In this document: one piece after another, positions 1-64,000 of the stretch
Layout of the letters: each line of letters begins with the position of its first letter
Position numbering within the stretch: position 1 is the stretch's first letter
From: Chiloscyllium plagiosum
Taxonomy: Eukaryota
NCBI RefSeq assembly: GCF_004010195.1
Contig: NC_057753.1
Coordinates: 3,565,514-3,629,513, forward strand
Length of the DNA stretch: 64,000 bases
Direction: 5' to 3'
Program-made: the position numbers and the translations under genes
The notes under the pieces: model-generated
Database searches by the model: none
What the model saw: only the letters and a program-made list of their open reading frames with translations
Told to the model about the DNA's origin: nothing

Positions 1-670
1 GGTAAAGAACCCACCCCTAACATCTCCCCACCAAAGTCCTGTGCAGTTGCAACATCACTTCACGACTCTTGATTTCAATCCCTCTGCTAATGAACGCTAA
101 TACACCATAGGCCTTCTTACAAGCTCTATCCACCTGAGTGGCAACTTTCAAAGATCTATGAACATAGACCCCAAGATCCCTTTGTTCCTCCACCTTACTA
201 AGAACCCTACCTGAAGAAGGGCTTATGCCCGAAACGTCGATTCTCCTGTTCCCTGGATGCTGCCTGACATGCCGCGCTTTTCCAGCAACACATTTTCAGC
301 TAAGAACCCTACCGTTAACCCTGTATTCTGCATTCTTATTTGTCTTTCCAAAATGGACAACTTCACACTTGGCAGGGTTGAACTCCATCTGCCACTCTTC
401 AGCCCAGCTCTGCATCATATCTAAGTCTCTTTGCAGCCGACAAGAGCCCTCCTCACTATCCACAACTCCACCAATCTTCGTATCATCTGCAAATTTACTG
501 ACCCACCCTTCGACTCCCTCATCCAAGTCATTAATAAAAATTACGAACAGCAGAGGACCCAGAACTGATCCCTGCGGAACTCCACTTGTAACTGGGCTCC
601 AGGCTGAGTATTTACCATCTACCACCACTCTCTGACTTCGACCGGTTAGCCAGTTTTCTAACCATGGATG
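1..670 (-). mobile_element. CR1-clade LINE (HER1-like) ORF2 reverse transcriptase fragment
   Basis: Minus ORF 296-697 has WLTGRSQRVVVDG..SGVPQGSVLGPLLF..INDLD..SKFADDTKIGG..WQMEFNPAKCEVVHFG, typical CR1 RT motifs. Interrupted by a short insertion at 212-299. Confidence 0.93.
211..299 (+). mobile_element. Short Penelope-type element carrying a minimal hammerhead ribozyme core, inserted in CR1
   Basis: Flanked by a 14-bp direct repeat ctaagaaccctacc (198-211 and 300-313). Begins CTGAAGA-A-GGGC-ttat-GCCC-GAAA-CG-TC (211-238). Confidence 0.75.
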
Positions 671-689
671 TGGCGAAATTGAACGAGAG

Positions 690-2490
690 AGATTCAATTT
701 AATTGGCTCAGCATTTTACATTTAGAAAACGGCTGCCAGAGTGAAATTCTAATTAAATGCCCAGAAGATGATAAAGTCACCTTGCATGTTGACTGGGAAG
801 AAATTCTACAAATCTGTGAGGCCTGTTCAATGCCCCTTGCCTTAAATGCAAAGTAGACGCAGAAATCTGGAGGTTCGGAAGCGAAGGAATCATACCACCA
901 GGCGAACTTGCAAAATATACACCAAAGGTTGTCACAATTCTGATGCCGTTTGTGTGGATTTCTCCAAATAAGGTGCAGCCATAGGAGGTTTAAAACAGCC
1001 GTGTGTTCCAGGCACCCCATGTCACCGACTTGGGCTACAGAGTCAAAAGAGGCAGGATACAACAGTATGGAAGATAAAATGAGAGCAATTACATGTACTC
1101 TGGCTTCCATGTGTCTTGAAGCTTCGTCTTTGCTTGAATTGGTGAATTATTACCAGAAATAATCTCGCCTTAATCCTGGTAAACTTGCATTTGTCATTGA
1201 AATATGTCAGCCTTGGAAATGGACTCGTAACTAAAATGTAACCTTCATCGAAGTGAAGAAGCAGTACCGTTGGCATGATACATCCCAAGTGAGATGCAGT
1301 GCTGACATGCGATGCCTCCTCATACCGCATCAGCATTGTGTTGGCTCACCAATGCCGAGAGGAGAGGGAAGCCCCATTGAATATGCTTCCCAGACTTTGA
1401 CTGATGCCAAATGAAACTACACCCAGGTAATGGAGGAGGGTTGCCATTCATTTTTGCTGTGGGAATGTTCCACCAAAACCTTTAAGGATGTCAATTTGCA
1501 ATAGTAACATACCAGAAGACCCTGCTTCGGCTATATAAAGAGTACAGAGCATGGCGATCCACAGCATCTGTTCGAATGTGCCAACAAGGACACATATTAT
1601 GGCCAGCACCTCTAACACCTCCGTGGGAATGCCAGGAAGAGTGGACTTGGTTACATGTTGAGTCCGCAGGTCCATTCATGGACTCAATGTTCTCAGTCGT
1701 TGTAGATGTCCGTTCAAAGTGATTGGAAGTGCATTAACTTCATTCCTCAAATACGGGGACGACATTTGAAAATCTGTGAGCATCTTTTGAAATCAGCGGA
1801 TGCATGGTCACAGACAGGAGTCATCATTTACCAGCAGGGAATTCCAATATTTTCTTTTGTCGAATAACAGTTATATAACATCAATCTTTCAATGGTCTGT
1901 TGGTGACAGCGGTCCAAACTTTAAAGGGATGCTAAAAGAAAATGCTGAAAGCCTCAGTTGGTACAAAACAGTCCCAGCCAAGTTCGGAAATGCAGTTCTG
2001 AATAAGCATTTGGACCACATGGAAGCTGAAACTTCGGAAATGGGTTAAAAAAATACCCGAACCCTCTGAACTAGCAACAAGGAAGTCAGAATCCATGTGT
2101 TCTCCTCCATTGCATCGCGCTGAAGACACATCTGAAGAAGAGATGGACATGGCAGCTGTTACAGCTCAACATCTTTACCGCCTCAAGGAAGTGGATCTTT
2201 TCCGACACTCCAGGATTAAGGGTCGGACTAGAGTCCGATTCACACCTCAAGTAGTCCGAGGCAGAGTGGGAGGAAATGAACCCTGTGCAAAAACGCGCCA
2301 GGAGAGGCTACAGGAAACAGAATTGGGGTCAAGATTAGAGTGGTTCTGGAAAAGCACAGCAGGTCAGGCAGCTTCCGAGGAGCTGGAAAATCGTCGTTTC
2401 TGGCAAAAACCCTTAATTCCTGAAGGGCTTCAGTCCTCACTTTCGTCTGGGAAACAGAATGGGCCCATGTCTCATCACTTAGAGAGGGAA
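690..2490 (+). mobile_element. Degenerate Ty3/Gypsy LTR retrotransposon pol remnant (RNase H and integrase)
   Basis: About 1300-1410 reads LTCDASSY.I.IVLAH..PIEYASQTLTDA (RNase H). About 1620-1860 reads PWE..LHV..AGPFM.SMF..VVD..SK.LEV...FTSREF (rve integrase). Many stops and frameshifts. Confidence 0.8.
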
Positions 2491-2494
2491 TGAA

Positions 2495-2710
2495 TGCGTT
2501 GATTGGAATGAGGTAGCCATGTCATATAATATGAATTACCTGATCAGAGCTGTTAACCTCGTCCAAAAAGGGACCTCAGACTCACATATAAACAGCAGTG
2601 TCAGGGCTTCTATTCACGCTCAGAGCTCGCTGGATCATTGCTCCGTACTGCGCACATGTAAATAAATGCTGACTTGGTGACGCAATAGCTGGCTTTGTGG
2701 AGCAAGTTCG
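2495..2710 (+). mobile_element. Probable 3' LTR of the Gypsy remnant
   Basis: Purine tract ttagagagggaa just upstream. Contains TATA-like catataaa (about 2585) and AATAAA (about 2661). Its end (gacttggtgac...) recurs at about 37980-38025. Confidence 0.55.
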
Positions 2711-3091
2711 GCCTTCATGTCAGCCATATCCACTCTTCCTGCTTATGCATGTATCTATAAAGATGCATCTTAAAATCTCAAATCCATTTATTAGTACATT
2801 TCATAATACAAATGCTGAGCTGGCCTTTGCAGCTGAAATCAAACGTCCGAAGTAGAATCATCTCAAGGCAAAATATCTGTGCAATACTAGCCCTATGTAT
2901 GACAAATGCAGTTACTTTGTAATGGACTTGTCAACACTGAATACAACCTTGCAGCACATCAAACTTCACATCACTGTTTTGAACAAAGGTTTGCATGTCA
3001 AATCTTCTTTAAAAATCCTAGAAAATGGGAAAGCTGATTCTGATCAGAACCTCAAATGAGCTGATTGTGACTTACTCTACCTTTCTTAAAG

Positions 3092-3955
3092 CTAATCTAG
3101 CAGTGATTGCAATTCTGTCTCGAAGAGCGTATGGTCTATCTGGATGCATTGCGTACTACCTGGTGTCAATTGCAGTGGTCATGGTCACAGCTGTGATTTT
3201 AAATATGCCTGCTGGGATTTATTTGCCATCCAGTTTCCTTTTTATCACACCAGTGTGCAATTTCTGTGCTGCATTAAATATGGCAATTATTGACATCTTT
3301 GCCTGGTTAAAAGACGCTTTTACGTTTGTGGCTGTACCTTGCCAGAACCTGAAAGTAATATATTGCACCAAAAAGGCGACAGCGTGTGTGATAGGAGTAG
3401 TGTCTACTCTGTGCTGAATGATAACATTTTCATCTCGTAGAATTTGAACCAAGATATGTATTTAACAACATACCCTGTAGCATAAAGAATATATGTTATA
3501 CATCATCTGCTTGAGCTGCATATGACAGGATCTGTTCTATGTTAAGTCTGTGTTTCCCCTTCATTCTAATTTTACGACTAAACGTGCTGACTGTGAGACA
3601 CATTGCCTTGGCCAATAAAGCCCGTAGGACACTCCAGCTTCAGAACAATGGAGAGATTCAGTATGACCCAGAGATGGAGAAGCAGAAAAAGTCCATTATT
3701 GCCATCACGGGCAGTTTCACGGGATATTTTTCCTAAATATTCTCTATGTTCAAACTGTGAATATTACTTATTCCTCAGGATTCACTTTGCGTAATTCCAC
3801 ATTTTATTTGAAAAAAAAACCCGGATATATGCTTCAGCTATTGAGTTCTTGCATCAACCCACTTATATATGCTGTGATGCAGAGCAAAATTAAACATGAA
3901 TGAAGAATGGAGTGACATTTGGTTTGAACTTATTCATTAAATGTTCAAAGATTGA
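3092..3955 (+). pseudogene. GPR139-like GPCR pseudogene (psi1, paralog of gene B), exon 2 only
   Basis: Aligns to 40851-41761. A 12-nt deletion removes TM2 TDLL, a 9-nt deletion removes FDR of the DRF motif, there is a TGA at 3415-3417 and later frameshifts. SSCINPLIYAV still readable at about 3845-3880. Confidence 0.92.
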
Positions 3956-4611
3956 TAAGTGGATGGCAAAAATAATTGGTAAACAATAGGGCAGCATATA
4001 CTTGTTTTGACACATAGCTTCAAATAAGGGGATTTTCAGACATTGCCTAAAGTGTCAATTCAGAAATTCACGATGAATGTTGTATGACTATAAAAAGCCA
4101 GTTTGCTTGCAGTTAATTTCCATTCTTTAGTCCCAACATATTCAGGGTTTTTCCAGAACGCTGTTGATGCGAGCTGAATTCAAAATGCAAGTCAGTTAGG
4201 AACGATTGTTAGCAACTATTATTGCGCATTTGTTCCTGTCAGGTGACTGTTGCAAACAGGTGCAGCTATTTTTGCTCACTCCTAATGACCATCTCCAACC
4301 AGAAACATATGTACAATTCTGGCCATCTCTACGACGCCTTTGTCCAGAACTGCACAAGTCATTGAATCTAGGTCCAATATTCACAGACCACCGGAGCAGC
4401 AGCTATACCTTCGGTCGTGTTGATGAATCAAGAGTCCTGCCATCACTCTGATACTGAGCATCACGCGATATCCCTTTACATTTCAAATAATAGTAATACT
4501 CGTTTGTCATTACCCTTGTTGTCTGCTCAAATATGACTGAAACAGAGATGTAGACAAGAAAGCAGAAGTAGATTATTCTTCATATCAAGCCCACCATACC
4601 TTTCGTTTTGT

Positions 4612-4935
4612 AAGAATCCCTACAGTGTGGACGCATTCCATTTGGAACATTGAGTCAACACCTATCTTTCAAAGAGCATCCCACCCAAACTCATCGCATC
4701 CCCATGGCCAAGCCACCTAAGCCAAACAGAATTGGACACTATAGGCAATTCAGAATGGCCAAACCACCTAACATCTTTGCACTGAGGGAGTAAGCTGGAG
4801 CACCCAGAGAAAACCCACACAGACAGGGTGAGATTTTGTGAGCTCCATATCGACAGTCGCCCAAGTTTGGATTCAAACTCATGTTCCTGGTGCTGTAAAG
4901 CAGCAGTTTTATCCAGCGAGGAACCGAGACTCCAA
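4612..4935 (-). mobile_element. Degenerate HE1-like V-SINE
   Basis: Reverse complement contains the V-SINE core (gtgtgggttttctctgggtgctccagc) and a tRNA-derived head. Confidence 0.75.
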
Positions 4936-5700
4936 GCATGTTTGTGGCTGCGCATCTACCCTATTCTCTCTCTCACCACCTACCCTTTGATCCCTTTGGA
5001 TCTAACAATTATTTCTGATTCCTTCTTCAAACATTCACGGTTTTGGTGTCAACCACATTCAATAGCAAAGAATTATACAGGCCTACCAGCTCTCTGAGTG
5101 ACAAAAGTTCTCCTCACCTCAGTCCTAACCGGCGTGCTCTGTATACCTGTTGGTAATCCCTCTTTCTGGGCTCCTCAGTCATTTGGAACATCCTTCAGGA
5201 ATGTACCTTGTCTAGTCGTAGAGAGGAAGTGAGGACTGCAGATGCTGGAGATCACAGTCGAGAGTATGGTGCGGAAAAATCCAGCCAGTTAGGCAGCAAC
5301 CGAGGTGCAAGAGAATCGATGTTCGGGCATAAGGCCTTCATCAGGATTGAGGTCTCAATCCTAGAATGCTGCCTGACTGGCTTTGTTTTTCCAGCAATAC
5401 ACCGTCAACCCTGTCTAGTCATGCTTGATTTTCATTAGTTTCCATGAGATTGCACACTATCCCCGAATTCTTCTAAAAGCCAGACAGGATCCAATGCATC
5501 CAATCTCTGTTCGTACGTCAGTTCTCCAGTACTAAGAATTGTTAAACCCACCATTAAGCCAGAGCACCGTTCCTCAGATAAGGAAATCAAAACGGCACCA
5601 GCACGACAGCAGCAAGACATTTTGTTCCTGAAGTCGAATCCTTTCACTATGAAGGCCACTGTAACATTCTTCACTTTGCATCTGCTTGCTTCCATTCAGC
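4935..5700 (-). mobile_element. Old CR1 3' fragment
   Basis: Minus-strand remnants such as FIVKGFDFRNK and LTYEQRLDAL. The same fragment sits at the paralogous position near 42640-43310. Confidence 0.6.
5218..5411 (-). mobile_element. Short Penelope-type element with degenerate hammerhead and partial inverted repeat
   Basis: Target-site duplication tgtctagtc (5209-5217 and 5412-5420). Minus strand at about 5318-5344 reads CTGATGAAGGCCTTATGCCCGAACATC. Same family as 211-299. Confidence 0.65.
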
Positions 5701-6609
5701 CATTAGAACAAATACCTCTTTTCGAGAAAAAAAATCAAGTGACTAAAATAGGACAGGTAGAATCAGCTAGCTAAATTCTTTAATTTGGGCTACTTAATTC
5801 TCTCATCTGACTTTATAACGACAAACTGAACATTGGATATATATTAAATTGAGTTACCAGTTTGAATCAAATTTCCAAAAGTAGTCAATCACCAATTCAC
5901 TCGCGTTGATTACACTTTGCTGAGGTTTCACTCTGCTGAGGTCAGCAGTGATGCATTTGTCCACAATGACTCTCCCACTCATGGAATGCATAAATGCTCT
6001 TGCAAGTTTCGTGAGTGGAAGTTGATTCGCCTACGTTTGTAGATATCAGGGTTGTTCTCCTCTGATTCTGGTTCACAGAGAGTTTTGAAAAAAAATCAAA
6101 AGGCGGGAAATTGGTATTCTTGTTTTCTTTGTTTCCAATTTCCCACCCTGATAACTGGCAATGTCTTCCAATATCTCACTGCAATTCTCCAACATGTATC
6201 ATATCCAAGCCTGGAGCTTTGTGGTGAGACTCGGGAGGCTGGGTTTGCTGTCTAGCAGGAAGTCACCACTGTCGACGCCGGTCAGTCTGAGTGAAAACGT
6301 GTGGTGCTGGAAAAATCACAGCAGGTCAGGCAGCATCCAAGGAGCAGGAGAGTAGACGTATACAAAATGGCCCAGGGTGAAAAAAAGCTTTATGAGAAGA
6401 CTTAAACGCCTTCGAGTTCCAACACGTCCTTTCGTAATTCCTCCAACTGTAAAACAAATGATTACAGAGGTATTGGGGGCATCCGAAGTAGCAGAGTAAA
6501 TAGAAACGTAGTTGAGAGTAGTGCTGAATCTTTAAAGCGAAACAAGTTAATTGGAAAGGACAGACAAGAGCAAGACTGAGAAAAAAAAAATAATTCTGAA
6601 GAATTAAAT

Positions 6610-7055
6610 TGCAACGTCATAGGGACGTCATAGTTAGTACAGAAATTTGGCTGCGGTCCAGGTGTGATGCAACTGGTCAAACACTCGGATTTAAGCAAAA
6701 CAGAATTTACTTAAGCACTACAGTTGAAAAATGAACAAAAGACAGCGGAATTTAGAATAAGTTTACAATTGAATGACTTAACTAATCAACTGTTCCAGTA
6801 TAATAATATCCCGTAGACATGCCCCTTGTTTTTTTTTAAAATGATCAATTCATATCCAGATTCTTACAGGCAGGAGGGAACAACAGTTAGGAATCATTTA
6901 CTGAAGCTTGCAGATTTCTGGATTCTGACATCTTGTGATTGTTACAGCTATCGAAAATTAGAGACTGAGAAAGCTGGCTACTCTCTTTTCATTGTTAAAC
7001 TGGTTAAAAAAACAGCATGAACTCAGCCTGGCTCCCTAGCCACTTTAGATTTATA

Positions 7056-7087
<32 letters not shown>

Positions 7088-7250
7088 ATATATATATATA
7101 TATCTTTCAAAACAATTACTCAGGTATCGCTCTCTTTTTATCATTATATCTCATAAGCGAACCCTGCAGATACTTTATTGCTCAGAGTAAACAGCAAAAA
7201 GGTCATGTTTTTACAATAATTTTAAAAGAGACAAAGAATCATGATGACGG
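6610..7250. mobile_element. Possible solo LTR
   Basis: Non-coding block resembling LTR-type repeats, with an internal (TA)n. No family assignment is possible by eye. Confidence 0.3.
7051..7102. repeat. (TA)n microsatellite
   Basis: Direct reading: tatatatatat...tatata. Confidence 0.95.
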
Positions 7251-7409
7251 CGTGGTTTCAAGCATTACCAATTTTCGCTGGTTCGTCTTTCTGACAAAAC
7301 AAAAATTCTCGAAAGCAATTTGGTAAATAACGCTTGAATTTCTTTTTCTGAAATTATTCCCAAATTTGAAACTGACCACAGTTTAGGCATGTTTCCCTTT
7401 TATACGGCC

Positions 7410-7935
7410 TCTGCACTGTTGTGCCAACACCAGTGTACTTGAAAGGCTAATAACCCCAGCATTGAGATACTGGCTACCCTTGATTGGCTACGATGGACTG
7501 GGCACATGGTCCGCAGGGCCAACATGAGACTCCCCAAGCAAGTGCTCTACTCCCAGCTTCCCAAATGGCAGGCGATCTCTTGGTGGAAAGAGGAAGGGCT
7601 TCAGTGATACCATCAAATCCCCATTCGCAAAATTTGGCATTTCTCCAGACAGCTCAGAATCATTCGCCTAGCACGGTCCAATTTGGAGGAGGAGCATCCG
7701 GGAAGCTGTCGAGCACCTCGACACTTGCCATGAAGAGTAAGTGTGAGCATGGTGCAAACAGTGACATGAGGGTCCTGTCACACCAATGCACACCCTTACA
7801 TTCCCGGGACCATCACTTGCCCCAAGAGTAACAGCAACTGCGGTAGCTGCATCGGTTTGGAGAGACATCTCCATACTTACCCTAAGACTGGAAGACAGTC
7901 AGCCTTGTCTGCAGGTGACTTCCGATGAAGATGAC
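7410..7935 (+). mobile_element. RTE-clade LINE 3' fragment
   Basis: Translates as SIEIL..LRWTGHMVR...RLPKQVLYSQL..GRRS.GG.RK.FSDTIK, the C-terminal signature of RTE ORFs. Confidence 0.75.
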
Positions 7936-9059
7936 ATTGAGCTGAAAGGTTTCCTTAGTTGCCACCTATTTATTCACAACAATTTATTCAATTTTCTCCT
8001 TCCCGATACAAAGTAAAAGAACCTAGAATGTTTCAATCGATTCTTATCATTAAAATCGGAACATTTAATTTTATTTTATCGTTTAAAATTCAAATGAATT
8101 TCCCTATTGCATTCTTGAATTAACCACTTGCATCAATTACTTCTATCAGTCCCAATTTGACAAACAATTACATCCACGCTTAGTGATTTTAAGTAATACT
8201 TTTATATTGGTGATTCAAGTGAAAGTAATCAGTTCCTCGTTCCCCTATCTTCAAACCATTTATCTTCACAGGATTTCGAACTCTCCAGTTGTGCCTTTGA
8301 AAACCTGTCCAAAAACAACAACTAAGCAAAATCCAGTGTGGTTCAGGAAGAGGTCCAGCTTAATAAAGTCCACACAACATAGATGGTTTTTGAGATGATT
8401 TAGAACTGCCAACAGTAAGAGTTAACTCTGCTAGTCTTGGAAGGTGCAGAGCTCAAGTGAACAGGTGACGTTATTTCATAAATACGTCCAATGTTTCTTT
8501 TTAAACTCGACAGAACATCTTTTAATCGTCTCAAACTGGCATGCCAAGTTTCTATTCTATTAAAGAAAACATATTTTAGATCTTTCTTCTGAAATCACCT
8601 TCAAAAAGAAATTCAAGGAACACTCACACAACATTACCTAGACTAAATAAAAGCCAAAAAAAACCAAAAAAAAAACCCCTGCAAATGCTGGCAATCAGAA
8701 ACGAAAACTGAAATCTCTGGAAAAGCTTTACAGTTCTGGAACCTGTTGAGGGAAATCAGGGTTAACGTTTTCAGTCCAGTCACTCTTCCACAGAACTGAT
8801 GGTAGCTAGGAAATAGTTGGGGTTCTTAAAGAAAACGTTTTCTACGATAATATTTGTCTTTCGAACTTTGGTGTTCAAATTGGACATCTTCTAAAAAGGT
8901 TTATTTATCTTTTGAGAACAGGCCAAACCATTCTTTTCACAACTTCTTTCTTCAGCGATTTAGAAAAAAAGCAATTTGGTAAATTATGCTTGAATTTCTT
9001 CTTTTTAAAAAACTTGTCAACGTCTTGAACTTATGATGTTTTTGGACAAATCTTTGTTT

Positions 9060-11720
9060 ATATATTGATTTCAGTCGAATGCAAGGGATATATTCACTCT
9101 AACTGGTAGAGGGGCTCTCTGTGAATACTTCCGAATTTTCACAGCGGGCTCACTAGCTTCACTGCTCGGTCACTTCCCTAATTGTGCCTAGGGGTCCTGC
9201 ACTTTTCCAAACATATTCTGGCCCCTGTGTGACATTGCATACTGTCTTTGTCTCACTGCACAGAGATGGAACAGTGGAGGGAAATGAGTTCAGCTACATT
9301 CTTAAGGTCACTTAACTTATCATCCAAGATACCAGTCCTGCTGCATTGTTCATTGATTTCTGTCGCGTGTGTTTTGATTTTTAGTACATCAGATAAGTCT
9401 ATTTCATTATCCATTTCAGCATTCGAACATGCTGATTCTCGTTGTGTATTAATGACCCTCCAGTATAGTGTTACCAGACTGTGTGGCCGCAGGTTTCCAG
9501 GAGCCCCACTTGTCACGTTCCTCATGGAGACCTCAGAGTCCCAGCACCGTCCCTAGTCAGTGGGATTGCTCACTCATCATACATCATACTCATCTCGTCC
9601 AATATAGGCTGAATATGTACAGCTTCATTAGCAGTAGATTTATTATTTTTGTACCTTTATCTGATTATACTTCTCTGACTTTTTACTGTTCATTGGGCAT
9701 TGTTTCCTTCGGGGCATTATACTGCTTTCACAATGTCTACACAGGCATTCGTTTGCAATAATCTCTGTTCTTTCAACCCCAACACTTATAAGTGCAGCAA
9801 GCATATCTGACCTGTTGATCTTTTGTATTGGTTTGTTACTAGTTGACGGCTTTTCCCCCAGAACTTCCATCTGTGACACACTCACTTTTGCCTTTCCTGC
9901 TTCCATGTCCTTCAAATATCAAAGTTATCTCTTCCAAAAGACAACCATGCACTGGCCCCAATAAAGCTAACAAAGCAACTCACAAGAGAGGAGGTCCATG
10001 CTTCATTAGTCCACTTCTAATCCCTGCTATAATTACTTCCTGACCTGGCCCCTGAACACATATCATAATTTAATTTGTGTAGCCATTCCAGCACTCTAGT
10101 TATACCCTCCAGTTTCGTTCTCCAGGACAATAAGTCCACTTCGGAATCTATAGCTGATGGTTATGTCTCATCACCCTCTAAACGTACTGTCACAGTTGAA
10201 GTACCCTCGGTATTCCGATTTACATTGTTAATTTGAGGGGTCGTACTTAATTGCCACTTTTTAAAATGATTTCCACCGGATTTGTCTGAATATTAGCGGC
10301 TCCTTTATCACACAATCCCGTGTTACCCATATTATACCATAATGCATACGAGCAGATATTAGGCCATTTATCGTATCGACTTTGCTCCACCGCTCAATCA
10401 TTGCTGAAAGGTTTCTCAAAACCATTGTCCCACTTTCTCCCTGTAATGTTTCATCCTCTGACAATCAACCTATCTATTTCTGTCTTAAATGATACTAACG
10501 ATTCCTCGGGCTGCTGTCTCTTGCACATATCCTGTCAATCTGCTATTGAACAGTTTTGTGCTGGGTGCAAATGCCGGAGTATTTCTCTGTTGTTTTGCCT
10601 TTTCTGTTATTATGGGATGGGCAACCAATACGGGTACCCAGCCTATTATCATTTTCTTCCCCCTTACACCACTCATATCCTGAGACAATGAATGCAATAT
10701 GTCCCCACCTGAATGCCATATGTCCCCATCCACATTTGATGTTAATAGCCGGCACACTTTCAGTCTGTCAAACTAACACCCCGTGCAACTGCTGTTTTAT
10801 TTTTGTCTTGCACTGCCGCCTACCAACAAACAATTTGAATCTGCTTTTATTTCGCTGTCCTGTATTGTTTTAGTCACATCATTCAACATCACATTTTGAT
10901 TCTCTGACAGCGCCAACGCAGCCTTTAACATCTTACTCTCCTGTTCACACTCCATTAGAACACTATGTTCATATATCAAAGCAATGAATAAATTTCATGC
11001 ATCCATCCAAACAATTCCCATCTCCTTGGTGAAGCCCACTTCCACCAAACAGTCCTTCATCATCCTAGATGAGCGTTTCTGGCCAAACCTTCCTTTAAGA
11101 GAATTCACCATGACTGGGGAAGTGGGTTAGAAAATTTGCTAATGAACCAAAATCCTCATCATTAGTGTTCCACCCTATGATACAGATCATCTTCGTGGGT
11201 TGTTCTTCCTTTCTGAATATTTTGAACATCGCACCAAATCCTGCTGACTACGCCAAAATTGATTGATGGGAGTTTTGGTTGGATGTACTGAAATACCCAA
11301 CGATTTAAATTGTACTAATTCACAAATTTATTGTTACGTCTATGCATGTTAACCAGTGCTGATAATGTTAAGTGTTAAATTAATATCTGGTTCAGTAAGT
11401 TATACTGAACAATACCTTAAAAAAGTGAGTACACAAATAGAGTAATGAGTGTATATTTTAAAAAAAGACCCATCTTAGATATATTAGAAGCATGTGTAAA
11501 TTGCGGCGATGATCTCTGAGCTTAACCTACTTTAGATATGTTAAGACACGGGTGGGGAGGAGCACACAGGTTTCCAGTTGTCGGCTGTGATCTCAGTTTG
11601 AGGTGGAACCCTACAAGTGCTACTGAATCCTTGATATTGATAGAACTTTGGAGTACTTCCAATAGTCCCAATGGGCATATAAACATCCTTCAGTTGTCCA
11701 TGTCACGTGGTCCACCAACT
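9060..11720 (-). mobile_element. Probable degenerate endogenous retrovirus (class III, ERV-L/ERV-S-like) gag-pro remnant
   Basis: Minus strand, in order: ...CA-GT-TGGTGGACCACGTGAC (PBS-like, about 11702-11720); RSDMLAALISVGVERTEII (gag C-terminus-like); in-frame GAC TAG GGA at 9555-9553; GNLRPHSLVTLYWRVINTQR (pro N-terminus-like); RQRQY (RT start-like). No catalytic DTG seen. Confidence 0.45.
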
Positions 11721-12014
11721 GTCGAAACACTAAACACTGTCTTGCGCTAAACCTATAATTTTTCACTTGTCTTTACTTCCTCATTGTCACATCCAATTAA
11801 CACTTAATGATTAACACTTAATGGTCTTGTTTGAAGATGTAATTTTAAAACATCTACCACGATATTCATCCATAATCACAGAACACCCAAAGAAGGTACA
11901 AGAAAAAGAACAATTGCAGGACCAGATTCCAGCTATTCCTTTGTGAATAGTGACAACAGAAGTTGTTAAACAAGCTCAGTCAATAAGGGTTGATGTGACA
12001 CCATCAAGCAAGTT

Positions 12015-12444
12015 AAAGTGTAGTCATGGATTTCTAAAGGGTGAAGATAACCCAAGGTGAGTGTATAGCGTGATTTCAGTGCAAAAAAAAACGAATCCTA
12101 AATTTAAAAATTAGCGCAATCATATCGTATTGAGATCGAGGTCAAAGGAGTTCTGGAATACTCTTATCTTAAAACAGAGGCGCTAATGAGAAAGTGGTGA
12201 TATGGAGATATTTTCAGCGCATGACATTCCTATCAGGCAAAGTGTAGTCATGGATTTCTAAAGGTGAGTGTATAGCGTGATTTCAGTGCAAAAAAAACGA
12301 ATCCTAAATTTAAAAATTAGCGCAATCATATCGTATTGACATCGAGGTCAAAGGAGTTCTGGAATACTCTTATCTTAAAACAGAGGCGCTAATGAGAAAG
12401 TGGTGATATGGAGATATTTTCAGCGCATGACATTCCTATCAGGC
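12015..12444. repeat. Near-perfect tandem duplication (224 bp + 206 bp)
   Basis: 12015-12238 is repeated at 12239-12444 with a 17-bp deletion, one fewer A in an A-run and one G>C change. Confidence 0.95.
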
Positions 12445-12854
12445 AGTCCATTCGGCTGCATTTCTGTTTTTCACATTGCGCTGACTGTTGATATAATTGA
12501 TTGCCTTGTCAGTCATTTTACCGAGAATTAAGGTCAACTTCAGTCCAATGAATCTTAATCATAGACTGGTGGATTTCACATTCTGTTTTTTTAGTAAGTA
12601 TTTGAGTATTACATGCAATATTTCTGAAAGAAAATTCAGTTGGATCGGGTTGGGGGTGCGGGTTGGGCCTGGTAATCATTACACTAGTTTGTCACTTTCG
12701 TGCTCGAACTAGAGACATACTGTATTCTCTCCCGTCTTGGCATTCGAGCCAATGTCTACGAAATTTGAGCTGTGGTCTAAAATTGCTCGTGCAATGCCAC
12801 TTCTCCTCCCACATTGCCCTCTGCATTTAAATAAATTATTGCAGGTTTTGGTCG

Positions 12855-13450
12855 ATCACCAAATCCAATATGGCCTCCCCTCTCTTCAGTCTATATTGAG
12901 TCAGAATTTTTTCCTGGTCACACTTGACAAAAGTTGTTTCATCCAAACTATTTGAACTAAGAAGCTTCCAATCAACGTTAGGGAAGTTGAAGTCATCATG
13001 ACAACAACCCTGTTACTCCTGCATATTTCCAAAATCTGCCTCCCAATCTTCTCCTCCGTGTCTCTTTTGCTATTGGGAATTTTTCGAAATCTGCCACTAA
13101 AGAGACTGCCTCTTTCCTGTTTCTGACTTTCACCCATCATAATTCAGTCGTCAAACCCTCCTCAACGACCTCCCTTTCTGCAGCTGTTGTTCTATACCTA
13201 ACTACCAAAGCCACTCACCCAACATTTTTAGCTCCCTCACTACTTTTTGATGCACCTAAACCCTGAAGCACCTGACAACCCTTCCTGCCTCTGTGATTTC
13301 CAATTCTCCGTCATGACCACAACATCATAGCTCAAAGTACTAATCCAGGCTCCAAGTTCTTCAGCCTTATTCCTGACAATTGTTGCGTTAAAATAGGCAC
13401 ACTTCATTGCATCACACTGAGTGCAAATTTGCCAGTCTATCCTTCCTCAC
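12855..13450 (-). mobile_element. CR1 ORF2 endonuclease-region fragment
   Basis: Minus ORF 12901-13140 contains PNSKRDTEEKIGRQILEICRSNRVVVM. Upstream sequence encodes the LRAW..YDVV-type motif. Confidence 0.8.
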
Positions 13451-16400
13451 AGCATTGTTACCTGCCATTTTTAAACAGGACGGTATCTTGAACATTGATT
13501 TGTAACCACTTCACGGTTATTAAATGCATTTTTTTCATTGTCTATAAATTATTGCCGTTTTTGCTTGTTCATTGCATTAAACAGTTTCAATTCCTGCAGT
13601 CAACATTTTCGAACACATTGAAGCAGGGAAATGTTGTGAATAACATTTTACATCTGCAAAATTAGAACAGAACTGTCCATACATGTTTAACAAGTAACAT
13701 CTCAGTCTTTATGTTTAACATGTGAATTTCACGTACGGATGAGACACGACAATTAATCTTGGCCTGTTCACTGCAAACTGTTCTTGCCGTCAGTGATCAG
13801 TCAATATTGTGCCAATATCCTCTTCTCCAGGCTTGCATGAACTCGTGCTTTGCACTAATTTTGCGTCACAAATAAATAGAGTGTTATGTGGGTGTTCATC
13901 TATAATTGCTAACCAGTCTATCCTTCCTTCAACAGAACTTTAAATTGTTTGCAAAGGCTCTAATCAGCGTTTGTACTAAGGAAATTATGAAGGAATTTAA
14001 AATATTCCCGCTGGCAATACGACAGTTCAGAACCTTGGAAAAGGTGCACATTTCTTACGTGACAGTGACTCGTGACTGAATAAGTATGGCTTCTTTTCAA
14101 ATTCCAGTTTTCAATGATCAGCGAAGCGAATGAACACGACGAATTGTCAAATCACTGGCCTCAGGTGAGGGAAACTATCATGGACAATGTGTCTCTACCT
14201 GTGCTCAGTGCAAGGAAGAATTCAAATATGATAATTCCCACTCTCCTTCGTTTCTGATAGATTATTTCTGACACTTATTTGCAAATACAAACAGACCTAA
14301 GCTTTTCATTTCGTCCCTGGGCCCACGCTGACCCCTTCAGATATCTGAACAATTAATCCATTTGTGACTGGCTTTACAATATTATCATCATTATAATAAC
14401 TCTGGGTTACATAGCACATGACAGTGGAAGGAAGATTGAGGAATTATTATGCAAGTAAAAATGATGAAATATAGACATGTAAACAGTGCAGTCTGAAGCC
14501 GTTCCGCTCATTGTGCCTAGACTGGTTCTCAATCCTGATGCCAAAGAATACTATTCCAATGAAACTTTTTGTTCTATGATTTTACTTGACTGATGATGTC
14601 AGAAGATCGGATAAAGGAATATATATCTGAAATAGTGACATGACTTGAGTCTAACATAATTGGAAAAATCCCAGTGGGGAACTTGCTGATGATGAACGAG
14701 ACACATCATATAGAGAATAGAATTAATGTAACAACCACAGGTTTTGACCGTGACATAAGTGTCGCTGATATAAAACTGGGAGGAATCCCCTCTCACTGAC
14801 AAATGGTTGAAATGATCTTTGCTTAGTTGGAATTACAAAATCTCGCAATTTAAACACCTCACTATGTTTTCGCACTGCCATTATTGCTTTCAAATCTGTG
14901 ATCAGTGTTGTATTTCCTGAAAATCCGAGAATAATATTCAAAGCGAATTGAGCCTCATCTCCACTTGCTGAGAAAGAGCTGTTTTACTGGAAGGGGATGT
15001 TAATTTCAATACAATGAAGAATGACATTCAATAAAGAAACGCGTAGATATTGATTAAACATTGCGTTTTGCCAGCTGTCTGAATAGCAGAAATGATCTTC
15101 ACCGAATTGTGACATTACAACTCAACAAATCTATGGAAAATGTGTAAGTTGGGCCTTTCAGTGTTCCAAGCTCTAAATGCTTGGTGTGCACTGGACGACA
15201 CTTACTGCAGACCTTGCCCTGTAAAATAAAAAGAGGTGGATTTGATGTGATTGTTCTGAGGAAGTACTCTCCTACATATTGCCAAGTCTCTGCAATTTGA
15301 ATATCATAAATGCCAATAACATTGATGCTGCGAGACTTGCTGAATTTTGGTTTCTCAGTAATTTCCCTTTCTGTTTCGGATTTCCAGCATCCACATTCAT
15401 TTCAGTGTTCAACTTCTCCTCTATCTTTTCTCCCTCTTTAACGTCACCACATGTAAGTTATACAGCCAAATCTCTGTTATACATTAAATATAGCAGTGCA
15501 TTTCAACCCCTTCAATAAATTGCCAAATGTTGCAATATTTTCATATGTCTTTTCAAGGTCAGAAATTAACACATAAGTGGTAGTGAACATGATAAATAAT
15601 CATTGATCATTGTTGTCAAACTTATTGTTGGTTCAAAAACAAGTGGGCATACGGTAACAGTGAAATCGAGGAATTTTGAAAGGATCTGAGGAAAATATCC
15701 AATACCTACAGGGTGGTTGTTTTCTGGAATGAAGGAACGTGAGACTGTTATAGGTTATAGCATCTTTTTACCAATATAGGCACGGTAGGCAGACGGAAAT
15801 CTTCTGTATTGTATGATTCGATGGTTCTGTAAAACAGACTTTGACATGGCCACATAGCGCTGCTGAATGCCACACCAGCATTGCCTAGCTTCCCGAACAG
15901 CTATGAATGGAGCCATTTTTTACATGAATCATCTAAGTCTTGCAATGGCTGGTGCTGTAGTGTTACCTATGTTGCCATCTCAGAAAATCCATCTATATCT
16001 TTCTAGAAACAGACGTTTACCTGATTCTTTCAATACTGACATGCACGGGAATTGTGATACACAATTTTACAACGTCCACATCAAACCGATAAGAGCCACT
16101 TTTTCCTGTTTTTTTCCTTCCCATGATGCAGAGGAGGAATTGAGTTTCTCTGGCGTTTTGTAGAATTGTGAAATATATTGAACATTATGCAATGTTGAAA
16201 ATCATCACAGAAAGCTTGACATTTAGTTTTCAGTTCAGCAGTTGATATATGTGATGAGAATTTTCCAATTAATAAGGAAAAAAAATCATCCTGTCGCAGG
16301 GATGATTGAAATTGTTTTGACTGAGGAAATAACACTATATACGTTTCTTTACGTTGTACTTTCTACCAACATCTCACCTGCAAAATCACGCATGGAAAAT

Positions 16401-17199
16401 GATGTACTTTTGCAAATATGCTGTCTGCTCTAACTTAGTATAGGTCATAGCCACCATGTACGCAGTAAACTTAAACAAATCAGAAGGGATAATTGATATG
16501 CAATACGTTCAGAGTGATTGTTGATTGCAGTCTAAGTATTGGCTGAGTGACCACTTGCTGCCCTCTCCTCTGATAATCTTCAGAATAGATTCCAGGCTAT
16601 CTTTGGCATCCAGCAAAGTACAAAGATACAGATGCATATCAATGCGCCTTTAAAATATTGCCTGTCTTTATCCTAACATTACAGAGGGAGGTTTGGTTTT
16701 ATTTCAGCTGGGAATTGACAGGTTCAGGTGACTAGAACTCAAATGGACTCAATTTATGTTCTATTTCATTTCAGTTAAAGTCTAAAGTATGTTTCAGAAT
16801 GGGGCATCCTGTGGCAGATAATATTGCGAGAATTCATTCACTGTCATTTCCAAATGGCTAAATGTTTTCCTCAATATAAGTTGCACTTGATTGTAATTCA
16901 TCAACATTTACATTGTTATTGAAATTACTATATTTACAATCTCCATCTTCTTAAAATTTGATCTTGTCTGTTTTAACGAGTTTAATATGGAAATAAACTG
17001 AGTCCATCGAAGGGTTTTTCGTAAAACACGTAATTCACTTCCCAGTATGGATTAATTGACTCGCTATATCGGACAACGTTCCTATATTTTATCAAAGAAG
17101 CATAGAAGAAATTTCATGTGCAACTCTTTTGCTTTCGCATAATCCACGAAGGACATTTTTAAAATTTGCCGAGTTAAAGAAATCTATGAAGTGCCCTGT

Positions 17200-18870
17200 C
17201 GCTATTTATTGAATGAAATGGGTGAGGACTTAAATGAATACTTTGTGTCGATATTCACCAAAGAGCAAGAATTGCTGGAGGATGGTCTCAGGGAAAAGAA
17301 TGACGAATTTCTAAACCAAATTACTATTGAAAGGGAAGACATGTTGAACATTAAAGAAGTATTAAGGTGGATAAGTCCTCGGGTCCTAATGGGATCTATC
17401 TCAGAATATTGATGGAGGCAAGAGAATAGTTGTTGGAACATTTACAGACATCTTCGTACTCTCTTTGGCCACAGGTGAAATTCCAGACGACTGGAGAATA
17501 GTAAATTGTTTAACAAGGGCAGCAGGGATAATCTAGGAAATTACAGGCCTGTAAGCCTCACGTCTGTTATCAGAAAATTATTGGAAAAGGTTCTTAGGGA
17601 CAATATCTTTCCACTTTTAGAAGCAGATGGACTTTTTCAGCGGTAGACAATAATATTTTGTGTGAGGGAGGTCGTGCCTCATTAACTTGATGGAGTGTTT
17701 TAATGAGGGGACGAAGATATTTGATGAGTGAAAAGGTGTTTGATGTCGTCTATGTAGACTTCAGTAAATCATTTGACAATTTCCCTCATGGCAGACAGAC
17801 AGCAGGTGAACTCATGTGCTATCGGAGTGAGCTGAGAAGATTAAGTCATAGAAGATTAAGTGTTGCAGTGGAAAAATGCTTCTTCGAATGAAGGGTTGTG
17901 TTCCACAGGCATCTATGCTGGGACTTTTACTGTTCGTGGTCAACATAATTGATTTCCAGTAAAACGTAGGTGGCCTAACTAGTAAGTTTGCGGTGAATGC
18001 CAAGATCTGTCTTGTGCAGATAGTGAGGAGGATTATCAGCGGATACAGCAGGTTGTAGATCAGTTGGAGGTATCAGCAGGAAAATGGTAGATAGAGTTTA
18101 ATCCAGAGAAATGTGAGGTGATGCACTTTTGAAGGTCAAGTACAGGTGGAAACTGTACAGTGAATGGCAGAACGCTTAGGTATATTGATATGAGGAGAGA
18201 TCTGAGGTGGTGTCCACAGATCACTGAAGGTGTCAGCTCAGGTAGCTAAGTTAGTTAAAACAAAAACGCCTATGGCATGCTTGCGTTCATGGGAAGTACC
18301 ATTGCGTACCAGAATAGGCAATTTATAATGCAGCTTCATAGAACTATAAATTGGCCAGACGTCAAATACTGCATAGGGTTCTGGTCTCCACACTACCAGA
18401 GGAAGAAGATACAGAAAAGGTTTACTAGCATGTTGCCTCGTATAACGGATTTTAGCTATGAAGAAAATTGGATAAATTGGGTTTGTTTTCATTTGAATGC
18501 AGGAGTTGTAGTTGTGACCTGATAGGTGTTTATACAATTGTAAATGGGTAGAGTGAACAGTATGAGTATTTTTTTCCATGCTGGAAGGATCAATAATTCA
18601 AGGTTGTTGGATTGGGTGGAGATGAGTTTAGAACACATGTGCCAGGTAAGTTTTTCAGACAAATGGTGGTGAGTGCGTGAATAGAGCTTCCAGACGAGGT
18701 AGTGGAAGCAGACACAATAGCAGTGTACTGTAAGAACCTGGACAAATACATGAACAGGAAGGGAATACAATGATACAGATCTTGTAAATGAAGAAAGTTT
18801 GATTGTGGAAGGAGAAAATGTGTTAACGCAGGCTCGGAGGGCATCCTGAGCTGCACTGTTCTTTGTTGTT
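17200..18870 (+). mobile_element. Degenerate CR1 LINE (RT and 3' UTR)
   Basis: EMGEDLNEYFVSIFTKE; NYRPVSLTSV; VFDVVYVDFSKSFD; FWSPHY..IQKRFTSMLP; CR1 3' tail near 18800-18870. Confidence 0.9.
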
Positions 18871-19774
18871 TGAATCCAAGACTACATTAATATAGAAGAC
18901 TTGCAATTGCAGGCTGTTTCCAATTATTTCTTAATTACATGATAGCACAAAAGCAGACGTTGAAAATTCATTCAATATCCTTTCACAATACAAGGAAGCC
19001 GATTTCCAAGCGGCTTTTCTCTCACTATTATTTTGCACCAGCGTGAACGCAATTGTTCAAAGGCCTTCTTGCTTTGGTGCAGACGTCTATGATCCTTTAT
19101 TGCCCCAGTCAGACTTTCTTTTCTTTTCGTCCTTGATATGTTAGGAGCTGCGTTCGATCAAACTGATGCTTTTATGCGAGAAACACACAGGATGAGCATG
19201 AAGGGGAGGTGGCAAAAAAGGAGAAGGAAATGGAGATAACTAAGGAGGAGGGACAGAAGCAGGAAGAAAATGACCAGAAATGGATGAAGAGTGTTCAAAA
19301 CAACACACTGAAGAACAAGAAGTGGGGAAAAAGAAACAAAGCACAAGAACGATTCTTCGGGATTCTACCCTTAATTAAAGGCAGTGAGACTCATTGTCGT
19401 TTTGTATGTTGTTTTACACTTCCATTTAACTCTGTATTTTATAACACAAGAACACAAGTCAAACCAAGAAATAAAAAGCATAAATTAAACAGAAAAACTG
19501 CTTGAAAGACTATTTTGTTGCTCAGACAGCGAGCATGTTTCCATTTCTGATCCTGAAGAGGTTATCCCACACAATGTGCCAGTTCATATCCACCTAGGTT
19601 CCCGGTTGGTATCATGTCAATTTTAAAAGGCTCAAACCAGAGATGACTCAATCCACTAACACAGATTTTGAGAATCACTAATGACGGCTTCAGTTCCCTG
19701 CCAAAACAATATTGTATATCATCATCTACTCAGTATATTCAAGACAGGAATTGATGGATTTCTATAAGTAAAAT

Positions 19775-19960
19775 CAAGAACTACAGAAATTGAAAATCTG
19801 AAACAAACGAAAAACTGGAAGGCCAAGAGAAACTCAGCAGGTCTGGCAGCATCTATGGGGAGACTTCAGAAGAAGGATCACTGAATTCGAAATGTTAATT
19901 CTGTTTTGTCTCCACCTAGGCTGCCAGACTTGCCAACTTTCTCCGGGCATTTCTGTTGAT
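19775..19960. mobile_element. Short palindromic Penelope-type element with degenerate hammerhead
   Basis: Inverted arms (agaaactcagcaggtctggcagc ... gctgccagacttgccaactttctc) flank cagaagaaggatcactgaattcgaaatgttaa. Confidence 0.5.
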
Positions 19961-20211
19961 AGATTTCCAAGTATAGAACAACACAAAACGTAGGGCAAGG
20001 GAATGGCATTGTGATAGATCAGGTATAATCTAATGGAATGATCGAGCACATCTAAAGTTCCGACTCCATGCTTCCACCCTTCTTTCCTCTTTACGTACAT
20101 TCTCCAAATGAAGCACTGAATAAAGCAAATGCACCTTGAAAGGAGGATATTATGATAGAAGGCAAGTATGGGGTATGGTGCAAACGCAACAGGAGTTCAT
20201 TATGGATCATT

Positions 20212-21128
20212 CTATTTGCAAAAATGAAATACTTTGACAAAGTATCTCAGGATGTATCTAACCCCATTCGTTAACTCTTCTCTGAATTTTCTTTGTGTTC
20301 CAGCGTAAATAAAAGGATTGATGCAAGAGCTCAATAATTGTAACATATACCCACATTGCTGGAGAATGAATATAGAATTGCGATTACCTGAACCTGAGGA
20401 ATACGTTGTGTTTGCAATTCGGACATAAAGCATCGTCACAAAAGATAATAAATACAATACAATGAAGCTAGCTGAGATCGCAATTAGCAAAACAATAGAC
20501 TTTCTCCGCTTTTCCATCTCTGGGTCAATCAGATTCGCTCCATTTCTCTTGGTCCAAAGTCTCCTACGTGCTTGATTGGTCACTCGAATGTGTTTGACAG
20601 TCAGAGCATTGAGCAGCAAAATCAGAATGAATGGGAGGAAAGGGGTTAATATGGAACGTATCCAGTCATAAGCGATCCATGCTGGAAAGGTATAAATTAT
20701 ATCTTTTATGTTGCAGAACCAAGGTATATTGTCCACTATATATCTAGGTTCCAATTCAAAGTAGACGAAAATATTTTTTACGCAGCTGAGCATACACACG
20801 GTTCCTATGATGCGTGATGCCATTTTCTTGGTGCAATATTTTATTTTCAGTTTCTGACAGGAAATAGATATAAATCGATCAACAGTAAAAACTACCGTTA
20901 ACCAGGCAGAACTGTCAATTGCTGCGATATTTAAGGCAGAACGAACACTGCACACTGGTGTGATAGACAGGAAACTGGATGAGAAATAAATCCCAGCAAT
21001 CCGGTTTAATATTACAACTGTTATCATAACCAGAAGATCTGTCACAGCCATGGAAACCAGGTAATATGTGATACACCCAGTGAGACCACTTCTGCTTCGA
21101 GACAAAATCACGATCGCAGCAACGTTAG
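20212..21128 (-). CDS. GPR139/GPR142-like class A GPCR gene A, exon 2 (TM1 end to C-terminus)
   Basis: Acceptor tcattattacAG|CT at 21130-21129. Open frame ANVAAIVIL..YYLVSMAVTDLL..PVCS..TVDRFISI..PWFC..PFLPFILILLLN..SCINPFIYAG, ending at TAG 20214-20212. Spliced product 328 aa. Confidence 0.93.
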
Positions 21129-22249
21129 CTGTAATAATGAGGCAAAGAGTGAGGGGGGAATAGGAGAGAGGTGAGGTAGAGAGAATATGAATGGGAACTC
21201 GAATGTCACTACTTAAATTTTCACCGTAATTACATGTTTTGCAAACTTCTATGTCAAAGTACAATTTGTAAGCATAAAGCCATGTTGGCAATTGCTCCTT
21301 GCCCTCAGAACCAAAAAAATACTGATTTTGAAACAGCAACAGAGATTAAAACTTAAATAGCTAAATGTCATATTTGGGACCTCAGAACACATGTAGCCCA
21401 GTCAGTCCCTCAAACGTGTTCTGCCTTTTAATGATATCATGGCAGATCTCTGGCCTAATTACAGTTAACTGTCTTTGGACTGTATTCCTTCTAACACTTT
21501 TTTTAATTAAAAAAAAATAAGTCTCTCTCAAACTTCAAATTAAAAGTGTAATAATAAGGTAACATAGCCTAATAGGAACCAATAGTGGACAAGAAGAAAC
21601 CATGTTCACATCACAGCCAAAAAAGGGCATCAAATATACAAAGAAAATAACACATTAACAGACAAATGTAGAGGATATCACTGCAACCAAATAACGGAAA
21701 TTTAAAAAATGTAGAAATGATCTCAAAACACAGATTATATCTTACTGAGAACCCAATTGCTTTCCTTGGAATAAATTATTTTAATGTCATTCACACTCGG
21801 AAAAGTTGGCAATTATTTTGCTCAAAACTTGCAAAACAGCAGAAAGAGAATGAAGAATTTCATGTTACTGTCTGTTCCCCGTTCAGATGTCGATGACACT
21901 GTGTACTCGTGACTTAAGGACCACTTGGGGTGTTATTAGCAGACCTGAATTGCAGAGTTTCCCTCTGACAAAACCTTTTTTTAAGCAATGCAAAACTTTA
22001 TGTTACATAACACGCCGCGACTAACTGATCAATGTTGCCCCAATCGGATATTTGAGTAAAAAGATTCATATCGATTATAAGTTTCACTAGTTATGACGTC
22101 TGTCTTCATGTGAATAAAATAGTGAAGATGAGAACAACCTGAGACATAATCAGTTGAAAAAAGTAGAAAACAATCTCATAGACAGTCATATGAATTCAGT
22201 TATTAAAAAAATACTGTATCAGTATAACAACAGGAAACGACTACTGAGC

Positions 22250-23400
22250 CACTTTAGCTTGCTCCGTTATTCAGCAGGGCCATGAGTCATCTGATTGTAG
22301 CAGTAAACCCATTTTAAAATCTGCCATCGACCCCGTGTCTCCTTTGTTACTCAAATTTTGACTACCATCAAGCATCTTACAAGTTTCAAATAGCATACTT
22401 CCACCATTCGTTTGGACCCAGCGTTCCACGGATTCAGGGGCCTTTATTAGAAATAACAAACAACATTGTCAGAACTCCATCACAAATGCAAACCCCATTA
22501 TTTTTAAATAGCATCCACGCTTCTCGAGGAAATATTCTTTTGCAATTCACCAGTCATGTCCGCTCAGTACCTTTTTATGTTCAAGTAAAATGAGCTATCA
22601 TTCTTCTAAAGTCTAATGAACACAGACTGCAGCTGTGCAATCCTTCCACCTAACGCATTCACCGATTGAATTAGTCAGTATGTCTTAGCTGAACCGTTCT
22701 GATGAAATATTATCCTTTCCTAAATACGAAGACTAAAGCTTTACCAACCTCTGGATATCTTTTCACGTTTCCCCTGTGCAACTGCATCAAAACAATAATA
22801 TTTAGGTTCCATTTCGCGATCGACATATTACACAATTCGATATCTTGCGCTTTATTTCTGTATAAGGCACACAAATTCATTTGTATACGAGATTTTTGCA
22901 TGTTGTCCCGATTTCTTACATATGTTGCGTTTCTATTTCTTCTTGCCAATGATATTACATCCACATCTTCTCACGTTGTCTCACAAGACATATCTTTGCC
23001 ACTCATTTAACATATCTTTTTTTCTTTGGGGTCGCTTTAAGTCCTCTCCACATTTATGGGCATTTACTCATCTTTGTACAATGAATAAAATGTGGAATCA
23101 TATATTGGATCCATTCATATAATCATAGAACCATACAATACAGAAGTAGCCATTCGGCCCATTGAATCTGTACCGCTAAAAATGCACGCTTGCATAACCT
23201 ATCCCGTGTTCCCATACTATTCCTACGGACTTCAATGTTGTCGCCCTCCATTAGATCGCTCCTTAAACTTCTCTACTTCAACGAAAACAACCAGGGCTCA
23301 TCTGGCATCTTATTAAAGCTGAAATGCTCCCCCCTGCCCGACTTCATCGTGGTAAACCTTCTATGCACCCCTCCAGTGCAATCCCAATTCATCAAAGTCA
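22250..23400 (-). mobile_element. Old CR1 3' fragments in the intron of gene A
   Basis: CR1 tail patterns (atcatagaaccatacaatacagaagtagccattcggccc; cctggtaaaccttctatgcaccccctcc-like). Confidence 0.55.
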
Positions 23401-24576
23401 TTTGAACAAATCACAAATCCACAAGTAAGGCCTCAGAGTTGACCTGTATGGAATTCTACGTGTCATATCTTGTTAACGAGAAAATTCATGTCTCCTCTGC
23501 ATTTCACATTAGCTAAAAGCAAACACGTTCATTCTAATGAATTACACCAGAAATCGGGGATTATTTAATTGGCGAACTACAAGCATCAGCATTAGTTACT
23601 TTTCAATGAAGCAAACTGCAAATATAACATGTTCCACAAGCTAAGAATAAAAACAACGTACCTTTCAATTCTGGGCAAATACTGCCTTCCATGGAAGGGC
23701 AACTGTAATGCAGTTCGCATAACTGCCACAATTTAGGTGCAAATGGCGTGTTTTCACTAAATTTTACTCAGTTGGCAATTATTTAATGTTACAGTACTCT
23801 TCACTGATGTGTTAATTTGTGGGAATTTTTCCGTCACTAAAACTGCCAGCAATTGCAATGTAAAAATCCATCCGTACATGCACTTTCAATCAAATTACAC
23901 AGCTCCATTCACCAGCAACATCAACGTACATACCACAATAGAACTAGAATTACAGTGCAATCTGTGAAAATTGACCAACAAAGACATTGCAACCTGACAA
24001 TAGAAACACAATCGTATTGTACTTAAAGCTCAGTCTCAAAAAATGTATGATTGCTACATCTGAACTGCATTCAGATCATCAGATGTTTTCACATTCAACC
24101 ACAATAGCATAGTTTATAACACAATGGATTTATAATATCTGTGAGAACAAGTGCTGTTATCGTGCCAATAATCCAACAAAATCCAATTGCATTGCAAATG
24201 TGAGAAGAGTACACCATCAATGCGATAATATAATAATTACAAAATGTAACAAAAAGCCGACAAATTAGACGCAACGGGTTATTTTGGTAAGGGTCTGAAA
24301 TTAGAATGTTTGTGGAACGAATTAGACATAAAGTGCCATGAAAATATGTAAGAATATCGAAGAAATCATAATGATTGTAAAAAGAACTGATGATATGAAA
24401 TAACGAAACTGATATTATAAGAACGGAAGAAAGAAACAATCTTTAAAACATCAACATTAAACTGGCGAATAGGACATTACATCCTATTTAATGGAAGAAA
24501 GGATATCAGCAAATTACAATGCGCTACTGGCAAAATGGAAAATAGTTGCAGCTAACAAATATCGACAGCATTCTAC

Positions 24577-24646
24577 CTGGAACTCCGATCACTGCAACTA
24601 CGGGATAGTAAATAGTAAATAACAGGCCTGATGGCACTTGGTGCAT
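24577..24646 (-). CDS. GPCR gene A, exon 1 (70 nt): MHQVPSGLLFTIYYPVVAVIGVP+G
   Basis: aaaATG at 24646, 23 codons + G, donor G|GTAGAA. Phase 1 joins CT of exon 2 to give GVP-ANV. Same length and phase as exon 1 of genes B and C. Confidence 0.88.
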
Positions 24647-24697
24647 TTTTATCAACGATATTCTCTGCAATGTACCATTCACGCCAGAATAGTCCTT

Positions 24698-24735
24698 CTT
24701 ATAGCATATTAAAGGCTCCTGGGACTTAAGGAGTT
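24698..24735 (-). promoter_or_regulatory. Gene A proximal promoter: conserved 23-bp motif (O/E-like site) and TATA-like box
   Basis: Minus strand AACTCCTTAAGTCCCAGGAGCCT (24735-24713), then TATAAG (24703-24698). An E-box CAGCTG lies at 24785-24790. Confidence 0.6.
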
Positions 24736-25559
24736 TGTTTGATTTTTTGCATGAATTAAAGCGATTGCCACAAACAGGTTAGTACAGCTGATGCTTGGCA
24801 GGATTTCAGGTTTGATTGAATAGAATGTTTACCGCTTCATGGGAACAAAGAATGGCTTATCATGAAACATCCAGAAACGACTGAATTATCGTAGTAATAT
24901 TGTGCACAGATATACAAACTGTCTATATACTGTGCAACGTCAAAGCAGTGGTTCTCACTGTTGACCACATTTAATAAGTAATAACATTCTTATGGAGAAT
25001 TAATCTGTTTTTCACTTCAAGTCATTTCTTTGTCGACGTAATTGCTGATTAGTTGCAACATGTTTCCAGATCTCGCTCAGACCTTTTATTCCCCAGCAGT
25101 ACAATTCCTTTGGCCCTCGATGTTAAGCCGATATTTTATTCTACTTTAAGGTAAGCCTAACCTAAATGCCCTTCATTGTACTATCTTCCATGTGCCTATC
25201 AAAGAGTCGCTTAAATATCACCAATGCATTTGACTCTCCTACCAATGCTGGCAGTGAATTGCATGCACCTCCCACTCTCTGCGTAAAGAACCTACCCCGA
25301 CATCACTCCCAAACCTTCCTCTATTCGCAATAAAGTTATGCCCCCAATGATCGATATTTTCATCATTTACAATCATTTTAATGCAAACGTGTCTGCAATT
25401 ATTGCAGATAGGTCCAGTCTAAGATAATTACATTTACCGTGTAAAGGATCTGTTCCTTAATAACATATTCGATATGGCCTTTACCTCGGGGCCTTCCTAA
25501 TGGTCAATGTGGAAAGTGCCAGCTCACCATGAACAGGTGACAACACTGTCATGTTCATG

Positions 25560-26380
25560 CCAATATGCCCTATGCGTGTAAATTCAATGCGCAAGTTTCT
25601 TTTTTAGTTAATGACATATGAATGCACAGGTTTTGATCCTTGTGGCTGCATTCAGTGAGTACAAAATTGATTGTGGGGATTCAAATAATGGCAGACATAT
25701 TACATTGAACGTGTAGGAAGCTCTGGGGAGCAGAGGCACCTTGGGATGGTTGTCCACATATCCCTGAAGGCAGCAGGACAGGATAATAAGCGTAGATAAG
25801 AAGGCATAAAGGGCGCTTGCGTTTATTGGCTGTGGTGCAGATTATACGAGCATGGAGAATATGGTGGCGCCGAACAGCAATTTGGTTATGCCATAGCTGC
25901 AGTATTCTGTACACTTTGTGTCACCGCACGAGATGACGGGTGTCATTACATTGTCAGCAGAGGATGTTCATCAGAATACTTGGAATGGAGCTTTTCAACT
26001 ATGAAGAGAAGCTAGATATGCTCAGCCTATTTTCTTTGGAGTAGAGAAGTTGATGGGGGAACCCGACGAAAGTGCAGAATATTATGAGGGTCATGGACAA
26101 GTTGAATAGAAAGCAATTCTTCCTCTGAGTCCAAAGTCAATGATACATGGGTACAATTTTAAAGTGAAAGTCAAGAGTTTTACATTGGATTTGAGGAAAG
26201 ACTTTTTCATCCTAGGGTAGGGAGGGATTGGCCTGACACCCACTTCCTAGGAACGTAGTTGAGGTGGGAACCTCACAATATTTTTAAAATCATTTCCATG
26301 TGCACTTCAGTTAAACATATAAAATAATTGTCAGTGCAGAGGGAAAGGCTAAATGGCCTGTCCTGTACTCTATAATTCAA
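25560..26380 (+). mobile_element. Degenerate CR1 3' fragment
   Basis: Remnants of the CR1 C-terminal region and 3' UTR (gggcc...aaatggcctgtcctgtactctat). Confidence 0.6.
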
Positions 26381-26691
26381 TGCATGATGCCACATTTAGG
26401 GTACTCAGGTTCATTTCAGTATGATTATATTTAGTCTGTAATCCAAGGTCAAATCAGGGTATTCACCTTCAGAGCAGGAATATTTGACCACAGTAAGTTC
26501 AATGTGAACCACTCCTGTTCAACAATCTTAAAATCAGTATGCACTTTGATGGGTCAATATAGTTTTGTCAGCGGCGGAGAGAATCATTCAATAATGCATT
26601 TAGAGACTCAACTCAAATTAATAACGATACTTTCCACATGGGCTAGTGCAATCTCAGAATGATTGCGTACGGATATATTCAGCTGAACTGT

Positions 26692-26968
26692 GGGTGGCAC
26701 AGTGGTTAGCACTGCTGCCTCACAGCGCCAGCGACCCGGATTCGATTCCCGCCTCAGGCGACTGACTGTGTGGAGTTTGCACATTCTCCCTGTGTCTGCG
26801 TGGGTTTCCTCCGGGTGCTCCGGTTTCCTCCCACAGTCCAAAAATGTGCAGGGTCAGGTGAATTGGCCATGCTAAATTGCCCGTAGCGTTAGGTGTAGGG
26901 GCATGGGTCTGGGTTGGTAGCGGGTCGGTGTGGACTTGTTGGGCCGAAGGGCCTGTAAGTAATCTAAT
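26692..26968 (+). mobile_element. HE1-like V-SINE
   Basis: tRNA-derived head (tggcacagtggttagcac, ggattcgattccc), V-SINE core gtgtggagtttgcacattctccc...gggtttcctccgggtgctccggtttcctcccaca, and a CR1-derived tail. Confidence 0.92.
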
Positions 26969-27194
26969 ATAATTTTAAAGTGCTTGAATGCAGCTTAGAT
27001 ATATCCAAAGCCATCGAGCTATGTTCTGAGGTGACAAAATTATTATCAACACATTTAAATTAACACAGCTACTTTCATAAAAGCATCGTACTCTGTACGC
27101 TGGAGAACTAAACCTAAATTAGAAACAGAGCACGAGTAGGAATACTTGTGGAGAGAGAAAAAGGATTAACACTTCGAACACAAATGGCTCAACA

Positions 27195-30100
27195 AAGAAA
27201 ATTACAGCACAGGAACAGGCCCTTTGGTTCTCCAAGCCTGCGCTGATCCAGATCCTCTATCTAAACCTGTCACCTATTTTCGAAGGATCGTATCCCTCTT
27301 TTCCCTGCCATTCATGTGTCTATCTAGATACATCTTAGATGATGCTATCATGCCCGCCTCTACCACCGATGCTGGCTATGCGTTCCAGGCACTGACCACC
27401 ATCTGTGTAAAAACCTTATCAAGCATATTTCCCTGAAATGTTTCCACTCTCACTTTCATGTCGTGACAGCTAGTAATTGTGTCCCCCATTATGGGAAAAA
27501 GCTTCTTGCTATCCACCCTGTCGATACCTTTCATAATTTTGCAGACCTCAATCAGGTCCCTACTCAGCCTTGTCTTTCTCATGAAAATATTCATAATCTA
27601 CTGACCCTCTCTTCATAACCAACGCTCTCCATACCAGGCAACATCCTGATGGACCTCCTCTGCACCCTCTCCAAAGCACGCTCATCCTTTTGCTGATGTA
27701 GTGACAGAAGCAGTACGCAGTATTGCAAATGTGGCCGAATCTTGTACAACTGTAACATGATCTCCCAACTCTTGTACTCAAAACCCCACCTGATGAAGGT
27801 AAGTATGCTGTATGCCTTGTGACCACTCTATTGACCTGCGTGGCCACTTTCAGGGTACAATGGAGCAGAACACCCAGATCTCTCTTTACATCAATTTTCC
27901 CCACGACTTTTCCGTTTACTGTATAGTTCACTCTTGAATTGGATCTTCCAAAATGCATCACCTCGCTTTTTCTCGGATTGAACTCCAACTGCCATTTCTC
28001 AATCCAACTCTTCGATCTATTTTTATTCTGCTGGATTCTATGACAGACCCCTTCATTACCGCTACTCCAACAATCTGAGTGTTATCTGCAAGCTTGCTAA
28101 TTGGACCACATATTTATGTCATTTATGTCTATCACAAAAACCAGTTGTCCCAGCACGGATCACTGTCGAACAATACCGGTAACACTACTCCATTTTGAGA
28201 AACTACCTTCCATTATGACTCTCTGTTTCCTGTTGCCCAGCCAGTTCTTTATCCATCCAGCTAGCACACCCTGGGCCTCCTGCGACTTCTCTTTCTCAAT
28301 CTGTCGACCATGGGAAACCTTAACAAACATCACACTGCAGTCCATGTATATGACATCTACAGTCCTTCCCTCCGCAAACAACTTTGTCACTTCATCAAAG
28401 AATTCCATTAAGTTGGTAAGACATGAACTTCCCTGTACAAAACCATGCAACCTAGATAAACCCATTTTCCCTTCGTACCTTCTCCAGTAGTTACCTACCA
28501 TTGACGTCAGGCTCACCGGTCTATAATTACATTGATTATGCCTGCCATCCTTCTTAAACAAGAGGACAACATTAGCAATTCTCCACATTGTCTCACCCCT
28601 GTTCAAGGACCTGCAAAGATATCTGAAAGCCGTCAGCGTTTTCTTATCTCACTTTCCTCAGTAAGATCCGATCTGGACCTGGGGACTTAATGCCTTTTAG
28701 AAAACTCAACACTTACTCCCTCCTTATGCCGACTTTAACTACAGTAATCAAACATCGATCCTCAAAATCCGTCATACTCTCTCCGATGCAAAGTAATCAT
28801 TAAGAATCTCACCCATTTTCTCTGACTTAACGCATAACTTTTCTCCCTTATCCTTGAGTGGGCCAACACTTTCTCTAGATACCCTCTTGTTTCTAACACA
28901 TGAATAAAAGACTTTGGGATTTTCCTTAACCTTGTTTGCGAAATGTATTTTATGAACACTTTTAGCTCTCTTAATTCCTCTTTCCAGATTGGTTCTACAT
29001 TTCTGATATTCTTTCAAAGCCTCGTCACTCTTCAGTCGACTAGAAAGTATGTATGCTTCTTTTATCTTCTAAACTGGTTTCAAAATGTCAACTGTCATTC
29101 ATAGTTCCCTAACATTGCCATTTCTGTTCGTCATTTTCACAGGAACATGTCTCTCCGGCACTCTAATCAATCTCTCTTTCAAAGGCTCCCACAAATCAAA
29201 TGCGGATTTACAAAGAAAACAACATAGAAAAGAACAGCACAGAACAGGCCCTTTGGCCCACGATGTTGTGCGGAGGGTTATGTAAAATAAAATAACTTAA
29301 ACTACGCATTCCTCAACTCATTTCTATCCATGTGCATGTCCAGCAGTCGCTTAAATGTCCCTAATGACTCTACTTCCACCACCACCGCTGGTAACATATT
29401 CCATGCATTCACAAATCTCTGCGTAAAGAACCTTCCTCTGACGTCCACTCTATACCTTTCTCCTAACATCTTAAAACTATGACCCCTCGTACCAGTCAAT
29501 CCTGCCCTGGGGAAAAGTCTCTGGCTATTGACTCTATCTATTCCTCTCATTATTTTGTACACCTAGATCAGGTCACTTCTCTTCCTGCTTCTCTCCTGAG
29601 AGAAAAGTCCGAGCTTATTCAACCTTTCTTCATAAGGCAAACACTCCAGGTAGCATCCTGGTAAACCTTCTGTTCACCCTCTCCAAAGCCTCTGTATCTT
29701 TCCTACAGTAGGGCGACCAGAACTGGACACAATATTCCAAATGTGGTCTCACCAGGGACTTGTAGAGCTGTAGCAAAACCTCACGGCTATTAATCGCAAC
29801 CCCCCTGTTAATGAAAGCTAAAACACCATATGCTTTCTTAACAGCCCTATCTACTTAGATGGTGACTTTGAAGGATCTATGTACTTGCACACCAAGAACT
29901 CTCTGTTCCTCCACACTGCCAAGAATCCTATCTTTAATCCCATATTCAGCTTTCGAGTTCGACTTTCCAAAATGCATCACTTCACATTTATCCTGGTTGA
30001 ACTCCATCTGCCATTTCTCAGCCCAGCTCTGCATCCTGTCGATGTCGCGCTGCAGCCTGCAATAGCCTCGATACTATCGACGGCACCACCAACCTTTGTG

Positions 30101-33100
30101 TCATCTGCAAACTTACTAACCACCACTCAACCTCCTCGTCCAAGTTATGTATAACAACTACAAAGAGCAGAGACCCAAGAACAGAACCCTGCGGACCCCA
30201 CTCAACGCTGACCTCCAGGCAGAATACTTACCATCTACAACCACAGTCTGCCTTCTGTCAGCCAGCTAGTTCTGAATCCAGATAGCCAAACCTCCCTGTA
30301 CCCCATATTTCCTGATTTTATGAATGGGCCTACCATGGGGAACCTTATCAAATGCCTTTTTGAAGTCCATATACATTGCATTCACTGCTCGACCTTTGTC
30401 GACCTGTCTTCTCACCTCATCAAATAATCAATGAGATTTGTGAGGCATGCCGACTACCTTTAATCACGCCATGCTTTGCCAAATAGTCATAAATCCTATC
30501 CCTCAGAATTCTTTCCAAAACTTTACTGACCACAGACGTAAGACTGACTGGTCTGTAATTGCCAGGGATTTCTCTATTACCCTTCTTGAAAAGAGGAACA
30601 ACATTGGTATGACTCCCGTGGAGAGTGAGGAGCCAACGGCTTAGCAACCTCCTTTCTCGATTCCCGGAGCAGCCGAGGATAAATCTGGATTGGCCCTGGG
30701 GACTTATCAATCTTAATGTTTTCCAAACTTTCCAGCACATCAACCCATCGATCTTCATCTGGTCAAGCTTGTATTCCAGCTCCTCAAAATTCTCATTCAC
30801 AACGGTGCCCCTTTCCTTAGTGAAAACCGAATCAAGAAACTCATTTAAGACTTCCCCAATCTGCTCAGACTCCACACACATGTTCCCTGGTCGGCCCTAC
30901 TTTCTCTCTGATCATTCTCTTATTCCTCACGTATGAGTAAAATGCTTTTGGGTTCTCCCTCATCCTTCCTGCCAGGCCTTTCTTGTGCCCCCTTCTGGCT
31001 CTCCTCGGTCCGTTTCTGAGCTCCTTTCTAGCACGCCTCTAATCATCGAAAGCTGTGCTAGATTCTTTCTTCCTCCACCTTACGTATGCTGCCTTCTTCC
31101 TTTTGACAAGAAGCTCCTCTGTTCTCGTCATCCAAGATTCCTTAATCTTACCCATTCGTACCTGTCTTGAGAAACAAATTTATGCATCACTCACAACAAC
31201 TGCTTCTTAAATACTCTTCACATGTCTGCTGTGCTGTTTCGGTGGAGCAATTGATCCCAGTCTGTACTCCCCTACTCCTGTCTGACAGCATCATAATTTC
31301 CTTTTCCCCAATTAAATACCTTCCCTTGGTAACTGCTTCTTTCCCTCTCCAAGGCTATAGTAAATGAGAGGCAGTTGTGAGTACTGTCACCTAAGTGTTC
31401 TCCCACCGTGAGATCTAACACCTGTCCTGGCTCATTGCTGAACTCCAAATCCAAAATGGCCTCTCCCCTCGCCTACATACTGAGCAAGGAAACCCTCCTG
31501 AACGCACCTGACATGAACGGCTCCATCCAAACCATCTGGACTTAGGAGGTTACAGTCGATATTGGGAAAGTTGAAATAACCCAAAACAACAACCCTGCTA
31601 CATCTGCATTTTTCCAGAATCTGCCGCCTGTGAGTTCCTCAATCTCTCTACTGCTATTCGGGAGTCTGTAGAAAACACCCAATGAGGTATCTGCTCCCTT
31701 ACTGTTCCTAACTTCCACCCATACTGACTCAGTAGACAAACCTCCCTCGAAACCTTCGTTTCTGTACCTGTGATGCACTCTCTGATTAGCAATGCTAAAC
31801 CCTCTTCACTTTTTCCACCCTCCCTGTTCCTTTTAAATGTTTTAATCCTTGGAACATCAAGCAACCATTCGTGCCACTGTGAGACCCACGTCTCCGTTAT
31901 GGCCACAACATCATAGCCCCAAGCACTGACCCATGCTCTAAGTTCATCACTCTTATTTCTGAGACACTCATTGCATTCAAGCAGACGCACTTTAACCGAT
32001 CCCTTTGTTTCATTGTGTGAGCAACCTTCCCGATAGATTCACGACATCCTTCCACTGCCCCGTCTGCAACTGCCCCCCCCCCTCAGACATGTGGCTCTGA
32101 TTACCATCCCCCCTGCCAAACTAGCTTAAACCCTCCCGAATTACCATTGCAAAATAATCCCTTACTGAAACGTCAATCATCTGGCCAGCTTCATTCCGCA
32201 ACATGTCCCGTTTCCAAGTTTTTGTATTTTCATGCTGCTGTATAAAATTCTCCTGGAAGCTCCATATTGACCTCTAACACTAACTGAATCCCAGTCAATG
32301 TTGAGAAAATTTAAATCTCCTATCACCACCACCCTGTTGCTCCTGAGCCTTTCCATAATCTGTTTACATATTTGTACTTCTATTTCATGCTCACCGTTGG
32401 GAGACCTGTAATCCAGCACCAAAACTGTTATTGCACGCTTCCTATTTTTAAACTCTGTCCATATTGCCTAACTACGATAGTACTTCATAGTGCTTTCCTT
32501 CAGTGCTGCTATGATATCCGCTCTGACCAGTAATGCAACTCCTCCACCCCTTTTACTTCCCTCTGTATCCCGTCCGAATCATCGGTATCCTGTCAAATCA
32601 TGCCCTTCCCTCAAGCAAGTCTCAGTAATTGCAATAACGTCATGCACCCAGATACTAAACCAAGCCCTAAGTTCATCTACCTTACCTCCGACACTTTTTG
32701 CATTAAAACAAATACACCTTAGGCCACCTGTCACTTTGCGTTCATCATCTGCTCCCTGCCGACTCACACCCTTAGTCAGGCTGATTTCATTATCTGTTTC
32801 CTTACAGGCTTTAGTTACGACTTTTTTTACTGTCCACTAACCTCCTCATTTGGTTTCCCGGCCCTGCCACATTAGTTACCCCTCCCGAAAAGCGTTAGCA
32901 AAAGCAAACCCTAAGATATTGGTTCCTGTCCAGCCCAGGTGTAGACCGTCCTCTTTTTTTAAAATAGTACCCCATCCCCCAGAACCAGTCCCAATGTCAC
33001 AGAAATACGGACCCTTCCCTCTGGCATCATCTCACAAGCCACTCACTCACCCTACCTATTCTTTCATTTCTGCTCTGACTACAACGTGGCACTGGTTGCA

Positions 33101-33640
33101 ATCACGAGATTATTCCGGCTGATGCCTTACAATTTAACTTGACTTCTAACTCAATAAATTCTGTTTGTAGGACCTCATCCTGTTTATTATCTATATCATT
33201 GGTGCCTATATGCACAAAGACTAATGGCTGTTCACCCTCCCCCTTCAGAATATCCTGCAGCTGATCTGAGACATCCCTGACCCGTGTAACTGGGAGGCAA
33301 CATACCATTCGGGAGTCTCGTTTTCGACTACAGAATCGCCTATTTACTCACATTACAATTGATTCCCCTATGACCATAGCCCTTTCATCATTTTTTCCCG
33401 CACTCTGTACAGCAGAGAAAGCCACGATGCCATGAACCTGCCTACTGCTGCCTTCCCCTCGTCAGCCATCTCCCCCAATAATATCCAAAAGAGTGTACGT
33501 GTTTAGGGGACGATGACTGCAGGGAATACCTGCGCTGCCTTCCTGCTCTTTGTTTGCCATTTAGTCATCCATTTAGTTTCTCCCTCAGCAATCCTAACCT
33601 GTGGTATGACCAATTCACTAAACGTGCTATCCTCGTCCTC
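27195..33640 (-). mobile_element. Near full-length degenerate CR1 (ORF1 esterase + ORF2), split by a nested CR1
   Basis: ORF1 SGNH-type esterase motif VCCLPVTRVRDVS..GEGEQPLVFVHIGTNDI (33102-33308). ORF2 start GLRCICFNAKSV..DELRAW (32579-32767). RT and 3' parts at 27195-29210. Confidence 0.88.
29212..32140 (-). mobile_element. Nested CR1 copy (ORF2 to 3' tail)
   Basis: A new 3' tail starts at about 29215 (aacatagaaaagaacagcacagaacaggccc). Endonuclease RNKSDELRAWVSAWGYDVVAITETW (31598-31990); NYRPVSLTSVVSKVLERI (30420-30881). Confidence 0.88.
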
Positions 33641-33839
33641 AACGACTCACCTTCAGAAACGCTTTCGAGGAAGAATGATACTTGACTAGAAACATTCATT
33701 TTATGTATCTATCCTCAGAGGCGGCCATCTGTGCTGACCTTGACGAAAACTTTGTGTTTTTATTTGAAGACTTATCACAATGAGCTGGCCCCAGTGTTTG
33801 AGGTTACATTGTGTTCTAAATTAAGTATGAAACATTGGA

Positions 33840-35700
33840 CATTCTTGTCTGGTTAGGCAGAACCTTCAACATTCATCCTGAACATCATATGAGATGTGAA
33901 CATCAAAGTACAGCAGCTCCTTAATGCTACCCAGAGTCTTACTCTTCACCATGTATTTCCTGTTCTTGTTTCGTGCGGAAGTGAATCACCTCATACTTAT
34001 CCTGATTGAGTTCCACTGATCAACCACTTGACCAGCCTGTCGATATCCTTAAGTTTACTATTATATCTCCCTCACTTTTTATCAACTCATCACGTTTTAT
34101 ATCATTTGTCAACTGATAAATCAATTCTCCTGCTTGCAGATCTAAATCATATAGATGTAAAACAAAACAAAACAAAAAGGCCCCAACACTGAATCCAGCA
34201 GATTCCCCACTGTACATGAGGTTCCAAACACAAAATCACCCTCGAATTGTCTGGGCACCTCTGCTTCCTGCCACTCAGACAATTATGGATCGTATAGACT
34301 AACTTCTGTATCCCGTAGAATCTTATCTTAGCTACCAGTCTCCCATACAGGACCTTATAGAACATAGAACATTACAGTGCAGTGCACACCCCTCAGCCTT
34401 CAATGTTGCGTTGATCAGTGAAATCAGTCTGAAGCCCATCGAACGGACACTATTCCTTTCTCGTCCATATGACTATCCAATGACCATTTAAATGCCCTTA
34501 AAGTTGGCGAGTTTACTTCTGTTGCAGGCAGTGCGTTCCATGTCCCTATTCCTCCCTGATTACGGATATGACCTCTGACATGTGTCTTATATCTATCACC
34601 CCTCAATTTAAAGCTGTGTCCCTTCGTGCTAGCCATCACCATCCGAGGAAACAGCTCTCTCTGTCCACCCTATCAAACCATCTGATTATATTATATGTCT
34701 CAATTAAGTCACCTCTCAATCTTCTTCTCTCTAACGAAAACAGCTTCAACTCCCTCAGTCTTTCCTCCTAAGACCTTCCGGCCATACCAGGCTACATCTT
34801 GGTAAATCTCCTCTGAACCTCTTCCAAAGCTTTCACATCCTTCCTCTAATACGGTGACCAGAATTGAAAGCAATACTCCAAAGCGCGGCTGCAGCAGAAA
34901 ATTGTACAGCTGCACCATAACCTCATGGTTCCGAAACTCAATCCCTCTTTCAATAAAAGTTAACTCACAGTAGACCTTCTTAACAACCCTAACAACCTGT
35001 GTGGTAAGTTTCTAGGATCTATGCACCTGGACACCATAATCTCTCTGCTCATCTACAGCACCAAGTATCTACCAAAAGATCAGTGCCCTTTATTCCTGTT
35101 ACTCCTTCCAAAGTGAATCACCTCACACTTTTCCGCATTAAACTCCATTTGCCACGTCTCAGTCCAGATCTGCAGTTTATCTATGTTCCTCTGTAACCTA
35201 CAACATGGTTCGTCACTATCCACAACAATACCGACTTTGGTCTCATCCGCAAATTTACTAACCTATCCTTCTACACACTCACCCAGGTCATTTATAAAAA
35301 TGGCAAATAGCAGTGGACCCAAAACAGATCCTTGCAGTACACCACTGGTAACTGAATTCTAGGACAAGTATTTCCCATCAATCACCACTCTCTGTCTTCT
35401 TTCAGCTTGCCAATTTCTGATCCAAAGCACTAAATCACCCTCAATCCCATATGCCTCCATATTTTGCACAATAGCCTATCATGTGAAACCTTAACGAACT
35501 CCTTTCTGAAATAACTCTACACACTTGGACATCTCTTCAAAAAATTCATTCAAGTTATTCAGACATGATGTCACTTTAGAAGACTTATACGGACTGTTCT
35601 AGTTTATTCCCTTCCAAGTTCTCATGAATTCTATACGTCAAGTTTCCTACAGTCACTTGCATACCAACAAGATAGGATATAATGCACTATTTCCAGCTTT
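33840..35700 (-). mobile_element. CR1 fragments, with a younger CR1 3' part (about 34357-35500) nested in an older one
   Basis: Tail atagaacatagaacattacag at about 34357. RT motifs (tcatccgcaaatttact = SKFADE on the minus strand). Confidence 0.8.
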
Positions 35701-36704
35701 ATACTTGATACTGCTTCCTCCCACAGTTTAAAGTTGTGCAGCTTAGGTAAATTGGCAAGGCTAAATTGCCTGTAGTGTTCAGTGATGTGTACATTATCTG
35801 CATTAGTCAGTACATTAGTCAGAAAATGTAAGGCAACAGGGTAAGGGAATGAGTCTGGGTGGGATAGTATTCGAAGGTTGATGTGGACATACTGGGACAG
35901 AAAGCCTTTTTACCACACTGTAGGGATTCTTTCCTTCTGGTCCCTGCCAACAACATCAAACTACGGAAACATAAAAATGCCGTCCTGGCAAAACTGAAAC
36001 AGTTGGTGGTGATGGGGGAGACCAATTGGCCATTACAATCTGAGCAGAAACGTCTCTGGACCCCGTGACACCAGCTCACTATAAAGATTGGCATATGGGG
36101 AGCAGCAGATTGTCCTGAACAAAGATTGCTGCCCGAAACTGGGTCATTCAGAGATTTCAAAATGAAAATAATGGCAGCACGTTGTCTGATGGCCAGGATT
36201 GGATGTTAAAACAGTAACACTTCTGGGGAACTGCAGAGAGTGCGAACAAGGACAAAAAATACAGCCTGCGGCTTCCACACATTCGTGGTAATGGACTGTC
36301 ACACATCGACTGTGGCAAACCTTTCATAGGCTCAATGTTCTTAGTTATTATGGTTGCACGTGTGTAGAATTAATTCATCAAACACGGGGACGATGACTGA
36401 AAAGCTGCGAGCATCAATTGCAATCGCCGGAACATGGATGTCACTGTCAGCGGATCATTCTTCACTAGCAGGGAATTCGAGTATTTCCTAAAGTTGAATG
36501 CCATTTTATAAAGTGGGAAGGACAGCTCCATATAATCCAGCATCCAATAATCTTGTGGAAAGACCACCCCAGACTTTGAAGGCAAGCTGATAGAAACAGT
36601 TCACAGTTCCTGATTGACTATCAGTCTTTCCCTCACGCAACTACAACGACAGCAGTAGAGCCGCCAATGGGGTGCAGGCTCGGCGTCAGGTAAAACCTGA
36701 TCTT

Positions 36705-37207
36705 ACCCTCCCCTTCACTGTTTGATCACACAGCACTGCCCTTTGATGTGAAGGGCACTGCTTGTCACTGGCCACTCGGGTGTTTCCTATCTTCCTGGTG
36801 GTGGAAATTGAATAAAGATTTGTGCACCTTGTGTCTCTCACTGTGTCTCACATCGATACACACCATTGGTGCTGGGGAAAATTAAGCACTACCGCAGTTA
36901 GGCGGTAGTGTGGGGGTTTAATGAAAGAAAGGAGAAAAAATATATAAACAGGGACTTGCCATTTGATGGGAAGGGCAGTGCTTGTCACTGGCCACTCGGG
37001 TGTTTTCCTATCTTCCTGGTGGTGGAAATTGAATAAAGATTTGTGCATCCTTGTGTCTCTCACTGTGTCTCACACCTACACACACCATGGGTGCTGGGAA
37101 AAATAAGCACTACCGCAGTTAGGCGGTAGTGTGGGGTTTAAAAAAAAACAGGAGATTCACCTGCACACACACAACCTGGGTGCTAGAAAGTTAAAAAGAA
37201 AAGAAAA
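36705..37207 (+). mobile_element. Unclassified insertion: two ~220-bp hairpin-rich units with A-rich ends
   Basis: Flanked by ctgatctt (36697-36704 and 37208-37215). Each unit has AATAAA and the perfect hairpin cactaccgc-agttag-gcggtagtg (36887-36910 and 37108-37131). Confidence 0.7.
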
Positions 37208-37425
37208 CTGATCTTCCCAGGTAACACTGACAACACATCTGGAACGCCAATGTCGGACAGAGAACTCCTTTGAATGACAGAGGGACTTTCCTTTTGGGGG
37301 AAGGAGTCTGCTATTGAAATCACGTAAACGGCCCTGGATGGTAGGTAGCATATCCGACTTGAGGTCAAAACGAGTGATGCACAAATTTCGGGTCGGAGAG
37401 GATGATCTGAACAAGCTCTGTAACG

Positions 37426-37721
37426 GGCGGCACGGTGGCACAGTGGTTAGCACTGTTACCTCACAGCGCCAGAGACCCGGGTTCAATTCCCGCCTCAGGT
37501 GACTGACTGCGTGGAGTTTGCACATTCTCCCCGTGTCTGCGTGGGTTTCCTCCGGGTGGTCCGGTTTCCTCCCACAGTCCAAAAATGTGCAGGTGAATTG
37601 GCCATGTTAAATTGCTCGTAGTGTTAGGTGCAGGGGTAAATGTAGGGGGATGGGTCTGGGTGGGTTGCGCTTCGGCGGGTCGGTGTGGACTTGTTTCAAC
37701 ACTGTAAGTAATCTAATCTAA
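37426..37721 (+). mobile_element. HE1-like V-SINE
   Basis: Intact head ggcggcacggtggcacagtggttagc...gggttcaattccc, V-SINE core and (aatct)n tail. Flanked by gtaacg repeats (37420-37425 and 37722-37727). Confidence 0.93.
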
Positions 37722-38442
37722 GTAACGTGTGCATGGAGCAAAGTTTATCTGGCCCCTCAGAACATCTAACAAAGCTCTCAGAATCAATGGGCTCTCCTCA
37801 TTTGCGAGGAGATGGACAAGGCAGATGTCACAGCCTCGACGCAGTTACCATCTGAAGCAGTCGAATCTCTTCTAAGATACTCAAGGCACAAGGCATGTTG
37901 TGATCTGATACACACTACCAGTTTCAGAGGCAGAATCAGAGCAAGTGAACCAGGTGTGGCAATGTGCTAGGAGAGACTAGTGACTTGGTGACTGGATACA
38001 TGGTGATTACATGAAGTAATTTCAGAATCTAAATGGCCCATGCTTTCTGCTCCTTTGCCGATTCATGCATCTGTTATGATGCCCCTTAAAATCTCATCAA
38101 TTTTCACCAGTACATTTCTGTAGAATTTTTATTCAGCTGGCCTTCGTAACCTGAAATCAAACGTGCTGAGGAGGATGCTGGCAACGCAAAATATTTTCGC
38201 AGTATTGACCTGTGTACGAAGAATACAATCATTTTGTGATGGACTTGGCAACACTGAATGTCATCTTGCTGACTTGGAGAATATCACATTTCATGCGCGC
38301 ATCCTCATGTAATCATGCACGCGTCACTTTAGATCAATTTTAGGCCTTATAAAATAAACATCTAATCCAATATAAGGGTAGCCAAACAGAAATTGCACTT
38401 ATCTTCATATTGCAATAAAAACAATTACACAAAAATTAAATC

Positions 38443-38491
38443 AACTAATTAACTCCCTGGAGCCTGCAATGCATATGTCACCCTGTATAAA
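38443..38491 (+). promoter_or_regulatory. Gene B proximal promoter: homeodomain + O/E-like motif and TATA box
   Basis: AACTAATTAACTCCCTGGAGCCT (38443-38465) and TATAAA (38486-38491). Confidence 0.65.
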
Positions 38492-38542
38492 TGTAGACAC
38501 GTTTCGATGATTAATAGAAAGTGCTCAGAACATCTGTCAGAA

Positions 38543-38612
38543 ATGCATGAAATACCAAAAGGATTGGTCTTTGCAATTTACTATCCAGCCCTTGCAGCTA
38601 TCGGTCTGCCAG
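38543..38612 (+). CDS. GPCR gene B, exon 1 (70 nt): MHEIPKGLVFAIYYPALAAIGLP+G
   Basis: gaaATG at 38543, donor G|GTAAAA at 38613. Joins exon 2 to give GLP-ANL, matching the YY..L..GLPAN TM1 of GPR139-type receptors. Confidence 0.9.
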
Positions 38613-39153
38613 GTAAAATGTTGCGAGTGTAAACTGCGTGTGATGAAGGTGATATACACATTGTGATATGTTAAAGGTGTGTAGTTTTATGCTATATTTC
38701 AACTGTGTTAAAGGCAACAATAATGCAAATGAGTTACAAGTATTGTCACACTGCCAACGCAATTCCACTATGGAGCTGGCAACACGATATTGGGTCAATT
38801 ACCTGACTGATCCATTGTGGCATTGATACTTATTCAGGTGACTCGTTATTATCATATTTTAAATAATTTTTGGAGGTTATATCCACAGTCATCCTGACGT
38901 GCATTTTGAGTTATTGTGCAATTTTCTTTGAAAGTAAGTGTTAATAACCATGAATGAGTTGTTGCTTGAGTAGTTTGAAGATTGAAAAATTTCCGCTGGC
39001 ATTTAATAACAGATTTTATTGAAGGGGGAAAATTGGTTTTCGAAACTTTCAAAGACATATAACAAGATTGGAGTTTGTCACGAATGCACAGAGCATAGTT
39101 TATTGTTTTCAGTCACTGCTGCTCACTGTTGTAGGATTGCACTCTCGTTCTGT

Positions 39154-39961
39154 GTATTAAAAAATCACACAACATCATCACGTCATTGTTCAACAGGTTT
39201 AATTGGAAGCACTAGCTTTCAGAGCGCCGCTTCTTCATCAGGTGGTTGTAGAGTACACAATTGTAAAACACAGAATTTATAGCAAATGTTTACAGTGTGA
39301 TGTCAATGAAATTATACATTGAAAAATACCTTGATTGTTCGTTAAGTCTCTCATCTGTTAGAATGACCATGATAGTTTCACTTCTTTCATATGTAAATCA
39401 CAAAACTTATTTTAAAAAAGTTACATTTTCAGGTTAACTGTAACAATTGATGTCAGCGCAGATAACATGTTGAGACGTTGAAGGAGTTAGCCCCCGTGTT
39501 CCCTGTCTGTGCCATAACGATCAGACTAATTCTCACCTTAAAAATGAGTTAACAGAGTCTTACATGAATTCATGCAGATTTTGAGCAAAGTACAATGTAA
39601 CTCTGCAAGTATAACTTCACCCCACAAACGCATATGTGTATGTATGCAACTGGGTTTGTGTGTGTGTCTGTCTGTCTGGCGTGGGGGTTCGTGAGTGTCT
39701 GTGAGCGACTCTATATATGTGCGTGTGAGTATAAAGTGTCTAAGTCTGTGAGAGGATGCATGTGTGATTGTGGGAGTGTGAGTGTCTGTAGGAGTGTGTG
39801 TAAGTGTCTGTAGGAGTGTGTGTGAGTGTCTGCGTGTGTGTGTGTCTGCGTGTGTGCATGTGTGCCTAGGAGTGTCTGTGTGTCTATAGTGCAATGGTGG
39901 TCACCTGTAGTGTGACATGAGACCAAGGTCCCGGTTGAGGCCCTCCCTATGGTTCCCATGG
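39154..39961 (-). mobile_element. 5'-truncated Penelope-like element (GIY-YIG C-terminus, 3' UTR, hammerhead-bearing terminus) in the intron of gene B
   Basis: Minus strand HREGLNRDLGLMSHYR* (stop at 39903-39901), a (CA)n-like tract, and a hammerhead motif at 39210-39244. Flanking gttctgt repeats (39147-39153 and 39962-39968). Absent from the paralogous intron near 50550. Confidence 0.8.
39635..39885. repeat. Imperfect (TG)n low-complexity tract
   Basis: Direct reading: gtgtgtgtctg...gtgtgtgcatgtgtg. Confidence 0.85.
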
Positions 39962-40850
39962 GTTCTGTATACACTGTTTCTGATGGTTCTAATGTGATGA
40001 CTGCTGATTAGGGATTTCCATATGATTCGAGAATCTAGCAATGTCTTAGACTGCTTTTATGTTTGTCGTTCTCCACATTACGAATGAATCCATAGACCTC
40101 CTGCAATGAATTGCATTTCATTGTTAAGGCTTAATTTCAAAAACGAAAATGAGAAAGAAATCATGATCTCCCGTGAAAATGCAGTGAAACACTGATGACT
40201 TTCTGCACTGAAGGAAGTTCTTTACATGAGTAAGTTTTCATCATCAGCCAGTTCCAATGGTTTACACTGACACCAAAAATCACAGGTGATTGTCACGTGA
40301 ACAGCTGTATTCTTGACTCCATCCCAGTATGTACTATATGAAGCTTTGAAGTTACTAATTGTCAGTTTGTTTCCAATTCAATATTCATCAATTTGAATGC
40401 CTAATTTTCCAAATATGAAAATAATTGGAATACTTGATTAAAACTTAACCACTTTTAATCGAAAAATTGGGCATTGTATGTGTTATTTCCAGTTTCCAAT
40501 CTTATCGTTGGTGTTTTGTAACTTACCTCCTTCAACATATTCGATGATTTTGCTTTGGTTCGTTACTGATACACTTGCAATAGATTAAATGTGCATTGAA
40601 GACTTATTCTTTCACTGGGATGGGTATCAACGATATGTTTTTTTTTCTTCGCTGCATCTTTAGTCTGGTTTCTACTCAATCTGAATTTCAATGTTTAATT
40701 CAAAAATTAATTATTCCTCAATTGAGAACTAATCTCCTAATTATGACTTTCTTCTCAAATCTTCAAATTTCTTAGAATATCCTGTAAAATTGGTCTATGA
40801 TCAGAAGTACAACTGCTCCTATTAATTTTCATTCTCCATCTTTCCTACAG

Positions 40851-41761
40851 CTAATCTGGCAGTGGTTGCAATCCTGTCTCAAAGAACCTGTGGACTCTCT
40901 CGATGCATCACTTACTATTTGGTGGCAATGGCAGTAACAGATCTCCTCGTCATGGTCACAGCTGTAATTTTAAATCGGATTGTTGGGATTTATTTCCCAT
41001 CCAGTTTCCTTTCGATCACACCAGTGTGCAGTTTTCGTGCTGCATTAAATATGGCAGTTATTGACAACTCCGCCTGGTTAACCGTTGTATTTACCTTTGA
41101 TCGATTTGTGGCTATATCTTGCCAGAACCTGAAACTAAAATATTGCACTAAGAAGGTGGCAGCGTGGGTGATAGGAGTAGTGTCCACCCTCTGCTGCATG
41201 AAAAACAGTTTCTTATATTTTGAATTTGAACCTAGGTACGTAATTAACAATATACCCTGGTTTTGTAGCATAAAGGATATATATTATACATCACCTGCCT
41301 GGGCTGCATATGACTGGATCCGTTCTATTTTAAATCCGTGTCTCCCTTTCATTCTAATTTTACTACTAAACGTGCTGACCATCAGACGCATTATCTTGGC
41401 TAATAGAGCCCGTAGAAGACTCCAGCTTCAGAACAATGGAGAGAATCACTGTGACCCAGAGATGGAAAAGCGGAAAAAGTCCATTATTTTACTCTTTGCC
41501 ATCTCTGGCAGTTTCATTCTGTTGTATTTGTTATTTTTCCTGAATATTCTTTATGTTCGTGCTGCGAATATTACTTACTCCTCAGGATCCACTTTGCGTA
41601 ATTCTACATTTTACTTGGAACAAACCGGATATATGCTCCAGTTACTAAGCTCCTGCATCAACCCATTTATTTATGCTGTGACGCAGAGCAAAATTAGAGA
41701 CGAGTTAAAGCATGGAGTGAGATTTGCTTTGAACGCCTTCATTAAAATATTCAAATATTGA
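40851..41761 (+). CDS. GPR139/GPR142-like class A GPCR gene B, exon 2
   Basis: Acceptor tttcctacAG|CT at 40849-40850; 911-nt exon. YYLVAMAVTDLL, PVCS, TFDRFVAI, PWFC, PCLPFILILLLN, SCINPFIYA. Spliced product 326 aa. Confidence 0.95.
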
Positions 41762-41962
41762 TAGGGAGTAATCAAGAATCTTTTGCATAATACAAGGCAA
41801 TTTTTTTCAGACACATAGTATCACGTAAGCATGTAATCAGTCATTGCTTGAGGAGTGAATTTAGAAATGGGCAAAGAATGCTGTATGACGACAAAAGTCA
41901 GTATGGTAACTTGCAGTAAATTTTCTATTTTCTTGTACCTACGTATTCAGAGTTACAGCAAA

Positions 41963-42300
41963 GCGACGCTGTGGCTCAGTATTGAGCACTGCTGCCTCAC
42001 AGCGCCAGGGCCCTGGGTTTAGCTTCAACCTCAGACCGCTGGAAGTGTAGAGATCACATGTTCTCCCTGTGTCTTCGTGGGTTCTTGTCAGGTACTCCAG
42101 TTTCCTCGCATGGTTCAAGGATGTGCATTTTAGGTGGATTGGCCATGCTAAATTACCCATAGTGCTCAGAGTGGTTCAGGTGGGGTGCAATAGCCATGGG
42201 AAATGCAGGGGTAGGGGAGTGGATATGGGTGAAATACTCTGCAGATGGTCCGTGTGCGCCTGTTGAGCCAAATAGAAAGTTCCACATTTTCAGGATTCAA
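41963..42300 (+). mobile_element. Degenerate HE1-like V-SINE
   Basis: gtggctcagtattgagcactgctgcctcacagcgccaggg head and ggattggccatgctaaatt body. Confidence 0.8.
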
Positions 42301-45039
42301 TAATTTATTCAGAACACTGATGGCAAGAGTTGTATTCATCATGTAAGTAAGTCAGGAAGGATTACTTGAAATTATTGTCGCATATTTGTTCCCATTATGT
42401 GACTATTCCTCAACTCTAATGCCTTTCTGAGATCAGAGACGTGGGTTCAATTCTGGCCATCTAGGCTTCGCCTTTGTCCACGTCTACACAGGTCCTCTAC
42501 CACAGTAGCTATGCCTTCAGTTTTTGAGGACTCACAAAACCTGCTACCGCTGCGACACTGAATACCACCCGATATTGCCATTGCATTTCAAATGATAGAC
42601 ACAGTAGCCTTCACTGATCAGCTGATCAAACATGACTGAGGTAGAAACATAGAATATAGAGAAGAAGTAGACCAATCTGTCCATCGAGGCTACTGCGCCA
42701 TTTCGTATCCTTATAGATAAACATGTAAATCATTACCCTGTCCCCTCCTTTCACCACATACCCTTGATCCCTTTAGCCAAAGTAATTCTACCTGACTCCT
42801 TCTTGAAAACATTCAACATTTTTGGCGATAACTGGCAATGAATTTCATAAGGTCATCCAACTCTCCAGGTAACATAATTTCTCCTTATCTGAGACTGAAC
42901 CTATATATTCTGTATCCTTGATTGGTGACAGTCTTTCTGGGTTCGCCATTAAAAACATTCTGTCGAATTTTCTGTGTCTATTCCTGCTAGAATTTTATAG
43001 GTATCTATAAGGTATCACCCTCCCTACTCAATTTTACCACACTCCACGTATGATAGTTGTAATCCGTCCAATCTGTCTTCGTACGGCAGTCCTGCCAGCT
43101 AGAAATCGATTTGCTAAGCTCCCTCTTTAGCCAGAACATCCTTCCTTAGATAAGGAGATCAAACCTGCACACAGTAGTTCGGGTGTGGTGTCATCTAGGC
43201 GCAGTACCTTTGCAGCAAGCTATCTCCGTTCCAACAGTCACATTCTGTCACTATAAACGCCACCACAAAACCTTTTCTCATCGCATCTGCATGATTACAT
43301 TCAGCGATTCGAAACAGTACTTCTTTTCGAGAAAGAAGTTGAGGTGATTAAATTATAACAACCAAAATCAGGCGTCTATTTCCTGTAATTGGGATATTTT
43401 ACTTACTTCCCAAATCTGACTTTGATTCTCCAAACTGAACTTAGAATATGTATCCAAATGAGATTTCACTTTGAGTAAAATTTCAGTCAGTAATTCCCTC
43501 GGCTTTGGTCACTTTCTTTTGCAGCTTCTCTCTGCTGGATTCCGCCAGTGTTGCATTTGTCCACAAGGACTCACTATCTCGCGAAATGCATGAATGTTCT
43601 CGGAGGTTTCCTGAGTGGAATGTACTCCCCTGAGCTTGTGCTCAATGTTTGGGGAGACTTGACCCGGGGTGGAGGATCTTGCATTTCAGATATCGGCAGG
43701 AAGGCGCTGTTTGAAGCCTAATCACCAGTTCCTGCAGGCACTGGTGTTTGCAGAACATGGCATAAAATCCTGCTCCTTGTCCCTGTCTCATTCAGGTGGA
43801 ATTGAAGAAGAAAAAACCATAGATGTGTTTGGTTAAACTGAATCTCTTCATAAATTTTTATATAAGTGTATATTCTGTCTAATTGTCTGATTATTTCTAT
43901 GGAAACATTCATGCAATAAAATTGCTTGTTGGTGTCATTCCGAATAACAATGAAGCTAACACCAGTGAAATAATCTTGCAGCCAGAAGTCCTAGTTGACT
44001 ATTTAAAAATCTGTCACAATGAATGCTGATGTGGAAAAAGCAACAGGTTTATGGACCCTGGGAGCTCCGAACAAACAATCTTTCAGTTAACAGCCAGATG
44101 AGTTGACCAATTAAGACAATGATTAAGGCAAAATAGCTTGCAACATCCTCTAAAGTAGTGTGATTCCCTGTTAATGCTACTTGCTGCTCTTTGGAAAGGC
44201 ATCTGCCATCGATCAATTTTAACTTCTAAAGAAAAGGCTCGAGCATTCATTCTGAAAATATTGGAGCAGTCCAATCCCGTTTACTGCAGACACATTCTTG
44301 ACTCCAGCTGTTCAGTATCTCCCACACCGAGGTAGGAAAATTTCGAGGCTTTCACTTGCGTTTCTGCTTCCAAATTCTGAATATTTAAAGCTGAGATAAA
44401 GTTTAAAATGTTATGAGCAGGAATGAGAATTCTTTCATTGTTTCAGATCAGCTAATGTCACCAAGAACATCAGAATCAATAATTCAGTGTCTTAAAGGAA
44501 CTAAAGGTTCGTTGACTGTTTGTGTATATTAGCACAGCTGTTCTCTGTTTCAGATTCCCGGAGAGTTTCGAAAGATTCACAATAAGCAGACTGGAAATCT
44601 TGAATAAGGAGTAGGTCTCGGCCCTGTCTTCCTTGGAACGTACTCTTCCATCCAACAAGATCATAATGAGTGATGCATCAAAACACACAAGAGTGGGAAT
44701 TTTTGTATCAGTAGTAAGGCCACAAGATATGGAAACGAAAAGATAGACAATGCAAAGGTGCAAGGGCAAACAATTAGACAAAAGAAAATCACAGAGTTCT
44801 GTATTAAAACGGTGTACAGCACGGTGTACTTAGCCTGGCAAAGAGGTAACAGATGTGATCTAAGTAGTGTTGAAAAAGTTAATCTTCCAAATATTCCAGG
44901 CAAAAAACAAAAACAGACTTAGCTCCAAATTGGGTTCATTCTGCAGGCTTTGTTTATTTCATGATTTTCGAAATACTCGATGGCATTTTTTAAAAAAGGA
45001 CTGTCAAATCAAATAATTCCTGATTGACACCATTAACTT

Positions 45040-45580
45040 ATAGAACATAGAACATAGAAAAGTACAGCACAGAACAGGCCCTTAGACCCACGATGTTGTG
45101 CCGAGACGTAATCCTAATGTAAAATATAGTAACTTAACGTACGCACCCCTCAACTCACTGCTATCCATGTGCATGTCCAGCAGTCGCTAAAATGTTCCCA
45201 ATGACTTCACTTCCACCACCTCAGCTGGCAACGCATTCCATGATTCACAACTCCCTGCATAAAGAACCTACCTCTGATGTCTCCATTATACCTTCCACCT
45301 AATATTTTCAAACTACGACTTCTGGTACCAGTCGATCCTGCCCTGGGGAAAAGTCTCTGGCTATTGACTCTATGTATTCCTCTCATTATTTTGAACACCT
45401 CGATCAGGTCTCCTCTCTTCCCCCTTCTCCCCAGAGAGAAAAGTCCGAGCTTATTCAACCTTTCTTCATAAGGCAAGCCCTCCAGTCCAGGCAACATCCT
45501 GGTAAAACTTCTTTGCACCCTCTTCAAAGCCTTCACAGCTTTCCTATAGTTGTGACCAGAACTGGACGCAATATTCCAAT
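45040..45580 (-). mobile_element. CR1 3' fragment (same subfamily as the 29212 copy)
   Basis: MKALKRVQRSFTRMLPGLEGLPYEERLNKLGLFSL..RGDLIEVFKIMRG; (atagaac)n tail. Confidence 0.9.
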
Positions 45581-46039
45581 ATTCATGTCAGTGGAAATCC
45601 ATTGGTTATATCCACAGTTGCAATTACATTTTTCAAGATCATTTCCTTCAATCGTCGTTTAATGACATAATCATTTATTGTGTTTTCACTGTTACAACTT
45701 CCACTGTTCGACATAGTTGTTAAAGTCACGTCTTTACAGCTGTTTTCCTACAACTTCAACAACTATTCCTCCCACCAGTCAGAGAATCTGGGTGACTTGC
45801 TACTTGAGTTTTTTATATTCATGATGAAAACATAAATTTAGGAGACTTAATCTGTACTTTCTAAAATGACACTAAAATTATGCCAGGAGAAAAGCAATGA
45901 GGAGGAATGTCTTGGAACACGGGCCAATATCAAAGGCCTGGACTGGTAAGTCGATCACTGTCAAATAGAATTTCATCTCGGAAAATAGGAACTGATGCAT
46001 TTTGGGAGGACTACGAAATCGAGTACAAGTTGAATGATT

Positions 46040-46545
46040 TAATTTGATTTGATTTATTGTTGTCACATGTACTGAGATGCAGTGAAAAGTATTGTTTCAC
46101 ATGCAACACAGATAGATCATGCCATACAAGATCATAGCGTATTAGAAAAGAGCAAAATATACTGATTTGCAGTTGTAAAGAAGATGCACAAAAAAACCTA
46201 AAATTAACAGTTGGTTTGAAATTTGAGAGGTACATTCGCAAATCTAGTAACAGTCGGGAAGAAGCTGTTCTTCAACGAGTTGGTACGTGTGTTTAAGCTT
46301 TTCTATCTTCAACCTGAAGAAAGAGTTTGGAACATATAATAAAACGGGGTGGAAGTGGTTTATATTGATGTTGGCTGCGTTTACAAGACAGTGAGTAGTA
46401 TAGGTGAAGTCAATGGATGGATTCTTGTCTATGTGAGGGACAGTGCTGTTTTCACAATATTCTGTAGTTTATTCTCATCCTGGACAGACCAGTCGCCGTA
46501 CCAAGCTGTGATGAATCCAGATTGAATGCTTTCTACGGTGAATGC
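46040..46545 (-). mobile_element. Rex1/Babar-like LINE 3' fragment
   Basis: Minus strand TVESIQSGFITAWYGDWSVQDENKLQNIVKTA, resembling the Rex1 ESILxxCITAWYGNC motif; (aaatc)n tail at about 46040. Confidence 0.65.
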
Positions 46546-46551
46546 ATAAAA

Positions 46552-47360
46552 TTTGGCCATTATTAGTAGCGTGAATATAAACCGGACTGCTGGTATTTAT
46601 CTCTCATTCAGCTTCTTATTCTTCACAACGATATGCATTCTCCGCGTTGTCCTCAGTTTTTCAGTAATAGATTGTTCTGCCTGGTTAACGGTCGCTTTCA
46701 CCTTTAATCGATTTGTGGCCCTTTGTTGCCAGAAGCTGAAACTAAAATACTGTACAGAAGTAACAACAAAGTGGGTTATAGTCTGCACACTGAGTTGTTT
46801 TGAAAATGCGATTTTATATTTTATATTTGAATCGCTGTACACAGTTAATAACGTACCCTGGTTCTGTGTTACAATATTAGCATTTAGTACCTCACAGGCC
46901 TAGGCCGCATATCATTTGATTCATTCCACTCTCGCACCCTATCTTCAATTCATTCTGATTTTACTGCTCAATGCTCTGACAGTCAGACACATTTTAGTGA
47001 CCAATCGAGCCTGCCGGAGACTCCTAATCCTGAACAATGGAGAGGATCATTGTGATCCAGAGATGAAGAATCGGAAAAAGTCCGTTATCTTACTCTTTGG
47101 CATTTCCGGTAGTTTTCTTCTGCGTTATTAGGTATTTTTGTAACCGTGCTTTATGGCCGAATTGCAGAAGTTACTTATTACTCAGCTTCTGACTATAGTA
47201 AGTTATCCAACATCCTGGGAGAATCCGGGTACATGCTTCAGTTTCTTAGTTCCTGCATCAATCCCTTTATTTATGCGGGGACCCAGAATAATTCAGGGAC
47301 GTGTTAAAGAACGGGTTAAAACATCCGTGGAGATTGCTAGTAAAACTTTTAAAGAGTTGA
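46552..47360 (+). pseudogene. GPR139-like GPCR pseudogene (psi2, paralog of gene C), 5'-truncated
   Basis: Aligns to 61660-62476. DRF>NRF, W>TAG at 46901-46903, TAG at 47129-47131, 1-nt deletion near 47290. The start of exon 2 is missing and abuts the Rex1-like fragment. Confidence 0.93.
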
Positions 47361-48286
47361 CGCTGCAGGCACATTATCTCAAAGCTTCCCATCGTTTACC
47401 CTCATTCACATATGCAGCCAAGTGCCACCAAACCGTTTTTCAGCTCAACCTCTTTCTCCGTACTCGGTTGTCTAATTTGGCCAGAAATACACCTCGTGCT
47501 GCCCCTGGGAAGAAAACAAAATCTTCTAAGACCCCGCCAAGTTCGAATTATTTGTGAGTTCAGTAGCCGCCTTTCTTCTGCCTTCTGCAAAATCTCATTT
47601 GTCTATATCTCTTACTGTGCACACAGTTATTTATGCCTTCCAAGGTAAAGCTGGCTGGTTATGCAATATATCAGCAGCCCCAACTCAACTTCATCAGACA
47701 CAGGAACTCGCTGTGATCTCTTCGTTTGCCTGGAGAGCACTTACTTAAACATGTTTTACAACAGTGAGTTCCATATTGAAGCGCTATGCTCACGCAAACG
47801 TCTTTGGAACTGAACATCAGGATTTGCTGAGGAATAAAAACGCACCAAAATACTTGATCACCACGAACTCTATTGGTAACAAAAGATTGATAATTCTGGT
47901 GTCAATGTAATTATGTCCTACTTTTGTGCTGCTCAGTGATCCAAGTTGGTAATTGAATAGAAAACAATAAGATGTTTAGCAATGTGAAGATTAATATTCC
48001 ATATTAATATGCAGCCCTAAAATGCTATTTCATATTTGCTGCTAATAATTTTCTTCTAAATCTACATTAATTTACAGAAAGTTATAGTTGAATCGTTTAT
48101 ATTTGGTTTCACATGCAATGGTAGATGGCGGGCATTTCAATTTAAATTCAAAATTTAACCCAAGTTACATCAGAATGAAATATCAGTTTGACAAAGTAAA
48201 GTATTTCACTTATCAAAACTATTGATAAAATCGTCACAGTACAACATCGTTCACGGAGTTTTGAGCAGTCCAGCAGAGTGGGATCA

Positions 48287-51200
48287 TGTTAAAGGCAATA
48301 ATAGTAGTAATGAGATACAATGGTAATCCAATTCATTTATTGTATTGGCAACAATTTATTAGTTAAATTACCGAGCAATTAACATCTGTAAACCAGATCC
48401 ATTGAGGCACTGATACTTATTCAACTGAATTTTCATTTCATCATTACAATTTAGCATTTCTTTCCACCATCGTTCGAGTGTACATATAGACTTATTGTAC
48501 AATTTTCTTTGAAAGTTGCCAGTAATACGTATGAATGTATTATTGCTTGAGTAATTTGAACTATTGAACATTTCCCATCTGCACTTAATGACTGATTTCA
48601 TTTTTGAGGAATACTTTGTTTTCGAAATGTTCAAAGGTAAATGTTCAAGTGTTCAACCATAGACTGGGACTGCCATCGTGTTAAAGGTTTGGTTGGAAAG
48701 GAATTTGTTAAGTGCGTACCAGAAAATTTTCTGATTCAGTATGTGGATGTACCGACCAGACAAGATGCAAAATCTGACCTACTGTTGGGAAATAAGGCAG
48801 GGCAGGTGACTGAGGTGTCAGTGGGGGAGCACTTTGGGGCCAGCGAACATAATCCTATTAGATTTAAAATAGTGATGGAAAAGAATAGACCAGATCTAAA
48901 AGTTGAAGTTCTAAATTGGAGAAAGGCCAGTTTTGACGGTATTAGGCAAGAACTTTCGAAAGCTGATTTGAGCTAGACGTTCGCACATAAAGGTATTGCT
49001 GGAAAATTGGAAGCCTTCAGAAATGAGATGACGAGAATCCAGAATAGGTATATTCCTGTCAGGGTGAAAGGAAAGTCTGGTAGGTATAGTTAATGCTGGA
49101 TGACTAAAGAAATTGAGGGTTTGTGCGTGGGAAATCATGTCTCACAAACTTGATTGAGAGTTTTGAGGAAGTAACAAAGAGAATTGATGAGGGCAGAGCG
49201 GTAGATGTGATCTATATAGACTTCACTAAGGCGTTCGGCAAGGTTCCCCATGGGCGACTGATTAGAAAGGTTCGATCTCATGAAATACAGGGAGAACTTG
49301 CCATTTGGATATAGAACTGGCTCAAAGGTAAAAGACAGAGGTTGGCAGTGGAGGATTGTTTTTCAAACTGGAGGCCTGTGAAGAGTAGAATGCCACAAGG
49401 ATCGGTGCTGCGACCTTTACCTTTTGTCATTTGCATAAATGATTTGGATGCGAGCATACAAAGTACAGTCAGTAAGTTTTCAGATGACACCAAAATTGGA
49501 GATGTAGTGGACAGCGAAGAGGGTCACCGCAGATTGCAACAGGATCTTGACCAGATGGACCAATGGGCTGAGAAGTGGCAGATGGAGTTTAATTCAGATA
49601 AATGCGAGGTACTGCGTTATGGGAAGGCAAATCTTAGTAGGACTTATACACTTAATGGTAAGGTCGTAGGCAGTGTTGCTGAACAAAGACACCTTGAAGT
49701 ATAGGTTCATAGCCCCTTGAATGTGGAGTCGGAGGTAGATAGAATAGTGAAGAAGGCGTTTGGTATGCTTTCTTTTATTGGTCAGAGTATTGAGTACAGG
49801 AGTTGGGAGGTTATGTTGGAGCTGCCCAGGACATTGGTTAGGCCATTGTTGGAATATTGCTTGCAATTCTGATCTCTTTCCTATCGGAAAGTTGTGAAAC
49901 TTGAAAGCGTTCAGAAAAGATTTACAAGGCTGTTGCCAGTGTTGGAAGATTTGAGCTATAGGGAGACGCTGAACAGGCTGGGGCTGTTTCTCTGGAGCGT
50001 CGAAGGCTGAGGGGTGACCTTATAGATGTTTACAAAATTATGACTGTCATGGATAGGGTAAGTAGGCAAAGTCTTTTCCCTGGGGTCGAGGAGTCCAGAA
50101 TTAGAGGTTATAGGTTTAGTGTAAGAGGAGAAAGATATAAAAGAGACCTAAGGTGCAGCTTTTTCACACAGAGGGCGGTGCGTGTGTGGAATGAGCTGCC
50201 AGAGGAAGTGGTGGAGGCTGGTAAAATTGCAACATTTAAGAGGCATCTGGATGGGTATATGAATAGCAAGGGTTTTGGAGGGATATGGGCCGGGTGCTGG
50301 CAGGTGGGACTAGATTGGGTTGGGATATCTGGTCGGCATGGATGGGTTGGGCCGAAGGGCCTGTTTCCGTGCTGTACATCTCTATGACTATGACATCATA
50401 TTACCCCATTATTTCTCAATAATGACTCTATGGCTCTATGACTCAAAAATAACAATATTCTCTTTGTCCTTGAAGTGATTATTCGAATTTGCCACCAATT
50501 CACAGAACACTGTCGTTTTTCTTACAGTCATTGCTGCTTGCACTCTCATTCTACATTGATTGTTCCTGATGGCTCTGATACGATGATTGCTGATGTGGGA
50601 TTTCCACCTGACTCCAAAACTGGCACTGTCTTAAACGGTTTCTAGTTTTGTTGTTCTCCCAATATTAAATGAATCTCTGCACATATTGGCATCTGTTTAT
50701 TTCATTTCAAAGGTGTAATTTTGCAAGTGCAAATGAGAAAAAAAGCATTACTTACCCTGACAGTGCAATGAACCACTGATGAAATGCTACACTGCATGAA
50801 GGTCTTTCTCTGAACAAATTCTCATCACCAGACAGCTCCAATGGTTTATATCGACAGCAGAAATGACAGGTGATTCTCACATGATCAGTTCTGTCATTGA
50901 ATCCATCCCAAAATTAACTTCGTGAAGTTGGTGAGTTGCATCTTGCCAGTTTGTTTCCAATGTAATATTCAAAAGTTGAATGTCTGCTTTTCCTGCAGTG
51001 AAAACAATTACATGGCTTCATTGAAACAGCCACTTTTGATCCAAAATTAGACTTATCGAAAATTGATCCAAAATTAGTCAGGAGGATTGTTTGAAATTAT
51101 TATTATGCATTTGTTCCTATTTGGAGACTGTTGCAAACAACTACAGCCATTGTTGCCCATTCCTAATTTCTTTCACCAATCAGAAACATGGTCACAATTC

Positions 51201-51420
51201 CGGCCATCAATACCACGCCATTGTCCAAAACTAAGCAACTTGTTGAAGCTATGTCAAATATTCACAGAATTCCAAAATAACAGGTGTACCTTCAGTCCTG
51301 TGTATGAGTCAAGAGCCCTGCCATCATTCTGACACTGTGCATTGCTGATATCGCCATTGCATTTCAAATAATAGTCACAGTAATCCTACACTGCCCTTGT
51401 CAGCTGCTCAACTATTGCCT
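48287..51420 (+). pseudogene. Exon-less 'ghost' copy of a gene B-type locus (intron and 3' flank only)
   Basis: 48287-48637 matches 38706-39055. 50470-51050 matches 39060-39150 plus 39965-40470. 51075-51420 matches 42350-42640. No coding exon remains. Confidence 0.75.
48638..50395 (+). mobile_element. CR1 LINE, 5'-truncated with an internal deletion
   Basis: QYVDVPTR..DLLLGNKAGQV; RGKSCLTNLIE; PQGSVL..SKFSDDTKIG; 3' tail gggccgaagggcctgtttccgtgctg, (tatgac)n. Abrupt EIEGL-to-VRGKSCL junction near 49120. Confidence 0.92.
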
Positions 51421-52434
51421 GCGTCAATTCAGATCCGCTATCGAAACCTGTCGCCTATTTTATAAGGGACTGTAACCCTTTGCTCCGTAACGATTCATGT
51501 ATCTCCCTAGATTCCTCTTAACTGATGCTATTGTGCCCGCCTCTACCACCACCCTTGCGTAAAGAACTTTCCATGCATATCCCCTCTAAGATTTCCCCTC
51601 TTACTTTGAACTCATGGCCCATACTCTGGGAAAAGCTCCTTGCTGTCCACCCTGTTTTTAACTCTCATGATTTCGTAGACCTCAAACAGGTTCCCCCCTC
51701 AACCTCCTTTCTAATGCAAATAATCTTAGTCTATTCAAACTCCCTCCTTAGGTAGCGCCTCCATACCAGGCAGCATCCTGGTGAACCTACTCTGCACCAT
51801 TTCCAAAGTATCCACATCGTTTTAGAAATGTGGAAACCAGAACTCGACAAATATTCGAAATGTGACCGAACGAAAGTCTTATACAAATGCATCATGACCT
51901 GCCAACTCTGGTACCCAACACCCTATCCGATTAAGGAAAGCATGCCAAAAGCCTTCTTGACCACTCTATTGACATGTGTGGCCACCTTCAGACAACAATG
52001 TATATAAATACGCAGATTTCTCTGTTCATCAGTTTTCTCCAAGGCATTTAAATTTACGGTATAGTTCTCTTTTTAATTGGACCTTTCAAAATGCATGAAC
52101 TCATGTTTGCCCAGAGTGTACGTCATCTGCTATTTTTCTGCCCAACTGTCCAATCTATTTATATTCTACTGTATTCTCTGACAGTCCTCTTCACTATCTA
52201 CTACTCCATCAATCTTAGTGTCATTTGAAACGTTGTTTATCAGACCACCTATACTTTCCTCCAGTCATTTATGTATATCATAAACAACAGTTGTCCCAGT
52301 ACTGATCCCTGTGGTAAACCACTGGTGACAGGTCTCCATTTTGAGAAACTCCCTTCCAGTGCTATTCTCAGTCTCCTGTTGCCCAGCCAGTCCTTTATCC
52401 ACTTCGCTTACACATCCTGATCCCCATGCGACCC

Positions 52435-53001
52435 CAGCAGATAAAGGCAGAATGATGGTCATCCTAGATAAATCAGATTACATCCAAAAAGCACAACAAC
52501 TACTTGCAGATATCAACACCTACCAAATGAAGGAATTTGACCCCACACCACAACTCACCAATAGGATAAATAACACACTAAGGAATCTACATAAAAAAGG
52601 ACAGATAACCAGAGCTGACCTACAAAGAATGAAACCGGAAAGCAACAACACCCCCAGATTCTATGGATTACCTAAAGTACACAAACCAGACATCCCACTC
52701 AGACGCATAGTATCACTACCAGGGACACCATCATACAAACTGGCCAAAGAACTACAACAGAAACTGAAACACCTGGTCAGCGGATCCAAACACTCTATAC
52801 AATCAACACAGGAATTCTTGGAAATCATCAGAAATATACACATAGACAAAGAAGAAACCAGGACGCTGAACCTATCAACAAAGACGGCACACTTAAACTA
52901 CTGGACTTGTGCCTCACAACACACTTCACATTCAACAACCAGATATACGAACAAATCAACGGAACACCCATGGGATCACCAATCTCGAGACTCATAGCAG
53001 A
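52435..53001 (+). mobile_element. Penelope-like element reverse transcriptase fragment
   Basis: PADKGRMMVILDKSDY..PRFYGLPKVHKPDIPLRRIVS..HFTFNNQIYEQINGTPMGSPIS, diagnostic PLE RT motifs. Internal deletion near 52860; runs into the gap. Confidence 0.92.
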
Positions 53002-53564
53002 NNNNNNNNNNNNNNNNNNNNNNNNNNNNNNNNNNNNNNNNNNNNNNNNNNNNNNNNNNNNNNNNNNNNNNNNNNNNNNNNNNNNNNNNNNNNNNNNNNN
53101 NNNNNNNNNNNNNNNNNNNNNNNNNNNNNNNNNNNNNNNNNNNNNNNNNNNNNNNNNNNNNNNNNNNNNNNNNNNNNNNNNNNNNNNNNNNNNNNNNNNN
53201 NNNNNNNNNNNNNNNNNNNNNNNNNNNNNNNNNNNNNNNNNNNNNNNNNNNNNNNNNNNNNNNNNNNNNNNNNNNNNNNNNNNNNNNNNNNNNNNNNNNN
53301 NNNNNNNNNNNNNNNNNNNNNNNNNNNNNNNNNNNNNNNNNNNNNNNNNNNNNNNNNNNNNNNNNNNNNNNNNNNNNNNNNNNNNNNNNNNNNNNNNNNN
53401 NNNNNNNNNNNNNNNNNNNNNNNNNNNNNNNNNNNNNNNNNNNNNNNNNNNNNNNNNNNNNNNNNNNNNNNNNNNNNNNNNNNNNNNNNNNNNNNNNNNN
53501 NNNNNNNNNNNNNNNNNNNNNNNNNNNNNNNNNNNNNNNNNNNNNNNNNNNNNNNNNNNNNNNN
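53002..53564. other. Assembly gap (563 N)
   Basis: Run of N. Confidence 1.
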
Positions 53565-53649
53565 GCAGGATTTGCTTCTTCTCTGTCCACTTGTCTGTGC
53601 CTGGTTATCCAGCGATATGAAGTGTGCGGGGACAAGCAGTGGACTTGAT

Positions 53650-53945
53650 GTTGTTGTTCTGTTCGCCGAGCTGGAAGTTTTTGTTGGAAACGTTTCGTCC
53701 CCTGGCTAGGCGGCATCATCAGTGCTTGGGAGCCTCCTGCGAAGCGCTTCTTTGATGGGAAGCGGCAGGGACAGACCACTATAAACACCGGAGGAAACAT
53801 CAAAGAAGCGCTTCGCAGGAGGCTCCCAAGCACTGATGATGTCGCCTAGCCAGGGGACGAAATGTTTGCAACAAAAACTTCCAGCTCGGCGAACAGAACC
53901 ACAACAACGAGCACCCGAGCTACAAATCTTCGCACAAACGTTGAA
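53650..53945. mobile_element. Penelope inverted terminal repeat (pLTR palindrome) with two hammerhead motifs
   Basis: Arms at about 53650-53757 and 53798-53905 are reverse complements around a 40-nt spacer. Hammerheads at 53830-53869 (+) and 53686-53725 (-). Confidence 0.85.
53830..53869 (+). ncRNA. Minimal type I hammerhead ribozyme motif
   Basis: GCA-CTGATGA-T-GTCGCCT-agcc-AGGGGAC-GAAA-TG-TT-TGC: core CUGAUGA/GAAA, stem II and a 3-bp stem I. Confidence 0.65.
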
Positions 53946-56900
53946 CCTCAACTTCTCCAACAGCCCACCATGGGGAACCTTATCAAACGGCTTATTGAAG
54001 TCTATGTCTATGACATCTACAGCCGCTCCCTCATCAATCAACTTTGTCACTTCCTTAAAGAATTCTATTAAGTTGGTAAGACATGACCTTTCCTGGACAA
54101 AATCATGCTGCCTATCACTGATAAGCCCATTTTCTTCGAAATTGAAATAAATCCTATAACTCAGTACCTTCTCCAGCAACTTCCCTACCACTGATGACAG
54201 GCTCACCGACCTATAAATGCCTGCATTATCCCCGCTACACTTCTTAAGCAAAGGTCAACGTTAGCAGTCCTCTGCGACCTTACCCGTGTTCAAGGATGAT
54301 GCAAAGATATCTGATAAGATTCCAGCTATTTCGTCTCTCGATTCCCTCAGTAACCTGGGAGATCCCATCCAGACCTGGGGACTTGTAAACCTTAATGTGT
54401 TTTTGAATGCCCAACACTTCCTCTCTCCTTCTTCCCCCTTGTCCTATAGTAATCAAATCTCTATCCCTTGCCTCAGCTACCGCCATTTCCCTCGCCTCAG
54501 TCAATAATAATGCGAAGTACTCATTAAGAATCTCACTCCACGCAGAACTTGCCTCTTATCCTTGAGTAGGCCAACCCTTTTTCTCGTTACCCTCTTGCTC
54601 TTTATATACGAATAAAAGGCTTTCGGATTTTCCTTAACGTTGTTTGCTAAAGATATCTCATGCCCCCATTCAGCCCTCTCAATTCCTCGTTTCAGACTCG
54701 TCCTCCATTCCCAATATTCTTCCAAAGCTTCGTCTTCTTCAGTCGTCCAGACTTATATATGCATCCTTTTTCCTCTTAGCTCATCTCACAATTGCACCAT
54801 TTTTGAACATGGTTCCCAAACCTTATCATTTCTGTGCTTCATTTTCACAGGAACATGTCTCACCTGCACTATAACCAACCTCTCTTTAATAGGCATCCAC
54901 AGTTCAAATGTGGATTTACCTTCAACCAGCTGATCCCAATCCACATTCCCCAGCTCCTTGTAAATTTTGGTATAGTTTGCCTCCCCCCAATTTAGCAATC
55001 TTCCTTTAGCTCCCCCCCATATCTTTGTCCATGATTATTCTCAAACTTACGGAATTGTCATCACTACTCCTAAAATAATCCCCTACGGAAGCTTCAACCA
55101 TCTGGCTGGGCTCATTATCCAATCTCAGGTCCAGAATGCCCCCTTCCCGAGTTGAGCTACTTGCGTACTTCTCTATAAAACCCTCCTAGACGTTCAACAC
55201 GGTGTCAATAAAATTCATCATCCGCCACCTTGGAGTTAATGACGGGCAACATATCATTTTACAATGGTAAATTAGCATTTCAATTTCGTAATCAGGACAT
55301 ATTACGAAATTTCTTTGAAGGGGAACTGCCACAGCCAGTCATTGACCTTGCATTTCCATGTTCACCAACTGAGATATTGCACAGAGACCTGTTAGAAACA
55401 AATTGCAGATATACACAACTGATTGTAGAATCGGAGTGGCACTGCTCATATTGTGACAAGAAGACATCGTTTGCAAGAATTGTTTGTGCTCCTGCTATTG
55501 CCAGGTCTTCCAAGTGTCCAACAATGAATGCATCCAGGACGCAAAATTGCAAGCTACCTCCCCAAAGAAATGCATGAAGAAAATTTTAAGGTATCAGTTA
55601 TGAAAGGGCCTAGGACATGTTCCTGTGAACAGCTGGATAAGGACAGTTTACTCAGATAACTCGATGAAGCACAGTCAAATAAAAAGCTGTGCAGCTTATA
55701 TCAGCAAAGATAACACATGTCCCTAGTGCCAATGGAACACCAGCATGTGCATGATATTCCTAATGGGTTAAACCAGGTGGAAAATGCCGGTCAGATATTT
55801 ATACAATTGCAAAGTGAACTAATGCAATGCCATACATGCTTCTACTTGCTGCTGTAGTCCTTCTGCTAAATTCAGACATGGCTATGGCACATGAGCTGAC
55901 CCATGGGAACAGATTTATACGAAGGATAATGTAGTGGTATTAAAGCATAAATTGATCAATTAAAACATAAATTGAGGAAAGCAGCGATCAATGAATATTA
56001 TTTGATTTGTGTACAAGACAACATGTTAAGAGTAATTGAATGGCGTTGCTTGTATCTGGAAGTGCAGAGTATTTAAATGTCTTCGGTGAAAATAGAAGTA
56101 TGAGGACCAGGAATGCAGAACTGTCCATGGATAACTGAAGAGCCAGGCGATTAGGTGGGACTGGAGTGAACTGAACGTTCGTGCAATGCACGTAAAGCAG
56201 ACTGAAGTCCACGCCAAATCAGACATTACATAACCTGATCTGAATGAAGTATAAAGTGCTATGCTGATCTAACGACACACGTTATGACTTAATATGCGCT
56301 GAACTATTCCTGTTCAAATAATCATATAACACAGAACACAGATTGTTTATGACATTTAAATTGGAGAATACTTATTAAATTGCGAAAATTCTCAGCAGAT
56401 CGGGCAACGTATGGCAATAGATCCTGCCGATTCTGAACGTTAATTCTGTCAATTTTTATTGTTATTTAAAACTGAACTTGACCTTGTTGCTGTGTTGCTT
56501 CCCACACTGACAGTAAACCTTTGTGGTGAATGTATGTATACTGAAAGTTATCAATGTATTTATTCAACATGTTCATGCTCAATTGTAAATTATACGATGA
56601 TCATTGAGTTCACCATTGAGGAGCTTAAAGTAATAGTTCTTTGATTCACGTTGACTTTCACGATATATCTCCTATTTTAATTTAATATTTTGCTAGCGGC
56701 GAGCAAAAGAAAAGCGTGACTAGCATTTTATTGTCTCCATTTGTTTCAATATTGGAAAAAATACAGTTGCAAAAATATCCATTTGATCAGAATACCTGGG
56801 TAAGAACAGTAACAACTTTACAACTTTGCGCTACTTTTCCATCTTTCAATTTGTGCCATCGATGTAACAGGCAAAATCAAATAATTTTCTCCATGGAGAA

Positions 56901-58140
56901 AGACACGAAGAGTAAACGTGACCATCTCTGAACATAGTGACTGACATGCTCAGAACTTTGAACAGAAATGTATTCATTACCAAAAGGCTTAGCGTTTGTC
57001 ATTTACTAAACCTTTCTTTCAACAACAGGGCTTCCAGATATAGATTCTGAGCCAATTGCTAGTTATGGGATTCTTTGCATACCTCTCATTTTCGCATTTT
57101 CATCTAGTACTTCTCCAAGGTGGTGATGTTATTTCCACATCTCAGTGGATCACTTGTCTATTCATAGAACAAACTTTTTTTTAACCTTTAACAGGTATAT
57201 CCGTCACCCACGACGAGCATCACTTCTTCCAACTATCCATTTCAACCCTCCATTTATTCTTTACTACCATAATGAGCCTTCATTACTGTTGCATGTTTCA
57301 CCTTCCTCATAGTGCCATTAAAATGTTTTGAGATACAGTGTGTTCACATTCAAGGTATACGTATCAATAGGCTAACATGCAAACACCATGGTACTCCTGT
57401 CTTAGAATGGCACTATAAACAACAATGTTTTGACTCAGAAGTGACAGGGATACCTTTCAAGCCTGGAAACGCTACGTGCATGACTTGCTTCACACGTTAC
57501 CGTCACCATTTTGCAATACTATCAAATGATTATCTGGAGTCACGCCTCTCTTAAAGTCCATGCAGACCAATTCCTTTCCATTTTACAATTGCCCTTTTCC
57601 CATATTGCTCTCCACATGGAAAGCATTTTGTCTGTCCCGCATGAAATATAAGCTGCTCCCTCAGTGTCAAACTCTGCTCCTTACGTTTGTCAACCTCTCA
57701 GGAGTTCTTGTGATCACTCGTTTTTACTTGTTGAATAAGGGTATTGACGATTGTATTTTCTCTAACTACGTCGCCAAACTGTATATAAGCCTTGAAATTT
57801 CCTACCAGCTCTTTACTGTACGAGGTAAACTGCTGTACTCAGAGATATGTTTCTATACCAGAATGAAAAAAATTGAATAAAACAAGCAGAATGCAATGAG
57901 CAAGTGAGGTGATAATTTACAACAGTTTATATTATTCAAATAACCTCTTTTGTGCACTTATAACCTCATGTCTGGAATCATAGCATGTTTATCGTGTGGA
58001 AGCAGCTCATGTGGCCCATTGAGTCCTCACCGAACCGAACGGGAATCCTTCCCATACCCACACTCACACTTTCCCCTTCCTCCAACTCTATCTCTGCGAC
58101 CTTGCATTTCCCGTCGTCAATTCACTGAGCCTTAAAACCG

Positions 58141-58425
58141 CTAATTAGGCAGTGATTATGATACTGGCCCAGTGAATGTGAGCCATCTCCAGATATGCCG
58201 CGGTATATTGGGTCTCCATGGTTTCAACAGATCTGGGCATTTTCATAGCTGTGATAGAAATGCGTATTTTATATGTTTATCGTCCATTAACGTTTTTATC
58301 ATTCAATTCTACTGTAGTTTGGATTTTAAACTGATAAAGGCATTCATAGATTGTTCTGTCTGATGGTAGCTGTTTTCACTTTTGATGGTTCGATAGCTGC
58401 ATGCTTCCAAAACAAGAAGAAAAAG
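58141..58425 (+). pseudogene. Highly degenerate GPR139-like GPCR remnant (psi3; start of exon 2 to intracellular loop 2)
   Basis: Reads, across frameshifts, AN*AVIMILAQ..RY..YWVSMVSTDL.IFIAVI..RI..VY.P.TFLS..CSL..LI.AFIDCSV*..VAVFTFD..IAACFQN.K.K, colinear with exon 2 of genes A-C. The acceptor is ccg instead of cag. Truncated by a SINE-like head at about 58430. Confidence 0.7.
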
Positions 58426-58819
58426 CCCTTATGGTGCAGTAGTAGTGACTCTACTATTAAGCTAGGAGACCCGAGTTCAAATCACACTTGCTGTGGGCTG
58501 TTTTGTCCTCAATTGCTGCCAAACGATTCCAGTGTTATCGGAGCTGAATTCGTACAAATCAGTGGTGAATATTCTGTCAGACTTCTGACTTGTGCCTTAT
58601 AAATGATTTTGCAGATTGCCAGGCTTTGGGGAGACATAAGGTGATTCCCATTCTACAGTAATTCCCATTTCTGTTCTGGCGCTGAAAACAGTTTCATCTG
58701 ATTAATGATAGGAAAATAGAATTCGAAATGTTAACTTTCTCTCTGAAAAGATTTTTCCTGGCCGTCTGAGTTTCTCGAGCATTTACTGTATTTTTTTTTC
58801 AGATTTGCAGCATCCAAGG

Positions 58820-59115
58820 TAATTAGATTTTTAAAAATTCATTTGTGGGATTTAAACGTCGCTGGCTGACCAGCATTGATAGCCCATCCACAATTGTAAA
58901 TGCAAAGGGGTTGGTGAGCTGCCTTCTTGAATCGTTGCAGTCCACATGCTGTGTGTTGACCCATAATGCCAGTAGTGAGAACGGCAGTCTACTTCCAAGT
59001 CAGGGAGGTGACCAGCTTGGAGGGCAACTTGCATGTTATAGTTTTCCCAAGAACCTGCTGCCCTTGTCCTTCTGGATGGAAGTGGTCGTGGGGTTGGAAG
59101 ATTTTGCCTTCTTTG
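58820..59115 (-). mobile_element. LINE (CR1-like) 3' fragment
   Basis: ggctgaccagcattgatagcccatcc...ggtgagctgccttcttgaatcg, a pattern typical of non-LTR 3' ends. Confidence 0.45.
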
Positions 59116-59618
59116 ATGAATTTCTACATAGGTAGACCACTGTATTTTCAACTGAATTAGAAGAATTAAACAATCAAGTTTTCAGTTTATTTGGAAGAGA
59201 TCATGGGTTCATCAGAAAGTACATCGCTTCCTTTGAACTGAAAAACGGATACGAATAAAATTGGTTTCGATCAGCCAGGCAATTATGGGACGTGACTTTT
59301 CCCAGATTTGACCTCTTCGCTGGGCTGCACCGAAGCGTTATTTGGCTAACAATACATCAGCCAGAGAATGAATTTTATTGTAGTGGCAACGAACAAGGGG
59401 AATTCGCAACTTTAAGCTTTAGCATGAGAGGACCACATTATTTCAACCATGAACTGAAGACCCAGGCCGTGGACTTTGAAAAAGAAACGCAGTTAAGGCG
59501 TTTTGCAATCCCTGGACATTTCCCATTCTAGTTCCAGACCATCAAAGAATGGAGAATTGCAGCTGCACCTATCTGTTTTGTTTTGATATACATGGTAGTT
59601 GCTGTAAACGTTTCAACC

Positions 59619-59654
59619 AACTAATTAAACCCCTTGAGCCTGACTCGTATATAA
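59619..59654 (+). promoter_or_regulatory. Gene C proximal promoter: homeodomain + O/E-like motif and TATA-like box
   Basis: AACTAATTAAACCCCTTGAGCCT (59619-59641) and TATATAA (59648-59654). An E-box CAGCTG lies at 59560-59565. Confidence 0.62.
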
Positions 59655-59705
59655 CTGTGGGAAAGTACAGTGTAACAAGCAATGTGCTTAATACTTCTGA
59701 TAGAA

Positions 59706-59775
59706 ATGCACATATCACCAAAAGGCCTGTTGTTTTCCATTTATTATAATTTTCTTGCAGCTATTGGGATATCAG
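59706..59775 (+). CDS. GPCR gene C, exon 1 (70 nt): MHISPKGLLFSIYYNFLAAIGIS+G
   Basis: gaaATG at 59706, donor G|GTAAAG at 59776. Same size and phase as exon 1 of genes A and B. Confidence 0.9.
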
Positions 59776-60749
59776 GTAAAGATTTCTTATTATTTCCTAA
59801 CTCGTTGATTTGTTGAATCGACCTTCTTTGCCCATTTGCACATTGCAAATAATTCATTTCCAACTTAAAGTACTCTGTTTTTCTTTAATAGCCAGTCTCT
59901 TAAAGTTTAAGATAGCATTTTAAAAATATGCTTTATCTTCATTCCTAGTTAAGTTTCTTTCGGATGTTTCCACATTAACTTTATACGTGCACTTGATAGC
60001 TGTACTGTACCTTCTCTTCACTGAATTACAGTAATAGCCCAGCGCTGAAGGAGGGCATTCGACCAATCTTATGTGCATCCGTTCAGCAGATGCTCTCTCC
60101 CATTTTCTCCCAGTAAAGCTGCAAAATCTTCAATTCAATTTTGAATGTTGCCTTCGTCAACAACGGGGCAGCGTTTCCCAGCCCCGCGTGAACATTTTAT
60201 ACATAACTATTGCATATTGTTACTCAAATGGAAACAAATGTTCCATTCTAATTCTCTTCAGATCCTTTTAATATCATTTATGCTTATACCACTATCATCT
60301 CAATATGTGTTTTTTTTCTGTTGTGCTAAGAAAAAGGCTACTGTGAGTGAAAATTGTAAAGTTATTATGGTGTAAGTGTCAAAATGTGGCAGTCTTGTCG
60401 ATATTGCTATCGCCATATACTCATTCAGATGCAGCTTTGTAGATTGATGTCTATTCTGCTTTGGGCACTGTCACTGTGAGTGAATTAATAGAGAGACGTT
60501 CTGCAAAATGGATACATACCATGTTGTTGACTGTCTTGTTGCCTGAGATCATTGCATTTTCGAGCCAATGTTAACGTCGACCACTTCTGTTGATCTTTTT
60601 TGTTTTGGAGGGGGTCTATCACATTGTTATCATGTTGCAAGTTTGAATATATTGGATAACTGACACTGAAACTAAGAGATGACGATTGATTATTTGTAGT
60701 GTTTTAACAATTAAGCACTTCACAACAGAAGTTATTGTAGGCAGTTTTA

Positions 60750-61036
60750 AAATCAGATTCCCTAAAGTGTGGAAATAGGCCCTTGACACAACAAGTCCAC
60801 ACTAACCCTCCAAAGAGTAACTCACACAGACTCATTTCCCTCTGACTAATGCAACTAACACTGTGGGCAATATAGAATGGCCAATTCACCTGGCCTGCAC
60901 ACCTTTGACCTGTGGGAGGAAACAGGATCACCCGACGGAAACCCATGCAGACATTGGGGAACGTGCAAACTCCACACAGTGGCTCTGTGGTTAGCATTGC
61001 TGCTTCATAGTACCAGGGTCACAGGTTCAATTCCAG
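60750..61036 (-). mobile_element. HE1-like V-SINE with inverted 5' head
   Basis: Body on the minus strand at about 60750-60980; tRNA-derived head (gtggttagcattgctgc..ggttcaattccag) on the plus strand at about 60978-61036. Confidence 0.75.
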
Positions 61037-61565
61037 TAAATAAACCAATCGTTGTAAGCACTGAGTTTCTAGTAAAAGCATTAATAATGCAGTAGCGTCT
61101 GATCACTGAAGCAATTAACTCGTGCTGAACCATCATTTTCCACCAGAAAACTCGCTCTTTAAGCCTGTTTCTCCTCTATCAGATTAATTGCTGCTGCTTC
61201 TATACTCGCGACTGAAGAAGCTAGGATTACATGAATTAAGATTAGAAAACAAATATCTACCACCATCAGAAGTAATCATTAATTCTGAGGGTGAGCTGCA
61301 GCATCGAGGGTTGTGGCGTTGTTGGAGATGTTATCCAGATTAAACCATGTCACAGTTCAATAGGTTCATTTGAAATCACAAGCTTTTATATCATTAATCC
61401 TTTGTCAGGTCAAGTGGGTGAAACAAAAGCTCATCACAAGTGTTTGGCTTTCACAGGGATTTCTGAAAAATGTTAGATTTTGCCGAAATTTGGACAAATG
61501 ACTTTTTTGCTCTCCCTGTCTCGGGCATAATTCTCACTAATCCCTCTTTATTCTCTCTGTTACAG

Positions 61566-62476
61566 CTAACTTGGCAGTGATCATAATCCTATACCGAAGA
61601 AGATGTGGTCTCGCTGGATGCATCGTTTACTACGTGGTATCCATGGCGTTAGCTGATCTCTTTGTCATTATTGTTAATGTGATTATAAACCGGACTGCTG
61701 GCATTTATTTCCCATTCAGCTTCTTATTCATCACACCAATATGCAGTCTCCGCGTTGTCCTAATTTACTCGGTCGTAGATATTTCTGCCTGGTTAACGGT
61801 TGCTTTCACGTTTGATCGATTTGTGGCCATTTGTTGCCAGAAGCTGAAAATCAAATACTGCTCAGAAATAACAGCGAAGTGGGTTATAGGGGGCGTCTGC
61901 ACGTTGAGCTGTTTTAAAAATACGTTTACATATTTTATATTTGAACCATTGTACATAATTAATAACGTACCCTGGTTCTGTGTTATAAAATTAATAGTTA
62001 GTACCTCACAGGCTTGGGCCGCATATGATTTGATTCGTTCCATTCTGGTCCCCTGTCTTCCATTCATTCTGATTTTACTGCTCAATGCTCTGACAGTCAG
62101 ACATATTTTAGCGGCCAATCGAGCACGCAGAAGACTTCGTGTCCTGAGCAATGGAGAGGATCGGACTGATCCAGAGTTGGAAAAACGGAAGAAGTCCATT
62201 ATCTTACTCTTTGGCATTTCAGGCAGTTTTGTTCTGTTGTATTCAGTATATTTTGCAACAGTGCTCTATGTCCGAATTGCGAAAGTTACTTATTACTCAG
62301 TTTCTAACTCTCGCAAGTCATCCTTTATCCTGGAGGAAACCGGGTATATGCTTCAGTTTCTGAGTTCCTGCATAAATCCGTTTATTTATGCGGGGACCCA
62401 GAATAAATTCAGAGACGAGTTAAAGAATGGGTTAAGATATCCACAGAGATTGCTTGTACAACTTTTAAAGTGCTGA
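61566..62476 (+). CDS. GPR139/GPR142-like class A GPCR gene C, exon 2
   Basis: Acceptor ctctctgttacAG|CT at 61564-61565; 911-nt exon. YYVVSMALADLF, PICS, TFDRFVAI, PWFC, PCLPFILILLLN, SCINPFIYAG. Spliced product 326 aa. Confidence 0.95.
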
Positions 62477-64000
62477 TACTGCAGGCACAATGGCTGAAAG
62501 CTTCCAATTGTTTATCCTCATTCAGCCACGCAGTCAGGTGCCACCAAATGGTTATTCAGCGCCACCTCTTTCTCCATACAAGGCGGTCTAAATTGGCCAG
62601 AAATTCACCTGGTGCTTTACCGAGTGAAAAAAAAAGAGTCTGGTCAACCTCGCCAAGTTCGAATTATGTATAGATTTAGGAACAGCCTTTCTTCTGCCTT
62701 CTGCAAAGTCTCATTTGTCAATGTCCCTTTCCGGTTATTTATGCCTTCGAATGGAAATCTGGCTGATTGTGTAGCATAGCAGCGCCAACGCCACTGGTGT
62801 TTCGTCAGAGAGTCTGACCTGCTCATTTGCCTGGAGAGGACTTAATTTACCAAGCTTTACAATAGTGAATTCCATATTTAAGTGCTATGATCAGACAAAC
62901 TTCAATGGAACTGAACATCGGGATTTGCTGTGGAGTAATAACGCACCAAAATGCTTGATCACCACGTGCTCTACTGGTAATAAAAAAATGATAATTCTGA
63001 TGTAAATGTAATTATGTCCTACTTCCGTGCTGCTCAGTGACACAAGTTGGTAACGGAGTCGAAAAGAATAAGATGTTTAGAGATGTGAAAATTAGCATTC
63101 CATATTAACATACAATCTTGAGATACAATTTCACATGGCTGCTGTTAATTGTCTTCTAAATCTATGATTAGTTTACACAAAGTGATAGTTCAAGCCATCT
63201 ATATTTGCTTTCACATGCAATGTAGATAGCTGGCATTTCAATTTAAATTCAAAATTTATCCAAGATACATCAGAATGAATTCTCAGTTTAGCAGAGTAAA
63301 ATATGCCATTAATCAAAGCTATTGATAAAATCACCACAGTACAATATCGTTCAACAGAGCTTTGAGCAGTCCAGCAGAATGGGAAGATATGGTTCATGTG
63401 TGGGGCCGCGCAATGACATGGATAATGAAAGAAAGTTTAGAAGGGTTTCTCACATTGTTCTGACATTGTTACAGATGATGTAAACAGATTCCATGTGGGA
63501 AGGGGAAGAGGAAGATTTATAAACTGTCGTGCATTCACAAAAGTCGGTTTCACTAACTTGTGGAATGTACATAAATCAGTTCACACAGTCCTCAAGCCCA
63601 CCGAGATAGCAGACTGCCGGTAGGACAAGGCTGTGTTCGGCTTTCCTGCTTTGCATAGAACTTCATTCACACCTTCAACTTGCCAAATCACAGTGTTACA
63701 AGGGAAGGCGAGTGCCTCATGCTATTACCACTTGACTGTTAATCCAGAGACCCGGATAATGCTCTGAGCACATTGGTTCGAAATAATGCAAGAAATTCAC
63801 AGCACACATTGTAATTTGACTTCAACATTTTTTTTTCTGGCATTAAGAGTCTATTGACAACGAATCCATTGCAGATTGCTCAATTAAAAACAAAAACTCC
63901 ATCTTGATGACCTTAGAGAAAGAAAACTTAGTCCTTCACTGCTCTTGCACACATGTGGCTATTAACTGCCTTCTGGACAATTTTGGATTAGCAATAAATG

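What the first reader, a model, noticed from the sequence alone, without database searches (positions are those of the whole stretch)
3092..62476. Birth-and-death cluster of GPR139-like GPCRs: candidate undescribed shark chemoreceptor family
Seen: three intact genes and four dead copies lie within about 60 kb, with clearly diverged proteins and identical exon structure. Established: in mammals GPR139 and GPR142 are single-copy receptors activated by aromatic amino acids (L-Trp, L-Phe), and cartilaginous fish have unusually small OR repertoires. Inference: tandem expansion, high pseudogene load, a very short N-terminus and an OR-like promoter together fit a chemosensory repertoire, possibly sensing amino acids or peptides. 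The expansion may already appear in automated annotation as 'GPR139-like', but I know of no established function for it.
Basis: partly seen in the sequence, partly recalled or inferred. Interest (0 to 1): 0.85.

Follow-up and report, generated by a model that had tools for sequence, protein, structure and literature searches.

The report
Thousand-copy hidden shark smell-receptor family
These genes are a small piece of a family of more than a thousand related receptor-gene copies in this shark's genome, many with a control element like the one that switches on mouse smell-receptor genes, so they are likely an overlooked set of smell receptors in animals thought to have very few.

Summary
Three intact two-exon class A GPCR genes and three broken copies are confirmed; the claimed fourth survives only as intron DNA. 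The window is a small sample. One family motif matches 1,309 places in this genome (control 0), and 226 of 261 score-ranked exon-2 matches are stop-free. Relatives occur across sharks, a skate and a ray. The family is not GPR139: the shark has separate single GPR139 and GPR142 genes, the nearest bony-vertebrate relative is an orphan gene of amphibians and sturgeon, and the window's receptors keep 0 of 4 GPR139 Trp/Phe pocket residues. A homeodomain+O/E element like the mouse Lhx2/Ebf enhancer motif sits before the TATA box: 27 of 29 strict genome-wide matches precede a family first exon. In a young subfamily two outer loops show dN/dS 1.4-1.8; the window's own subfamily is under purifying selection (0.20). 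Best reading: an unrecognised olfactory receptor repertoire (0.65). Nasal expression and ligands are untested.

The parts
38445..38462 (+). Gene A promoter element: homeodomain (TAATTA) + 2 nt + O/E-like site; TATAAA at 38486-38491
   Evidence: (L122)
38543..38612 (+). Gene A exon 1 (23 codons + 1 nt, GT donor)
   Evidence: matches N-termini of annotated homologues P0001/P0002
40851..41761 (+). Gene A exon 2 (TM1-TM7 to stop); intact 326-aa receptor
59621..59638 (+). Gene B promoter element (homeodomain + O/E-like)
59706..59775 (+). Gene B exon 1
61566..62476 (+). Gene B exon 2; intact 326-aa receptor
24716..24733 (-). Gene C promoter element: O/E-like half intact, homeodomain half altered
24577..24646 (-). 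Gene C exon 1
20212..21128 (-). Gene C exon 2; intact 328-aa receptor
3092..3955 (+). Dead copy 1 (A-like): exon 2 with frameshifts and stops; A-like upstream DNA at 2745-2942 but no exon 1
46550..47360 (+). Dead copy 2 (B-like): 5'-truncated exon 2 with stops and a frameshift
56968..57037 (+). Dead copy 3, exon 1 (in-frame stop, donor lost); degenerate promoter element about 80 nt upstream
58137..58400 (+). Dead copy 3, decayed start of exon 2
48250..51050 (+). Intron-only remnant of an A-like gene, split by repeat DNA; no exon found

Best explanation
The window holds three intact and three broken members of a family of over a thousand two-exon GPCR gene copies in this shark, a lineage related to but separate from GPR139, that likely serves as an olfactory receptor repertoire. 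Shown here: size, clustering, birth-and-death, separate origin, a conserved homeodomain+O/E element before the TATA box in three distant subfamilies, and raised amino-acid change in the outer loops of a young subfamily. Inferred: Lhx2- and Ebf-type factors would bind this element and switch on one or a few genes per nasal neuron. Each receptor would bind a different waterborne molecule, most plausibly peptides, through its variable outer loops and pocket. The conserved inner face would signal through the Go/TRPC2 machinery of shark microvillous neurons.
For: Size: the TM3 motif has 1,309 exact matches, control 0; two mutually exclusive TM7 motifs give 170 + 874, controls 0; 115 of 130 and 111 of 131 score-ranked matches are stop-free, and the two lists share no place by my reading. 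Turnover: in a positional sample of 40 motif loci, 12 have a clean exon 2, 22 are broken and 6 run into assembly gaps (recounted by hand from the script's 16). Range: six shark orders, Leucoraja and Hypanus. Promoter: strict pattern 29 matches vs 1 control, 27 of 29 directly 5' of a family exon 1; looser pattern 168 vs 103 control, and 3 of 3 inspected C17 hits precede exon 1 of a third subfamily. Mouse OR enhancers use such an adjacent Lhx2/Ebf motif (PMC5608512 passages and supplements 22, 27; PMC7804114 passages). Loops: young subfamily (18 sequences) dN/dS 1.79 in ECL2, 1.42 in ECL3, 0.84 in ECL1, versus 0.03-0.14 in TM3 and TM7 windows. Room in the nose: catshark neurons form an almost continuous layer, yet the presumed V2R co-receptor marks 5.9 cells/mm and the other probes 0.45-2.8 (PMC10116579 passages); that many neurons lack a known receptor is my inference.
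Against: No nasal expression was seen or testable. The window's own subfamily (23 sequences) has dN/dS 0.20, with no 10-codon window above 0.5 except the last. The dN/dS values are pairwise counts without a tree, recombination control or site-model test (searches failed). The promoter pattern was built from family promoters, so part of its specificity is shared descent. Of six divergent-clade loci whose exon 1 was found, none had the strict element (loose versions by eye in about three), and exon 1 of the large dispersed subfamily was not found. In mouse the composite motif marks enhancers, not promoters (PMC12547500), and Ebf factors also act in B cells and other neurons (recalled). The 50 most specific genes of a catshark 'brain & olfactory epithelium' library held no GPCR (PMC11979771); V2Rs were missing from that list too. 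The family is transcribed at a low level in a single-cell run of unknown tissue, with reads on both strands and in the intron. Unplaced scaffolds may hold allelic duplicates that inflate the counts.
Confidence: 0.65

Rival explanations
1. Chemosensory or somatosensory receptors outside the nose (taste buds, solitary chemosensory cells of skin and gill, ampullary organs, nociceptor-like neurons), expanded as MRGPRs did in mammals.
For: Family size, turnover and loop variability fit any environmental-sensing repertoire. Catshark OR and v2r-like genes are expressed at such sites (PMC11979771 section 13).
Against: The homeodomain+O/E pairing with fixed spacing is best known from olfactory neurons and is kept in three subfamilies.
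Confidence: 0.13
2. Innate immune or leukocyte receptors diversifying against pathogen peptides, like expanded FPR, chemokine-receptor or zebrafish NLR families.
For: Ongoing amplification with outer-loop diversification; polyadenylated reads in a single-cell run of unknown tissue; catshark or1 and or4 are spleen-specific; one annotated model is fused to zinc-finger exons (P0072).
Against: The reads are few (267 of about 13 million records, summed over many paralogues) and none came from the second run of that sample. A homeodomain site fixed beside the O/E site is not a known leukocyte signature (recalled).
Confidence: 0.1
3. Mostly neutral amplification in a large, repeat-rich genome: a few functional neuropeptide-type receptors plus many passengers copied in segmental duplications.
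For: 22 of 34 scorable loci in the positional sample are broken; the dispersed C8 copies share kilobases of intron and a common 3' boundary.
Against: At least 226 stop-free exons, dN/dS 0.20 in the window's subfamily, subfamilies shared between sharks and batoids, and a promoter island conserved amid diverged flanks.
Confidence: 0.07
4. Co-orthologues of GPR139/GPR142 that sense aromatic amino acids.
For: GPR139 is the best PDB sequence match of full-length homologue P0002 (E 1e-7) and the top fold match of a low-confidence model; shark GPR139 has the same intron position and phase.
Against: GPR139 and GPR142 exist as single genes. Gene A scores 29 bits against shark GPR139 and 112 bits against the salamander orphan. 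Pocket residues F3x33, H5x43, W6x48, N7x38 (PMC5430874 abstract) are all kept in shark GPR139 and none in A, B or C.
Confidence: 0.05

Closest known systems
GPR139 / GPR142 (class A orphans activated by L-Trp/L-Phe)
   Same: Best solved-structure match; same two-exon plan with a phase-1 intron in TM1; automatic annotations give the family this name.
   Different: Single conserved genes, present separately in this shark; about 21-25% identity to the family; pocket residues not kept in A, B, C; brain expression in mammals and zebrafish (abstracts).
Non-mammalian GPR139-like orphans ('Orphan 139-like' and 'NMOGPR' in a table of PMC5207463)
   Same: An amphibian/sturgeon gene is the nearest bony-vertebrate relative and shares the TM3-ICL2 and ICL3 signatures; two further single-copy paralogues exist in this shark (L042, L043).
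   Different: One cluster per species was listed for amphibians, against more than a thousand loci here. Which named orphan is which could not be settled (table only; Yun et al. 2015 not read).
Vertebrate olfactory receptor families (OR, TAAR, V1R/ORA, V2R/OlfC)
   Same: Large clustered repertoire, many pseudogenes, compact genes, homeodomain and O/E sites near the start.
   Different: No membership by sequence (Pfam gives only 7tm_1); separate origin from a peptide-receptor lineage; coding intron in TM1; the composite motif lies in the proximal promoter, whereas in mouse it marks enhancers.
Nematode srw chemoreceptor family
   Same: A birth-and-death expansion out of the FMRFamide/myosuppressin receptor group, proposed to sense environmental peptides (PMC2576165 passages); Atlas neighbours of the shark protein carry the Srw profile in 17-74% of members.
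   Different: Independent expansion in another phylum; the window proteins do not score on the Srw profile at E<=0.001; srw ligands are themselves speculative in that paper.

Membership tests
Class A (rhodopsin-like) GPCR | 7tm_1 profile above the curated cut-off; DRx motif; TM7 NPxxY; ECL2 cysteine | tested here: met
   66-78 bits vs cut-off 30.5; DRF, NPFIY and C83/C162 invariant or nearly so in alignment A1
GPR139/GPR142 orthologues | Closer to GPR139/142 than those are to other lineages | tested here: not met
   Shark GPR139 finds only itself and a 56% gene (GPR142 by inference) at E<=1e-22; a 100/99 branch separates family + amphibian/sturgeon gene from GPR139 (that tree held two faulty rows and no GPR142)
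GPR139/GPR142 orthologues | Trp/Phe pocket residues F3x33, H5x43, W6x48, N7x38 | tested here: not met
   A: M,R,Y,Y; B: Y,R,Y,Y; C: I,R,Y,Y; shark GPR139 4 of 4; young-subfamily L052 keeps H and W
GPR139 superclade (GPR139/142, 139-like orphans, FMRFamide/MIP-type receptors) | Shared phase-1 intron in TM1 and nearest sequence and fold neighbours | tested here: met
OR / TAAR / V1R / V2R | Match to family profiles | tested here: not met
   Pfam scan gives 7tm_1 alone; no OR, TAAR, V1R or V2R name among the 240 listed homologues
Olfactory receptor repertoire (functional class) | Large, clustered, birth-and-death family | tested here: met
Olfactory receptor repertoire (functional class) | Homeodomain and O/E sites in cis-regulatory DNA | tested here: met
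   Three subfamilies; not shown for the largest dispersed subfamily; the published weight matrix was not available to score
Olfactory receptor repertoire (functional class) | Diversifying selection at ligand-facing sites | tested here: inconclusive
   Window-averaged dN/dS above 1 in ECL2 and ECL3 of one subfamily, not in the window's; likelihood test not run
Olfactory receptor repertoire (functional class) | Sparse expression in olfactory sensory neurons | not testable with these tools
   The only raw RNA runs were of unknown tissue; the catshark tissue supplement was unreadable
Olfactory receptor repertoire (functional class) | Activation by odorants | not testable with these tools
   needs heterologous assays

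The most novel reading that the evidence does not exclude
Sharks and rays smell mainly with an independently evolved receptor family of several hundred intact genes, born from a GPR139-related peptide-receptor lineage that bony vertebrates kept as a lone orphan or lost. Each gene carries its own Greek-island-type Lhx2/Ebf element, so the published view of a tiny, V2R-only shark repertoire is wrong by an order of magnitude and olfactory gene-choice control predates the families it now serves.
Probability: 0.5. Interest if true: 0.95.

Novelty: new variant of a known kind. Interest (0 to 1): 0.87.

Why it matters
Current papers hold that cartilaginous fishes have only a few dozen olfactory receptors, mostly V2Rs, and are poor in GPCRs (PMC10116579, PMC11979771, PMC8455134), which sits oddly with their large noses. 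A family this size, hidden under the automatic label 'probable GPR139', would resolve that and add an independently evolved vertebrate olfactory receptor family. It would also show the Lhx2/Ebf element in use outside the OR/TAAR system. Whatever the tissue, it is one of the largest unstudied gene families in a vertebrate, and existing catshark tissue RNA-seq can test the claim at once.

Tried and rejected
Corrected tree with GPR142 and topology tests, and codon site models (M1a/M2a, M8a/M8): not run, the script machine was lost. The one finished tree held two faulty rows (gene A in the wrong frame, L067 a wrong ORF); B and C stand for the window. Expression: no RNA holder was listed for gene A, so the single read lay went to young-subfamily locus L052, not the window; runs X6 and X8 gave no reads, which is no test. 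Structure model of P0002: mean pLDDT 56, used only to confirm a class A fold. Retrotransposition of the dispersed C8 copies: considered because of the shared 3' boundary, set aside because they keep the acceptor and kilobases of intron; I saw no poly(A) run at the boundary in the part that printed. Exon 1 of the dispersed subfamily and of shark GPR139: not found with the patterns used. Literature: ten full-text searches found no description of the expansion. Term look-ups in PMC10620051, PMC11979771, PMC8455134 and bioRxiv 2025.06.08.657570 showed no passage on it; their supplements were closed, too large or not opened and could list it. Subscription papers, including Yun et al. 2015, are outside the library. 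Chimaera and lamprey presence was not tested. Earlier scan notes: three returned, none relevant.
Full report
What is in the window. Six-frame translation and tblastn give three long intact exons and three decayed ones. Each intact gene has a 70-nt first exon (23 codons plus one base, GT donor) 1.8-3.4 kb upstream. The proteins are 326, 326 and 328 aa, 62-70% identical over exon 2, and match only Pfam 7tm_1. The dead copies lie at 3092, 46550 and 56968/58137. A seventh unit survives only as intron DNA, so 'four dead copies' is partly right. The nearest proteins are from carpet sharks (Hemiscyllium 90%, Rhincodon 88%), nearly all auto-named 'probable GPR139'.

How big the family is. Gene A retrieved 130 scored places, all at least 60% identical and 115 without stops, from 8,121 first-look candidates. 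A divergent query retrieved 131 places, 111 without stops, none shared with the first list by my reading, with scores still flat at the cut-off. Pattern counts are whole-genome: the TM3 motif matches 1,309 places (control 0), and two mutually exclusive TM7 motifs match 170 and 874. The TM3 pattern misses genes A and C, so it undercounts; unplaced scaffolds may overcount. I fetched 40 of the first 100 listed TM3 loci, a positional sample dominated by one young subfamily. Twelve have a clean exon 2, 22 are broken and 6 hit gaps (the script flagged 16, of which three run into gaps and one is frameshifted). That ratio suggests roughly 400-500 intact genes (inference); the directly listed floor is 226 stop-free exons. 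Copies crowd contigs C37 and C43-C50 and parts of larger ones, and are scattered along C8. Members occur in six shark orders, a skate and a stingray.

It is not GPR139. A GPR139 motif matches once in the genome. That gene finds only itself and a 56%-identical gene, GPR142 by inference, at E<=1e-22. A profile search of 1.84 billion representatives, named, gave as nearest outsiders an amphibian gene, a coelacanth/teleost gene, an anchovy gene and amphioxus genes. The coelacanth and anchovy types have their own single shark counterparts. The amphibian type, also in sturgeon and listed once per species, has none: its best hits are family members at 36%. In the tree the family and the amphibian/sturgeon clade are separated from GPR139, the two other paralogues, amphioxus and invertebrates by a 100/99 branch. 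That tree had two faulty long rows and lacked GPR142, and the corrected run failed. Pairwise scores agree: gene A has 112 bits to the salamander protein and 29 to shark GPR139. The four residues needed for Trp/Phe activation (PMC5430874, abstract) are all present in shark GPR139 and all absent in A, B and C. The shared intron position and best PDB matches show common ancestry only.

The promoter. About 80-100 nt before the ATG the window's subfamily has a conserved island in otherwise diverged DNA: CTAATTR, two bases, TCCCWGGAG or a variant, then a TATA-like box about 20 nt on (recognisable by eye in the 10 fetched subfamily loci whose exon 1 was found and in A and B; half-altered in C and the dead copy). 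The strict pattern matches 29 places in 3.56 Gb against 1 for the reversed control. Twenty-three precede a window-type exon 1 and four precede exon 1 of a long-N-terminus subfamily; two are unrelated. A looser pattern gives 168 versus 103; 11 of its listed hits fall in the C17 cluster, and the three I read precede exon 1 of a third, distant subfamily. Mouse OR enhancers carry an adjacent Lhx2/Ebf motif whose spacing matters (PMC5608512 passages). Its Sfaktiria probe reads TAATTG-AT-CTCCAAGGAA (supplement). Undoing the mutations described for the J element gives TAATTG-GG-CCCCAGGTG (my reconstruction from PMC7804114), the same spacing as the shark element. The likeness is by pattern, not by a scored matrix. 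Against: the pattern was derived from family promoters; six divergent-clade loci lacked the strict form; the dispersed subfamily's promoter was not found; and in mouse the composite marks enhancers rather than promoters (PMC12547500).

Selection. Pairwise Nei-Gojobori counts give dN/dS 0.20 for 23 sequences of the window's subfamily, with no loop above 0.4, and 0.42 for 18 sequences of the young clade. In the latter, 10-codon windows reach 1.79 in ECL2, 1.42 in ECL3 and 0.84 in ECL1 against global dS, while TM3 and TM7 windows stay at 0.03-0.14. Local dS in the ECL2 and ECL3 windows is also somewhat raised (pS 0.35 and 0.33 against 0.27). No likelihood test was possible.

Expression. Reads from four runs were laid at 80% likeness on young-subfamily locus L052. 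Single-cell run X5 gave 267 of 12.96 million records, piling on the 3' UTR with poly(A) ends at 7395-7417, so some members are transcribed and polyadenylated. Reads on the opposite strand and in the intron were also present. X6, the same sample, gave none. The tissue is unknown, so this neither supports nor refutes olfaction.

Context in print. Catshark olfactory neurons are TRPC2+/Go+ and form an almost continuous layer; known receptor probes label 0.45-5.9 cells per mm, and the authors conclude the repertoire is small (PMC10116579 passages). A whale-shark paper speaks of a paucity of GPCRs in cartilaginous fishes (PMC8455134 passage). The nematode srw family is a precedent for a chemoreceptor family arising from this receptor group (PMC2576165 passages; GPR139's link to that group in PMC12208981 passages). 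Ten searches found no account of the shark expansion. The only trace is a table entry for single 'Orphan 139-like' and 'NMOGPR' genes (PMC5207463). PMC7726474 was read in passages only and gave no glomerulus count. Unread supplements could mention the family.

Verdict. Real, much larger than reported, mislabelled in databases and apparently undescribed. An olfactory role is the best-supported reading (0.65) but rests on sequence signatures; rosette RNA-seq would settle it.

Noticed in passing
L050-L069 (G000 C8): A young subfamily (about 89% nucleotide identity) is scattered along contig C8 every few hundred kb. Copies share exon 2, about 350-450 nt of 3' flank with a common boundary, and up to 6 kb of intron at about 80%; the copying mechanism is unknown.
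   Followed up: partly
L042 (C26) and L043 (C98156): Two further single-copy GPR139-like paralogues, grouping with coelacanth/teleost and anchovy genes; orphan receptors with no description found.
   Followed up: partly
L133-L136: A subfamily with long N-termini made of repeated W-N-x-T-type units (potential glycosylation sites) that still carries the promoter element.
   Followed up: partly
window 24680-24800, 59560-59570 and related loci: A CAGCTG E-box recurs about 50-70 nt upstream of the homeodomain+O/E element in many promoters.
   Followed up: no
L052:6100-6560: Opposite-strand, apparently polyadenylated and spliced reads overlap the start of exon 2 and the intron in run X5: possible antisense transcripts from family loci.
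   Followed up: no
window 40851-41761 and homologues: The window's subfamily lacks the TM6 proline and has Tyr at 6x48; the young clade has NTxIY in place of NPxxY, which suggests unusual activation mechanics.
   Followed up: no
P0072: An annotated whale-shark model joins a family receptor to C2H2 zinc-finger exons; likely a mis-joined model, but it shows the two families lie side by side.
   Followed up: no
window 27200-35400, 48640-50400, 52300-54900: Decayed LINE-like reverse-transcriptase fragments (recognised by recall from the translations) fill the gaps between genes; an assembly gap of about 560 N lies near 53000-53600.
   Followed up: no

What the first reader, a model, noticed from the sequence alone, without database searches (positions are those of the whole stretch)
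38443..38491. Olfactory-receptor-like promoter motif (homeodomain + O/E + TATA) shared by all three intact GPR139-like genes
Seen: a 23-bp motif ends 65-78 nt upstream of each ATG. Gene A has AACTCCTTAAGTCCCAGGAGCCT (minus, 24735-24713), gene B AACTAATTAACTCCCTGGAGCCT (38443-38465) and gene C AACTAATTAAACCCCTTGAGCCT (59619-59641). 17 of 23 positions are identical without gaps, while the surrounding non-coding DNA aligns poorly. A TATA-like box follows in each, and genes A and C have an E-box CAGCTG about 50 nt further upstream. Established: vertebrate olfactory-receptor promoters and enhancers use homeodomain sites (TAAT core; Lhx2/Emx2) next to O/E (Olf1/Ebf; TCCCNNGGGA-like, often imperfect) sites. 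Inference: CTAATTAA one base from YCCCWKGAG is that site pair, so these receptors may be expressed in olfactory or other chemosensory neurons. Gene A has lost the TAAT core but keeps the O/E-like half.
Basis: partly seen in the sequence, partly recalled or inferred. Interest (0 to 1): 0.9.

Follow-up and report, generated by a model that had tools for sequence, protein, structure and literature searches.

The report
Shared promoter switch of shark receptor family
A short two-part DNA word sits at a fixed place in front of most members of a several-hundred-gene shark receptor family, and it looks like the homeodomain-plus-Ebf word that controls smell-receptor genes in mice, so this unstudied family may be a hidden set of shark chemical sensors.

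Summary
The 23-bp block lies at the stated coordinates and 17 of 23 positions are identical. The same genome has 613 matches to a motif-independent exon-1 signature, against 31 for the control. I fetched 100 of them; 84 were usable family promoters, falling into 36 groups with unalignable flanks. In 33 of the 36 groups a CTAATTA-nn-TCCCTGGAGCC element starts about 87 nt before the ATG and about 10-12 nt before a TATA box. De novo search finds it as the top motif (19.8 bits; best in distal DNA 9.9). Between recent paralogs the two halves change 2-3 times more slowly than the flanks, while the 2-nt spacer changes at the flank rate. Order, orientation and spacing (within 1 nt) match the published mouse Lhx2/Ebf "composite" of olfactory-receptor enhancers. 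The second half matches the mb-1 and OMP Ebf sites at 10 of 12 positions. I read it as a selected family-wide proximal promoter module, probably homeodomain plus Ebf/COE. Olfactory expression is untested because no RNA evidence could be obtained. "GPR139-like" is only an annotation label (E = 0.0015 to human GPR139). No paper on this family was found.

The parts
38443..38465 (+). Gene B composite element (23-bp block). The homeodomain-type half TAATTA is at 38446-38451, the 2-nt spacer at 38452-38453 and the O/E-like half TCCCTGGAG at 38454-38462.
   Evidence: PWM 31.4 bits, best in the window. It matches the published 17-position Lhx2-Ebf composite pattern at 17 of 17 positions.
38486..38492 (+). 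Gene B TATA box TATAAAT. It lies 41 nt after the motif start, which is 11 nt more than the family norm of 30.
   Evidence: offset 41 in 5 promoters of this subgroup, offset 30 in 33.
38543..38612 (+). Gene B exon 1 (ATG, 70 nt, GT donor at 38613).
40851..41761 (+). Gene B exon 2 (7TM body and stop). The spliced CDS is 326 aa.
59619..59641 (+). Gene C composite element: TAATTA, then AA, then a CCCCTTGAG variant of the second half.
   Evidence: 22.0 bits; 16 of 17 positions of the published pattern.
59648..59654 (+). Gene C TATA box TATATAA.
59560..59565 (+). CAGCTG E-box upstream of the gene C motif.
   Evidence: Family-wide it is present within 100 nt upstream in 22 of 67 promoters, against 1 of 67 in a distal control.
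59706..59775 (+). Gene C exon 1.
61566..62476 (+). Gene C exon 2. The spliced CDS is 326 aa.
24713..24735 (-). Gene A composite element. The TAAT core is lost (CTCCTTAA) and the O/E-like half TCCCAGGAG is kept.
   Evidence: 19.0 bits; 15 of 17 positions of the published pattern.
24698..24703 (-). Gene A TATA-like box TATAAG.
24785..24790 (-). CAGCTG E-box upstream of the gene A motif.
24577..24646 (-). Gene A exon 1.
20212..21128 (-). Gene A exon 2. The spliced CDS is 328 aa.
56881..56900 (+). Decayed copy of the element (ATAATTTTCTCCATGGAGAA) in front of a pseudogene. The exon-1 remnant at about 56968-57037 has an in-frame stop and has lost the GT donor. An exon-2 fragment lies at 58137-58301.
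   Evidence: (13.1 bits).

Best explanation
The 23-bp block is the core of a family-wide proximal promoter module of a very large, shark-expanded class-A GPCR family. The genome holds at least about 580 exon 1 copies, annotated elsewhere as 'probable GPR139'. The module has three parts. First comes a homeodomain-type site (C)TAATT(A/G). Two weakly constrained bases follow. Then comes an O/E (Ebf/COE)-like site TCCCTGGAG(CC), followed about 10-12 nt later by a TATA box. The whole module starts about 87 nt before the ATG, which places it roughly 45-65 nt upstream of the predicted transcription start. Shown here: the module is present at a fixed position in most independent promoter lineages, and it is kept by purifying selection while the flanks have randomised. 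Its two halves are constrained separately. Inferred: a LIM-homeodomain protein (Lhx2-like) and an Ebf/COE dimer bind side by side, as on the mouse Greek-Island composite motif, and act on the adjacent TATA-bound machinery to give cell-type-restricted transcription. Further inferred, at roughly 40%: the cell type is an olfactory or other chemosensory neuron, which would make this family an unrecognised shark chemoreceptor repertoire.
For: Family size: a motif-independent exon-1 signature gives 613 genome matches against 31 for the control. All 127 scored exon-2 matches have E <= 2e-118, 112 of the 127 have no stop, and 8131 first-look candidates were not all scored. Prevalence: I fetched the 100 listed exon-1 hits. 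86 of them are family-like, and 84 have a full 415-nt upstream region; these form 36 groups. A leave-one-group-out PWM is exceeded in 67 of 84 promoters and 33 of 36 groups, using the 99th percentile of distal and shuffled controls. The motif starts at a median of -87 from the ATG (IQR -87 to -85.5, range -98 to -71). Alignment-free test: TCCCTGGA occurs in 13 of 36 representatives proximally and 0 of 36 distally; TAATTA in 21 against 4. De novo EM from 488 random seeds gives CTAATTATCTCCCTGGAGCC at 19.8 bits, against a maximum of 9.9 bits in distal DNA. The tripartite pattern TAATT-N3-TCCCWGGAG-N12-TATAA with up to 1 mismatch gives 69 genome hits against 1 for the control. Selection: median identity of -300..-1 between promoters is 0.62 against 0.60 for shuffles. 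Across 34 within-group neighbour pairs, differences per site are 0.220 in the flank, 0.078 in the HD half, 0.250 in the spacer, 0.105 in the O/E half, 0.134 in the TATA box and 0.184 in the 5'UTR (core against flanks, Fisher p = 7.7e-11). The motif is decayed in the window's pseudogene. Likeness to known sites: the Sfaktiria composite probe reads TTAATTGATCTCCAAGGAAT. The authors' insertion mutants split it between TAATTGA and TCTCC. The composite is described as Lhx2 and Ebf sites 1 bp apart, with a 17-position pattern that gene B matches at 17 of 17 positions and the family consensus at 16 of 17. The mb-1 EBF site AGACTCaaGGGAAT, read on the other strand, equals the shark TCCCTGGAGCCT at 10 of 12 positions. 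The OMP Ebf site CTCCCTGGGGAC also matches at 10 of 12. Drosophila Collier binds the mb-1 site (passages), so COE specificity is old. OR promoters are AT-rich with O/E, HD and TBP motifs (review passages).
Against: There are no binding data and no expression data, so factor identity and tissue are inference. TAATTA is bound by many homeodomain proteins. The second half deviates from the Ebf palindrome TTCCCNNGGGAAT quoted: an A conserved at 0.82 stands where G is expected, and only one half-site is perfect. A subfamily of 10 promoters on contig C48 carries CTAATTGCTCCTGGGAGCC. This keeps a CTCC-NN-GGAG palindrome at fixed distance from the TATA box but moves the best Ebf register by 2-3 nt, which fits a factor centred on that palindrome at least as well as Ebf. 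The best Ebf register in the main consensus lies 1 nt further from TAATT than in the Sfaktiria probe, if the authors' boundary is taken. The published composite pattern is very loose: 24.4 of 84 shuffled promoters match it somewhere. In mice the composite is enriched in enhancers and depleted from OR promoters. The catshark literature names V2Rs as the olfactory family, and the 50 most olfactory-specific catshark genes included no GPCR (passages). The ascertainment covers only exon 1 copies with 0-1 mismatch to my signature, 100 of 613. Three of 36 groups lack the ungapped motif, and a strict two-half regex is met in only 20 of 36 groups.
Confidence: 0.6

Rival explanations
1. The module is a real, selected promoter element, but it is read by other factors. 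Candidates are a different homeodomain protein together with a dimeric factor centred on the CTCC-NN-GGAG palindrome, or Ebf in a non-olfactory setting such as B cells or other neurons. The family would then be expressed outside the nose, for example in brain, immune cells, gonad, gill or skin.
For: The 10-mer CTCC-CT-GGAG is a perfect palindrome. The C48 subfamily changes only its central dinucleotide and keeps its distance to the TATA box. The conserved A at 0.82 departs from the Ebf consensus. The closest single match to the second half is the B-cell mb-1 site. The catshark work did not flag any GPCR among the top olfactory-specific genes. True GPR139 is a brain receptor (abstracts).
Against: The side-by-side arrangement of TAATT and TCCC on one strand, within 1 nt of the mouse olfactory composite, is an unusually specific resemblance. 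A family of several hundred mostly intact tandem GPCR genes is, from general knowledge, typical of chemoreceptors. The family is only remotely related to GPR139.
Confidence: 0.3
2. The block is not upstream promoter DNA. It would be part of the transcript (5'UTR) or of an upstream non-coding exon, and would act at the RNA level.
For: No transcription start could be mapped. Mammalian OR genes often have upstream non-coding exons (recalled).
Against: A TATA box follows at a fixed 30 nt from the motif start (33 of the 49 promoters in which a TATA-like hexamer was found; 41 nt in 5) and lies about 55 nt before the ATG. The conservation is strand-specific and bipartite, with DNA-site-like cores.
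Confidence: 0.05
3. The similarity is a passive relic of gene duplication or gene conversion, or comes from a dispersed repeat, and is not under selection.
For: All copies descend from one ancestor. Twelve of the 20 two-mismatch genome hits that I fetched have no exon 1, and most belong to one dispersed repeat that carries a similar 23-mer. Recent pseudogene duplicates (L151, L152, L158) still carry the motif.
Against: Flanks of different groups are at random-level identity while the motif keeps 19.8 bits. Within groups the cores change 2-3 times more slowly than flanks and spacer. Gene conversion would homogenise the flanks too. The repeat shares nothing beyond the 23-mer with the promoters. 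All 8 genome hits with 0-1 mismatch precede an exon 1.
Confidence: 0.03

Closest known systems
Lhx2/Ebf 'composite motif' of mouse olfactory-receptor enhancers (Greek Islands; Monahan et al. 2017, PMC5608512; pattern in PMC11643329)
   Same: A homeodomain site TAATT[A/G] is followed on the same strand, after 1-2 bases, by an imperfect O/E site. The Sfaktiria example TAATTGA-TCTCCAAGGA and the shark TAATTA-TCTCCCTGGA share 8 of 10 positions in the second block. Gene B fits the published 17-position pattern at 17 of 17 positions. In the mouse data too the O/E half is often too weak to be called an Ebf motif on its own: 'No Ebf Motif' is recorded for many islands with strong composites.
   Different: The mouse composite sits in intergenic enhancers and is depleted from OR promoters. 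Here it sits in the proximal promoter of nearly every gene, at a fixed distance from a TATA box. Spacing differs by one base from the single mouse sequence I could read. The genes are not ORs. No binding is shown.
Proximal promoters of mammalian odorant-receptor genes (O/E plus homeodomain plus TATA; review PMC12547500)
   Same: Both are AT-rich upstream regions with an O/E-like site, a homeodomain site and a TBP site within about 100 nt of the start. Both serve a very large tandem GPCR family.
   Different: In OR promoters the two sites are not juxtaposed at a fixed spacing, and the motif set varies from gene to gene. Here the spacing is rigid. The coding ATG is in the first exon with a predicted 5'UTR of about 25 nt.
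EBF site of the mb-1 (Cd79a) promoter and Olf-1/Ebf site of the OMP promoter
   Same: The mb-1 site AGACTCaaGGGAAT, read on the other strand, gives TCCCTTGAGTCT against the shark TCCCTGGAGCCT, 10 of 12 positions. Both have one perfect half-site and a GAG half. The OMP site CTCCCTGGGGAC also matches at 10 of 12.
   Different: Those sites stand alone, without an abutting homeodomain site, and in different promoter contexts.
Human GPR139 (solved structures 7VUG and others)
   Same: It is a class-A 7TM receptor and is the nearest named relative in automatic annotation.
   Different: The phmmer E-value is only 0.0015 at 21.5 bits. GPR139 is a single conserved brain gene (abstracts). The shark family has hundreds of copies.

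Membership tests
Lhx2/Ebf composite motif (Greek-Island type) | A homeodomain site and an O/E site side by side on one strand, with the HD site 5' of the O/E site | tested here: met
   Position frequencies are T .86, A .90, A .93, T .93, T .81, then 2 weak positions, then T .89, C .98, C .88, C .95. The order is the same as in the Sfaktiria probe.
Lhx2/Ebf composite motif (Greek-Island type) | Stereotyped spacing, with the sites 1 bp apart; a 2-bp insertion impairs the motif | tested here: inconclusive
   Gene B fits the published 17-position pattern at 17 of 17 positions and the family consensus at 16 of 17. That pattern also hits 24.4 of 84 shuffles. Against the one readable mouse sequence, the second block starts 1 nt closer, or the best Ebf register lies 1 nt further. 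The mouse logo itself could not be read because figures are not held.
Lhx2/Ebf composite motif (Greek-Island type) | Located in intergenic enhancers of OR clusters and depleted from promoters | tested here: not met
   Here the element starts about 87 nt before the ATG, next to a TATA box, in 33 of 36 promoter groups. The window has no further strong copy outside the promoters.
Lhx2/Ebf composite motif (Greek-Island type) | Occupied by Lhx2 and Ebf in olfactory sensory neurons | not testable with these tools
   No ChIP, ATAC or EMSA data exist for this species.
OR-type proximal promoter | O/E-like and homeodomain motifs plus a TBP site within a few hundred bp of the start, in AT-rich DNA | tested here: met
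   The upstream base composition is A .315, C .199, G .179, T .307. The criteria are taken from the review passages.
OR-type proximal promoter | Drives sparse, olfactory-neuron-specific expression | not testable with these tools
   No RNA holder was listed.
EBF/COE binding site | A variation on the palindrome TTCCCNNGGGAAT (as quoted) | tested here: inconclusive
   One half, TCCC, is perfect. The other half is GAG(C), with a conserved A where G is expected. The site matches the natural mb-1 and OMP sites at 10 of 12 positions. The C48 variant shifts the register.
GPR139 orthologues | Clear sequence similarity to GPR139 | tested here: not met
   phmmer against PDB chains gives GPR139 at E = 0.0015 and 21.5 bits, and nothing at E <= 1e-5. 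The name comes from automatic annotation.
Vertebrate chemoreceptor multigene families (general kind) | Hundreds of mostly intact paralogs in tandem arrays, mixed with pseudogenes | tested here: met
   There are 613 exon-1 signature hits against 31 for the control. 112 of the 127 scored exon-2 matches have no stop, and many lie on contig C44. The window holds three intact genes and three pseudogene remnants. That this pattern defines chemoreceptor families is general knowledge, not tested here.

The most novel reading that the evidence does not exclude
Sharks, thought to smell with only about 30-40 V2Rs and a handful of ORs, may carry a second, unrecognised chemosensory receptor repertoire of more than 500 class-A GPCR genes. 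Each gene would carry in its own promoter the Lhx2/Ebf composite word that in mammals is reserved for the enhancers governing one-receptor-per-neuron choice. The composite logic would then predate the split of cartilaginous and bony vertebrates, would have started as a promoter device, and would not be tied to the canonical OR family.
Probability: 0.35. Interest if true: 0.95.

Novelty: new variant of a known kind. Interest (0 to 1): 0.8.

Why it matters
The accepted picture is that the elasmobranch nose works almost only through V2Rs and that ORs, TAARs and V1Rs are few and largely non-olfactory (PMC11979771 and PMC10116579, passages read). That picture leaves a family of several hundred mostly intact GPCR genes in the same genomes unexplained. 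A rigid homeodomain-plus-O/E module at a fixed place in their promoters gives a concrete, testable hypothesis for where they are expressed and how. It also offers a natural experiment on the Lhx2/Ebf composite motif, seen here in promoters, at fixed phase with a TATA box, in a non-OR family and about 450 million years from mouse (divergence date recalled). If the genes turn out to be expressed elsewhere, the module is still a clean case of a family-specific promoter code kept across hundreds of paralogs. The whole family could then be traced with one reporter.

Tried and rejected
- **Expression.** The look-up of sequencing runs listed no RNA holder. It listed two single-cell RNA runs of the same species as raw reads. 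So there are no expression or start-site data. This is not evidence either way.
- **Large fetches.** I replaced them with 505-nt stretches located by an exon-1 signature.
- **Exon-1 patterns.** A 35-place pattern with a miscounted gap gave only chance hits, 21 against 1 for the control, none in the family. The corrected pattern worked.
- **ATG-anchored profile.** An information profile without motif alignment shows only a blurred signal, up to 0.7 bit, because 5'UTR lengths vary. I did not use it as main evidence.
- **Published composite pattern as a genome-style test.** It is too loose: 37 of 84 proximal regions match against 24.4 of 84 shuffles. I used it only for register.
- **Second upstream motif.** Only weak signals appeared, 9.5 bits against 7.7 for the null. 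These were an A-rich word and AGCAGCAGCTGC.
- **CRE/ATF-like block.** TGAC[AG]TCA between the O/E half and the TATA box is present in only 8 of 67 promoters.
- **OMP gene.** I sought it as a comparison promoter, but Pfam PF06554 found no match in this genome, and the tool's own controls were silent too.
- **Unreadable sources.** The supplements of the catshark paper could not be read. PMC359693 (Olf-1 site paper) is not held. The logos and alignments of the mouse composite are figures and are not held.
- **Receptor variability profile.** It was invalid because many loci were not oriented as I assumed. I dropped it.
- **Earlier scan notes.** Nothing relevant was found.
- **Literature.** I searched for GPR139 with shark terms, 'GPR139-like', 'coupled receptor 139' with olfactory, shark olfactory single-cell, and cartilaginous fish orphan GPCR expansion. 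No paper on this family was found.
- **Not possible.** Cross-species promoter comparison could not be done because no other shark genome is reachable with these tools.

Full report
**1. What is in the window**

The window lies on contig C44 of a 3.56-Gb eukaryotic assembly. It holds three intact two-exon genes. Each has a 70-nt first exon starting at the ATG and a second exon of about 910 nt that encodes the 7TM body.
- Gene A: 24646-24577 and 21128-20212 (-), 328 aa.
- Gene B: 38543-38612 and 40851-41761 (+), 326 aa.
- Gene C: 59706-59775 and 61566-62476 (+), 326 aa.

All three match Pfam 7tm_1, with E-values from 5e-18 to 2e-21. A TATA-like box follows each one. Genes A and C have CAGCTG 50-59 nt further upstream.

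**2. The family**

The best database relatives are all shark proteins that NCBI calls 'probable G-protein coupled receptor 139'. The search returned 1577 hits. The 120 listed come from at least ten shark genera, and the top identities are 90% and 88%.

The name overstates the relation. Against all PDB chains nothing reaches E <= 1e-5, and human GPR139 scores E = 0.0015 at 21.5 bits.

Within this genome, gene B's exon 2 gave 127 scored matches out of 8131 first-look candidates. All 127 have E <= 2e-118 and 60-100% identity, and 112 of them have no stop. A 35-place signature of the 3' half of exon 1, which does not touch the promoter, has 613 matches at up to 2 mismatches, against 31 for the reversed control. 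The family therefore has on the order of 580 or more first exons. They lie on C44 and on many other contigs.

I found no paper on this expansion. The catshark literature I read (passages of PMC11979771 and PMC10116579) treats V2Rs as the olfactory family and does not mention this one.

**3. Is the motif a family feature?**

I fetched 505 nt around the 100 exon-1 hits that the tool listed: 81 exact and 19 with one mismatch.
- 86 of the 100 have a family-like start of exon 1, and 83 of those 86 have ATG at the expected place.
- Of the 14 I rejected, by eye, six are unrelated DNA, four are a different subfamily and four are probably copies with indels.
- Two of the 86 ran off short contigs and were dropped. 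That left 84 promoters with 415 nt upstream.

Most pairs of promoters are unalignable. Median global identity of -300..-1 is 0.62, against 0.60 for shuffles. Single linkage at 0.68 identity gives 36 groups.

Alignment-free counts on one representative per group:

| Word | Proximal 200 nt | Distal 200 nt |
|---|---|---|
| TCCCTGGA | 13 of 36 | 0 of 36 |
| CCCTGGAG | 13 of 36 | 0 of 36 |
| TAATTA | 21 of 36 | 4 of 36 |
| TATAAAT | 9 of 36 | 1 of 36 |

A de novo hard-EM search from 488 random seeds returns CTAATTATCTCCCTGGAGCC at 19.8 bits, with a median start at -87. The same procedure on distal DNA never exceeds 9.9 bits.

With a PWM built without the group being scored, 67 of 84 promoters and 33 of 36 groups exceed the 99th percentile of distal and shuffled controls (7.2 bits). 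The start lies at a median of -87 from the ATG, with IQR -87 to -85.5 and range -98 to -71.

A strict regex that requires both halves is met in 35 of 84 promoters (20 of 36 groups). It is met in 0 of 84 in each of two distal windows, 2 of 84 on the reverse strand and 0.1 of 84 in shuffles.

Genome-wide, TAATT-N3-TCCCWGGAG-N12-TATAA with up to 1 mismatch occurs 69 times, against once for the control.

The three groups without the ungapped motif are:
- a 10-member subfamily on C48 with a one-base-shorter variant (see section 5);
- a pair in which a CT-repeat has replaced the region;
- one singleton.

**4. Anatomy and constraint**

Weighted position frequencies show two cores. The first is T .86, A .90, A .93, T .93, T .81, followed by A .69. 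The second is T .89, C .98, C .88, C .95, T .75, G .69, G .87, A .82, G .94, then one weaker position, then C .80. Two weak positions (.56 and .59) separate the cores.

A TATA-like hexamer starts 30 nt after the motif start in 33 promoters, and at 27-29 nt in 9. It starts at 41 nt in 5, which is the gene B subgroup. That is 11 nt more, about one helical turn. My regex found none in 18 of the 67 promoters.

In 34 neighbour pairs of recent paralogs the differences per site are as follows:

| Segment | Differences per site |
|---|---|
| 5' flank | 0.220 |
| Homeodomain half | 0.078 |
| 2-nt spacer | 0.250 |
| O/E-like half | 0.105 |
| Stretch up to the TATA box | 0.172 |
| TATA box | 0.134 |
| 5'UTR | 0.184 |

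Cores against flanks gives Fisher p = 7.7e-11. The pairs were limited to promoters that pass the PWM, which biases slightly towards conservation. Only one within-group member failed for that reason.

The footprint is thus bipartite and under purifying selection.

In the window, the pseudogene at 56881-58301 has a decayed motif of 13.1 bits and no TATA box. It also has a stop in exon 1 and a lost splice donor. The four fetched copies with a broken exon 1 all score below threshold, but two of them belong to groups that lack the motif anyway.

The CAGCTG box occurs within 100 nt upstream in 22 of 67 promoters, against 1 of 67 in a distal control. It is a real but minority feature.

**5. What does it resemble?**

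Monahan et al. 2017 (PMC5608512; passages and supplementary files 2 and 7 read) describe a composite of Lhx2 and Ebf sites in the Greek-Island enhancers of mouse OR clusters. [quoted passage not shown]

Their Sfaktiria probe reads TTAATTGATCTCCAAGGAAT on one strand. Their insertion mutants open it between TAATTGA and TCTCC. A later preprint (PMC11643329, passages read) calls the two sites 'stereotypically separated by 1bp' and gives a 17-position degenerate pattern.
- Gene B fits that pattern at 17 of 17 positions, gene C at 16, gene A at 15 and the family consensus at 16.
- The pattern is loose: 24.4 of 84 shuffled promoters match somewhere.
- Even so, 25 of the 49 exact matches in the 84 proximal regions fall at the motif position.

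Block by block, the shark TAATTA-TCTCCCTGGA and the mouse TAATTGA-TCTCCAAGGA share the first block and 8 of 10 positions of the second. The shark spacing is one base shorter. If instead the perfect TCCC is taken as the Ebf half-site, the shark site lies one base further than the boundary the authors used. So order and orientation are the same, and spacing agrees within one nucleotide. The exact register cannot be settled without the mouse matrix, which is a figure.

The second half also equals natural Ebf sites. The mb-1 site AGACTCaaGGGAAT (PMC2394523, Methods) read on the other strand matches at 10 of 12 positions, and it is also bound by Drosophila Collier. The OMP promoter site CTCCCTGGGGAC also matches at 10 of 12. 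Many Greek Islands with strong composites have 'No Ebf Motif' by the stand-alone matrix, so a weak O/E half is normal for composites.

Two points count against a simple Ebf reading.
- A conserved A stands where the palindrome has G.
- The C48 subfamily carries CTAATTGCTCCTGGGAGCC. This keeps the CTCC-NN-GGAG palindrome and its distance to the TATA box, but moves the best Ebf register by 2-3 nt.

**6. How it most likely works**

Shown: this is a selected, position-fixed, bipartite element next to a TATA box in most promoters of the family.

Inferred: a LIM-homeodomain protein and an Ebf/COE dimer bind side by side and act on the TATA-bound machinery. The 11-nt longer spacer in the gene B subgroup keeps the helical phase, which fits a stereospecific contact.

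Further inferred, at about 40%: the cells are olfactory or other chemosensory neurons. I could not test this.

The main rival, at about 30%, keeps the promoter function but assigns other factors or another tissue. Passive descent, a repeat origin and an RNA-level role are unlikely.

**7. Specificity of the word in the genome**

Of the 38 genome hits to the 23-nt pattern:
- all 8 with 0-1 mismatch precede an exon 1;
- of the 30 with 2 mismatches, 6 coincide with exon-1-ascertained loci;
- 20 were fetched, of which 8 precede an exon-1 signature and 12 do not;
- 4 were not examined.

Most of the 12 belong to one dispersed repeat that happens to carry a similar word.

**8. Novelty and verdict**

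Homeodomain-plus-O/E control of chemoreceptor genes is known. A rigid composite in the proximal promoter, fixed to a TATA box, across hundreds of paralogs of an undescribed non-OR shark GPCR family was not found in print by my searches. I rate it a new variant of a known kind.

The site-pair reading is supported at the sequence level. The olfactory inference is open. Interest is 0.8, because a positive expression test would overturn the view that sharks have a tiny olfactory receptor repertoire, and the test is simple.

Noticed in passing
window 56881-58301 (+): A fourth family copy that is a pseudogene. Its promoter motif is decayed (13.1 bits) and it has no TATA box. Exon 1 has an in-frame stop and has lost the GT donor. 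Only a 165-nt fragment of exon 2 remains.
   Followed up: yes
window 3070-3900 (+) and 46553-47359 (+): Two more exon-2-like stretches, 45-46% identical to gene B and carrying several stops. They are older pseudogenes of the family. No clear motif or exon 1 was found upstream; only weak PWM hits appear at 43617 and 43887.
   Followed up: partly
window 27560-30896 (-), 52329-54254; N run 53002-53564: Reverse-transcriptase-like open frames (retroelement remnants) lie between the receptor genes, and there is a 563-base assembly gap.
   Followed up: no
L097-L105, L110, L115, L116 (contig C48 and small contigs): A subfamily of at least 10 promoters carries CTAATTGCTCCTGGGAGCC. It has one base less between the two halves, and the central dinucleotide of the CTCC-NN-GGAG palindrome is changed. 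The distance to the TATA box is unchanged. This bears on which factor reads the second half.
   Followed up: partly
window 38466-38492 and loci L068, L070, L073, L076-L078: The gene B subgroup has 11 extra bases between the motif and the TATA box (offset 41 instead of 30). That is about one helical turn, so the rotational phase is kept.
   Followed up: partly
L139-L149 (contigs C2, C4, C5, C6, C7, C11, C16, C18, C21): A dispersed repeat carries a word very like the gene C motif (for example AAGTAATTCAGCCCCTTGAGCCT), followed by a shared sequence unrelated to the promoters. It accounts for most genome hits that are not next to an exon 1.
   Followed up: partly
L055, L113 (contig C39 and a small contig): In two near-identical copies a CT dinucleotide repeat occupies the place of the motif and the TATA box, although exon 1 looks intact.
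   Followed up: no
L045, L130-L132 (contigs C24, C8): A more distant subfamily has a different start of exon 1 (no ATGCA). It still shows a related upstream word, for example TAATTGAATCTCTGGAGGTC and TAATCGACTCACTGGAGGTC, followed by CATAAATA.
   Followed up: no
L151, L152, L158 (contig C8 and C100525): These are recently duplicated pseudogene copies whose exon 1 has no ATG. They keep a near-perfect motif, as expected for young duplicates.
   Followed up: no
motif +20 to +29 in some promoters, e.g. L051-L054, L047, L048: A TGAC[AG]TCA(GG) block lies between the O/E-like half and the TATA box in 8 of 67 promoters. From memory it resembles a CRE/ATF-type site.
   Followed up: partly
whole genome G000: The Pfam model of olfactory marker protein (PF06554) found no match. 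The tool's own control genomes were silent too, so this says little.
   Followed up: partly
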